Below are positions 1-64,000 of a DNA stretch of 64,000 nt, piece after piece. How positions within the stretch are numbered: the first letter of the stretch is position 1; each line of letters begins with the position of its first letter. The translations under genes and the position numbers were made by a program. The DNA comes from Octopus sinensis (lineage: Eukaryota), in assembly GCF_006345805.1 (NCBI RefSeq), contig NC_043006.1, forward strand, positions 63,984,001-64,048,000. Direction: 5' to 3'. The notes below the pieces were generated by a model that searched no databases, had not been told where the DNA came from, and worked only from the letters and a program-made list of their open reading frames with translations.

Positions 1-284
1 AAAAGGCTTTGGTTGGCCCAAGCAAGAAAGTACAAGAACGCTTAGCCAATCACTATCTGTGTTAAGAGTCAACAAGGGAGACTACAGAGCCCTGTTACAT
101 ATAGGGATCTCCCTCAGCCACACCCCTGTGTCTTACAATAACAGACCTACTGCCTATGTTTGTGGGAACTCGTCAGTTTCCACTTCTTGCCAAGGGAGGT
201 AATAACCCCCCCCAGCTGATCAAACAGTCTGAGATGTGTTTTTGTGATGGACGTGTGACAGCAAAGCCCTTTTTACCTTTTTTA

Positions 285-640
285 ACTTATTTCAAGCATT
301 AGAATGCAGCCATGCTGGGGTAATACCATGAAGAAGTTTTAGCCAAGTACTTTACTTGTTTTTTCAAGCCTGGTACTTATTATATCAGTCTCTTTTGCTG
401 AACTGCTAAGTACAGGGATGTTACTACACCAAAACCAAGTGGTAATGGGGGACAAACACAGACACACACACACATACATATGATGGACTTCTTTCAGCTT
501 CCGTTTAGCCACTCACAACAAGGCTTTAGTTGGCCTGAGGCTACAGGAAAAGACACTTGCCCAAGGTTCCACACAGTAAGACCAAACTTGGAACCATGTG
601 GTTGGGAAGCAAACTTCTTACCACACAGCCATGCCTGTGC
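285..640 (-). mobile_element. tRNA-derived SINE, family A
   Basis: Shares GCAGCCATGCTGG, TACTTATT, CTCACAAGGCTTT, AGACACTTGCCCAAGG and CTTACCACACAGCC with many other copies in the window. Confidence 0.85.
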
Positions 641-766
641 CATTGTTTACAATCAGCACAAGAAGACATGTAAACAAAGAAATATGAACTCATTCACACA
701 CACACAAATGAATATAACAAAAGAGAAAATTCACCCCACCCCGCCAAAAAAGGCCAAGTTACTTAC

Positions 767-839
767 GAAGGCTTTATGTAAGGAATCGGTTGACCGAAGG
801 CAGTTACTGGTACTTTGTCTGCAATCTCTAAATGTGTGA
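767..839 (-). CDS. MSL1: MSL1 homolog exon (ITHLEIADKVPVTAFGQPIPYIKPS); the terminal exon is outside the window
   Basis: Acceptor tatctctctag, donor TC|GTAAGT; matches the MSL1 LPVVAFGRPLP motif (MSL3-binding region). Confidence 0.94.
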
Positions 840-904
840 CTAGAGAGATAAAGAGAGAAAATACATTAATGTCAGGATTACAATTCATCATTTAGCAATA
901 ATAT

Positions 905-1355
905 TTCACTTGTTTCAATCATTGGAGAGCAGCCAAGATGGGGCATTGCCTTGCAAGAATTTTAGTTGAAGGAATTGACCCCAGAATTTGATTTTTTTGT
1001 TTTGAAGCCTGGGACTGATTCTTCTAGTTGAATTGCTATGTTATAGGGGATGTAAACACACCAACACCTGTCGTCAATCAGCAGCAAGGGGCAAACAGAG
1101 GCACAGATACACACATGCATATATATATATATATGACAGGCTTCTTTCAGTTTCTGGCTACCATATCCATGCACAAGGCTTTGGTCAACCCAAGGCTACA
1201 GGAGGAGATACTTGCCCAAGGTGCCACAGAACCTGAAACCATGAAGTTGGAATCAAACTTCTTACCACACAGTCACACCTGCACTTTCACACACACAACA
1301 GGTTCATTCAGTTCCCATCTGTTAAATCCACTTACAAGGCTTTGGCCAGCCTGAG
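905..1355 (-). mobile_element. SINE family A, full copy plus partial second copy
   Basis: Same diagnostic blocks as the other family A copies. Confidence 0.85.
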
Positions 1356-1719
1356 GCTATAATCTTATCTCAAATACATGTCCTCAGTTTAATTCTTATT
1401 CCTAATTTCAGCCACTCAACTTTGATTTTCATTCTTCTCCATGGAGGGTGACAGGGGAAATGAAGGGTGTCAAAGTGGTACCAACTGCACAATAGAGTTT
1501 AACTCAATTTATCTTTCACATGAAGAGTTTAGTCAAACAAATCAACAATGAGAGCTGACTTGGGACTAAACTAGCCATTTCAGAAACCACAGAATGAGGA
1601 AATATACAGTATTGCTGGCATTTTTATGCAAGAGTGGGTTAGCTGAAACAGTAGTTCTTAGGGGAGACAACTACACATTTAAGCAATCACTTCATGTCAC
1701 ATGTCTGACCCTTCTATGA

Positions 1720-2035
1720 TACAAATTTCTTGCTTAAAAGTCATTTAAATAAAAACTTTCAACTAAATTCTTTATTCTCAAAATTAATTGAAAGGAAGGC
1801 ATCGGATCTCAACAGAAATATGGTAACAAAATATGGTTAATCCTTTAGCATTTAAACCATCTATATCCGGTCCAAATAGTTTCCTTGGTTTGTTAAAACT
1901 GACCATAACCAGCCTCTCACACCTACTTTACAATGGGATTTCAAAAATTAACAATCACATCAACGAAATCTTGAAGCTATGAGATCATGATTAATTCTAA
2001 GCATTACATTTGATGAAGTAATCTGGATGCAAGGA
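1720..2035. mobile_element. Adjacent TTAA-type (piggyBac-like) MITE relics
   Basis: GTTAATCCTTTAGCATT...GTAATCTGGATGC degenerate inverted ends; ATATGGTAACAAAATATGGTTAA end of a neighbouring element. Confidence 0.35.
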
Positions 2036-2057
2036 CAGAAAGAAGATAACAACTTAC

Positions 2058-2185
2058 TGTCTTCTAATGAAGGATAAAAAGACGTTAAGAAATTATCGCC
2101 ATCTTTGGAGTCTTTTGAATCTGGTTTCTCTTTCTCTCGTAATTTTTCATACATTTTCTGTTCTCGCATCCGTTGAAGGTCCCAC
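2058..2185 (-). CDS. MSL1: MSL1 homolog exon (WDLQRMREQKMYEKLREKE...LTSFYPSLED)
   Basis: Acceptor gtgtcacag, donor A|GTAAGT; matches MSL1 WDIQRIREQ...VTSFFPEPDD; phases consistent. Confidence 0.95.
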
Positions 2186-3853
2186 CTGTGACACATAAAG
2201 AGATACAACATATAGATAAAGATGGAAATGAAACTAGTATTACTTGGAAAACAGGTATGGGTTAGCAACAGGAAGGGCATCTGTTTGCAAAACAATGTTT
2301 CAATACTAATATGATGGGCTTCTTTCAGCCTCCATCTATCAAACCCATTTACGAAGGCTTGGTTAGCCCGGGGCCATAGGAGAAGGCACTGCCAAGGTGG
2401 CACATAGTGGGGACTGAACCCAAGAGCACATGGTTGGGAAGAAGTTTAGCCATGCTTGTGCCCATCATACATATCTGTGAGTCCCACAATGTATGCAGAG
2501 AGAAACAAACTAAACTGTCTTGTACCACCTGGAAAATGTGGGGACAAATCAGATGGGGGGGGGGGGTTAAAGCAACATTCTACAGCTGGATCCCTTCCTG
2601 TTATCAACAAATACTTGTTTTCAAATAAGAAATTTTTTTACTCCAAATGTCTTAGAAGGCACAGAGCAATTGGTCACAATAACAACAAGTAATGTAAACA
2701 TCATGTCACTGATTTGCTCAGACAATGGCAAGCAAAGCCATGATGGTATGTTAACAACTGCATACACATATAGAGTACAAAACAGTTCCCCAGGTGCCCT
2801 ATTATCCAATTTTTTTTTATTTACTGAAGGAATTAGTAAATAAACAATCACACTTGTGAGACAGGTGTAATAGATGATCAGTGGATTTTTACAATAAGGA
2901 GAAAAGTACCAATAAAAATATACCAGAATTGGAGGGCAAAAAATTGCTTTGGATAAATAATTTTACAGAAGGAAACCACCACCCAATTCTTTGTTCTTTT
3001 TCTTATTCATGAGGAGTGATAGCTATTCCAAAAATCTGCTGATCAGTTATGACAATGTCTCATGTGTGTGATAGTTTATTTACTAAGCTTTTAGTAAATA
3101 AAAATTGAGCACTCAATAGTAGAAAAGTACTCTTGTCTAAGGTTCTGCACAATGGGAAACCACATGGTTACACAGCAAGATCCTAACCTCTGAAGGTAAA
3201 TAAAAAAAAGTAGCAATTGAAGGTGGTAGGCAGTGAAATGCCTTACTGTATCTGTCTCAGTTGTTTGTGTCCTGATAGAAAAGTTTTTGATGACATGGGT
3301 GTTTAGGCCCAAATCAAGAGTTTTTCACTGGGGGTACGGAAAGGGGAGATATGCATGTATGGGAAACCTTTTTTTAAAAAATAGGCCATATCAGACATGG
3401 TTCATAATCAGGTGGTATTGCACTACTAAAAGAATTCCAGGTAACTCTCCCATTAGGTGTGCCATTCAGAAAGTCCTGTGGAGAGCAACTGTAGCTTTGT
3501 AATTATTGCAGGTTCATTTCAAGTTTTCTGTCTCATTCCAAAAGATACTTTGACTAACATATACCGTCATTGATGACATAAAAGATGCACAGGCATATTA
3601 GACGGACCCCAATTAAACATGTAGGATTCAGAGTAAGTTTCTTGAGACATTTTATTGGGGAGGGAAATATAAAAGTGTATCTTATATGCAATCAAATCAG
3701 CTGTTCTAGACAGAGTATATTTAGAAGGGTAACAATAAAAAAAAAAGGGGGGGGGGCTGCATTTGGAGTGACTGTGATAGTAGTTCTGCTTGCTCAGAGC
3801 TGACATGAGGCTAAACAAAAACAATACACATCTCTGTCAAAAGATCTATTTAC

Positions 3854-3921
3854 CGTTTTCTCCGTTTCTCTTCATGTTCAGGTTTTTGATGGCGCTTAGT
3901 AAACACTTCATCTTCTAAATT
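3854..3921 (-). CDS. MSL1: MSL1 homolog exon, PEHE core (NLEDEVFTKRHQKPEHEEKRRKR)
   Basis: Acceptor tttttacag, donor CG|GTAAAT; close match to MSL1 ENLDDSVFSKRHAKLELDEKRRKRW. Confidence 0.96.
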
Positions 3922-4268
3922 CTGTAAAAAGAAAACAACAGGGCCTTGGTTACAAACTAATTTCACGTGATCCAAAGGCAGGTGGTTATGTAATGGAGTA
4001 AAACAGAAAGGGGATGGGTAGAGGTTAGCTGAAAGTGAGGAAACCTTATGGGGGGCGACTATGTTGAGATCAAAGCAAAAAGCTTGTTACAAACAGTAAA
4101 TGGTCGATTTTATCACATGGGTACAAGGCAAGAACAGTTGGTTGAACAGACACCAGCAGATGACTGGTACACCCTTATTTCACTGTTACTTCTACCCCAC
4201 ATATAGTTTGTTTACAAACAGCAGGATTTTGGGGAGAGAGAGAGAGAGAAAGAAAGAAAAAGACTTAC

Positions 4269-4330
4269 TTCTGTACCCTCTAAAGTATAACAATTGGCAA
4301 CTGTCCGTAACCGCCAATGTGGAATTTCTA
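4269..4330 (-). CDS. MSL1: MSL1 homolog exon, start of PEHE domain (VEIPHWRLRTVANCYTLEGTE)
   Basis: Acceptor tttcttttag (tandem TAGTAG), donor GAA|GTAAGT; VEIPHWR matches the (L/I)xVPxWR start of PEHE domains. Confidence 0.93.
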
Positions 4331-4656
4331 CTAAAAGAAACAAGTACGAGTAGTTTAGATTACAGCTTCCGTAATTAGATAACAACATTAGTAATATTAA
4401 CAACAACATGGACACACAGACATCATTAACGTCATATTTACAGATCATTGTGTAATGAGGACTTTTTACCCTTACCGGATACAAGGCAATGGCACATGAC
4501 AAGCTTTCCACTGCCACTGCCATGATGAAATGCACCTGTAAAGCAGTTGCTGGCTGAAAGGACATCCAGAATAAGAACTGACTTGGACTGCAGCAATCCA
4601 TCTATTACATGCCAGCGCGGAAAGCACACGTAAAGCGCCCCCACCACCCACACATC

Positions 4657-4815
4657 GGTGCAGGTGTGGCTGTGTGGTAAGAAGTTTGCTTCACAACCAC
4701 AACTTCAGGTTCAGTCCCACCATGAGACACCATGGGCAAATGTTTCCCACTATAGCCTCAGGCAGACCTGAGCATGATGAATGGGTTGGGTAGATGGAAA
4801 CTGAAAGAAAACCCA
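4657..4815 (+). mobile_element. SINE family A, 5' half
   Basis: GGTGCAGGTGTGGCTGTGTGGTAAG (A box) ... GGTTCAGTCCC (B box). Confidence 0.85.
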
Positions 4816-4829
4816 TAAAAGTACATATA

Positions 4830-5187
4830 CTCTCTTATTCTTTTGTTTCAGTCATTTGACTGCAGCCATGCTGGAGGACTGCCTTTAGTTGAGCAAACCG
4901 ACCCCAGGGCTGGACTTATTCTTTGTAAGCCTAGTACTTATTCTATCAGTCTCTTGTTAAGTTATGGGGATGTAAACACACTAGCATCAGTTGTCAAGCT
5001 ATGTTGAGGGGAACAAACATACACATACATACATACGATGGGCTTCTATCAGTTTCTGTCTACCAAATCCACCCACAAGGCTTTGGTTGGCCCGAGGCTA
5101 CAGTAGAAGACACTTGCCCAAGTTGCCACGCAGTGGGACTGAACCCAGAATCATGTGGTTGGTAAGCAAGCTTCATACCACACAGCC
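4830..5187 (-). mobile_element. SINE family A, near full length
   Basis: TTTCAGTCATTTGACTGCAGCCATGCTGG...CCACACAGCC. Confidence 0.9.
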
Positions 5188-5734
5188 ATTTCATGTTACT
5201 TTGATACCATGTGATAGTTTGTATCATGATATTTGCACCATCATGTAAGTGGAGTCCTTCACTTTCAAGATTCCATGAAAAACATATTACGTTGCTTGGA
5301 AACTGATGAAGTTTGGCAACAGGAAGAGCATCTGGTCGAAGAAAAAAATCTGCCTCAACAAATTCCATCTGACCCATGCAAGCATAAAAAGGTAGCTGCT
5401 ACTGGGGCCTAGAGTCATAGTACTGACTGTTTGATTCAGTTTAAATGCCTCACATAGAACAAATAAAATTGTCCTGTCTCGATTCATAGGCATCGATCTA
5501 CTATAACCTACATATAATTATTAGGAGAAAGGCTAAAATGCCTAAATTCACGTTTACCAAAAACGTGTGATGTCACCCGTATCATCTGAAACACACGGTT
5601 ATCTCCCTTGTTCCATTAGGCAGCCGATTGCCTGATTAATCAATTTGAATGCATTATAGAGAGGCTTAAAGATTCTGTTTTTGTTAGGAATGTTTCATTG
5701 ATTGACATTAAGTAATTTCTCATTCGTCAGTCAC

Positions 5735-5767
5735 TAATTGAAAAACAAATACAAAGTTTTATTTATT
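5735..5767 (-). terminator. Candidate intronic polyadenylation signal
   Basis: Two overlapping AATAAA hexamers (plus-strand tttatt at 5758-5763 and 5762-5767) followed by GTATTTGTTTT; ends a ~1.5 kb repeat-free UTR-like tract. Confidence 0.4.
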
Positions 5768-7312
5768 CTTCTGCAAGTTATTGGGATATTCAGCAGTCAA
5801 CTCAACTCATATATACAATGGCTGAGTTACAAGTTCTAAACGAAACAAAATCAGTTAAACATACAGGTACATAACAACAGGTCATTCATACATTAGTGGC
5901 TCCATTAGAGAAATACTGAGTGCAAAATGTACAAAAATACAATTACCCATACATAGGAAAATGTGAAGACAATGTCTTTTGGATGAATATATTCTGTGCT
6001 TCTAACTACAATATAAATTACATTCACAACAAATATATCATAACACAATACATTTTAGATATTCTTAACTAAAATAACTTGTAGTGTAAAATGTATTCAA
6101 GCATTGACAACATATACAGACAAAAAACATTGACACACACACATGTAGATACATCAGTCATATCTTTGAGATATTGGTAGTTTTTGTAGTTAGTAGTACA
6201 AAAAAAAACAAAAAAAAACACTCAACTTCATATATAATTTAAAATGTTCCTTATATTTTTATCTGTTAATAATATCAATGGATTATAATTTTCTGACTAC
6301 TTTACAGAATGGAAAGAAGCGTGCATTAAACACAGTTCAACTTGTCTATGGTTTCACAGAAAGTATTACAACCCCCCTTACAATGCAATGGTAGCAACAG
6401 AAAGGTTTAAACAGTCAACTCTAATTATAATTTGAGCAATTTTATAGAAGTGTTCAGATATCACCAATAAACAATGTTTTTGCTTGGAAACACTCCACTG
6501 ATAGCAAATAAAAGCTATTTACAAGAGTTGTGTCGCCATCAACACCAGTGGCATATTATCATTGTTATGTTCCCAGACAAGGCACATAACTCTCTTTCTA
6601 CTAGCATGCTTGTGTTGGCAACAAAATGAACACCAATCCTAGTGCAAGTTTGACTGGGTTAGCACAAGGTAGAGCAGCTATCCAGCTCTATAAGAGAAAA
6701 TGCAATCATTACACTCCAGTAAGTAAATTGTACCACTGAAGCTAACAAGAAAAACGATGTGAAAAAAAAAATGTTAAGTTACATCATTTGTGAGACCTAT
6801 ATCGTTTGTTTTTGTTGCACTTCTACCATAGTTACTTTCAACCGTCACTGTCAAACTCCAAAGCTCATCCACTCAACACCATTCAACCAAGTTACTTTTG
6901 TATCTCTTGCAATATGTCAACCAACCAAAACTGAACAATAAACAAACTCAACCTCTCTCGCTCACTCACGCACAAAGAATCTCCAAGTTTTTCTGCTACC
7001 TACACATATGGATGTGGATGTATTTAAAATATTGCATTTGAGGGCATAAATGATGCACCCCAATTTCAGCAGTGCATATTCAGGGAAGCAAAAAAAAAAA
7101 AAATTTTTTTTAGTGCATGAAAGCATGTAATAATGAAAGTAATTTTGTATATAGAACCAAAGTGATTTGATTTTCAAGACATTTTTTACGGAAGAAAGCA
7201 CACCTTACATACCATTAAGTATGGTAAATAAAATATCAAGTAATCAATGTGAAAAAAGAAAAAAAAGATGCAAGTGTTTGGCAACCACATGCCAAGCTTC
7301 CGTACAGCTTAC

Positions 7313-7581
7313 CTTTTGTACCATCAGGACATATTTCATCGTTGGTGTGTCGTGAGTTCACTAACACTCGTTCTGTGGGAGGAGGTGGTTCATAGTAAGA
7401 GACATAATATAAATTGTCAGTTCGTAAAATCAGCTCCCCATTTTCCGACAGCTCCGTACATTTCGACACAGAGTTATTGTTGTGGCAAGAGAGCTTGTTT
7501 TTCGTTACAGAATGTGATTTGGACCTTGTGGAGTCTGATATCACTTTCTTTTGAACGTTCTGGGCATCAACTCCAAATTTT
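7313..7581 (-). CDS. MSL1: MSL1 homolog exon (linker; KFGVDAQ...LRTDNLYYVSYYEPPPP...DGTK)
   Basis: Acceptor ctctaacttacag, donor AAG|GTAAGC; 269 nt, phase 2 to phase 1, in frame with both neighbours; same frame as ORF 7236..7544. Confidence 0.88.
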
Positions 7582-7811
7582 CTGTAAGTTAGAGGTAGAT
7601 AATGAACAAAGTTGAAGACACAATGTTAGGCAATTTACTGAGTCAGAAGAAGCAAAAAAAGAAGGAACTAAACAGACGAGACCAATGTTTTTCAAAAATC
7701 TACAGGTGCCCTGTAGATTATATAAAAAACAATTTCTATCTAATATTTGAGTGTCCTGGAAAAATGAATTATTCATAATTTTGTTATACACAACTATGAA
7801 TAAGTAGTATC

Positions 7812-8430
7812 CTTAACCTCCATGTTCCATGCTGGCATGGGTTGGATGGTTTGACCAAGTTGATATCAGCACAGACTTCTTTCTTGCAATTACACCAGAT
7901 TCCTCCCATATTCAGTCTTTGTCATTCCTGCACACTTCCATTGCACATCCAACAGAGTTTACTCACTTCATATCTTTCCAGTTTTCTCGTGTCTTCTACA
8001 TTCAAAGCTCATGTCTCACTACCACTCTGTATCACAATTTTAACACAAATACAACCTGCCTTTCATTCTGAAAGAAAAGACATGTATTACCAGCAATGGT
8101 AGTGGCTCCTTTCTTCAGTCCATGCTCACTCTTGGCTTCTATACTTCCAGAGCAATCCCTCCTTTGCTAATTATATTTCCTCGGTTACTAAAGCTATGAA
8201 CTACTTCTAGTGAACCATCAGGGCATTTAAGAGAATCTCTTTCTGTTTTTATTCCAGGACATCTATCACATACAAAGCTTAGGTTCTCTGTTAATCTGTC
8301 TCTAATTCCACTACATCCCTTACGTGTCCATAGTTTACCTTGGTACAGTGTATGGAGCTTAGACCTACCCACTTTTCTGCATACTGAGCAGGGCTATTTC
8401 TCTGAAGATACCAGGGTTCTGCTTTGTATA
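7812..8430 (-). mobile_element. Decayed RTE-clade LINE 3' fragment (MSL1 intron)
   Basis: Translation PCSVCRK...LWTRKGCSGI...FVCDRC...SLEVVHSF...GG, then SETWALNVED-like: the Cys-rich insert and post-RT region of RTE ORF2, with frameshifts. Confidence 0.8.
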
Positions 8431-8739
8431 CCATAGATGTATATCCAATTTATTGCACATAAATTCCGACAACAAAATCTCATATGGACCCTAGTTGAGA
8501 ACCGCTGCCTTAGAGCAAGCTATAAGGGGAAAGAGAAGGAAAACTAGGGAGAAAGTTGAAACTTGAGGGAGGGGGGACGAAAATCCCAGAGAAAAAAGCA
8601 AGAAGGAGACTAAAGAAAACTATGAGAGAAAGAAACAGAGGGGAGAGAAGAGAGTGGGGTAGGGGAAACGAAGTAAAGATAAGGGAGAGGGGAAAAATGA
8701 GACAATGAGGAAAGTGTAGGAAGAAGGAAAACTGCTTAC

Positions 8740-8900
8740 CTTTCTCTACGTTTTAGAAAGGCAATCTTCTTACTGCCCCTGTCACCGGTGCTTTCATTGC
8801 TAGCCTGGGTCTTTGACATATGATAGGAGGAGTTCATTGGCTCGTCTTTCTGCTTCAGAATAGACAAACGGCGCTCCATGCGATCTATGCGGCATTTTAA
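8740..8900 (-). CDS. MSL1: MSL1 homolog exon: C-terminal half of the N-terminal coiled coil (LKCRIDRMERRLSILKQKDE...KRRE)
   Basis: Acceptor tgttttgcag, donor AG|GTAAGC, 161 nt open. LKCRIDRMERRL resembles vertebrate MSL1 LLARIERMERRM. Confidence 0.9.
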
Positions 8901-10380
8901 CTGCAAAACAAAGAAAATAACAATTTAAAAATAAAAGAAAATATATATTCTAATCTAGACATAAGGCCAGATAGTTTGGGAGCGGGTACAAGAAAGGAAC
9001 GATTAATAATATCGATTGACGTCAGTATTCCGGTACTTTATTTTAACGAGATTGAAGTTTTGAAAGGCGAAGTTCAACTTCGGCGGGAGTTATAAACTCA
9101 GAAAGTAAAGGGAGATAACTAAACACTGCAATATCTAATAGATCTGTCATCACTCAAATGATTCACCGCTCTATAAATTCTGCTTACCGTTTTAATGATT
9201 AACTTCACAATGCCGTCGATAAAAGAGAGAGATCAGAAGAGATGACAGTGATAGAGAAGGCTTTATAATAAAAAACAAAACAAAAAGAAAATCTCAACTA
9301 ACTTTCTGCCGTCTCTGCCAAAGTATAATAAAATTAGCGAAGAAAATTATAAGGTAAATTCGTAAATAAAGAAGTGTGTGTATACACACACATAGTTGCT
9401 ATTATGTTAAACTGTCGTATGTCTAAATTTGGCCGAATGCGTTTTTTTTTAATTCAATATTTTTTTTTGTTTTTTGCTTGTAATAGCCGGTTCTTTTAGT
9501 CAAACTATCGTATCTCCAGCTGCTTCAGATAAAAATTGTCAAAGTGTAGTACAAAGCATTTTTCAAAAGTGTAGTAAGTCCCACAGACGACAGTTTCGCA
9601 AAAATATTTCTGACTGAAAATGTCATTACATGCATGGAGTTACGATTTTATGCACCCAACAAAGTTATTATTATTAGGCTGAAACTGTTGCTAATGTAAA
9701 AAAAGGAATGGAATGGTGAAACTACATTTTCGTTTTCTGAAAAAGCAATGCTTTGGACTTACGACACTTGCAAAATTGCAACGATATGCAAGTGTGTGTG
9801 TGTGTGAGATGTAATTGTTTCGTGACAAGGGATATTATTGCCAGACGGTAACGTCTAAGTTGCAGTTAACGTTCGCAAGTTGTTTACACTGAAGCAAGAC
9901 ATTTATTATAACAATATTGGTTTCAAATTTTGGCACAAGGCCAGCAATTTCGAGGGGGAGTAAATCGATGACATCGACCCACAGTGCTCAACTGGCATTC
10001 AGTGCCTTATAATAATTAATTTCAAATACTATAGAATAAATAATTTCTAATACTATCACAAGATCACATATTTTGAAGGGAGGAGGGTTAGAATGGATTT
10101 AATCGACCCTACTGCATTCTCGTTTTTTTTTTTTTAAACAACTCTGATGGGATTTGAACGTAGAAAATACTTAGATAGAAGCTCGGCTTTTCATGCGTTA
10201 CACTAGCAACTTTGCCGTTAGCCCCACAATGGCACACATTTACCGGAATATAATCAATCGAATCGATAGGCAGCATGAGTAATAAATGTTAATGTATAAC
10301 ATGTGGAGGGGTGGTGGAGAGAGATAGGGAGGAACAAGTCGACTGGGACTCTCGCTTAACTATTTACTGAACCGGTTGAA

Positions 10381-10598
10381 AGGCGGCGAGCTGGCAGAGA
10401 CGTTAGCACGCCGGGCGAAATGCGTAGCCGTATTTCGTCTGTCGTTACGTTCCGAGTTCAAATTCCGCCGAGGTTGACTTTACCTTTCATCCTTTCGGGG
10501 TCGATAAATTAAGTACCAGTTACGCACTGGGGTCGATGTAATCGGCTTAATCCCTTTGTCTGTCCTTGTTTGTCCCCTCTATGGGTAGTAAAGAAATA
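10381..10598 (+). mobile_element. SINE family B (Meta-domain-like core), young copy with 20-bp TSD
   Basis: AGGCGGCGAGCTGGCAGA...GAGTTCAAATTCC...CCTTTCATCCTTTCGGGGTCGATAAATTAAGTACC; flanked by TATTTACTGAAC(C/T)GGTTGAA at 10361-10380 and 10599-10618. Confidence 0.92.
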
Positions 10599-11102
10599 TA
10601 TTTACTGAACTGGTTGAACAAACCGTCAGGCGAAACCTAGTTTGACTTTGCTGTCAGTAATGAATCATACCAACAGTAATTACACAATTGCTATTACGTT
10701 AAAATAATACGCATTTAACACACACACACACACACTAATACTAAATTCATGAAACTGATAAGTAAAATCTAGCTGGTTAGGACTATATTAAACGACCGGT
10801 TAGGGAGATTCCCAACCAGCACAAATTATGTGGTCACTCACTCGACTTGTTAGAAACAGCAGCTAAATCTCAAACGACACTGCCGTCTTAAAAAGAAATG
10901 AACGTAGAAAATGTGGCTGTACATAACCGTTAAAAGATGCCTTCCCCCCCCACTCTATTGTTTAACCAGAAGGGAAGGCAAGTAGGGAAGATACCCCCCC
11001 CCTAAAAAAAAGAGACCTGTTCTGAATGTGGGAAACAATGAACGCTTCCAAAAATACAAGGAATGCAAAACAGCTGGTCCTTAGATGACTTTATCAAGCA
11101 TT

Positions 11103-11175
11103 CAGAAATGGTTTGGTGGTAAGAACACCCGCTTGTCATGCGGGAGACAAAGGGTCAATCCTCAACCGAGTGGCA
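11103..11175 (+). pseudogene. tRNA-Asp(GTC)-like relic or SINE head
   Basis: TGGTGGTAAG D-arm-like, anticodon arm CCCGC-TTGTCAT-GCGGG-AGAC as in tRNA-Asp; T loop and acceptor stem degenerate. Confidence 0.55.
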
Positions 11176-13470
11176 TACACGAGTCTATGAGTATACAGTC
11201 GCTTGCTTAGCCACAAAAAACAAATTCCTTTAAATCTCCTCTCCCGCTTCAAGGTCTAAAAATTGGAAGGAGACATTTATCAATGTAGTTTGCACACACA
11301 CACACACACACACAGCGGGAATGTAGACGAAGGGAAGGTGCTTGGATTACAAGACTGTTCAATTAGAGCTGACTTGGAACCCTAAAAAACCGGTTTATAA
11401 GCTAGACACTGGTTTATATAAGTGCGGATTAACAATGTAAGTCAAAAAACAAATTTAAATTAACTGAAATTAAAACCCACAATAATAAAATAATAAATAA
11501 GTAACGCCGATAATTTTTCTCATTACCCGATTTTAGTGGAGTTTAAACAGTTCAACTAAGAGCGGCGAGCTGGAAGAATCGGGCAAAATTCCGAACGGCA
11601 TTTCTTCTGAGTTCGAATTCCGCCTAGGTCGACTTTACTTTTCAACTAACCGAGACTCTCTCCCCAAAAATTCCAGGACTTATAGTAGAAAAAGATTGTT
11701 AAACACCATGGATAAGCATAGAGTTGGGTAAAAACACCTAGCGCTATGTATGTTCCGACTCTTTTTTTTTTTATTGCGTTCCGAGTTCAAATCCTCAGTG
11801 GTCAAGTTTAACCTTTTGTCCTGCAATCCGTAAAATAAAGTACAAATACGACTTATTTTTCTCACAAATATTTCCTGATCTCGTGTATTAAGGAATCGTA
11901 ATTATATACTCTATAGGCATGAAATTCTGAGGAGATTTCAGAAGATAAAAATAAATGAAATGAAATGAAAACACCCTTCGGACAAAACTCGGAACATGTG
12001 AATGCTAATTCTCCTTATTCACTTGCTAATCAAACGGACACCAATTTAGAAATTTATTTGACTAACTTGAGTCTTTTAGCTACTATAAAGCTTTAAAAAA
12101 ATGTCTTTCTAATTAATGAAAAACAAAACTATTGATTTCTTATATGATATTGATACATTACATTAAATATTAATTAATGTATATATTAAATGCCTGATAT
12201 TTTCGTTTGTGCCCGTATGTAATTTAACTTAGTCGAGCCACCGCTATGCCGTGTATGCAGCTGTAGTCATAATTTTACTTATTGTTGTGTACACATCACA
12301 ACCTTCTGTCTAACATTAATTTAACTATGAACAATACCGATGTGGGAACTGCAGTGTGTGTGTGAGTGAGTGAGTGAGAATGTATGAGTATTACCGTCGT
12401 TGTGTGGTGCACATACGATTACTACAATATATGTGGACCGCAGTGAATAAGGTGAGAGAGGGACTTTCAATTCAACATCCATCACATACTACAGACGTAC
12501 ACTTGTGAGAAGTAGTCACTTGGATAAAAAAAAATAAATAAATAAACTGACTGTTCACGGATTTAGTTATCATCTGGGACCAAATGTCATCAACATATTA
12601 TTTTGGAAATATAATCATCAAAATCGAACCCTTACCACCACCTTACTTAAAGCAGCTGGTGGGGGAGTCAACTATCTCAGACGAAAAGACAGCCCTTGGC
12701 AGTTTCCTGTATTATTAGTAACCTGTCGAAATCATTCAGTAGTGAAATGAAAATCCGAAATGGAAAGGACGAAATGTACTTAGATTCCGTTGATACGCTG
12801 CAATGTAACTGTGTTTACGCACTGCTACAAGAACATCTCACAATTTTACTTGCTTTATTTACACAAATAACACAAAGGCGTTCCAACTATGATAATCCAG
12901 TCAACACATTGTCCAAAATACATGAATAGAATATAGATATATAACAAGTAACATCTTTACATAAAACAATAAATCGAAAAAGTTTAATACAAAATGTATG
13001 GATGTGCATAATACATATTGAATGGATAGTTACGGTTGAAAAACCTTTATGTTATTTTCTATTGTAGCAGTCTATTGAAATACAAGAGAAAAAAAATCAA
13101 CAAATATACGCTCTTATAGCAGTTGTACAACCAAAACTAAGTACACAACAGTATATAAGCACAAATTAAGTACTTTTCGTCGATTCCGTTTCAATTTTTC
13201 AATTTATTTCTAAAACGTTTCTCCGTGTTACTGAAATATTTTTTTTAAAACGCAACCTAGCCCTTCTCTCCCACGACACACGAACTCATTGTATATAAAT
13301 TTTTATCAATACAAACTAATACCAGTTTAACCAGATTTCTTATTAAGTTTTTTTTTTAAAGAAAAGAAACGAAGTGTTAGACGGGCAGTGTTTTTAATGT
13401 GTCGAGAATGAGGTCTCCCCCATTACAAAGAAGAGAGCCAGGAACAAGTTAAGGAGTAAGATGGGAAGCA

Positions 13471-13838
13471 CAGGCGCAGACGTGACTGTATAGCAAGAGG
13501 TTTGCTTCCCAACCACATGGTTCCGGGTTCAGTCACACTGGGTGGCACCTTAGGCATGTACCTTCTACTATAGCCTAGGACCGACCAAAGCCTTGTGAGT
13601 GGATTTGGGAGACGGAAACGGAAAGAAGTCCGCCTCTGTCGAAGCCTGTCCCCCACCACCGCTTGACAACCGATGGTAGTGCGTTTGCGTCCCTGTAACT
13701 TAGCAGTTCAGCAAAAGACATCAATAGAATCAGTATCAGACTTCAAGAAAATAAGTCCTAGGGTTGATTCGTTCGTCTAAAATTCCTCAGGGCAGTGCCC
13801 CATCATGGCCGCAGTCATGAAACAAGTAAAAGATAAAA
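13471..13838 (+). mobile_element. SINE family A, full length
   Basis: Head GGCGCAG...GGTTCAGTC; tail GAAACAAGTAAAAGATAAAA. Confidence 0.9.
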
Positions 13839-15139
13839 TATATATAGAAAATGGGCAATCGTTTGGAAATAACGAGTGAGCAAGCTTCAGCTTTCAATGC
13901 ATACACACATTAAATAATAATTATATATATATATTCGACACACACACACAATGAGTGAGTGAGAGAGAGTGTGTGTGTGTGGTGTCTTGAGCAACTATGG
14001 GCAGAAAGCAGCGAGTAAGTAGGTTTTCCATATTCGAAAACTGAGGTGACCCAAATACTTTATCTGCAATTTTAATCCACAAACTCCTTATGGATTTCAT
14101 ATGAACATTCCATAATTTCTCCAAAGTTTTAGGTGTTTCAATTATAACCGAAGCCTACCTCAAAGTTATTTTCCCCAGACGTTTCCTTTAACAACAAAGC
14201 TCTCAATATGAACTACATGAAATCAGTAAACGAAAACCTACGATGAATTCATAAATTATCTAACCGCTCAAAGAATTAAGAATTTTATAGTCAAGAGGGA
14301 TTTTAAAAAATTTATTCTCCAATAATTCAACCAATTATTATAATGAACAATGTAGCCGAAGCAGAGACATAGAAAAGTGAAATACAATAATACAAATTTG
14401 ATGCCTTTCAAACGTGAAACAAATACCGATGATTTGGTATAATCCGCCCAATAATTCACAAGTATCAACATTCGTAGCTAAACTTTTTTCCAAACTACAC
14501 CATAAGCATTTCAACCAAAATGTTAGAACTCACTCGAGTTCACAGAATTATGCACAAATATTATCAATGTATAAACTGAAAATTGACTTCCATCTCAAAC
14601 ACCAATTGCTTTCTATAAGACAATTGCAAAGCCAAGGAATTGGTATATTGTGTTACTGCCAACATTAATTCTAAATTTACATCGTGAATCAATTCATTTA
14701 AAGCTATCAATATTTTTTTAGAATTCAGAATATAAATATGTCGCTGTCGAATCAAAGTTATTTAAAATCGCCAAACACCTAGTTCAATATAAAATGGAAA
14801 ATAGAAAATACCGTTTCCTTCAAAACCAATAAAAATCACTGTCAGCCTTGCACCTCAGAATCAGCTGAAATTCTGTTTCCCAATCTCCAACCACTTATCA
14901 CCATTAAAAATTAGTTTTATCATGCAAAGAATTTTTTTTAGAATATTGAAATATTTGAAGCTACATATCTGTTTAAAGAGGTAATATTAGATAACACGAT
15001 ATATCTACAAATAATACTGATAAGTTTTAACATTACTAGAAAAAGAACATACAAAATTTTTAATACACCTTTCCACTTCCATACAAAACATATTGGAAAC
15101 ATACGATAATATCACTAAAATTATTGTTCTAATATTTCT

Positions 15140-15345
15140 ACCGAGCTGGCAGAATCGTTAGCAGGCCGGGCAAACGCTAAGCGGCATTTCGTTCGTCATT
15201 ACGATCTGAGTTCAAATTCCGCCAATGTCGACCTTGCCTTTCAGAGTCGATGAAATAAGAACCAGCTGAGCAGTGGGGGTCGACGCAATCGACTCACCCG
15301 CTTCCCACTAAATTGCTGGCCTTGCGTCAAAATTGAAAACCAATA
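15140..15345 (+). mobile_element. SINE family B
   Basis: GAGCTGGCAGAATCGTTAGCA...GAGTTCAAATTCCGCC...GCTGGCCTTG. Confidence 0.85.
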
Positions 15346-17248
15346 TTTCTAGCGAATGCTTTTCTATTTTGAAAACATTTCCACTTGGATTTTTGTGTAC
15401 TTAGGATTTTATCGTAAAAAATATCATCGCTAGCGGCAACGACCTAACCTCCTCCCTTTTTTTTTACCCCAGACAAAACACAATTTTATCAGTAAATAAA
15501 TTTCTAACATAGACCAACTTAATTTCCGCGTCTCAGTCTATTTATATACCCGCCAATCAATCAAGTAACATTAAATTCACTTTATCTTATCATAAACCAT
15601 AAAATTCAATCCTTTTCTATACAAATTCCTTCAATTAATTTTCTTTCACGTTAAGCGTTATATTTATTATATATTTTCTTAAATTCCAAACAGTCATTTG
15701 CAATAATTACAAACGTCTTTTCACTCGCATTTAAATATATAAAATGTAACATCTATTTAAATTTATGGTGATATCTCAATGAAAATTGTTATATGTTTTT
15801 ACATTTAACCAAACATACTGGAATAAGATACTGTTGATTCATTCAATAATAAATTACAATACAATGTTATATACTACTAAAACGGCAAAAATTATCATTG
15901 GTACAATATTACTATAACAAAAAGCACGGACAGTATATTTCCAGCAACTGCTTTTAAGTATTATTTTTTTTATTATAATCGTTAGAACATTCCCCGCCTT
16001 TCCACTCTATCGATATTTTTGTCGTCCCACCCCACAACCTGACACGATTAATTCAACTCATCCTAAATTCACCTACCCCACTAATAACTTCCATCCATCT
16101 CTATTAGCCCTACTTAAACCAGATTTTACACTTTCAAATAAACTACTCTGTTTATCCAGTGTGTGAGAGTGCAAAAAAAAAAAAAAAAAAACGTATGCAT
16201 GTGCGTGTGTGACAACTGCAGACAGAGCTGTGCAGTTGAGAAGATCGCTTCACAGTTGCGTGACTCCAACTTGGATCCCACTGAACGACACCTTGGTCAA
16301 GTGCATTCCACAAAAGCCTCGATTCAACCAATAAATACCTAATGAGTGGAATTTGGTAGACGGGAAAACGTTTGTGTATGTATGTATGCATGCATGTGAA
16401 CATGGTGGAACAACCGGTGTAATTTACGTTTACGTCCCTTTTTGCCAATAAAACAAAATATTTCATATATGCGTGTGTTAAACATTCTTTGTGGTTTAAT
16501 GCTTTTCTCGTTTCATACAATTTTGTGGTGGTAGGGGACACAAGACAAGATGTAAATAAAGGGTACAAACACTTAAAAAAAAAAGAAGCAGACTCACCAC
16601 TTGCATTCAGTGCTGTATGTTTTCAAAGAACTTACACTAGTAAGATTGCTCTGAACTCCAAAAACATTGCACAATCTATGCACACACACACAAATTATAG
16701 ATATTCTTTATTAAATCCAATTTTGATTATACCGGGTTATGAATACACACACAAAATATAAAACCGAATGCACGTTATTGGATACATAGATGATGAAAAA
16801 AAATGGCACATAATACAAAGCATTTAATAGTAGCTAAATCTTCGCTAATACGAGACTCTGGGTTATTACCGCTCGTGTGTGTGAGTGTGCCTGCGTGCGC
16901 GGCACACATTAAGAGATTGCTTGTACGATTGTAATCGATTGAATTGATCCCTAGACACATACGCATATATATATATATTATACCACAAAGGCCAAATTTT
17001 TCATGAAAGAGAGAGAAAAACAATATAGCTTTGTATAGTAGAAGAATCGGTTCTAAGTGGATTTGTATAAAATATAGTAAATAAACATCCTCTGATGGCT
17101 TGTATATATACACACCAAAGTGAAGTGTATAAAGACAACCAGATAAGGAAATAATAAACACACATACATACACGCACACACACACACACTCACGTACGTA
17201 CACAAACCTAGAGTTGAATGCGGCAAGAATCCATCCATTACTGCGTAC

Positions 17249-17275
17249 CTGTCCAACGATTGCGAAATATTTCAT
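17249..17275 (-). CDS. MSL1: Probable first coding exon of MSL1 homolog (MKYFAIVGQ)
   Basis: ATG at 17275-17273 with an upstream in-frame TAG; phase-0 donor CAG|GTACGC matches the phase-0 start of the 8900 exon; GC-richer unique sequence with promoter motifs just upstream. The peptide itself shows no homology I recognise. Confidence 0.5.
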
Positions 17276-17337
17276 GAAGAAACGATGCGGCCACAATGAC
17301 AACAGTAGATCTCGCTACCGCCGGAGCCCTTAACCAT
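17272..17337 (-). CDS. Upstream ORF, 21 aa (MVKGSGGSEIYCCHCGRIVSS)
   Basis: GCCATGG Kozak context; TGA at 17274-17272 overlaps the ATG at 17275-17273. Translation is unproven. Confidence 0.4.
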   Translation of the reverse strand: MVKGSGGSEIYCCHCGRIVSS

Positions 17338-17439
17338 GGCCCGGTTTGGGTATTTATTGCAGGGGAGGAGGAGATGGTTGATAAGCCGAATGTCAAGGTC
17401 TTCCTCACAACAGAGAAGAGCACAGAAAACGACAAGCCA

Positions 17440-17520
17440 AGGGAAACAACTTCTTTCCACTTCCTGGTGTTTACCTCACCTCACCCCACGCTGGTTTGTA
17501 GTAGTCGAGGCAACGAAAGA
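17440..17520 (-). promoter_or_regulatory. Putative MSL1 proximal promoter
   Basis: Minus-strand GTAAACA (forkhead-like) next to CCAGGAAGTG (ETS-like) at 17458-17474, followed by a pyrimidine-rich 5'UTR-like tract; repeats resume at ~17530. Confidence 0.45.
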
Positions 17521-17719
17521 GATTCAAACGCAGTCGCTAGAAATAGCAGGTAACCCCCCCCCCCAAATGACAGCATACCGGCTTCAGAAATGAAGGCTGC
17601 ATTGGAAGATGTAGCTCTTGAAACATTGTAAATAAATGAAATGAAAGATGAGGTGGTCATGGCTGAGACGCATGGGAATGACCAACGGCTTTTAGATTAT
17701 TATAAATAATCTTTTTTTT

Positions 17720-19420
17720 AACTATAGACACAAGGTTTGAATTTTTGTGGGCAGAGTGGGACTAGGTCGATTATATAACTTATTTCATCGACCCCAAAAG
17801 AATGAACGTTAAAGTCGACCTCGGCGGAATTTGAACTCAGAACATAAAGCCGGAAGCATTTTCTCCGACTAGCGAATCATTTTTAACATTGTGACAAAGC
17901 TACATTTGGACGTGTGAGGAGGGTACAATCGATTGCATTTACCCCAACCACTGACAGATACATATGCTATCAGTCCTAGAAGAATGATGACTGCTAACAT
18001 TGACCTTGATACGATTTGAACTCAGAAACGTAAGTAAATGCCACAAGACATTTTATCCGCCGCTGTACCGATATAACGCCTTTTAGAGATTTGACAGTTC
18101 TTAGACTGACAGACGACCGTCGCTATTTAGAGGACGGAATCATAATCTATTAAACTTGCAGACGAATCGGGCCAAGCAACGATCTCCTAAGCACTCACAC
18201 GACCTGCTGAAAACAGCAGCAAAAATTCTCTCAAATCAGAACTGCTAAAAAAGACCGCATTAATTAATGTAATCCGAGATATATGAAATGACGGAATGGT
18301 CACGACTGGAAGTACTATGATACTAAATTTGTGCAACGCGGCTAAAAAGGACCAACACTAGGGAAAAAAAAAAAAATGAATATCGAAGTCGAACTCGGTG
18401 GGATTTGAAGTCAGAACGTCGTGAGATAAAATTAATACTAGATATCATCTAATCGATACTGCGTCGTTGCTACATTTTTGCTAATACCATTTGTTGTCAT
18501 TCGACTGACTTTCAAACCGTGACCATCTCGTATTCCTTTACGATAAACAAAAATCTCCCAAACCTCGGTTTATCCAGTATAGTATTTTTTTTCTTAAGAA
18601 GGAAGTGTGGCTGTTTTTTTCTAGCAAATCGAATGATCGAATAGTTTTCTCTCTGACTCAACGAGTACAAAATTAAAAAAGCAAATGGATCGATATCATT
18701 CAAGGACTGGTACGTATTTTATTGGCGGTGTAAAAAGAAAAAAGAAAAAAAATCAACTGTAGCTAGATTTTGAACTCCGAACGTAAAGGAATACAACGTG
18801 TTTTGTCTGGAGCAATACATTCTCGACCATTCATAATAATAATAATCCTGTTTTAGGCATAAGGTTTGAAATTTTGTGGGAATGAAAGACAAAGTGAAGT
18901 TGGCTGAATTTGAACTCAGAATGTAAATAATAGGAAAAAGTGCTACTAAACATTTTGTCCGGCGAGCTAACGATTTCGTGAGCTCGCCGCCTTGCCATTC
19001 AGAATAATAATAACGATTTCAAATTCTAACACAAGGCCAGCAATTTCGATGGAGGGGACAAGTCGGTTGCATCGACCTTAGTGTTTGACTGGCATTTATT
19101 TTATTGACACCGAAAGAATGAAAGGCAAAGGCGACTTCGGCGGAATTTGAACTCAGAACAATGACGGAAGAAATGTCGCAAAGCAACTTGCCATGCATGC
19201 TAACCATTTTACCATCCATAATAATCGTTTCTAAAGTACACACAACGTCTGAAATTGTAGGAGAGAGGTTAGTCGATTATATCGACCAAATGCATAAATG
19301 GTGTTTTATTTTATCGAACTTGGAAGGGTGAAAGGCAAAACTTGACCTCGGTGGAATCTGAAGTGGCAACATAGAGCTGAAATAACTAAAATACTACCAG
19401 GTATTTTGTCCGATGATTTA
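17720..19420 (-). mobile_element. Cluster of degenerate family B SINEs and family D repeats
   Basis: Repeated GAATTTGAACTCAGAA / TTTATCGAC / CACAAGG blocks in the same orientation. Confidence 0.75.
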
Positions 19421-20589
19421 ACGAGTATAAAACACCGGCGAAAGATCGCAAAAAACACCCTACCCATTAAATGAAAAGCGGATGGCGATTAGTTGTAAGA
19501 ACTTTCAACGAATATTCTACACAATGTGGAGAGGATACAGTAAAATGAACTCTTAGTATTTCTACCGTACTTTATTTTACCGATTTTGAACGATGAAGTA
19601 TAAATAAATAATCTCCTATAAAATGACATTTAAATACATTCTCGAAATAGTGACAGGAAATAAACAGAAGCTAACTAAATTATGGCAATATATCACATCC
19701 TTAATAAAAATATGATTGTGAGGGAGATGACGAATGCATTAAATGCACATATTTGGCGCAATTATTGTTGAACTAGTGATAAACACTAGTTTACCTGTTA
19801 GAAATAAATTATTATTTAAAATTGGGAGAAAAAAAGAAAAATTATTCATTTGGCGCTGTTGTATCGCCCAAGTCTAGATATTTGGATAACATGAATTTTT
19901 GCGGAAGAATATAAAGAAGCGCAATTTTGGTTTTGTTGATTATTGAAAAAGGAGAAAGAAAAAAAAAGAATTTTTGTTTTCTTTCTCTTCGTGACACACA
20001 ACATTGCAACTGAGAGCGGGGGTCGACTGTTGCAATGAAATACAATAATCTATCACTGCATGACGATACAAATGATTCAGTGTTCTTTCTGTAAGACGCA
20101 GCGATAACAAGACACACGACGTATGATGAATAGTACATATACACACAGAAAGAAGTGTATTTAGTTTATACACGATCGTATATATTTATACAGAGAGAGA
20201 GAGAGAGGGGGGGAAGAAGATAGAAGCAATAAATAGGTATGGGGATGGAGAGGGAAAGGCAGAGAGAGAGGCTGAAGGAGGAGAGAGATGAGAGAAAGAG
20301 AGAAGAGCACGTAGTTACAGAGAGCGAGTTAAAGTAGCATATTTGTTAACACAACAGTTATTCGTATTAATTTTGTGGGTTTGTAAATATACAAAATAGC
20401 AACGTCTCTAGTGTAATGAAAAGGCGGAGGAGTGGGTAGGAGGGCGTCATCATTATCGAATTTAGCATCAGTTTGAACTGCATGTGACAATAGCAACGAA
20501 GATAGACATATATCTCTGCACACAACATGGCTGAGAGAGAATACGCATGGAGGGTTTTTCACACACTCAATACACATACATGTTTTCAT

Positions 20590-20945
20590 AGGTGCAGGCA
20601 TGGTTGAGAACCTTGCTTCGCACCCGTGTCGTTTTGGGTTCAGCCCCACTGCGTGACACCTTTGGCAAATATCTTCGAGTAAAAACCCCGGCGCGGCCAA
20701 AATCCAATAAGTGGATTTGGTAGGCGGAATCTGAAACATACACACACACACAATGTATGTGTATAACACTGTGATATATTTATACCTATGACCACGTGAC
20801 ATGTGTACATCCCTGTAACTTAGAGGTTCGGCAAAACAGTCTGATAGAATGAGGACCAGGCTTAAATATTAGGGTAGATTCATTCGACTTAACCCCTCAC
20901 GGCGGTGTCTCAGTATGGATATAGTCAATGAACGAAAGATAAAAA
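20590..20945 (+). mobile_element. SINE family A, degenerate
   Basis: GGTGCAGGCATGG...GGGTTCAGCCCCACTGCGTG...GTGGATTTGGTAG. Confidence 0.8.
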
Positions 20946-21287
20946 AAAAGTAACCTATTTTATACGAGAAAGCACGTAATACCAGCGACGATCTTGACGT
21001 ATAGCGTACCGTTTTCACTTCTGCATAAGTATTATTTTCTTCGGATTTCCTATCAGTAATTATATTAGCTGTTGCTTTAGCTGCATTCGAGAAAATTATG
21101 TTCCGCAAATGTTTTTTTATTTTGTGAATTCGTTGTTCCACAAAATAAAAATACTATGATTTTCCTGTAAATTTGCACGATCGTATAATGAATAAGGAGA
21201 ATATAGCGACCATTGGGAATATTGATCTCCAATTTTCCTTGAACACTACACCATGCTTGAGTGCGCACGCACACACACATATATATA

Positions 21288-21560
21288 TAGCTCAGTGGTT
21301 AGAGAGTCGGGCTTACGATTATGAGGTAGTGAGTTCGATTCCCGGACCGGGCTGTGTTGTGTTGTGTTCTTGAGCAAGACACTTTATTCCACATTGCTCC
21401 AGTTCACTCAGCTGTAAAAATGAGTTGTGACGTCACTGGTGTCAAACTGTATCGGCCCCATTTGCCTTTCCCTTGGATAATATCGGTGGCGTGGAGGAGG
21501 GAGGCTGGTATTCCATAACCTTGCACAGACTTGTGTGTCGGGGGTTAACTTTCTTGATGC
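21288..21560 (+). mobile_element. tRNA-derived SINE, family C
   Basis: AGCTCAGTGGTTAGAG A box, GAGTTCGATTCC B box, CTTGAGCAAGACACTTT core; second copy at 22760-23035. Confidence 0.85.
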
Positions 21561-22759
21561 AATGACCGAATGCGGGATTCTTTAATATATATATATATAT
21601 ATATGCGCGAAAAGGAAAGGACAACCATAGTTAGCGAAGATGAAAATAGTACGCCACTCACTCTTTAGGATCACCCTACAACTTTTTAATAATAGGGAAT
21701 GGATAGATGGCAGAAGGGGAACACACAACAAAATGACTTGCGAGATTTAGTTACGTCCCTTTACTTCCCATTCTTCTGAGAGGATGAATAAAGTATTGCG
21801 ATCGATAACAATTTAATCGATTATACCTTCAGCACCAAAATCTGTAGCCTTGCATCTATATTCCAAGACACCACTAATATCACTGTGTATTAGTGTGTTT
21901 GTATTTGCGGAAAAAACGCTATTGAAATTGTTTTTGTGGTGTTCCTTATCGGATAAAAGAAAACATTACCAGGCTAGTGTTTCCAGCAACAGGAAAAAAG
22001 ACAATCATACATAAGAAAATTCATAGAATTGGGTTAATATATAGATTCTGTATAATTTTTATCATCATCATCATTATTATTATTACTCGCCCCAAACATG
22101 AACCATTGGACATCACCACACGAAATGTCCTAATAAAAAGGGACTTCTAAGCTGCTAGAAAGAGCACCACTTTTCTTTCATTACAACCTACTACCTTGAA
22201 AATGAATTATACTAGATAATGCACCACCCAAGATTTTATATATATATAGGATGGACTTTCAGTTTCCGTCTACCAAATCTACTCACAAGGCTTTGGTTAG
22301 CCCGAGGCTATAGAAGACACTTCAGGTTTATGGGATTGCCTTAGGTTTCCCGTCCACAAAGAGTTCGGCTTTATTGCATATCGTCAGATCCCAAAAACCT
22401 GTTGGCCCATGACCTCGTAAAAATGTGGAAGGGGAAAAGCCTCACTACACACACACACACACGAAGAAAGTACATGTCTGTATCTTGCGTGAAAAATTTT
22501 CCGTTACCATCCGTTTGTTCAATCTTTGAATCTTATTTGCAGAGATATACACCTTTTTTGGAATGGTTTAATTCTAAGCAAATAAAGCCCAAAATAATAA
22601 TTCGCAAAAATTCGGTTTAAAAAAAAATCACTGGTTAAAAGAAGTCGAAAGCAGCCTTCAACATTTCCTATCAACTTTAACCCAAAAGTTACACGCTATT
22701 ACTTTTAGCTTTAATTAAACTGTTCGAAAGAAGAATTATTTCATGTTCTCTCGAAATGT

Positions 22760-23035
22760 TTAAATTCTGACCGGGCTGTGTGTTGTGGGATCTTGTGCAA
22801 GACACTTTTTTTCACGTTGCTCCAGTTCACTCGTCTGTAGAAATGAGTTGCGACGTCACAGGTGCCAAGCTGTATCGTCCTTTGCCTTTCCCTTGGACAA
22901 CATTGGTGGCGTGGAGAGAGGAGGCTGGTATGCATGGGCGACTGCTGGTCTTCCATAAACAACCTTGCCCGGACATGTGCCTGGGAGGGTAATTTTCTAG
23001 GTGCAATCCTATGGTCAGTCATGACCGAAGGGGGA
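22760..23035 (+). mobile_element. SINE family C
   Basis: Near-colinear with 21340-21510 (GCTCCAGTTCACTC...GACGTCAC...TTTGCCTTTCCCTTGGA). Confidence 0.85.
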
Positions 23036-23046
23036 GGGGCTCTTCT

Positions 23047-23120
23047 ATATGTGATAAGTTATTCGGTTGCCATAATAAAACTCCGAGTTTTATTATGGCA
23101 ACCGAATAATTATCACATAT
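23047..23120. repeat. Near-perfect 36-bp fold-back palindrome
   Basis: ATATGTGATAAGTTATTCGGTTGCCATAATAAAACTC-C-GAGTTTTATTATGGCAACCGAATAATTATCACATAT; one 1-nt indel. Confidence 0.95.
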
Positions 23121-24470
23121 TATATTACAGATAAATTCCTCTATTTACATAATATCGAGTTCTCATTCATTCTTTTGTTGTCATACCATTACTATTAATA
23201 TATATATGAAAGAGGTAGTTACAGTGAAATGGTCCTTACGTATCAGGGCTGACCTGGAGCTCAATATTACCACCACAACAAACTTCATACAACAAAGCGT
23301 ATTTCTCCAACCGGATATTTCACACGTGATGGCAGTCATTATCCATGTGAAACTCTAGCGGCTGTTTTAGTGCAGTCAAGCAAGGAAAAGCCGCCGCCAT
23401 CACCACCACCTCCACCATCTAAAAACTATCCTGCTAAACAAGGGACGGTCAACCGCCCTGCTAGAAATAGCAGCCAAATTTGCCCCTTACCACACACAAC
23501 CTTATTTAAAATGAAGGGCACAGGACGATGTAGTACAACAGTATCCCAAAAAAATGACATGGGCCACTGTTGTTTACTCAACCTGAACAATCGATCAACT
23601 ACAAAACAAGATGGAACCCCTACGCTGTCGCTCGCTATGCTAGAAATATTAGTTATATCGCCATCAAATCAAACCCAAGCGTCTTTAAAAAAGAACACGT
23701 TGACTAATGTAGCCGTACATATAGAAAAAGAGCCTGGATGATCACGACTGGAACCCATTTGATTATAAACCGACACACATAGTTGCTGCTATACATCTTC
23801 ATTCGTTGAGTTTTATAATAAGAGAGAGAGAGATGGTTGCTGAGTGATGCTTGCCCTCTCACTCACTCACGCACATATTAGTGTATGTGTAAATCATTTT
23901 AACTGAAGGAAAAGATCCACCATCAGATCCAAGATAACGAGTCAATAATAAGAGGTGGTAGTACTGCGTGGTAGCAGGAATAGCAGTTGCAGTAGCGGTG
24001 GGAATAGTAGGAGTGATAACAACAAGCTCTAATAATTGCAGCAGTAGTCACAGAAGTGATAGGGAGAGGTGCTAGTTGTAGCGACAGTAGTTATGTTGTT
24101 AATAATAGAAAATACAAAGAGGGATCCATTAATAATAACAAAGAAAAAAAGAACGAAAGCAAGTTTTAAATGGAGGTGGTGAGAGGCTAATGAAATATGT
24201 GAGGACTAATATTAGAAAAGCAGATAAGAGGATTAGTAACAGAGAGAAAAGGAGAGAGGTCACCCACCCCCACCACTTTTGGGAAGTCGGAGTAGCTTGT
24301 GTTAGCTACAGTGAGAGAGAAATAAACTGAGCGACGGTTGCTATAGGGCGGGAACACACACACACAAACACACGCATACACGTGTGTTTGTGTTGTGTTC
24401 GTATGCGTATGTATACATACGTGTGTATATGAGTCTAGCGTCTATGCAGTGTGTATGCATGTGAGAGTGA

Positions 24471-24527
<57 letters not shown>

Positions 24528-25001
24528 TAAATAGATATGTGTGTGTATATCTATATCCATATGTATAACTATAAAATTTATATCTATATATATGACGTGT
24601 GTATACACACACACACAGCGGTGCCCCATCTTGGCCATAGATGCTGATCGCCACATAACATTATGCGTATGCGCGTGCGAATGTATAGGAGTATGAAAAT
24701 GAAGAGCAAAATATATAAATGCTTTTGGTGAAAAAAAACCCCTCATCAGAATCGTAATTCCTAAAAAAAAATAGACACGTGTATGTGCGCGCGACTTACA
24801 AACACACACACGAACACGTTTTATACCACTATATTGATATGCTGTATGATATTTATTTATTGCACGTGTATATGCATATCTGTACGAGATCACCGGTATA
24901 AGGCAACTGCGCGCGAGTATATGTGGTTGAATAAATGAATGTATATGCTAGCAGGACTTACTGAGTTTGTGTGTGTGTGTGTGCGTGTTGTGAACGCGTT
25001 A

Positions 25002-25017
25002 GATGCCCCCTGGCGAG
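25002..25017 (-). promoter_or_regulatory. CTCF-like motif
   Basis: Minus strand CTCGCCAGGGGGCATC fits the CTCF core consensus; lies in unique CpG-containing sequence. Confidence 0.45.
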
Positions 25018-26488
25018 AATGGACTGGACTACTACATATAAATCGTAGCGGCCTGAGTAAGTGAGGGAGCTAGCGCGAGTTCCACAGTTCGTCTGTTGAT
25101 AGTTCAAAGTTGGAGTTTACAGTTCGAGTGAGCGTGTTGGATCTTATTTTTTAAAAATATTTTTCGCTCTTCACCTCCATGCCTTTTTCCTTCCCCATGA
25201 AGTAGGAGACAGCTATTCTAATGTTTTGTGTGGTTACTGCCGTCCACCCCCCCGATTATTTACGCTGTTGCACTGTATTCATTTATCCATAAGGATATAT
25301 AACAGTATGTGTACAACATACAAAATTGGAAATTAAAATCTATCGAAGTTGGAGGTCTTATTCAGACTCACACAAGACAAAAAATCCCAGTTTCATTTCA
25401 ACCTAAATTTCTTTTGACAAAAAAAGAAAAGAAAAGCAACAGCTTGGTAAAATGGGACCAATCTCTAGTCACGTTTTTGTCAGTTATAGACATGAAGTTG
25501 TTTATTTGGGAGAAAATTATATTTATATAAGACAACAGGCACCCAAGTGTTCACTGCTTACGAAGAAGATAAAAATACTTAATACATAGACTTAGTATGT
25601 TTCATTTCAAGCAGAAGTTTTCTCGATTCGTTGCGCTGTTTCACGTTGCCGTTTATTCAAACGACTGTGCGAAATGACACACACAGCATCATAACGCCAA
25701 CTTTACCATGCCTGCATGGATTGGACGCAGTTTATTGAGGCAGATTATCTACGGACGGATGCCCTTCCTAAGTGACATGTTTTCACGGAAGATTGGAAAC
25801 GGACGCTTATAAACTACTGTCACTTTCGTACAAGCAATCACGTGATGTCAAAACACGTGTGTGAGTATATATAATATATGAATACGCATCACACACACGC
25901 CGGTAGTAGATTGAAGAGCCAGCACCGATCAAACAATACCTATGATAAAAGACGTTCCAACAGTGACCATACATCATATTTTCCAAGACTGCATTATTCA
26001 ATAATTTTTTAAAGGACAATAAAATATGGATAGAGTTGACTGTTATTTCTAGCAGATAGGGCGAGAACGTACTCTTTCTTTCGTATCCAGATTCGTGTTT
26101 TTGCGTTGTAACCAACCGTGACGGTCGACTTGACTTCCCAGATAATAAAATAGGCACTAATCAGTAATTCACTCGGATTGATACAATTTTACTGCGACAA
26201 CAACTTTTGTAACAATTGCTTATGTGACGACAGAATCAGTGAGGCACAACTAAAATGACTTTATTTCCATTTCCGTGGCCTGTGCCCAGGCGAGAAATAA
26301 TGGCGGAACCGATGGAGCATAACTAAAGATATATTCTTTTAAGCTTTTGAAATCTTGATGAGGTTTATTGTGTGTTCATTTCTTTAGATACGAAAAAAAA
26401 AAAAAAATAAAGATAAAGTAATTTTAATTGCCTACAAGCAGAAAATGTGGCCCTGTGCCAATGTAATAAAATACTCGCCTGTAGGTCA

Positions 26489-26523
<35 letters not shown>

Positions 26524-27514
26524 CGTATCGGCTCTATACTGGATCGATAAAAATCGACAATAGCCACAGCGCTCAAAAACCTCGCAGAGTTGTTAGCACG
26601 CCGGGCAAAATGCTTAGCAACATATCTTACGGTTCTTTACGTTTTGAGTTTAAATCCGGCCGAGGTCGACTTTGTCTTTTCCCCCCTTTCGAGGATCGGT
26701 GACGATCGATGTAATCAACTACACATCTCTCCCGCAAAAAAAAAAAAAAAAAAAATACAGATTTAGTTGTACTAATTTCCTGCTGGCCTCGCTAGAATTT
26801 CCTAAAATTGTAGAGAGTGAGAGAGGGGGGGGGTTAATATCTCGACAAAATACCTTTATTGCCTTTTAAAAAGGAGAACAGAGTGGTGGGGTTGGATACT
26901 GTCTTAATAATCCTTTCTGGAAATTTGCAGGGAGGGGACTAGTCGATTACATCGACCCTAGTGTCTCACTAGTACTTAATTTATCGACCCCCGAAAGGAT
27001 GAAAGACAAAATCGATCTAAGCATTTCGTCCAGCGAGCTGACCAATCTGCCAGGTCGCCGCCTTAATTAGAATAATAATGATTCTTTCTGATTTTTGATA
27101 CGAGGCCAGCAATTTTGAGAGGAAGTAGAAGTCGATTCCATTCATCCAAGAGCTCAACCGGTACTCGTTTTATCGACACCGAAAGGAATCTCGTCAGAAT
27201 GTAAGTGAATTGGAAGAAATAACTACAGATCTTTTTCGACGCTTTAATACTTCCTGTTATATAATAAACTGGATGGTCACGACTGGAACATCTGTTTCAA
27301 AAACTGCTTGAGCATGAACCTATTCTACATTGGCTTAATAACGATGATAAAAAACAGAATGGCCATGGCTGGGATAAGTCCGATGATGGATTATAGGTGG
27401 CCGAAACTTCGAAGTTACTGTTAATACTATTCTTGTTAGAGAATAATAAATTTGTACTCTAATAGATACTGAGTGATCCTTCAGTTTAATGGGAAATTAT
27501 GATAAAAAAACACG

Positions 27515-27550
<36 letters not shown>

Positions 27551-27551
<1 letters not shown>

Positions 27552-27753
27552 AAGTTAATCCAAACATGAACAAAGGGAAAGCGCAACAACGCGAGGACGT
27601 GGAACAAGTATAGTGTTATTGGGCGCTCAGGAAAGGAAAGAAAGAAGGATCTAACGTTTCGAGCGGAGCTCTTCGTCAGAAACATAGAAAAAGGAAAGGT
27701 CTAAGGAAGGGAAGACGGAGAAAGAAAATCGCCAACAATATACACGCGGTCAC
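27551..27753 (-). mobile_element. Short non-autonomous element with hammerhead-like motif (Penelope-like?) in a (TA/CA)n tract
   Basis: Minus strand TTT-CTGACGA-A-GAGC-TCC-GCTC-GAAA-CGTT-AGAT at 27649-27683; flanked on both sides by microsatellite. Confidence 0.6.
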
Positions 27754-27771
27754 ACACACACACACACACAT

Positions 27772-27803
<32 letters not shown>

Positions 27804-29486
27804 CACAACGCTTAAAAAGAAAAAGCAAACCAATTTTAAACAACCAGTAAAGACACTCGTTCTTATCTAACACTTATTTATAAAAAAAAATTAGCCGTCA
27901 CCACCCCCAACTTACAAAATAGTAAAAATGCATTTTCGATCTTAGATATTTTTTTTTATCACAGGAAGATACATAACTCTCTTTCTCTCTCTCTCTCTGT
28001 CTCTCACACATACACAGCTGAGACCGAACTCTTGTTAGTTTAAATTCGGTCAGCAATAAAACTATGTTCACACATGTCTGCCGTATGCAGTGGTGAGGGT
28101 ATGTGTGTGTGTGTGTGTGCATATGTTACATTACTCTTACTCTAGTATGTAAGATACGATCGAGGTAGAAGGGGGTAAGGGTGTTCCCTCGATCTGCAGT
28201 AGCAGCAGTGACGACAAACAATAACGACTACAAAATAGAGGCTTCTGTCGACGAGCTTAAAACCTCGCTCATGTATATTAATGCACGCGCACATTATATG
28301 TACTTGACTAAAGCACGGACATAATTTTTTTTAAAAACTGCTACCATAGTAGTAATAATGATATTTTTGTTGCTTTTTTATTACCGGCCATAAAATCCCA
28401 AGTTGTTGGGAACAGTTACGAGTACAAAATACAAAAATTCATAATAGTCAAAGGAGTATTTGTCGATTAAATCGACTTGAGTATTTATTTATTACACACA
28501 CACACACACACACTTACAAAGAAAGTAAGAGAGAGAGAGGGGGGGGGCGCAACAGTAGTGAACAGCACAGCAAAGACTCGACTTTGATATATCTCCTCTT
28601 CGATATGACACTGTTGGTTTACATTGTTTCAATACAGTTAGAAAACAAACGAATTATTTAATAAAATAACTTCGTTATTAAGATGGTGTTTGAAACATTA
28701 AATTGAAATTTTGGAGGAAGATTTTTTAATTTAGACAATTTTAAAAGAGGAAGTTTGTATCGTGCAACCGACTGGTACAAATTCAATCTGGCACAAAGCC
28801 ACATTAAATCAATCTCAATACTTCACTGGTACTATAATTTCATCGACTTTGAAGGGGTGAAGAGTGAAGTTGACTTTGGTGAGATTTAAACCACTAGGCT
28901 GGACAGGAGATTCGACGCCGAAAAAATGAAAAGCAAAATTGAACTTAAACGCAGTGACAGAAGAAATATCACAACACATTTAGTCCGACCTCCTAATGAT
29001 AAACTTTTCTAACAGACAAACAAAATCCAGGGCAAATCTCAGTAAATTACTGGTATTTATTTTACAAACCCCAGGAAAGGTGACAAGTATAGAAAGATTT
29101 GATCTCCGAACACTAAGGGACGTAACTCAATAAAAGTCATTTGCATCAGTATTATTTTCTTTGGCGGCAGAAGAAAATTTTTTTTGTTCTCTACGGTCAG
29201 CTGGAGTGATTTGGAGGGGGGATGCGACTAACCAATTAGTTATAAATTCTATCATTTTTGTATGTAAAATGCCCTAACTCAACGCATCCGACTTCTTAAC
29301 CAAATACCTACATTGATTATTACAAGAATTGTCGTTATCAGACATTTCTATTCTTTAAATAATCGAAAATGACTTCGACCCGAAACTACGTTCAAAACTG
29401 GATCCGGTATCAAACTAGAGTCCAGAAAAAAAAAATCTTTTAACCGCCTATAATGGTTAGCGAACTAATCTCTTTCCCCAAATTAT

Positions 29487-29832
29487 TATTACCCCCCGCC
29501 TTCGCTAAGGCGTAGGTATTGTTTTCAGTCGTGTTTGTTTGTTTGTTTGCCTGTGGACAAGATATCTCAAGAACCGCTGGATAGATTCGGATGAAACTTT
29601 CATGGATGTTTGGCCTCGTGACTGGTACGAACTGATTAGATTTTAGGATCAATCCGGTACCAGACAGAGATTCTGGATTGAGAGCGGTTGGATTCATGTT
29701 TAGTATTCTCATTTGTGAGAGTAGTCGAGTTTTATTTCAGATATTCTCATTTTAAAAATCATTTCTGGCTAATCGTTGAGAGGACGTTGGTGTTGCCTTG
29801 GCGGAGGTTTGCGCTTTCTGATTGCTCTTGCT
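29487..29832 (+). mobile_element. Helentron-associated (HINE/DINE-1-like) non-autonomous element
   Basis: 5' TTACCCCCGCCTT sub-TIR, (GTTT)n tract, 3' CCTTGGCGGAGGT sub-TIR and terminal stem-loop; second copy at 50.7 kb. Confidence 0.65.
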
Positions 29833-30689
29833 ATTATTATTATTATCATTATTATTATTATTATTAAGGCGGCGAGGAATTGTTAGAACATATTGTAGAA
29901 TTACTTTCGACTGATTTCCGGTCTAACGAGGAAATGTATACAAAAAAAAAAACGCTCTTTAAGAATGATCCTAGGTGAAAGTGATAATTGTCCTTTTATG
30001 TTTACCTGTTTTCTCTCTCTGAGTTAGTTCAAATTCTGCTGACATCAACTTTGCTTATCTTTTTGGGGTCAATAAAATTAGTACCAGCCAAGAACTGGCG
30101 TCAATGTATTTCGACTTGCCCTCCTCCTTCCAAAATTAGAAAGAATTATTATTTATGTCCTTATCAAGTACATTAATTTAAAGCTCTCTCCGGTGAAGGT
30201 ATCTGCACAATATGTGGTACTAGAACCATGACACTGAAGCAAGCGCTAAGCAGACTAGTTTAACATTAAAACAAATTTTTTTATAGGGAACTCTGTTTTA
30301 AGAAGCTTGATATGAATGGAGGAATGGATCCAAAGCTAAATGTATCGAGATATTATATCTTTGTTTCTAATTCAGACTCGTATAAAGAAAATACAGTCTG
30401 TTATTGTTTTCAACTCAATCCACCATTTTAACTGAATAAATTCCTTTATGCCTTCGCCTGAAAGCTCCAAATGATTTACTTTCTTATCGAATACTTTAGT
30501 TCTTGATAGTAAACCTATCTTAACAAAAGCACCTTTCACTAAACAGAAAAAAAAGAAGATATCCAACACCGTCTGACGAGGGAATGTATACAGAAGATGC
30601 TTTTTATGAATGATCCTGGGTGAAAGTGATAGTTGTCCATTTATGTTTATCTGATCTCTCTCTCTCTCTCATTTTGAGATATGAAGACA

Positions 30690-30883
30690 AATTCTTCCTC
30701 TGCCAACCGACCGGCAGGAGATCTGAGAGTAGACCAAGAGCGAGATGGTTGGACAATATTTAGAGTTGTTCGCGCTTGGGAATCCAGCAGGAACGTGTAC
30801 TGAAGGTTCCCTCCGATAGGGGTCATACGGAGGAGATACCTGATCCTACTAGAAATAGAGGGCAGAAAAATGGATGGATGGAT
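30690..30883 (+). mobile_element. RTE LINE 3' end fragment
   Basis: TGRRSESRPRARWLDNI (GRPxxRW motif) followed by a (GGAT)n tail. Confidence 0.7.
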
Positions 30884-31611
30884 TTGGCGGAAAGGCGGTG
30901 GTCATAATCCTTTACTCCGTGACGAGTGGCAAGTAACTTTCCTCAAACTCGAGACCTTGTCTAAATGCTTGCAACAGACGGGAATCTAATAAAGGCACCG
31001 AAGGTGCAAGATGGTGCCGTTAAAACCGAGCAATGGATTAAATATACCAACCACACGGGCTATTTGAACTCAGAACTAAAAAATGGGAACGAATACTGGT
31101 AGACATCCGGTCCGACATTCTTACAACGCCACCAATCCAACACCACGAGTGTTAACCTTTCTCTTACCCCCAAGAGGATGAAAGGTTGGATTGAGCTCAG
31201 TAAGCAGATAGTGGAAACAATTACAGCGAGGCATTTCATTCGGCACTCAACAGATTGCAAATTTGCGGTCTTTTTCATAAAGGTGCTACGTAAAATAACT
31301 TTCGTATGGTCTAAATACAACCCAGCACAGTATTTAACTTGTATTGTTGTGAGCTCAACCCAATTACGTTAATCAAGAGTTTCTAATAACTGTCTGGGTT
31401 TTCTGTTTCCTCTTCGCTGCGAGAAATCGAGAGGTGGTTTCTAATACAGGCGCAAGACCAGAGATTGAAAGCCAATTGATATTGATCCCAGCACCAGATT
31501 GGCACTTAAATTTTTATATTTTACCTTATAAAAGCAAAAAGAAAACGCCACAAAATTCTACATTTTCTATTAAATGTCTTACTTCATCTAAGAGGATATA
31601 TATATATATCA

Positions 31612-31823
31612 CATGGTTGGCCAAAGTCAACCGACAGTTAATAAAAATTCCATAAATACTCAATTTTATTTAATCATTCCAATTATGAATGTTTGATTTA
31701 AAAATCACTATTTTTTTTTCAACATTTGTCTTTTTATTTGCGAAATCTCATAAAATAATTTCTTGTTTTAATTTTGGAATTAAATGCGGTTGGCCAGAAG
31801 TCAGGTGACTTTTGGCCAACCCT
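31612..31823. mobile_element. Tc1/mariner-type MITE
   Basis: Inverted ends CATGGTTGGCCAAAGTCAACCGAC / GTCAGGTGACTTTGGCCAACCCTG, AT-rich interior, in TA/TG repeats. Confidence 0.75.
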
Positions 31824-32166
31824 GTGTGTGTCTGTGTATACATATATATATATATATATATAATTAACCCACGGAATTCCAAACGGCCGTAGAGTTTGGT
31901 GCTCGAGTTACATCCCTTTACGCCCAAACGTTAAATCTATTGACTGATACTGAAAGTCGGTCACACCCAAAAAAACTCCCCCAACAGAATTAGCTAACTG
32001 TAACGCAGAAAAAAAATTCTTCCGCCGACTGTCAAAGAAATATAGCAAGTTGACTTCGTTGACTTGAATACTTAAATTTGACATAAGAAAAATACTTTTT
32101 CTTTTCTTTTTCTCGGAGTTACGGAATTGTAATGAATTACTTAAAAGTTACAGTAAAAGACTGGTA

Positions 32167-32414
32167 CAGACATACCTCAACTTACGTCGTTTCTTTTTTC
32201 TAAAGAAATAATTGGTAAAAAAATAAACCTCAACTTCAGTCGATTTATCAAATCTACGTCGGTCTCAGCAAGCATTTTTTTTTTTAAATAAGTATTTAAT
32301 AATCAAAATTACATGTGAAAATGTGTAAATAGAAAAATGATTTTTCGTGTTACGTCGTTTCTCGAGTTAAGTAACGATTTGGAGCTAATGACCGACTTTG
32401 TTGAGGCGTGCCTG
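32167..32414. mobile_element. Degenerate pogo/Tigger-like MITE
   Basis: TA-CAGACATACCTCAACTTACGTCG ... CGACTTTGTTGAGGCGTGCCTG imperfect TIRs resembling Tigger CAGGCATACCTC ends. Confidence 0.55.
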
Positions 32415-33039
32415 TTTTTATTTCATAAGATCCACAAGGGGATGGAGGGTGAGAGGGCAGAGAAAATCGATTCCCAACACAATTTGATCTCAGTAAAGAC
32501 CTGAATTCATTTCGTGTGACACATTAAGTATGCCATTCAACGTTTGTTTTTGTTTTTTATTTCCACCCCGACCCCAATCACACAGAATGCAACATCGATT
32601 GAGACGGGCCGGTAAGTTAGTACATGTAAGTTCCTATGCTGGAGCACAGCCTGCTAGAAATAACAAACAGATCTCCCTCAAATCGCACCCTAACTGTCAT
32701 TAAAAATGATGATAATAATAATAATAATGTTGCACAGTGTAAGTTCTCGAAACTCATGTCTCGAGAATATATATACGGAATAGTCACGACTAAAACGCCC
32801 TTAAAGTTTATACTGTGCACATTGTAGATGTTGTGCCACGCGCATCAACCAAAACAATAGGTTTATTAGCTCGCCTAGCTAGAAATAGCAGCCAAATCTC
32901 TTTCAGATCACATCCATCATTATGAAAGGGGAAAAAAAAGAGACATTGAATAAAGTAGTCCTGGATATGCAATGCCACAATGAAAGACAAGATAGTAGTC
33001 ATGGCTGTACTGTTTCAATCCAAAAATTATATATATATA

Positions 33040-33171
33040 TATATTAATCGAAGCATACACCATAATATATATCCATTACTACCGATCTTACCAATCGCTT
33101 TGGCGCTAGGAGAAGCGATTGGTAAGATTGGCAGTAATGGATATATAATACTATACACTTCGATTAATATA
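33040..33171. repeat. Long hairpin / palindromic MITE-like element
   Basis: Arms ATATTAATCGAAG...TCCATTACTACCGATCTTACCAATCGCTT and AAGCGATTGGTAAGATTGGCAGTAATGGA...CTTCGATTAATAT around a ~12-nt loop. Confidence 0.9.
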
Positions 33172-33679
33172 CACACACTATCGATAGATATACAAGTACA
33201 TTTTTCCTGACTTATGGACTCTTAGACAACTCTCTCTCTCTCACACACACACACACAAACACAAATGTATGTGTATACATTCACTCGGAGCTGAGCTGGG
33301 TGTGGGACAAAACATTGACTAATTTTTTGACAACACACATACACAGAATTATTAGTATAACCTATTTAGGTTATGCTAAATAGAACAAACATTTTATTTA
33401 TCTCTATCTTGTTTCGTTAAATTGTGTATGGGACGCAAAATTTAATGACTGCCAACTACAATGCCCTAAATGTGGTAATCGCTAATGAAGGTACAAAACT
33501 AGAAATTTGAGCTGATTGGAAAGAAGTTTCGATTGTACTGATCCAAATAACTGAATGGAACTATTTTATCGGCACTAGGAAAAGTGAATGGTAAAGTTAA
33601 CTCTGACAGGAAGTGAACTCAGATCGCACAAGGGCGTAACTAAATTACTACAAGGCACATCGATACTGAAAATTTAACA

Positions 33680-34530
33680 TAGATACAAAGCTTGCAATTT
33701 TGCGGGGAGAAATAAGTCGACCCCCCACTCCCCCAGTTATCAACTGGTACTTATTTCGGTGTCCCCGAAATACTGAAAGGCAAAGCTGACCTCGGCGGAA
33801 TTTGAAGTCTGAACGTAAAGGTGGGACGAAATGCCACTAAGCATTTTCTCCGCCGTGCTAACGATTCTTGTTTCTTTATTGCCCACAAGGGGCTTAACAC
33901 AGAGAGGACAAACAGGGACAGACAAACGGATTAAGTCGATTGCATCGACCCCAGTGAGTAACTGGTACTTAATTTGTCGACCCCGAAAGGATGAAAGGCA
34001 AAGTCGACCTCGGCGGAATTTGAACTCACAACGTAACGGCAGACGAAATACCGCTAAGCATTTCGCCCGGCGTGCTAACGTTTCTGCCAGCTCGCCACCA
34101 TAACAAGAACAATAATAACGATGATGATGATTTGAAATTTTTTCACAGGACCATCAATTTCAAGAGAAGAGGTGGGTCGATTACATCGACCCCAGTGATC
34201 AACTGGTACTTTTTATCGACCCCGAATGGACGAAAAGCAAAGTCGATTACAACAACCCCAGTACTTAACTGGTACTTTATTTTATCGATCCCCAAAACAA
34301 CGACAAAAAAACAAAAACAAATGTTTCTAATTAAGGCAAAAGACCAACACTTGTGAGGGGATGAGGTAAATCAATAACTTTGACTCTAGTACTTGATTGG
34401 TACTTTGTTATCGATCCCAGCCAGGGAGGAAATGAAAGACAAAGCTATCTTCAATGGAATTCGAACCCAGAACGTAAGGAGCCGGAAGAAATGCCGCAAA
34501 GCAATTGTTTCAGACGCTCTAACGATTCTG
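33680..34530 (-). mobile_element. Tandem/nested family B SINEs; young copy at ~33868-34098
   Basis: Reverse complement of the 10381 element, repeated head-to-tail. Confidence 0.85.
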
Positions 34531-37500
34531 CCACTAACACTGGATCTGATGTTAATAAATTTAATCTACATACAAAAAAATACCGAAGCTAACATTCATA
34601 TTACTTCGTAGCTGTTGTATGAAGTCTTCAAATTAACATCTACAACACATACACTAACAACTCTAGTGTGTTTATCTATTACAGCATTATCCATCATACG
34701 CCGAAAACAGGGTTTTGGGATCAATTTCTATCATAAAACACTGGTAGTACAAGCTAAACAACTGATTCTTTTCTCTAATTAAGCCATGGCTTTAACTACG
34801 GTTAGACTTCGGTTAAACAATAAAAACACAACAAAAAAAACGCAAGCTGAAAGACTAAACAATGCGATTGAGGTATGACGCTTCAAGACCTATTATGAGG
34901 GCAATATAAAGTAATATAAACAAATTTTAACAAAAAGCTAACAAATAAAGTAACTACAACCCCTAAATCTCTGACGATTTGGGTTCAAATTTAGATTGCA
35001 CCCATTAGGATAATGATGACTAGTATAATCAGTACAGACCACATATTCTGGAATGGAGCGTAGTTGCCTAAGTCCTACCCTAGTATATGAATGGTATTTT
35101 TAATTTTATCGGCCTGAGAAGAATCTAAAGCAAAGCAACACCGGTACTATTTGAATTCAGAGTGTAAAGAAACAACTAAATATAGCTAGGCAGGCGAACA
35201 TTTTAACGATGTCAACTTAACCAGCAGAAGACCACAGAAATAAGAGATCGGAGTAGCCGATTGCTTACACCGGCACAAAAGTTATAAGATCCTTGTGGAT
35301 TAAAACCAACATCAGCATATAATAGATAGGACAGGGGTCTATTTTACAAGTCCACAATAAACAGTAGACGTAGGGCTTTATATTTTTTTTTCTTTTCTCC
35401 TTCCACTACACAAACACTGAAACTTGAACTCCTGTGCTCCAGTGTTTGCCAACTATATATTATATATATAAATATATGGATCTGCAGATATGTGTTTGTG
35501 CGCGCGCACATACACACATGCTATTTCGATTTTACTATTGACAACCCCACGTGGCGTCAAGTAGAGAATTACAAACACAAATATTGATGCCCTGGATCCA
35601 AAACTACCAACGATACCCTCCACATAAACATAGGCGCGTAGACACACAGCTATGTAAATGTATGTGCAAGCGTATCTTTAAGTGAATGTGCGTGTGTGTG
35701 TGTTTATATATATATATATAAACGCGCTCGTTTATGTATACACACGCGATACAAAGAGACTTAAGTTAGTTTTTTTTTTTTCATAATAATAATAATTGAT
35801 TTCCACTCCTGTCCTCGATGGTATCATAAAGCCGAACATCGTGTATGTATCTCAATATAAATGAAATGTCGGTCGTTCAAAAAAGAAGAGTCCCTGTTCA
35901 AGTAGTATGTAAAAAAAAGAAAAAGGCCAGCCCCACTCCCGAAAAATAATCTATCAATATCTATTTATCCCTTTATATCCATGTATAATTACAAACATAG
36001 TTTATACATACATATATATATGTATATATATTCAAAGTGCATGGCGGGGTGAAGTTGTGCAACGAGAAAAAAATATATATATATATTCAGAAACAATACA
36101 TACCAAACAGACGACCATTTAAAAAGGCTACACTCTTCTTAGTCGCTATATAAACATATCTATACAAGGTGAATATGTGGTTGTAAGGGCTTCGCTTGAT
36201 TTGTAGTAAAAAGTAATATATTTATAAGTATTATTGTGTCAGGTCAAACTAGCATGCTTTATATCTTCTATAATATCATGAGTGGAGGGGTGATCCGGAA
36301 GTGACCTTCACGGTAAAGGAAGTTATTGCTAGCGACTGTTCTTGAAAAAATTTTCAGAAAGAAAACTTAATATAGGCAACGAATAAACAGAAGAAAACAA
36401 TTTTTTAATAGCATTGACTTCGCAAAAACATAATATTTATTTAGAATTATCGATAAAAAAGAAATCTTTAAAATAGATTAATAATGGACCTTTTTAACGA
36501 TTAGGAGGAAGTTACTTTGAAATATTTCAGGAGTAAATAAAACAGAAAAGCTTCGCAGCGAATAAGATGAAATAAAGAATTGGATGAAAATAGGTGAATG
36601 GTCGCAAGTTTGGCAGCTCCACATATCTTCGGATAAGTCCTGGGGAGATACGTTACAAATGTACTCTCTCCTATTTACTATTAGCTTTTCTTCAATTCAT
36701 TAATTCTATTTTATTTTGCACTCTAGCAATAATAATAATAGAAATAGTAATCGCTTCTTTTAAAGATCTTTATTAAATTGAGACAAAAAAAATTATAAAC
36801 TGAAAGCTTATGTTCATGTGCTTATTTTACCCATTTTGACAACAAATAAGAGTTTTTAATTAAGTTCAAATCCACCAATACTGAAGGGAGTGGGTAACTC
36901 AATGACATTAACCACAACACTTGATCGATAATGTATTTTATCGACCCCCAAAAGAGATGAAGTTTATCTCGGCGAAATTTGAACTCAGAATGTACGCTGT
37001 TTTAATAAAGATAAAATATGCCTCTTAATATCAAATCGTTACCAACCAACACAATTCAGTGGGGTGATCCATTGTATTATATTTCAAACGATTATATAAA
37101 GCTTTATTGATCAACAGAAATCCAGTCAGTCGACTTAATAATACTGACTCATTCACACAGACGTCGTCTTCTACTGCTACTACTATTACTATATGACCTC
37201 TTCATGGTCGCTCGACATGCTCAAAATAGTAACCATGTGTCTCCCTCGGATACAGAAAAAGATGAAACGGTTTGGCTTGGAACGCTTTCGATCACAGGTT
37301 TGTTTGCTCAGAGGCGACTTGGAGTGAACAAATACAAAGCAGCCAAATAATGAAGGCCAAGGCGAGAGCCTGTACGTGGTTACTTGACCTGCTAAAAACA
37401 GCAGCCAAACTTTCACTAAGACTACTTACTGTCAAGAGGGGGTAAAAAGTGACGTGCCTATTATATGTAAAAGTTGGTTTACTCTGTCAGAGCTGACAAT

Positions 37501-37609
37501 CTGTCAATAGTAGTCAGGCCTTTTACGGCAAAAATATGTGAAAAGGAGGGTTGGCTTGTTTTGGTTTGTAAAAAGCGTTGACTGTGATTGCAAAGATATT
37601 AGTAACTCT

Positions 37610-37860
37610 ACATATACACACACATTTACACATACATGCACGTATATTTATATACCTATGTATAATATTTGTACATTATATGTATGTATATATATATGTG
37701 TATGTATGTATATATATATATATAAAATATATGTGTATATATGTATAATATATACACGTATCTGCACAATATATATGTGTGTGTGTGTGTATTTGTATAA
37801 TATATATATATAAATGTGTGTGTGTGTATATATATATATACACGTATACGCGCGCGCTTC
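37610..37860. repeat. Compound (TA)/(TG) microsatellite
   Basis: Direct reading; source of spurious Y/I/H/T-rich ORFs. Confidence 0.95.
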
Positions 37861-39009
37861 CATCCATACACAAAAGACTCGTCTTAGTGCAACAAAAACA
37901 AGAAAACCTAACTCAAATTTACGACCTAGAAAGACCCAATAAACAAACACAATCACCCCCACAACCTACGTCTCTCGGCTGCTCCACTTCTACAAATAAA
38001 CTGGTAGACGACCTACTACTACTACTACTACAACTACACCACATTGAATGAATAAACACTCTTTGTATGGTGTAATTGTTGGGTATTGCCGTTGTTTAGC
38101 CCCAGGTCGGGCATGAGCTAGAGACCTACCAGCCATGTATACAATGAGTCCTTTCTCTAAAGAAGTCTATACGAATGATTTGATGGAAACGTGGCTGCTA
38201 TTTTTAGTAAGTAGAACGACAGTAGCATAAGAGGCTTTCTCTTTCGTAAAGATGGAGTAGTGTTGGCGGAGTTGCCAGGATTTCATGTTTGCTGTTATTT
38301 AGACTCAGTGCTGATCCATCAGAGATATATATCATGAAAAGCATTCGCTTGTGACCATCCTATTTCGCCCAAACACTACATTATCAAATAAATGCGTCCT
38401 TCCTTTATGTAGGCTGTAGGATATTATTTGACGGAGAATCGACTGCTATTTCTACAACATCAAGAGTGTGGAATTTAATGTTGCTGTTGTTAGCCACAGG
38501 TTAATCCCGAGAGAGCAGATTTAAAATTTCAAGGGTTTTAGCAATAACCGTCTCTCCATATATTTTTCTAGGCATAGAAACCACATCATTTAATGTGTCC
38601 CACATTTTTTTATTACTATTTTAGAACTAAAAGAACATAGTAGCCATTTCTAGCAAGTCGAGGCGGCACTCAGGAAACTCCTATTCTCGGGGGCGGTGGT
38701 GGTGGAGGGAATAGTAAGATTCGGCTCCATATTAGAAACCTTGTATCGTTTAAAATCGGGTCAGACCAACACGCTAACACATCTCCTTGACTAAATCTCA
38801 GACGCGCGCGCGCGAGTGCGTGCGTGCGTGCATTGAAAATTACGACTGAAACGAAAGTACTCAATACATAGTGTAGAAAATACTGTTCACTTAAATTGAA
38901 TTATTTTTCTCGCAATTCAAATTGCAAGAAACTGCTACTGTAACGAGTGTATATCACATACACACATACCATATATATATATAAAACATTTTAAAGGATC
39001 TTAAGGAGA

Positions 39010-39010
39010 T

Positions 39011-39049
<39 letters not shown>

Positions 39050-39295
39050 ATAAGTATATTTGTGTGTATATATATATATATATAAATCTCATGTATATGA
39101 TACATTATATATATATATATATATGTACGTGTATATATATATATGTACGTGTATATATACATATATGTACGTGTATATATACATATATATGTATATATAT
39201 ATATATATGTATGTGTATATATACATACATATATGTATATATATATGTATGTGTATATATATATGTATGTATGTGTGTATATATATATATATACA
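39010..39295. repeat. Compound (TA)/(TG) microsatellite
   Basis: Direct reading. Confidence 0.95.
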
Positions 39296-41629
39296 TCAGA
39301 CACACAATACATATTCATTTCAAGAAAGCACGTATGTGTACAAACACGCAAGCCTTGATCCTTTTTTTAACACATGTATTCATATGTAACTACTATTGCG
39401 TTATTGCTATAAATACAGAGCGACGAAATGCACCGAACCCACCACCGACTCCACCACCATTATCAGCAATAGTGTGAGAGGCAGTCTGTGCGTGAGACGT
39501 CTTCGGTATTTTCTGTTTTGCTTCTTGTTGTTTTGTTTAACCCCTGGCCTATAATCCGCGACTGATATATATACATAGATCATTGGAACTATTCAAACTA
39601 ACGCTGTCACTGTCTTGCCCCACCTGGCCGCGAACATTAGTGTAAAAGAGAACAGAAATTTCGTTACTGTTTCTAGCGACCAAGAATGTTTTAATATCCG
39701 ACTTCTACTTATTCTCTCTCTCTCTCCCTCTCTTTCTCTCTCTCTCTCTCTCATACACACACACAACCAACAGGTTGATTAATGATGATTGCGATACAGA
39801 CTCAAGACCACATATTTGTAAGATGGGGGTGGGCAGTAGAATAGATTTAAATTAATTAAAATGAATGAGACAAGCGAATTGAACAACACAGTCTTCGGTA
39901 GCAATAAGCATTTAGAGCAAAGTCTTTGTTGTAAGAATGGAGGGAGGTATAATTAAAGTGCTTATTTTACAGCCCTAAAAAAAGAAATCGGTACGGTTGG
40001 ACTCAGCGTAAACGAAAGCAACTACAAACTTGCCATCTACCATCATTACTGACATTAATAAATCTTTATAACGCAAGCACAAAGCTACCGATTTTGGAGG
40101 TCGATTAGACATATACTCATTTCGATTTTATTTTAACGATTTAGAAGGAAGAAAACACTCAGGGACTTTCTCAGAGCCTCCGGGACTCTCTTTTACTCTT
40201 TTACTTGTTTCAGTCATTTGACTGCGGCCATGCTGGAGCACCGCCTTTAGTCGAGCAAATCGACCCCAGGACTTATTCTTTGTAAGCCCAGTACTTATTC
40301 TATCGGTCTCTTTTGCCGGGTAGAACATTATCTCGTCAAACGAGGAACCCGGCATCAATTCTTGCAACATATAGGGGACTCATCATAAGACACCAACCAA
40401 GTGGTTATGCCAAAGCGGGCAACAGATTTACTTTACCATCCAAAAGCATAAACGGCCTGCCTGAAGTGTTACCACAGAATTTCCGACTCCCAGCAATGTT
40501 ACGGTAAAATACACTCGCCCTGACGACAGCTGAAAAATGAACGGTTGGGTATGAACCTGGAACGTCAAGGGATATATGGAAATATAGAAAAGTATTTTAT
40601 CAGACGCTCTACCGTTTTCGCCTATCTATTTATCTCTCTCTCTATCTAAATCACACAGATATACACAAACCCATTAACAGCATTTGCCAACATATACAAC
40701 ACACGGATAGTTATATGCACGTATTCACAAACGAGTACAAACTGACATCATATATTACACACACATACTAATTACTACACATTTGCTACTCCACCACACA
40801 TCCCTCCCCAAATAAAAAAGCAATTTTATTTTCAGTATTTGAACTAGCGATACCCACCCGAATACAGAATCACCGCAGTGTTTTTCGTTTACGTGTATCA
40901 ACAATTCAATAAATTATATGAATGTTAGATAATATCAGCAATATAAATAAATGAGGAAACTACTCCGTTATAAGCTTGATATATTTACTCCGTGACTGCT
41001 GTGTATGTGTGTGTACAGACACACGCGCACTAAATGAACAATGCCTGTTTCGTTCATACACACGCATTAACGAAACAATATTGTTTAGATTCAAAGAATG
41101 ATATATATGAAACAGTAAATTCGCAATTTACAAGAGACTTGGCTGACATTTCAAGCAGGTCGAACGGCAAAATTAGCGGCAATCTTGATGGTTCGAAAAT
41201 GTGGCTTTGAAAAGGGACTACAGGAACGGAAACTTGTCAGCTATCCAGGGTTTTATAAAAAAAAAAATAATAATAATAATAAATAAATAAAAAATGAAAT
41301 TCAAATAAAAAATGTTCTAAAGCCTTGTTAGCAATGTATACACCTAGTTAAATAACAACTATGACAGCAAAAACAATTTTCATAATAAATGACATCGTAG
41401 GGTCGGTCGTAACCGAGAATCGAAGCCATAAGCGGAAAATGTTTATAGTTTTCTTGGTCATAGCTTTCTTCAATAGCAACAGCGATGTTTAGTGAAGTTA
41501 AAAAGACTATATATAGCGGAGATTTGAAACTAGTTCTTGAACATATGATGGGTACCTCTCTCTTTCTCTCTCAATTATTTTAGCACCGACTGCTGAGGGA
41601 AAGATAAAGAGGAAGAGAAAGGAAATTAT

Positions 41630-41677
<48 letters not shown>

Positions 41678-41819
41678 CTCTCTCTCACATACATATAAAC
41701 CTCTCCTCCCTATTATCAATTCGTTTTGCAAGAATCCGGTGTAAAACCGTGTGTTGAAACAGGTATTGATGTATTTCGGGACGGTCATTTTTTTTTTTTG
41801 CCAAATAAACACATGCACT

Positions 41820-41855
<36 letters not shown>

Positions 41856-41869
41856 CTATATATATATAT

Positions 41870-41918
<49 letters not shown>

Positions 41919-41950
41919 TATATTTATATACTCATATATATATATATATA
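41630..41950. repeat. (CT)n, (CA)n and (TA)n microsatellites
   Basis: Direct reading. Confidence 0.95.
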
Positions 41951-42022
41951 TTTTTTTTTTTTTTCTTCACTCGTTTATTACTGTTCTTATTTTCTTATTT
42001 TATCATTTTAACTCATGTCCAT

Positions 42023-42067
42023 TGTCCGGAAATCTTTCGTCACACATCTGTGACTCTTCAGCGACAC
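42023..42067 (-). ncRNA. Minimal type-I hammerhead ribozyme motif
   Basis: Minus strand GTGTCG-CTGAAGA-GTCACA-GATG-TGTGAC-GAAA-GAT-TTC-CGGACA: intact CUGANGA and GAAA cores, 6-bp stem II, NUH = UUC, stem I TGTCG/CGGACA with one bulge. Confidence 0.7.
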
Positions 42068-42181
42068 TTCGTTTTCGTGTGTGTTCCTTGCTCTACTTAT
42101 TCCATTCTGTTCTAAGGCAAAACATAAGTTACCGATTTAGGTATACTGGTAATGTATACACACACACACACACACACACAC

Positions 42182-42259
<78 letters not shown>

Positions 42260-42741
42260 TGTTTGTGTGTGTAAAATTGCTTTAGGCTTAAAGTTTCACC
42301 TGCTTGCCACCAGGATGTTATAACAACTATTCACTTTATAATTATGTGTCACAGGTCGAAGATGAGCGAATCTAGCTTAGATCTAGAACACTTATGGGTG
42401 AGCAGGGGTTACGATGTTCATTCTTGTCTGCAACCTTAAAAGATAAAGGATAAAAATGCACGAACGCAAGTTACTGATGTAGAAAAAAACTTGGTAGCGG
42501 TATTCGAAACCGGTTCACCCTTTCTGCAGAAACGATATGATATGCTTGTACTGAATCGCCGTTTCCATAATATAATGGAAATAGTCACAATCAACCTCAG
42601 AATGATTTCAAGACAGTATAATAGCGAAGCACCCGACTAGATTCTCAAAAAATACGAACGAAAATGTGTGCGCGCATTTACACACACACACACACGTAAT
42701 AAGCGTACGAATCCTTTAGGGCCGAATCAAACTGTTTTTTA

Positions 42742-42793
<52 letters not shown>
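42742..42793. repeat. (AAT)n microsatellite
   Basis: Direct reading; another at 26490-26520. Confidence 0.95.
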
Positions 42794-42797
<4 letters not shown>

Positions 42798-43831
42798 TTA
42801 ATTCTTTTTATTGGCCACAAGGGCTGACACACAATAATAATATGTATGCATGTATGTATACGACGCGGGAAATTAGCTTGACTGAAGGAGAGAGACTTAA
42901 TGGAAAAACAAAATTTCCGGCTTCTACTAGTGAACACATTATTCAAAATCGTTATTTTAGTAAAACTATAATTATTTCGCGACAGGGCAGACTGACTACT
43001 GCCATTTTTAGAATGCTTTAGCAACAATCATGACCAGTAGATTGTGGTGTCTTTTCTCACTTCTTAATTCTTAATTCTTATCGTGTGGTCACCTACATAT
43101 TTTGGAGTATCTTTTAAGACGCATGGTTAAATAGAGCAATTATGCCAGCAACACTATTATAATTGCTATGGCTGTACCTTTCGAATGAGAGAGAGAGAAG
43201 GAGAGAGTTAACGCGTAGATAGACATAGTGTGTGTGTGTGTGTGGGGGGGACTATGTGAAAGTACAGTAGATGGAGATTAGTGCCGTGTGTGGTGTAAGA
43301 TAAAACAAAAACAACATAATCGACGTTTCTATGGCAATTGTAAATCACAAATGGCAGGAGGCAGAGAAAAGAGGAGGAGGAGGACACAAGGAAGGCTGGC
43401 TTCTTATAGTTGCTTGAACTCAAGTCTGTATCAACTCATATACTGTGGTGGTGGTGGTGGTGTGTGTGTGTGTGTAAAACAACAATCACCACAACTACAA
43501 CATTAACAAAAGGTATCACCACCACCCTCGCCAACGTGTGAATACCAACACTAAATAACCACCACCACCACCACCACCACACGAATACTAGCACCACCCT
43601 TCCATCTTCACCATGAAACACATTGAACGAGGCGGTTCTAAAAAGATGTGGATAACCACAGCTGGAGCTAAATAACAACTAATACCACCGCCAGCCAAAC
43701 CACAACCATTATCATCAGCTGACCATCTCCACCGCCACTATCACCAGCACATACGCAAAGAAGAAGCCAGTGTGTGAGTGTTCTTTTTGCTAGAAATAAC
43801 AGTCAATCCTTCTACACATATATACATGCGC

Positions 43832-43869
<38 letters not shown>

Positions 43870-45052
43870 TGCGCGCGAGAGATAGAAATGCAAATAAAAG
43901 TAAGACGATGTGGAAAACGGATAAAACGGCAATAATGAAAAAAAACGAAAAACCTCTCGTCGGTTATAGGATCGAGAACCATGACGGTTTTGGCGCATCA
44001 ACCCCCCCCCCCCACACACACACATACACTATGTGAAAATGAAAGTCACATGAACGCAGTAGGTACATCTCGTGTCATCTTCATCGAAGTATATATAACA
44101 CACGCAAGGACTCGACGAATAATTATTGGTAATTATAAAACAATTTGTTTCTAGTGAATAAATAATAGGAATACAAATTTCAATAAACCACAATAGAGAA
44201 AAAAATACTTAGTACCACTTCGCAGGCACTGCAGGAAAGGAACTCTAAAAGCGATGCGTCCACTATTTATAAGTTTTGTTCTTTAACTGCATCTCCACCC
44301 TCACCATGATTGAAGATCAAAGCATTTCAGTCCTCTTTTTTTCTACGTGCACAGAACTCAGGACCATATTATACAGCATGTTCTTTTTTAAGGCAGTCGG
44401 ATGAAATTTTATGGAGAGTTGGTTGATATTTCTAGCAGAGCAAGCGCTCAGACAGAGGATAACGTGAAATTTGTAGGAGAGAAAACGAAAGGAAACTATC
44501 AACCGAAGAAACGAAATGGTAGAATATAAAAATATAAAAACAAATAACCATGCAGACAATTGGGCGCTAACGGATACTCTCGTGGGAATAAATATAATTT
44601 AATAATACTTTAAAGTGCTCTATTCAGTCAATGCCATATATCTATATAGTCCTCTTTTCCTATAGATCTCTATTTAAACAGTGTACTATTTATACATAGT
44701 GCTCTATTTACAATCCCTTGTAAGTTATTCTGTCGAGAGAATTTCTAAGTACACAGTTCACTTCCTGATGGTTCTTCGCTCGCCACAATTTAAAGAAGAA
44801 AAAATAGCAAAAAGCAAAAAAACAAAAACAAAAACGGAATAAATACTGCATATACGAACTAATCATAAGTGGTTAGAAGTAGCGTAAATCTCGCGCGAGA
44901 AGATGAAACAAAGCATTTGTTTTCCATAATCATTCGTTTTATATATATTATATATAAAATTATAACAATAAGGGTTTAGCAACAAGTTGCCTGACCACAT
45001 ACCGAAAATTTTAGAAATAGCAGCCAATAAAAACTATCTTTCACCCTTATAT

Positions 45053-45430
45053 ATCTTTTACTTGTTTCAGTCATTTTACTGCGGCCATGCTAGGACATTA
45101 CTGAAGGATAATGGTCGAAAAAATTGACCCCCAGGACATTTTTTTTAAAGCCTAGACTTATTCTATCGTTCTCTTTTGCCGAACCGTTACGTTACAGGGA
45201 TGTAAACACACCAGCACCGGTTGTCAAGCGGTGGCAGGGAACAAACCAGTTATATACATGTATATACACGACGGGCTTCTTTCAGTTTCCGTCTATAAAA
45301 TCCACTCAAGGCTTTGGTTAGCCCAAAGCTATAGTAAAAGACACTTGCCGAATGTGCCACGCAGTGGGATTGAACCCACGACCAAGTGATTGGGAGGCAA
45401 ACTTCTTACCACAGAACCACAGCTGCACCT
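45053..45430 (-). mobile_element. SINE family A, full length
   Basis: All diagnostic blocks present. Confidence 0.9.
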
Positions 45431-47139
45431 ATTTTTTTCTGTGTGTGTGTGAGAGAGAGAGAGAGAAAGAGAGAGAGAGTACACACACACATTAGAGAGA
45501 AAGAGAGAGCGCAATACGAATAAAAATACCGGGTCATCAAAGGTTTAAGTTGCTTTGTACTCATTCAAGCCCTGTATCTCCACACATTGAGATAGGATAT
45601 ACGGACCGAGCGAGCGCGGAATATGAGGCCTTGGGCATGCTGGCATTTTACTCGTATTGCTTTACAAATTACGAACGATTACGTGTTTGTATCGAATGCA
45701 GTGTGTTTTTCTTAAATACTATTTATCAAAAATCATACACACAGACACACAAACACACCATCACCACCATCATCATCATTACCTAGTCACCAGTCTACAA
45801 CTGTCTATTCAAGCAAACCGTAGTAGCGTGTAATCTTCTGGTCGAATACTATACACCATGGAGACTAAACAGTAATCTCATCTTAAGCTGAGCAGCAGGC
45901 CTAGGATGTGTGTGTGTGTGTGTGTGTGTGTAGGCGACGGGGGAAAGAGAGAGAGAGAGAGAGAGGAAGAAAATTTGAAACTTATGTATGTGCCAAGCTT
46001 GTATGTTTGTGTGTAATTCGAGATCGGTGTGTATTGTGTTACACCCCAGGTCAGACATGAGTAGACTTCATGATCAAAAGCATTCCAACCATGGCCGGCC
46101 CATCATTCCCTCGAATTTTCAGTATATAGGTCTATGTTATTCAGTTTGTCCTGTCCCTTTACAAGGACGGTAGGGCGTAATGAGAGGCACATTCGGCAGT
46201 TAATTCTGGCAGAGCGAGTAACCAATTACTCTCCCTAGCATATGTGAAGAAGAAAGTACATTTCCTTCGTTTGACCTACATGCACACACACACACACACA
46301 CACATACGATCTTCCAAACTAAATCCAAATCACATACACATACGTATGTTTGTGTGCGTACATTTATTACAATCTGAATTTATACACACGAGTGAGCGCA
46401 GATGAGACAAACACATATACGATGAAATAAAGCCGAACTAATTCGTCACAAACTACAACAACTACTGCCGCTGATTCTACTACTACTACTACTGCTGCTG
46501 CTGCTACTACTACTACTACTACCACCACCAACAACAACACCACCACCACCAATGCTACTGCTGTTTCTGCTGACGGTTACTACGGAATCTGATAGTAAAT
46601 GTTAACTCCGCACACAACAACAATCGGAACCTAGAAAGAACCTCTTCTACGTGATCGCTCGATCGACATGCTAGATATAACAGCAAATTCTCCCTCAACT
46701 CCCACTACCATCTGGAAACAAGAAAGGAGATAATAGTACAATGTAACCCTAGACTGTCTTTGATCATAAAGGTTTAGCTCAATGAGGTTTGGCTTCGGAC
46801 TAAGCACATCACAGCCCCAACAACAAACAACACATAACTCGATCGATAACATTACCACCACATTAATTACTAGCAAAACCATAACCACTAACACTACTAC
46901 CGCTGCTATAACAGCAACTTATAGGACAATGTGGGGGTTTAAATATACAAAAGACGGAATTGCTACGACCGGGACGCGTTTCGGTCGGGATGACACATTT
47001 GGCACAGCTGGTTAGACACTGACAATTTTCCACGACTGACTGGACATTCAATCTGTTTTGGTGACAGTAACGTTTTGGCACACACATGCGCGCGCGCGTG
47101 CAAACATACACATGCACACACAGTAATATATACATACAG

Positions 47140-47375
47140 AAGGGCAGCGAGCTGACAGAATCTTTAGCACGCCGGGCGAAATGCTTAGCGGTATTTCCTC
47201 TGCCGCTACGTTCTGAGTTCAAATTCCGCCGAGGTCGACTTTGCCTTTCATCCTTTCGGGGTCGATTAAATAAGTACCAGTTACGCACTGGGATCGATGT
47301 AATCGACTTAATCCCTTTGTCTGACCTTATTTGTCCCTTCTGTGTTTAGCCACCCACCCGTGGGCAATAAAGAAA
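47140..47375 (+). mobile_element. SINE family B, full length
   Basis: High similarity to 10381-10598. Confidence 0.9.
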
Positions 47376-47439
47376 TAACTATATACAAACAAATAGAAAG
47401 TGAGAGGGAAACATTACACATACATACAAACGTAACTAG

Positions 47440-47705
47440 CATTCCATGGGTTACGACGATAAGAGTTCTACTTGAGCCGACCAAACGATACAGCTTGCTC
47501 GTGGAATTAACGTGAAAGTGGCTGAACATTCCACAGACACGCGTACACTTAACATAGTTCTCGGGGAGATTCAGCGTGACACAGAATGTGATAAGGCTGG
47601 CCCTTTCAAATACAGGTACAATTCATTTTTGCCAGCTGGGTTGACTACAGCAACGTGAAATAAAGTGTCTTGCTCAAGCAAGGACACATCGTGCTGCTAG
47701 GAACC
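47440..47705 (-). mobile_element. SINE related to family C with a Nin-domain-like central region
   Basis: Minus strand CTTGAGCAAGACACTTTATTTCACGTTGC...GTGTCTGTGGAATGTTCAGCCACTTTCACGTTAATTCCACGAGC. Confidence 0.65.
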
Positions 47706-47904
47706 AAAATATGGCTCTGCGAGGAAGAATGAGTTAAGCTAATGCTAATTTCATGATTGTAATATCACTATACATGTACAACATATTATTGGTTATTGTA
47801 ATATAGACATTATCCTATCTAACCTATAAAAAAAACCCATATATATATTTATTTATTTACCACGTGAACTACGATGAAAAAATATGAGATAGATATGGTA
47901 TATA

Positions 47905-47983
47905 TTTTTTTTGTGCAGGGGTTCCTTGAGACATGTAATTTATTTTAGGGGTTAAGCAAGGGTAAAAAGGTTGAGAAACACTG
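47905..47983. mobile_element. hAT (Charlie-like) MITE end; related ends near 8490-8507 and 62140-62210
   Basis: GGTTGAGAAACACTG is the reverse complement of a CAGTGTTTCTCAACC terminal repeat. Confidence 0.5.
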
Positions 47984-50151
47984 GTCGACGGTGTTCAAAT
48001 ATATATCACTGGCCAGTGTGCGCTATTTCTCTAAGATCTTAGTTGAAAGGAGAGGAAGGATGTGAAAAAGGGGAAACTGAGAGTATTTAATGACTATTAA
48101 ACACAGAATTATTTCAGGAAACTGGCTATCAAACAACCAGAGTTAAAAAAATGTGTAGGGAGAGGGAGATGGGCTGGAGGGAAAGAAGAGGCGAGGGGAG
48201 AGAAAAATTGTGTGCCTGTAGATGTGTATACGGTGGATTATGAAAGGAAGAGTAGAAATTACAGAGAAGGACAAAGAGGAGGGAGTCAGACACTTGAAAA
48301 TATTTTGCTCGTGAAGGTGGGTCTCTTGATGACCACTTCAACCATCACACACACACACACTCTTTCCATCATCATCATTACCACCACCACCACCACCACC
48401 ATTATTAAACGCAAACATTCTTTCGAACACCAACATCAACATTCACGTGTACACGTTCCACCACATCACATTCACGCTGGAAAACACATTACATCGGCGT
48501 CTTCCCCACTCTGTCACTACACACACACACACACGCACGCATATACACACTTAACGATGAAACTATTAAATGGCGGTAAAGATTATAGGATTCATGTGAT
48601 ATATTTGTTTTCCCTTCTCAGAAGCAAAAGGACCTTCACCTCAAATTTTAGGGACCGACTTTCAATGTAAGCAGTATATGCTTACACTTGTGTATAATAA
48701 GATCTGTACGTATGTTAAAGCACGATAATAATTGTTTGAAAGAGAAAGAAAGGAAAAGAGCGAGAGAAAGAGAAAATGAATTTGATATGGAAGGAGAGAG
48801 TAATGGAAATGAAAAAGAAACAAGTAAAAGACTTAATAACAATAAACGAGAAGAGATCATTGCTGAACGATCTCGCCTGAAACCTGAGCCAGTTGAAAAC
48901 TAATAATTCGTATTACAGTGTGATTGATATTCATAATGATAGCATACAACATTTCTCTTCTGCTACACTGCAAATCGAAAGATAGCGTGATTCAACGATG
49001 GAACGTCTGTCTATGCGATTGCTACATCTGCTTGGATATTATTTAAAAAAAAAAGAAAAAAAAAGGCGATTGGACATTGTAGTCCTGTATAGAGTATACC
49101 CAAATAAAAAGCTGAAATGGTCATGACAGGAACGCCTTTGTGTATAAGTCTATTTGATCAAGACTTATCTCTCGTGTACCGTTCTAGTGTAGCCATAATA
49201 AGTACTTTGTAATATGCTACATTACACTTAAACACGGCATTCTTACACTACTTTGTTCATCTACTATTACATTTCACCTTTTCAGCGTCGATAAAATAAG
49301 TACCAGTTGAGTACTAGGGTCGATGCAATCAACTAGCGCCCCCACACCCGCCAGCAAATTTCGGGCCTTGTGTCAATAGTAGAAAGAATTATTTATATGC
49401 CACACTACAGCATAATTTTAAGCAAAATTACACACCATCACATTTACACTAAATGCACATTAAACTATGTTGCACCAGACTACACATACACTGGGAAAAG
49501 CGTGGTCCAACCGGTTAGGCAATTAGACCTCGATCGTAAGGTTTGTGTGTTCGATTCCGATCGGGAAAGAACGTCGTGTACTTGGGCAGGTACTTCACGC
49601 TGGTTCAGTTCGCTCAGCTGACAGAAATGAAAGCGCCCGGTCGATGTCGCGACTACCAGTGGACTATGTTTTCTTGTATTTTTTTAATACACTAAAATGC
49701 ACTATTTACATTACGTTACTCTTGTACTAAACACTACATTGCACTTCAATTAGCGTAATACGAATACACTGTATTACATTTCATAGTCTACTACAAAATA
49801 CTTTTATATTTCACTAATGCTACAGCATTAGTGTAATACACTACATATAAATTACAGTTCACATTTACACGTTTACTATACGCGATCGTTTGATCTGTAT
49901 GTGTGCGTCTGTGCACGCGAGCATATACACAGGTACACACACACACAAACAGACTGAGCTATAACAGCAAACTAGCTGATACGAACCAACCACGAAGCCA
50001 TTGATGTGGTCACGCCACATGCTGGAGAAGTCAAATTTACCAAAAGTTTTTTTTTTTTTAAAGACACCTTGGATAATGTGATCCAAGGTACACTATGTCC
50101 GGAATAGAATAGAAAGCGAGATAATCACACTCTTCCTTCTCTAAATATCAT

Positions 50152-50155
<4 letters not shown>

Positions 50156-50198
<43 letters not shown>

Positions 50199-50358
50199 GG
50201 GGGAAGATCGAGAGAGGAGAGAGAGAGAGAGTCAGAGAGAGAGAGGAGAAGGAGAGAGAGAGAGAGGGGAGAGAGAGAGAAGAAGAGAGAGAGAGAGTGA
50301 GAGAGAGAGTCAGAGAGGAGAGGAGAGAGAGAGGAGGAGAGGAGAGAGAGAGAGAGAG
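50156..50358. repeat. Polypurine (GA)n/GGAGA tract
   Basis: Direct reading. Confidence 0.95.
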
Positions 50359-50710
50359 TCAGTTTCGCAGTGGAACGTCTTGAAAATATTCCCTCCTGCA
50401 ACAAAGTTTTCTGCAAAAGTGACATCGGTGTTTGAAGAATTGAAGATTGTTTGGCTTATTGGTGCTGGTCAGGCTTCAGTTAACATCGTCGTTCAACCAA
50501 GAGACCATAGCTTGTTGTTGCTAGATAGATAGAAAATGACGCTTAGATCACAAGAGAATAAGGTTAAGTATCTATGCAGACAATGGTTACAAACTTCGTT
50601 CTCTGCATCAAAACGCAGCACAGAATCTAAACAAAAACAATTCTAATACATCGAATTATATTTATGTGTCCAAACGATTTATTACGCAGCAAGCCTCCAT
50701 TATATATCGT

Positions 50711-51010
50711 TATTACCTCTACCTTAGCGAAGGCGGAGATATTGTTTGTTTGTTTGGCTGTGGACAAGATATCTCAAGGACCGCTGGATGGATTCGGATG
50801 AAACTTTCAGGGATGTTTGACCTCGTAACTGATTACATTTTGGGACCGATCCGACACCAGACAAGGATTCTGGATTATTTTTCCCCGTTTTTTTTTTATG
50901 CTTAATTTTTGAGAGCGGTCGGGTTCATTTTTAGTATTTTCGTTTATTTCAGATATTCTCATCTTAAAATTCATCTCTGGCTAATCGTTGAGAGGACGTT
51001 GGTGTCGCCT
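50711..51010 (+). mobile_element. Second, 3'-truncated copy of the Helentron-like element
   Basis: Shares CTGTGGACAAGATATCTCAAG...GATTCGGATGAAACTTTCA...GCTAATCGTTGAGAGGACGTTGGTG with 29487-29832. Confidence 0.65.
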
Positions 51011-51459
51011 TTTTCTTTTTATCTTTTACTTGTTTCAGCCATTGGACTGTAGCTACCTTGAAGGGATTTTGTCAAATAAATAGCTCCCAGCACTTGTTTT
51101 CTTTTTAAAGTCTACTGCTTATTCTATTGTCTCTTTAAACCGAACCGCTAGTTTATGGAGCCTTGAACAAACCCACACCAGCTGTTAAGCGGGGTGGTGG
51201 ACAAACACATAAACGCACACGCATATATGACTGGCTCCCACGCACATTTTCTGTCTATTAAGTCCACCCACATGATACTGGTCGGCCCGGGGTTATAGTA
51301 GAAGGTGCTGCACAATGGGACTAAACCCGAAACCACAAGGTTGCAAATCGAGCTTCTTTATTTACGATAGTATATTGAGATTATAGAAATTTCGTTGCTA
51401 TCTCTAGCGGGTTGAGCGACCACGTAGGTTCATGAATGCCACTGTTTCGTCAAGGTACT

Positions 51460-51783
51460 GGCACTGTCCACGAGAAGGTTCAGTCCTAGAAGTGTGGTGG
51501 CTTGTATGTTTCAATGATCCCGAGAGCCATGCAAACCGAGCGTAAACTCCTGGCTGGGCCTCTCATGCTGGACAGGTCAAATGATAGACGCAACACTAAT
51601 ATGGATCACGTTTTCCTAGAGGTGAAAATGGGTTTGCGTAGGGCCAACACCTCTACATGGAAACAAGCGACGTTAGAAGCATTGATGACAATTCAAAACC
51701 AAAAGACAGCTCAGAGTGAAACCTGTTGAGAAATGTCGCCGATAGCCCCTGCTCCTTAGGGAGCGATGAGCTTAAGTAAATAA
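51460..51783 (+). mobile_element. Internally deleted RTE derivative (5'UTR joined to 3' tail)
   Basis: GGCTTGTATGTTTCAATGATCCCGAGAGCCATGC...CTCTCATGCTGGACAGGTC resembles RTE/Expander 5'UTRs; ends GCCCCTGCTCCTTAGGGAGCGATGAGCTTAAGTAA like RTE 3' ends. Confidence 0.5.
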
Positions 51784-52142
51784 CCGGTACTATATTCTAC
51801 TGACCCCAGAACGATGTAAGTTTAAATGGACATAGTTAAGATTCGAACTCAGAATGTAAAGAAATATTACTAATTTGGTCCGACGCTCTACCGACTCTGC
51901 CGTCGATCATTCTAGTGTCAATGATATCCTGTATTGTTCCAGCCGGCCCACATGCCTTAGTTTGTTAAGTAACAAGAGGACTGATAAGACATGAGACATA
52001 TGAAGAGTGACACTATGTTGTATTTTTTCAGAGATTGATTGGAGTGAAATGATTGGACACTGTGATCTGGCATGGCTCACTGGAGACTGAGTATGTTTTG
52101 GCAACAGTACTTTTTGTACTAAAAGCAAACATACGTAGAAAT

Positions 52143-52184
<42 letters not shown>

Positions 52185-52199
52185 GAGATTTTACACATA

Positions 52200-52378
52200 C
52201 CAAAGGAAGAAAGAGTAAAAGAGTACAGCAGGGTTCGTCACCAACCCCACCAAGGGCCTCGTGGAAGTATAGGTGTTTTCGCTCAATAAACACTCACAAC
52301 GCCCAGTCTGGGAATCGAAACCGCGATCCTACGACCGCGAGTCCGCTGCCCTAACCACTAGGCCATTGTGCCTCCACA
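52200..52378 (-). mobile_element. tRNA(Arg/Ala)-like SINE, a further family
   Basis: Minus strand GTGGAGGCACAATGGCCTAGTGGTTAGGGCAGCGGACTCGCGGTCGTAGGATCGCGGTTTCGATTCCC head with A and B boxes. Confidence 0.8.
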
Positions 52379-53154
52379 CTAACTTACCGATATGTATAAA
52401 AAGTAAATACATACTCCACACATATAAATATACACGAAAGTACGTATTATCCAAAATACATAACATCAGGATGTTTGAGTAAGAGTATATGTGTGAGAGG
52501 CAGTGTGGTGAAGAGGCGCTGTATAGCAACACGAATACCTACAAAATCGATACATCACCTCAACCCGAACGTACATTCCTTTTCCAATCAGTAAGCACCC
52601 CACTGACAGTATCGATTGGGCGCCGCTCATTCCGAGAGCTGAGAGAATTTACCATGTACAGGACGCCAGCAAGTATGTCAGGAACGTTGCTACTGCAGCA
52701 ATAACAACAACAGCACTACTTGCTCACAATGGAAGCTTATATGGTGGGTGTAGATCTTATATATATATATTATATACATACATACATGCATGCATGCATA
52801 CATACATATATGTATGTAAGCATAAGTATACACACAAACATTACATATTAATTTGATACAAAAAGAAAACTTTCGGTTTTTTGGTATTTTAAACTTTGAT
52901 GCTTATTTTCGAACAAACATATATTTAACTATGTTCCTCGATTGAAATGTTGATTTCGGTTTATTGATTTATGCTAACAGTTTTGTATTCAGTGTTCACT
53001 CTTTATTTAATCTTCTTGTTTTTTGTTTTTATTTTAATTTTCGGTTGTCAAATTAAAGAAAGAAGAAATAGTAAATTCGAGCGATTTTATCGTAAGAGTT
53101 CAAAATGGAACATAAAGTAGAGAAAGCTGTTCGCAATATTTACCAAGCAAGCCA

Positions 53155-53705
53155 TAAGGTGACGAGCTGGCAGAATCGTTAGTACGCCGGCCGAAATGCT
53201 TAGCGGCATTTCGTCCGTCTTTACGTTCTGAGTTCAAATTCTGCCGAGGCCGACTTTGCCTTTCAACCTTTTTGGGGTTGATACAATAAGCATCAACTGA
53301 GCATCGGGCTCGTCTCCTACCCCAGAATTGTTGGCCTTGTGCCAAAAAAATGAAACCAATATTCAACAAGCGAGCATAAGGCGGCGAGCTGGCAGAATTG
53401 TTAGCACGCCGGGCAAAATACTGAGCGGCATTTCGTCCGTCTTTACGTTCTGAGTTCAAATCCGCAGCAGTCGACTTTGGCTTTTATTCTCTCAGGGTCG
53501 ATTAAAACGTACCAGTTGAAGACTGAGGTCGATTTAAACGACTTAACCTTTTCCCGAAAATGGCGGCCTTGTGCCAAAATTTGAAACCAGTATTCCCGAA
53601 GCAAAAGGCCGTAAATTAGCAGAATATTTAACACGCCGGACAAAATGTTCATCAGCTTTTCGTCCATCTTTATGATTTAGGTTCAAATCCTGGCGAGGGT
53701 AACTT
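53155..53705 (+). mobile_element. Three head-to-tail family B SINEs
   Basis: Heads at ~53156, ~53378 and ~53605. Confidence 0.85.
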
Positions 53706-54440
53706 CTGTAGATTTGGCTAATGATTATTCGGTTAATAAAATTTATTCTGAACTTAGACACATTGCTTCAAAGTTAATGATGAAAAAAAGAGCTATGATT
53801 CAAGAAAGTAAAATGTAAGCAAGATATTTAATCACTGAGAGTATACAACTAGGCGAGAGGTACTCACACGCAATGATACAGGTGCGGGCGCGCGCATAGA
53901 CACAGACAAAGAAGAGTTATCTCCTCCTTTCCTTGCGAGTCGCCAACAATTACTACTAAATTTTTTCTTTTTCAATAAGACGGAAATTTTAGTTGATTAA
54001 GAATTCTTTTTCCATGCCATTTAGCACATTACTTTTTAATTTATTCTTCTGAGTTCATGCCAGTGAGCAACTTCAGTTTTTCCCTCTACACATAAAAAAT
54101 ATTATGCATGTTATTTATTAGTGTGTAAAAATCTTTCTAAGTCATTTTCTATATGTAAATACTATTGCCATCCGTTTCAAACAGGTTTCAGCAGACTGTT
54201 ATTCTAATAAGGTACAATAAGACAGAATTATGGCCGAAGTTTCCCCTCCCTCTTGCCTCAGGGTGTAGTTAGAGTGTGTGTTCCGCCCAGAGCAGTCCTT
54301 GAGCTTTTCGCCCTCCCTAAGAATCTCAAGCCTTATACACATAGGATTTCACAGTAGCCCCCAAAAGTGCCGTCCTTATAAAAACGTCGCCTGATGTGGA
54401 CTGCACATTCTCGTCCCCGCCTCTTGATACACTACTGCTT

Positions 54441-54849
54441 TACTCTTTTCTCTTTTACTTGTTTCAGTCATTTGACTGCGGCCATGCTGGAGCACCGCCT
54501 TAGTCGTGCAAATCGACCCCAGGACTTATTCTTTGGAAGCCTAGTACTTATTCTATCGGTGTCTTTTGATGAACCGTTAAGTTACGAGGACGTAAACACA
54601 CTAGCATCGGTTGTCAAGCGATGTTGGGGGGGACAAAAACAGACATACAAACACATACGCGCACACACACACACACACATATATATGACGGGCTTCTTTC
54701 AGTTTCCGTCTACCAAATCCACTCTCAAGGCTTTGGTCGGCCCGAGGCTATAGTTGAAGACACTTGCCCAAATTAACACGCAGTGGGACTGAACCCGGAA
54801 CCATATGGTTGGTAAGCTAGCTACTTACCACACAGCCACTCCTGCGCCT
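54441..54849 (-). mobile_element. SINE family A, young full-length copy
   Basis: Least diverged family A copy; internal (CA)n/(TA)n. Confidence 0.93.
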
Positions 54850-55048
54850 TTCCTTTAATTTTGTAAAATTTACTTTAATTTTCATAAAATTATCTTTCCT
54901 GTTCCTGTCCATTACACACACACATACATTTGCAAGACCATAAGATTTAAAGAATGATGAACAAACCAAAATGCTTCCCATTACAACCTTGCTACCAAGC
55001 GGGTAAAGAGAAAAATCATATATGCATACAATATGTGTGCATTATACA

Positions 55049-55101
<53 letters not shown>

Positions 55102-55145
55102 GTATAGGGAGAGTTTATATATATATGTATAGAGATATATATATA

Positions 55146-55366
55146 TGTATAGGGAGAGTTTACGAAAAAGAAAACAAAAGACGAAGACAGGTGGTATACA
55201 AAACAAACAGATGTATTAGTATAACGCCAGAATAGAAAAAGTCTTTTACGTTTCGGGCCTACGCTCTTCTACAGAAAGGACACAGAAAGAAAAAAAAACA
55301 AGGAGAGAAAAAAATGTGTGTAATGGCCAACGATCTATCATGGCGATATATATATATATATCGCCA

Positions 55367-55371
<5 letters not shown>
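55146..55371 (-). mobile_element. Short non-autonomous element with variant hammerhead-like motif in a (TA)n tract
   Basis: Minus strand GTCCTTT-CTGTAGA-A-GAGC-GTAG-GCCC-GAAA-CGTA-AAAGAC at 55241-55281; same layout as the 27.6 kb element; duplicated and inverted termini. Confidence 0.55.
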
Positions 55372-55415
<44 letters not shown>

Positions 55416-55659
55416 TATATATATATAGGGTTAAAATATAAATCTGCTAATTTTACGCTAAGCATCATCGTCATCGTCGTCGTCGCAGACGTCATCGACA
55501 CACTGCAGTTACTACCTCCTCTCTTCCCCATCTCTCGACAGAAGAAGAGATACTATGGAAGGAGGAGTGAGAAGAGAAAGGTTGTTTTCCATTTTGCTGC
55601 TACTAACACACAGCAACGTGTACTACTAAATGCGACTATTAATACTACAAAAACAACTA

Positions 55660-56870
55660 CAATAAGCTAGATTTATCAACCAAATCTCACCACACCTTCC
55701 TAAAAACAGAACGGAAGGAAATACTGAATATAGCCCTAGGTACACAAACAGGATAGCCAAGGATGAGGCGCCTTTGATAATAGGTTTACTTTTCCAGTCT
55801 GACACATACACGCATATGAATCTACACAAATACAGTAGACAGAAAAAAGAAATAGCAGCCAAATGTGGTTCAACTCAGACCCCTGCCATCTTAGGAAAGG
55901 CGGGATTGTCGCGGTCGGAAAGCCTTTGCATATAGGCCGGTTGGCTCAGTACAAAACAAAAAAGAAATGCTACCGCTATGCTAACACTAACCGCCGAGAC
56001 AGAGGAAACCTCTATGTGGTTGGTCGAACTCCTACAAATAGCAGCCAACTCACCATCGGCTCCATAACATACCGTCTTAAATATTATATATATATATATA
56101 AGGACAATGTAGTCTTTGATATGCAACAGATGGGGTTGTCACGACCGGAACGCCTATGATCATTGTTGTCGATCATGGCCGATTGGGATGGGAGAGAAAA
56201 ACTACAACCTCTACTAAAACTACTGCCACTACTACCATTTGTTGAGGTAACCGCGCCAAACTAGGAGTTTTCGTGTGTCCCTCTACTGGTAGAAATAGTA
56301 GCTAAATGTCACTCAGATCACATCCTACTGACTTAAAAAAAGAAAAGCCGCATTAAGCAATGTAAAGCTACATAGAATGCGCTGGAAGAAAAAACAGGAC
56401 TTTATGGATGGAACACTTTTGCGAACGAGTTGAATTGGAGCTAAAGAAAACCCTTACAAATATCACTGTTAATGAGCTTTACGTGGGTAATTCACTTGCT
56501 GGAAACAGCAGCCAAGTCTCTTTCGAACCACGCTTTAATGTCTTAAAAAGTGAAGAACATATTGGATAATGTACTCCTGGATAAATTATCTGAAAATAGG
56601 ACAGGATGGTCATAGTTAGGACACTTTAATCACAGGTCTGCTGGATCAGGGATGACCTTAAACATCAATAATAGATCGATGATGAAGCCTCTACGCAGCC
56701 ATTCGATTTGTTGGAAAGGAGCAAATCTCCCTCAAATCACATCTTTGTTTTTTGTTTCTTTTTTTTTCTTCTTAAAGACACATTGGTAATAAAGTTTAAG
56801 ATACTCTTAAAATATGAAGTGGTCACGGCTGGAATTTCTGTGATCATAGGTCTTTAAAATAACCATAAAC
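55660..56870 (+). repeat. Tandem array of about six ancient ~200-bp family D repeats
   Basis: Recurrent AGAAATAGCAGCCAAAT...CTTAAAAA...AATGTA...GATGGTCA(C/T)G units; other copies near 10830, 17530, 23430, 32630, 38080 (minus), 46640 and 60170 (minus). Confidence 0.75.
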
Positions 56871-57026
56871 GCTACTAGTACAACTGACTCTACTAAACTA
56901 CAGTTACACAAACATCATCAGCACAGCAGTAATTTCAGCTACCGCTACGAATTCATTGCCGCTGTTGCTGGATTTTAACCGCTAAAAACTACACATTTTA
57001 AACCATTGACTTATGAATATATAACA

Positions 57027-57426
57027 TCTTTATCTTCTACTTGCCTCAGCCAGTTGACTACGGCCGTGCTGGGGCACCACCCTGAACATTTTGTTTTTTA
57101 GTCGAATGAAACAACCCAGTACTTATTTATTTTTAAAATCTAGTACTTATTCTATCGGGTTCTTTCGCCGAACCGCTAGCTTACGGGGTCTAAACACGCC
57201 AACACCTGTTGTCAAGCGGTGTGTGTGGGGGGAGGGGGGAGCAAACACTGACACAAAGACATACATACATACATACATACATACATACATACACACACAC
57301 ACGATTCCATATTCAAATCTACTCACAAGGCTTTGGTCGGCTCGAGGCTATAGAAGACACTTGGCCAAGGTACCATGCAGTGGGACTGAACCCGCAACCA
57401 TTTCTTAATACATAGCTACGCCTGCA
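57027..57426 (-). mobile_element. SINE family A
   Basis: Diagnostic blocks present. Confidence 0.85.
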
Positions 57427-57769
57427 CTTTTTTTTAACAGCTTACTAAGACGGGGTTAGCAATCATGACATTTTTAGGGACTCCGAGAGTGATTGGGAGG
57501 AACTAATTTTCCTATCAAAGACCTACTTCGATTGGTTACAGCAGAAGCTGTAGTAGTTGTGGTAGGAGAGGAGGGCCATTGATGAATTAAAATCGGTAGA
57601 GCACTGAACAAAATGCCTGATGGTACGGCAATAGACTAAGTTTTTCGTCCTTCTGAGGTCGATAAAATACAGTAGCGGTTATGAACGGAAGTAATCCAAT
57701 TACAAAAAACTCTCCCTCCGCTTCTCTCAAAATATCTTGTCTTAGGCTTATGTTTGGAATTATTATTAA

Positions 57770-58140
57770 TTTCTTTACTACCCACAAGGGGGCTAAACAT
57801 AGAGGGGGACAAACAAGGACAAAGGGATTAATTCGATTACATCGACCCCGAAAGGATGAAAGGCAAAGTCAACCTCGGCGGAATTTGAACTCAGAACGTA
57901 ACGGTATTTCGCCCGGCGTGCTAACGATTCTGCCAGCTCGCTGCCTTGAATTATTGTTATGACAGTGAACTGGCAGAACCTTTACCACACCAGGCAAAAT
58001 ACTTAGCGGCATTTCGTCAGTCTTTACGTTCTGAGTTCAAATTCCGCCGAAGTCGACTTAGGGGGTCGATAAAATACTAGTTGATCACTGGGGTTACCCC
58101 TCACAACCGGAATAGGTCACTAAGCCAAAATTTGAAAACT
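57770..58140. mobile_element. Head-to-head pair of family B SINEs
   Basis: Minus copy ends GCCAGCTCGCTGCCTT at ~57947; plus copy starts GAACTGGCAGAA at ~57967. Confidence 0.85.
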
Positions 58141-59245
58141 GTATTATTAATAGTAAATAAATGAATAAATAATACTAAGACGGCTGGTGGCCGAATCGGT
58201 AGATCATTGGACTCAATCAGTAATGTTTCTCTACACTGCAAGTTCAAACGCCGACAAAGTTACTATCTACAAATGAGGGGCTAAGTATATGATTTAAAGC
58301 GTATCCCACGGTGATCATACCGTCTTTTCTTCAGTTATACTGGTGTATCTAGAAGTACAGGGCCTAATTAATTATAAGACTGAAGGGAATGGTATGAGGG
58401 TTATTTGGTAATTATTTTAATGGCTGGAGGTGTATTCTTTAATTTTTTATTTTATTTTATCAGAGTGGTGAGATTGGTGCGATCAATGTTGATTTTGAAA
58501 GTGGGTAGGTCGATATGTGCACGATAGAAATAGTTGGAAATACTAGAAGGTTGTGACTGTGTTTTTGGAAAAGAATTGGAAAAAGAATTGGAGGAGACGG
58601 TAGCAAAGGAACTCTCTGGAAGGCGAGAGAGGTAAACAGAATGAGCAAGTAGTTGAACTAGTTTAGATACACCTCTTACTGTAGTAACATAGAAGGCGCA
58701 GGAAAAAAAAAAAGAAGGAAAGAAGGAAAGAAAGAGAAAGAAGGAAAGAAAGAGAAAGAAGGAAAGAAAGAGAAAGAAACTTGTCTGAAATATCTTTTAG
58801 CCCCTACTTATAACACTTATTGGGCAGCGGTCATGCTGGGGTACTGTCTTGAAGGGTTTAGTCGAACAAATCGACTCCCCGTTCCCTTGCCGAACAAACC
58901 AACACTGTTTATCAAGTGATGTGTATGTGTGTATGTGTGTGTGTGTCTGTGGAGAGAACACACACAAGACGAGCTTCATTTAGGTTTCCATCTACTAAAT
59001 CCATTCACAAGGTTTTGGATGGCCCGGGGCTATAATAGAAGACACTTGCCCAAGGTACCACACAATGAAACTGAAACCGGGGCCATGCGGCTGCGATGCA
59101 AACTTCGTACCACAGCATTGCGAAAAACGAAATGACTTTTTTCTTTTCGCTGAATGTTTGGTTGAGTGAGTGCAACAGTATCTATTATTCCGGTGGCTAT
59201 CGACACATTTTAGTCGATAACAAGCTGTTCACTGGTCACACACGA

Positions 59246-59370
59246 CTGCAGCAGCTGTTTGGAGACAGAACTATTTTCTTCAAACAGCTGCAGCAGATGT
59301 TAAGTGGCGGCACTACTTTCTCCAAACAACTGCAGCAGCTGTTCACACAGAGACAAACGCACTATTTTCG
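59246..59370. repeat. 42-bp-period imperfect tandem repeat, three units
   Basis: CTGCAGCAG(C/A)TGTT at 59246, 59288 and 59330, each followed by ACTA(T/C)TTT. Confidence 0.8.
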
Positions 59371-62300
59371 TTACCGACAACAATAAGAAGTGCTGCTGCC
59401 TCGCTAAGACATATCTTCAACATGTTTCAAACACTTCCTTCCTTCCTTCTAACTAACTGCCAATTTCTATCGACAACTCCGAAAGAATCTGATAGTGCTG
59501 TTTACATCATATTACGCTTTTTTTTCTATTTGTTTGTTGTTGCTTTATCTGTGTCCTACAAACATCACTCCCCAACCCTAACTACAATCCAACCATCAAA
59601 ATAATACGTGCCACTGTTTATTCAGTTTGTTTACTAGATTATTTGCTTCAGTGTTCAATTTCAGAGACTAGAGAAATATTTTTATATATACCTTCCTTTA
59701 CTTTTTCAGACCTTTGTTGGGGCATCACTTTGAAGGGATTAGTCGAACAATTCGCTCCAGTACTTATTTTAAAGTCACTTTTGCCGAGCCACTGGTTGTC
59801 AAGGGGAGATGAGACACAAATACAAAACACACACACACACACACACGCACAACGGGCTTCTTTCAGTTTTCATTTACCAAATCTAGTCTAAAAGCTTTGG
59901 TCAGCCCGGCCCAATACAAAACGACACGCAGTAGAATTGAACGCGGAACGATGTGGTTGGGAAACAAACTTATTACCACACAGCTACATCTCAAAAGATA
60001 AATGAATGAATATAGGTATTTAAAAAAAAATGAAACCCGTTCCATTGGAAGATCTGAACAGAAATGGAGAAGACAGCTTCGTTTTTCACTGGTTAGCTTA
60101 TCTAATACTAAATAAAATATTTAATATTTAATAAAATATTTAATAAGATATTTTCGTAGTAATTTTTTAGCCTCTTGTCGACCCCAGTCTAGCAAGACCA
60201 ATGACCAAAGACGTTCTAGTCATGACCATTCCGCCTCTTTTTCAGATGTAGTATATCTTTGACTGCCATCTTTAATATCTGATTTTTTTCCTGTCTCTAA
60301 AACAGTAGGATAGATTTGAAGGAAATTTTACTGCTATTTCTAGCAGATCTAGTGAGAACTTAGAGACTGCCTCATTTCTCTTGTAGTACATGTTTTGAAG
60401 CAATGTTTGTTATCAGCTAATATAGAATAATTAAAAATCCACATAAAATTAGAAAAACTGTAAAGCCTGTTGAAATGGCAACAAAATCTCTATTAGATCA
60501 CACACTATAACCTCAAACAAACAAAATAAAAATGACAAAATACATTCTTTTCTACTCTAGGCACAAGGCCGGAAATAAAATATATTTGAAGTAAAATGGT
60601 GTTGTCATGGTTGGAAGACTTTTGATCAAAGGTCCATTGGACCAAGGGCTAAACAATAAGAAGCGGTGTACAGCTTCCTAGTACGTGGGATTTGAAATCA
60701 GAACATAATCTTATCCATTGAACTCCAGCAAACATGGATTTTCTTCCACTTTGCCCTATTTTATTTATTCTCCCTAAACCTGCAACAATAACGATGGAGT
60801 TACCTCCCTTCTATTAACTATAGTCTAAAAGGGACATTGACACCATCCCTAAAATAGGACACTTTCATACGCACGTGCGTTTTCCTCTCACGCTGTCCCT
60901 CTATCTCCCTTCGTCTCTATCGCTCTCTCCTTCCCTCCCCTGTCTCTCGCGTTCTCTCTCCCTCCCCGTCTCTATCGCTCCCTCTCCCTCTCTCTCTCTA
61001 ACCTACCCAGGTACTGAAATAAAATTTCAGATTTTATGAACCACAAAAAATGTACAAGCGTCCCTGCGGGGACGAACGAAATTGGGATCACATGAACTGC
61101 CACGGTTAATAAAATTTGTTTTGTCCGCCACTACCTCTTGACAACCGGTGTCGGTGTGTTTACGTCCCCGTAATTTAGCGGTTCAATAAAGAGACCAATA
61201 GACTAAGCACCAGGCTTTTACAAAAATGAATGCTAATAGGGTCGACTGAGTCGTCTAAAAGAATTCTTTAAGGCGGTGCCCCAGCATGGCCGCGGCCTCA
61301 TGATTGAAACAAGTAAAAGGTGAAAGATGGAAGACTATGGGGGGGGGGGTGAATCGTTAGCACGTCGGACAAAATGCTTAGCAGCATTTTTTCCGTTTCT
61401 TTATTCGCTGAGATCAAATCCCGCAGAAGTCGACTTGGCTTTTCATCCCTTCAGAGTCAACAAAGTAAGGACCAGCTGAACACTGAGGTTGATGTAATCG
61501 ACTCAAACCCTCCTTTCGAAATAGCTGGTCTTCAGCCAAAATCTGAAACCATAAATACAAAGGAAGAATTTCACAAATATTTAAGGAAGGAGTCCTGCCC
61601 TTTTTCAAGCAGAGAGCCACTGACCTTACGTAATGAAACAAACACGGTATGAAATGAAACGCGGCATAAAGTTTGTTGCTGCAGCGAGCTTCGATCTTCC
61701 TCACTCCCTGGACAAACGCCGTCCATAGCAAGCAGATAGCAGGCCTAAAGATGTACAACATCTCAGAATATTATCAAAACACTTATCTCTCCAATTCAGT
61801 CCAGACAAACACTAATATTATATACACAAAAGCAGTAGCCTGCGGTATTATTAACATCACTGTGCTGGAATGGACGCCGCCCAACGATAAGAAAAAAAGA
61901 AATGGCAACTGTTGCGATCAGGTCACGTTTACCTAGCTCGCCTCCGTTCCACTACTAACCACCAAAATCTTACAGACAAACAGAACTAAGAATCAACAAT
62001 TTTTTTTGCTTTGTTTCTAAAGTATTGAGTTATCAGACAAATTCCTTCGTTTTTTTTTTCTTCTTCTTTATTAATTTTAGAAAAACATTTTTATCAAGGT
62101 TTTTCTTTTTTTTTTTTTTGTAGCTCTATTTTTTTCTCTTCAACCATCTTTTGCCTACGGACCCCTTTAATTCCCATTTTGCGCAGGTAGACCCTCACAG
62201 CCACTACATGTTTAAAAAAAAGCACCACTCTTTTTTTTAATTCTTAAATATTGATAAGGAATTATATAAACAACTGTTAAAATATTTCGTGTGATGTAGA

Positions 62301-62396
62301 AGTAGAACCGATTTATTAATAACAAAATCTTCTCTGGATCCCCAAAGGCCATACGGATTCTCCTTGAGAATCATTGCACTACAACTATTGTTTATA

Positions 62397-62659
62397 TTGG
62401 GTTGGTGCATAATTATTGCGGCTTTTTTTAACAAATTTTATTCAATAAAAAAAAAATAACATGTAACAAAAACATCTTTAAATGATTATTCCGGAGCATA
62501 TTCACCATCTACTTAAATTACTGCTTCCCATTTGCTTGGAAGACGGTTAGACTGTCATTTAAAGATGTTTTTGTTAGATATTGTTGTTATTATTTTTTTT
62601 GAATAAAAAAAAATTGTTGAAAAAAAAAAAAAAGCCGCAATAATTATGCACCAACCCAA
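62397..62659 (-). mobile_element. Mariner-derived MITE with transposase C-terminal relic
   Basis: TIRs TTGGGTTGGTGCATAATTATTGCGGC / GCCGCAATAATTATGCACCAACCCAA with TA TSDs; internal minus-strand RLPSKWEAVI*VDGEYAPE* resembles the mariner LPxRWxxxIxxxGxY terminus. Confidence 0.9.
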
Positions 62660-63246
62660 TATCTTTTGAAATTTGAATAAATTTTCCCTCTTTTCAAACA
62701 TGATGATACAAAACAAAGTAGAAAGGGGTGGGAATGAATGAATTTATCAGACACCTCACTAATTGCTGTATGCTCAGCATAATATCTGGATCGCTCACAG
62801 CACCAAAATGCCGTACATCTCAAAGGTAATTATTGCTACAACAACTAGTGTATTAAATGGTTTTATTATTTTTTGTCTTCAGATAAAAGGAGAGGTATGA
62901 GAAATCATTTTGAAATGTAGAAATGGTGCAAGCCACGAGAAAGTTAAGAGTTACGTATGACTTTACTGTGGTCCTTCATTCTTACTAAACATAGCAGCTA
63001 AAAATCTCCATAAACCATAACTTACTGTCTTAAAAATGGAGCATGCAGATGTATTCTGGAAATAAAGCAGGATTGCATAACTAGAGTGTCCTTGACAAAA
63101 GGTCTGCAGATCTGGAATCAAATATTAACAGCATGTGTACAAACATAGAAAAGGCAGGAGAGAATACAACTTGTCCAAAGAATCACACTGCATCCTATAC
63201 TGTTCATTAATTTATGCCACAGTGTGCAAATATGGTCTCCAGTTAC

Positions 63247-63306
<60 letters not shown>

Positions 63307-63391
63307 GACAAAAACACTGTATAATCTGAAATTGACAGCTGTGGCTCGCATCCAGTCGTTCGACTGACTAATAATATAAACCAGACAATGC

Positions 63392-63605
63392 GATGAGCCG
63401 GCAGAATCGTTAGCGCATCGAACAAAATGCTCAGTGGCATTTTTTCCGGTTCTTTACGTTCTGAGTTATGAATTCCGCCGAGATCGACTTTGCCTGCCAT
63501 CCTTTCGGGTCGGTAAAATAAGTTCCAGTTAAGCATTAAGGTTGATCTAATCGATTATCCCGCTCCCCTAAAATTGTCGATCTTGTGCTAAAATTTGAAA
63601 CCGTT
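63392..63605 (+). mobile_element. SINE family B
   Basis: GAGCCGGCAGAATCGTTAGC...CCTTTCGGGTCGGTAAAATAAG. Confidence 0.85.
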
Positions 63606-64000
63606 ATACAAACTAGACGCAAATGGTATGGAAAAATATAGAAAAACATTGCTGCTACGAGAAGTGAACCCAGCAAAGGATGCACACATCTACAGACATA
63701 TATAGGGGCATATTTTGTAGGTAACCAACACAGAAAAAAAGAAAACTTGAACTGTCTGCAGTCATGTTTTGCATTGTTGTATGTAGTGTATCCATCCCTC
63801 ATCCATCAGATGGGAGCATTGGAAGACGTCAGTGATGCGTCATCTCTTCTGCACCTCTCTCCTTACGCTTTACAAGAACCAGACATCAAAGGAGCAGTTA
63901 TAGTATGGAAACATGCGCTGTAACAGCACGCCGCTGCATCCACCATTTGTTGGTGATTCCCTACTGCTGGCGGATGACATCTTTGCACTGCCCTCCAAAC

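What the first reader, a model, noticed from the sequence alone, without database searches (positions are those of the whole stretch)
27551..55371. Three distinct microsatellite-embedded mini-elements each carry a minimal hammerhead motif, all on the minus strand
Seen: ~200-bp non-coding inserts at ~27.55, ~41.97 and ~55.15 kb, each bracketed by (TA)n/(CA)n. Each has CUG-core, stem II, GAAA, a very short stem III and NUH. Established: Penelope-like elements and retrozymes carry such minimal hammerheads, whose palindromic stem III allows dimeric folding. Inference: these are several families of non-autonomous, ribozyme-bearing retroelements that favour TA repeats in this genome. The 27.6 and 55.2 kb motifs share an ACGT palindrome and could pair as heterodimers. 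If MSL1 has a more distal first exon, all three lie in sense within its pre-mRNA.
Basis: partly seen in the sequence, partly recalled or inferred. Interest (0 to 1): 0.75.

Follow-up and report, generated by a model that had tools for sequence, protein, structure and literature searches.

The report
Truncated Penelope retroelement ends with hammerheads
The three hammerhead (self-cutting RNA) motifs are real, but they are the cut-short tail ends of three abundant protein-coding Penelope-like jumping genes lying, likely inert, in one huge intron of an octopus gene; this is a known arrangement, and the one oddity is a family-wide change of a normally fixed core letter that is predicted to weaken cutting.

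Summary
The motifs are real: 2 strict and 3 relaxed minimal-hammerhead hits, all on the minus strand, against 0.03 and 0.23 per shuffle. The reading 'non-autonomous mini-elements' fails. [quoted passage not shown] They are 5'-truncated 3' ends of Penelope-like elements: two Neptune-type sister families (27.6 and 55.2 kb) and one Nematis-like family (42 kb; clades judged by eye). All three lie in sense in a ~188-kb MSL1 intron, where 7 of 9 such ends are sense (p about 0.18). A heterodimer is not supported. One detail stands out: the 55-kb lineage has U at core position 6 in 13,318 exact motif matches against 140 with A, and many copies of the 27-kb lineage carry U4C. Cleavage is untested. This scan has already noted both the element type and the A6U core on other DNA, including this genome.

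The parts
27553..27754 (-). F1: 5'-truncated 3' end of a Neptune-type Penelope-like element, between (TA)n/(TG)n tracts
   Evidence: 41 matches among 40 scored of 2002 candidates, 91-95% for the full-length ones; joined to RT and GIY-YIG in L194 and to GIY-YIG in L196 and L181
27649..27683 (-). F1 minimal type I hammerhead: canonical core CUGACGA, extra A after A9, 4-bp stem II, ACGU palindrome, predicted cut after 27653, weak 4-bp stem I
41712..42113 (-). F2: 5'-truncated 3' end of a second Penelope-like clade (Nematis-like by linker spacing), interrupted by an expanded internal (TA)n/(CA)n tract
   Evidence: joined to RT and EN in L185-L188
42023..42066 (-). F2 minimal hammerhead: core CUGAAGA, 6-bp stem II, near-palindromic AGAUUU, predicted cut after 42029; this copy lacks the family's extra G after A9
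41821..41958 (.). Microsatellite expansion inside F2 (other copies have a short TA tract here), not an element boundary
55152..55345 (-). F3: 5'-truncated 3' end of a Neptune-type element, sister family of F1
   Evidence: 43 matches among 40 scored of 2079 candidates; joined to RT and GIY-YIG in L183, L184 and, for a sister subfamily, L336
55243..55278 (-). F3 hammerhead variant: core CUGUAGA (A6U, lineage-wide), stem II with a private mismatch at 55256, ACGU palindrome, predicted cut after 55247
55362..55370 (+). Short inverted copy of the F3 5' junction, separated from it by (TA)n
   Evidence: read from the sequence; resembles the inverted 5'-truncated copy described for PLE insertions (PMC8557442, Fig. 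2 legend)
55107..55116 (-). 10-nt duplicate of the F3 3' terminus, 45 nt further on in the TA tract
   Evidence: period-45 row
8902..64000 (-). Part of the large intron of the host MSL1-like (PEHE-domain) gene; the upstream coding exon lies about 133 kb past the window end
   Evidence: spliced contigs give exons 8740-8901, 7313-7581 and others; upstream exon at G000:C10:64181454 onwards with a GT donor; the junction across this intron is inferred from protein homology

Best explanation
The three inserts are 5'-truncated 3' ends of three families of protein-coding Penelope-like retrotransposons, each carrying the element's minimal hammerhead, and these particular copies are likely inert passengers in an MSL1 intron. 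Shown: longer copies continue into RT and C-terminal GIY-YIG coding sequence; 3' ends are fixed and mostly abut (TA)n; 5' ends are ragged; inverted and tandem copies occur. Inferred: the element's endonuclease nicks TA-rich DNA, its RT copies the RNA from the 3' end and usually stops within about 100 nt beyond the motif, which leaves these short pieces. In the parent element the motif would cut only as a dimer formed between neighbouring terminal repeats, freeing unit-length RNA (the Cervera and de la Pena model). Single copies 14-28 kb apart would not be expected to cut. In the F3 lineage the A6U core likely makes cutting slower still, yet the lineage kept spreading and the rest of the motif stayed fixed, so the fold likely matters more than fast chemistry.
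For: High copy number (2002, 2485 and 2079 first-look candidates; exact motif counts 9,290, 257 and 13,318). Physical linkage to RT/EN within single loci for all three families. Pfam RVT_1 passes its cut-off for L336 (32.9 bits); GIY-YIG hits lie below the cut-off (E 3.5e-4 to 1.3e-3). In 60 motif-picked F3 loci the 5' extent was <=60 nt in 26, 61-100 in 19, 101-300 in 10 and >300 in 5. An inverted second copy is present in 8 of 30 F2 loci. 3' ends abut TA-type repeats in 34 of 43 (F1) and 57 of 77 (F3) cases against 4,236 of 94,784 background positions. The motifs carry the traits listed for metazoan PLE minimal hammerheads: extra nucleotide after A9, G10.1-C11.1, palindromic 15.2-16.2 (PMC4209133). 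That paper found no cleavage by a single motif and low cleavage by dimers. The MSL1 intron is spliced in at least the downstream part, and transcript contigs extend about 2.3 kb 5' of exon 8901.
Against: No copy with an uninterrupted ORF was found among those I read; the most complete (L336) has frameshifts. The GIY-YIG Pfam hits are below threshold, and the F2 endonuclease got no Pfam hit. 5' ends cluster modestly 57-82 nt upstream of the core, and one locus holds three tandem F3 units (L077), so some short units may have re-mobilised on their own. Clade names rest on comparison by eye with a published alignment, not on a tree. Cleavage and target choice were not tested.
Confidence: 0.88

Rival explanations
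1. The ~200-nt units are non-autonomous retrozyme-like elements that are transcribed, cut to unit length, circularised and re-inserted by a PLE protein.
For: Modest clustering of 5' ends 57-82 nt upstream of the core. Three tandem F3 units in L077 and two in L075. A 2026 preprint derives animal retrozymes from PLE terminal repeats (10.64898/2026.07.22.740005, parts 1-2 of 5 read).
Against: Continuous spread of 5' ends up to the ORF. Short and long copies share the same sequence and motif. The window copies are single, not tandem. The motifs are minimal, whereas retrozymes are described with canonical hammerheads in tandem repeats (PMC7229834 passages).
Confidence: 0.08
2. The sense-strand motifs act on the MSL1 pre-mRNA, for example as a 27.6/55.2 kb heterodimer that cuts the intron co-transcriptionally.
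For: All three lie in sense within the MSL1 intron, and F1 and F3 share the ACGU palindrome.
Against: Over the whole intron 7 of 9 such ends are sense (two-sided binomial p about 0.18, computed by hand). The ACGU duplex is worth -1.7 kcal/mol, and the co-fold of the two window motifs did not form the dimeric hammerhead. The F3 copy has A6U plus a stem II mismatch. The copies are 6-15% diverged from their closest relatives like ordinary dead copies.
Confidence: 0.03
3. In the F1/F3 lineage the hammerhead no longer cuts at all. It is kept as a structural or protein-binding signal at the RNA 3' end, so core letters that matter only for chemistry can drift (A6U, U4C, G at position 17).
For: U6 in 13,318 against 140 exact matches. 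U4C in 68 of the first 100 listed F1 matches (my count). G at position 17 in several F1 copies. A young U6 subfamily has 92-95 of 95 identical 3' flank positions between copies.
Against: The other core positions stay fixed between F3 subfamilies (0 of 10 core columns and 1 of 35 motif columns differ, against 32 of 135 flank columns). Natural A6C and U4C variants keep low but real activity (PMC3088659). This rival concerns the parent elements and is compatible with the main reading of what the inserts are.
Confidence: 0.35

Closest known systems
Minimal hammerheads of metazoan Penelope-like elements (Cervera and de la Pena 2014, PMC4209133; parts 1-2 of 4 read, one of three supplements not searchable)
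   Same: Type I motif, almost no helix III, palindromic 15.2-16.2, extra nucleotide after A9, G10.1-C11.1, 4-5 bp helix I, mostly found as single motifs from truncated PLEs.
   Different: Stem II is 4 bp (F1, F3) or 6 bp (F2) rather than the 7-8 bp of the schistosome families. The F3 lineage has A6U and much of F1 has U4C; the parts I read describe U3-A8 as a core variant, not these. 'Octopus' has 0 hits in the two supplements searched.
Neptune clade of EN+ PLEs (e.g. Neptune1_Ap, Neptune1_Nv in the supplement alignments of Craig et al. 2021, PMC8557442)
   Same: F1 and F3: DKG motif (L336), RT blocks that match Neptune1_Ap closely by eye, CX4CxxC linker with the long spacer before the GIY-YIG domain, CCHH finger, microsatellite-associated insertion.
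   Different: Long low-complexity 3' UTRs (about 1.4 kb CA-rich in F1, about 1 kb pyrimidine-rich in F3) and non-canonical hammerhead cores. No tree was built.
Nematis clade of EN+ PLEs (same source)
   Same: F2: CX4CxxC linker with a short spacer before the GIY-YIG domain, CCHH finger present.
   Different: DKS in place of DKG in close relatives (P0003, P0004); only 29% identity over 56 aa to the F3 RT. Assignment is tentative.
Non-LTR retrozymes of animals (Cervera and de la Pena 2020, PMC7229834, passages; Li et al. 2026 preprint, parts 1-2 of 5)
   Same: Type I hammerhead in a 200-300 nt non-coding unit related to PLE ends.
   Different: Retrozymes are tandem, non-coding and described with canonical hammerheads; these units are dispersed and continuous with a coding element.

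Membership tests
EN+ Penelope-like element | PLE-type RT in the same element as the 3' end | tested here: met
   RT blocks upstream of each family's 3' end in single loci; RVT_1 32.9 bits for L336, 25.4 bits (below cut-off) for F2 L185
EN+ Penelope-like element | C-terminal GIY-YIG endonuclease with CCHH finger | tested here: met
   Motifs read directly in F1, F2 and F3 translations; Pfam GIY-YIG below cut-off for F1 and F3 and absent for F2
EN+ Penelope-like element | Tandem or inverted terminal repeats (pseudo-LTRs), 5' truncation | tested here: met
   Inverted second copy in 8 of 30 F2 loci, tandem F3 units in L075 and L077; ragged 5' ends in 60 F3 loci
EN+ Penelope-like element | Single intact ORF in an active copy | tested here: inconclusive
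   All copies read are interrupted; L336 is near full length with frameshifts. No genome-wide search for an intact copy was made.
EN+ Penelope-like element | Target-site duplication | not testable with these tools
   Junctions lie in microsatellites and no empty site was available
Neptune clade (F1, F3) | CX2-5CxxC linker with long spacer; RT similar to Neptune references | tested here: met
   Comparison by eye with supplement alignments
Neptune clade (F1, F3) | Monophyly with Neptune in an RT tree | not tested
   Reference proteins were not available as tool sequences
Nematis clade (F2) | Short linker finger plus CCHH; RT grouping with Nematis | tested here: inconclusive
   Linker spacing fits by eye; no tree; 23 homologues found, none with a clade name
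Hydra clade (F2) | CCHH absent, CxCX5C linker, DKT motif | tested here: not met
   F2 and relatives have CCHH, CX4CxxC and DKS against the description in PMC8557442 section 11
PLE minimal hammerhead | Core CUGANGA and GAAA | tested here: met
   Met for the window copies of F1 and F2. See the next row for F3.
PLE minimal hammerhead | Core A6 in the F3 family | tested here: not met
   U6 in 58 of 62 copies with a letter there; 13,318 against 140 genome-wide
PLE minimal hammerhead | Extra nucleotide after A9, G10.1-C11.1 pair, palindromic stem III | tested here: met
   Family majorities; the window's F2 copy has lost the extra nucleotide
PLE minimal hammerhead | Covariation in the stems | tested here: inconclusive
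   Stem II is invariant within the F1/F3 and F2 lineages while its loop and N7 vary; one two-sided change at the first stem I pair between F2 and a sister family, read by eye
PLE minimal hammerhead | Self-cleavage as a dimer | not testable with these tools
   Needs an in vitro assay
Non-LTR retrozyme | Non-coding tandem units with canonical hammerhead, independent of an ORF | tested here: not met
   Units are dispersed, minimal and continuous with RT/EN sequence

The most novel reading that the evidence does not exclude
The most prolific Neptune lineages in this octopus spread with non-canonical hammerhead cores: A6U in more than 13,000 exact motif copies across several subfamilies, including a very young one, and U4C in roughly two thirds of another 9,000, while the rest of the motif stays fixed. 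Either these are naturally tuned slow ribozymes or PLEs need the hammerhead fold rather than its chemistry. Standard CUGANGA searches miss the whole class.
Probability: 0.35. Interest if true: 0.5.

Novelty: new member of a known kind. Interest (0 to 1): 0.27.

Why it matters
As given, the finding is an ordinary case of a pairing published in 2014: truncated Penelope-like ends carrying minimal hammerheads. It corrects the idea of separate mini-elements and offers no sign of host-gene regulation. The part worth keeping is the natural series of core variants (A6, U6, C4) in sister families of known success. What PLE hammerheads do is still described as unclear (PMC8557442), and these variants allow a direct comparison of cleavage rate with transposition success. 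They also suggest that descriptor-based hammerhead counts in such genomes are too low.

Tried and rejected
Rfam scan: no hammerhead family among 107 matches at E<=10; nearly all are microsatellite-driven miRNA hits. Paper search 'hammerhead' + 'octopus' was swamped by shark papers (30 of 51 listed). 'hammerhead' + 'A6U' + 'core' listed only a twister paper, and a five-term search gave 9 papers already known to me; these are my only searches for A6U in print. Lunse et al. 2016, the largest survey of PLE hammerhead variants, was not held, so A6U may be described there. One of the three supplements of PMC4209133 could not be searched. The RNA junction between the far MSL1 exon and exon 8901 was not observed directly; it rests on protein homology and a GT donor. 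No run was on record as RNA; those laid show spliced joints, but contigs cannot show cleavage ends. Minimum-energy folds do not return the active hammerhead for monomers or dimers, as expected for such short helices, so they are weak evidence either way. Chance origin of the motifs was rejected. Hydra membership for F2 was rejected on motifs. One search stopped after F1 on a script error and was rerun for F2 and F3. The 'unbiased' sets drop copies picked by similarity to the window copy or by motif pattern and matches under 100-110 model positions, but still hold the window copies, one similarity-picked copy (L090) and two near-duplicate F2 pairs.
Full report
Observation. All three motifs are present on the minus strand. 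A descriptor for minimal type I hammerheads finds two with the strict core (C3 at 27679 and 42061) against a mean of 0.03 in 60 shuffles. With a relaxed core it finds three (adding 55274) against 0.23. Rfam lists no hammerhead. The host is an octopus: an exon in the window is 100% identical over 89 aa to a PEHE-domain protein that its source names as Octopus vulgaris.

Each insert is a repeat. DNA searches of G000 gave 2002, 2485 and 2079 first-look candidates, of which 40 were scored each; full-length matches were mostly 85-95% identical. Exact counts of 26-29 nt motif patterns are 9,290 (F1), 257 (F2) and 13,318 (F3), with 0 for the reversed controls. These are lower bounds on copy number. 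The F1 and F3 3' ends are fixed and are followed by a TA-type repeat in 34 of 43 and 57 of 77 cases, against 4.5% of background positions.

The inserts are truncated coding elements. I walked upstream from copies that extend beyond the window copies. F3 reaches a GIY-YIG endonuclease and an RT in L183 and L184. F2 does so in L185-L188. F1 does so after a CA-rich UTR of about 1.4 kb, with RT, endonuclease and 3' end in one locus (L194) and endonuclease plus 3' end in L196 and L181. Pfam RVT_1 passes its cut-off for L336; the GIY-YIG hits are below cut-off and the F2 endonuclease has no Pfam hit. In 60 F3 loci picked only by the motif, the 5' extent is spread from 1 to over 1,000 nt: 26 at <=60, 19 at 61-100, 10 at 101-300 and 5 above 300. 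Eight of 30 F2 loci hold an inverted second copy, and L075 and L077 hold tandem F3 units. These are the structures described for PLE insertions (PMC8557442: abstract, sections 3 and 11, passages and parts of the supplement read). No uninterrupted ORF was seen in the copies I read.

Clades. F1 and F3 are sisters: their RTs are 71% identical over 66 aa, and their 3' ends align. By eye they match Neptune1_Ap and Neptune1_Nv in the published alignments. F2 is distant (29% over 56 aa for its relative P0003), has CCHH and a short linker, and so is not Hydra; it is tentatively Nematis-like. No tree was built. Penelope-like elements are already catalogued in Octopus vulgaris (PMC13282606, passages; 'ribozyme' has 0 hits there).

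The hammerheads. Family majorities show the published traits of PLE minimal hammerheads (PMC4209133, parts 1-2 of 4): an extra nucleotide after A9, G10.1-C11.1, a palindromic stem III and a 4-5 bp stem I. In copies not picked by the motif (56 F1, 44 F2, 64 F3), non-CpG motif columns are slightly better conserved than flanks: 0.92 against 0.90 (F1, no test run), 0.92 against 0.90 (F2, p=0.04) and 0.96 against 0.90 (F3, p=0.002). Stem II does not covary within the lineages; it is constant while its loop and N7 change. That paper found no cleavage by a single motif and low cleavage by dimers.

Core variants. F3 carries U at position 6: 58 of 62 copies with a letter there, and 13,318 exact matches against 140 with A genome-wide. 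N7 is A, U, C or G in different subfamilies. Three clusters built on flanks alone (5, 46 and 5 copies) differ at 0 of 10 core columns and 1 of 35 motif columns, against 32 of 135 flank columns. One U6 subfamily is young: 92-95 of 95 3' flank positions are identical among five copies, and one of them (L336) is near full length. In the F1 lineage, 68 of the first 100 listed matches have U4C (my count), although the window copy is canonical. Perreault et al. report a natural A6C variant with kobs below 0.1 per minute and a viroid U4C variant with reduced activity (PMC3088659, section 8 and passages). I did not find A6U in print in two searches or in the supplements searched, but Lunse et al. 2016 was not available. 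Earlier notes of this scan report the same A6U family in this genome and A6U in shark elements; I tested the former, not the latter.

Host gene. Spliced contigs define minus-strand exons at 8740-8901, 7313-7581 and below, and one contig has 2,304 nt 5' of 8901 that lie outside window 1-20000. The matching coding exon is in a 771-aa open frame about 133 kb past the window end, with a GT donor that would restore the junction seen in homologue P0002. A predicted O. vulgaris model starts about 11 kb past the window end instead. Either way the three inserts are intronic and in sense. Across the ~188-kb intron there are 9 ends of these families, 7 sense and 2 antisense (p about 0.18), so the shared strand is not significant. 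A heterodimer would rest on a 4-bp duplex of -1.7 kcal/mol between sites 27.6 kb apart, one with A6U and a broken stem II pair; co-folding did not produce it.

Mechanism. Shown: identity as PLE 3' ends, fixed 3' and ragged 5' ends, TA association, intronic position, lineage-wide core variants. From established knowledge of PLEs: nicking by the GIY-YIG domain and target-primed reverse transcription; dimer-dependent, slow cleavage of minimal hammerheads. Inferred: early termination of reverse transcription made these inserts; they are inert; the parent's motif processes tandem transcripts, slowly in the U6 and C4 lineages.

Verdict. These are new members of a known kind, with a modest and testable twist in the core variants. 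Interest 0.27.

Noticed in passing
G000 genome-wide, F1 motif; L034, L052, L083, L202: About two thirds of exact F1-type motifs have U4C (68 of the first 100 of 9,290 listed), and some F1 copies have G at position 17, so non-canonical cores dominate both Neptune sister lineages.
   Followed up: partly
L336 (G000:C1:163000-170500): Near full-length young Neptune element with the U6 hammerhead; the ORF is broken by frameshifts but its long pieces have no stops, which may reflect assembly indels.
   Followed up: partly
G000:C10:63992902-64181453 (MSL1 intron): The MSL1-like gene has an intron of about 188 kb; a predicted O. vulgaris protein (P0001) lacks the large upstream exon and starts at a small exon about 11 kb past the window end, so that model is probably incomplete.
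   Followed up: partly
window 3853-4327: Contigs join 4327 to 7313 and 2183 to 3852, while homologous proteins use only 4269-4331 and 3853-3924, implying a further short intron between them.
   Followed up: no
L006, L053, L262, L332: A sister family of F2 keeps the same stem II but a different stem I and palindrome; three of four copies have C at position 9, and L006 is an inverted pair.
   Followed up: partly
L135:~2353, L161:~581: A further minimal-hammerhead family with a longer stem II region and canonical core appears by chance in two fetched loci.
   Followed up: no
window 27649-27683 and 55243-55278: Predicted monomer folds pair the 5' core strand with the stem III palindrome, giving a rod-like inactive hairpin; in F3 the U6 takes part in that pairing. 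Energies are weak and this is only a lead.
   Followed up: partly
window about 4.7-5.3, 9.9-10.6, 13.5 and 17.8 kb: Very high contig depth in all four runs laid, typical of abundant interspersed repeats; not identified.
   Followed up: no
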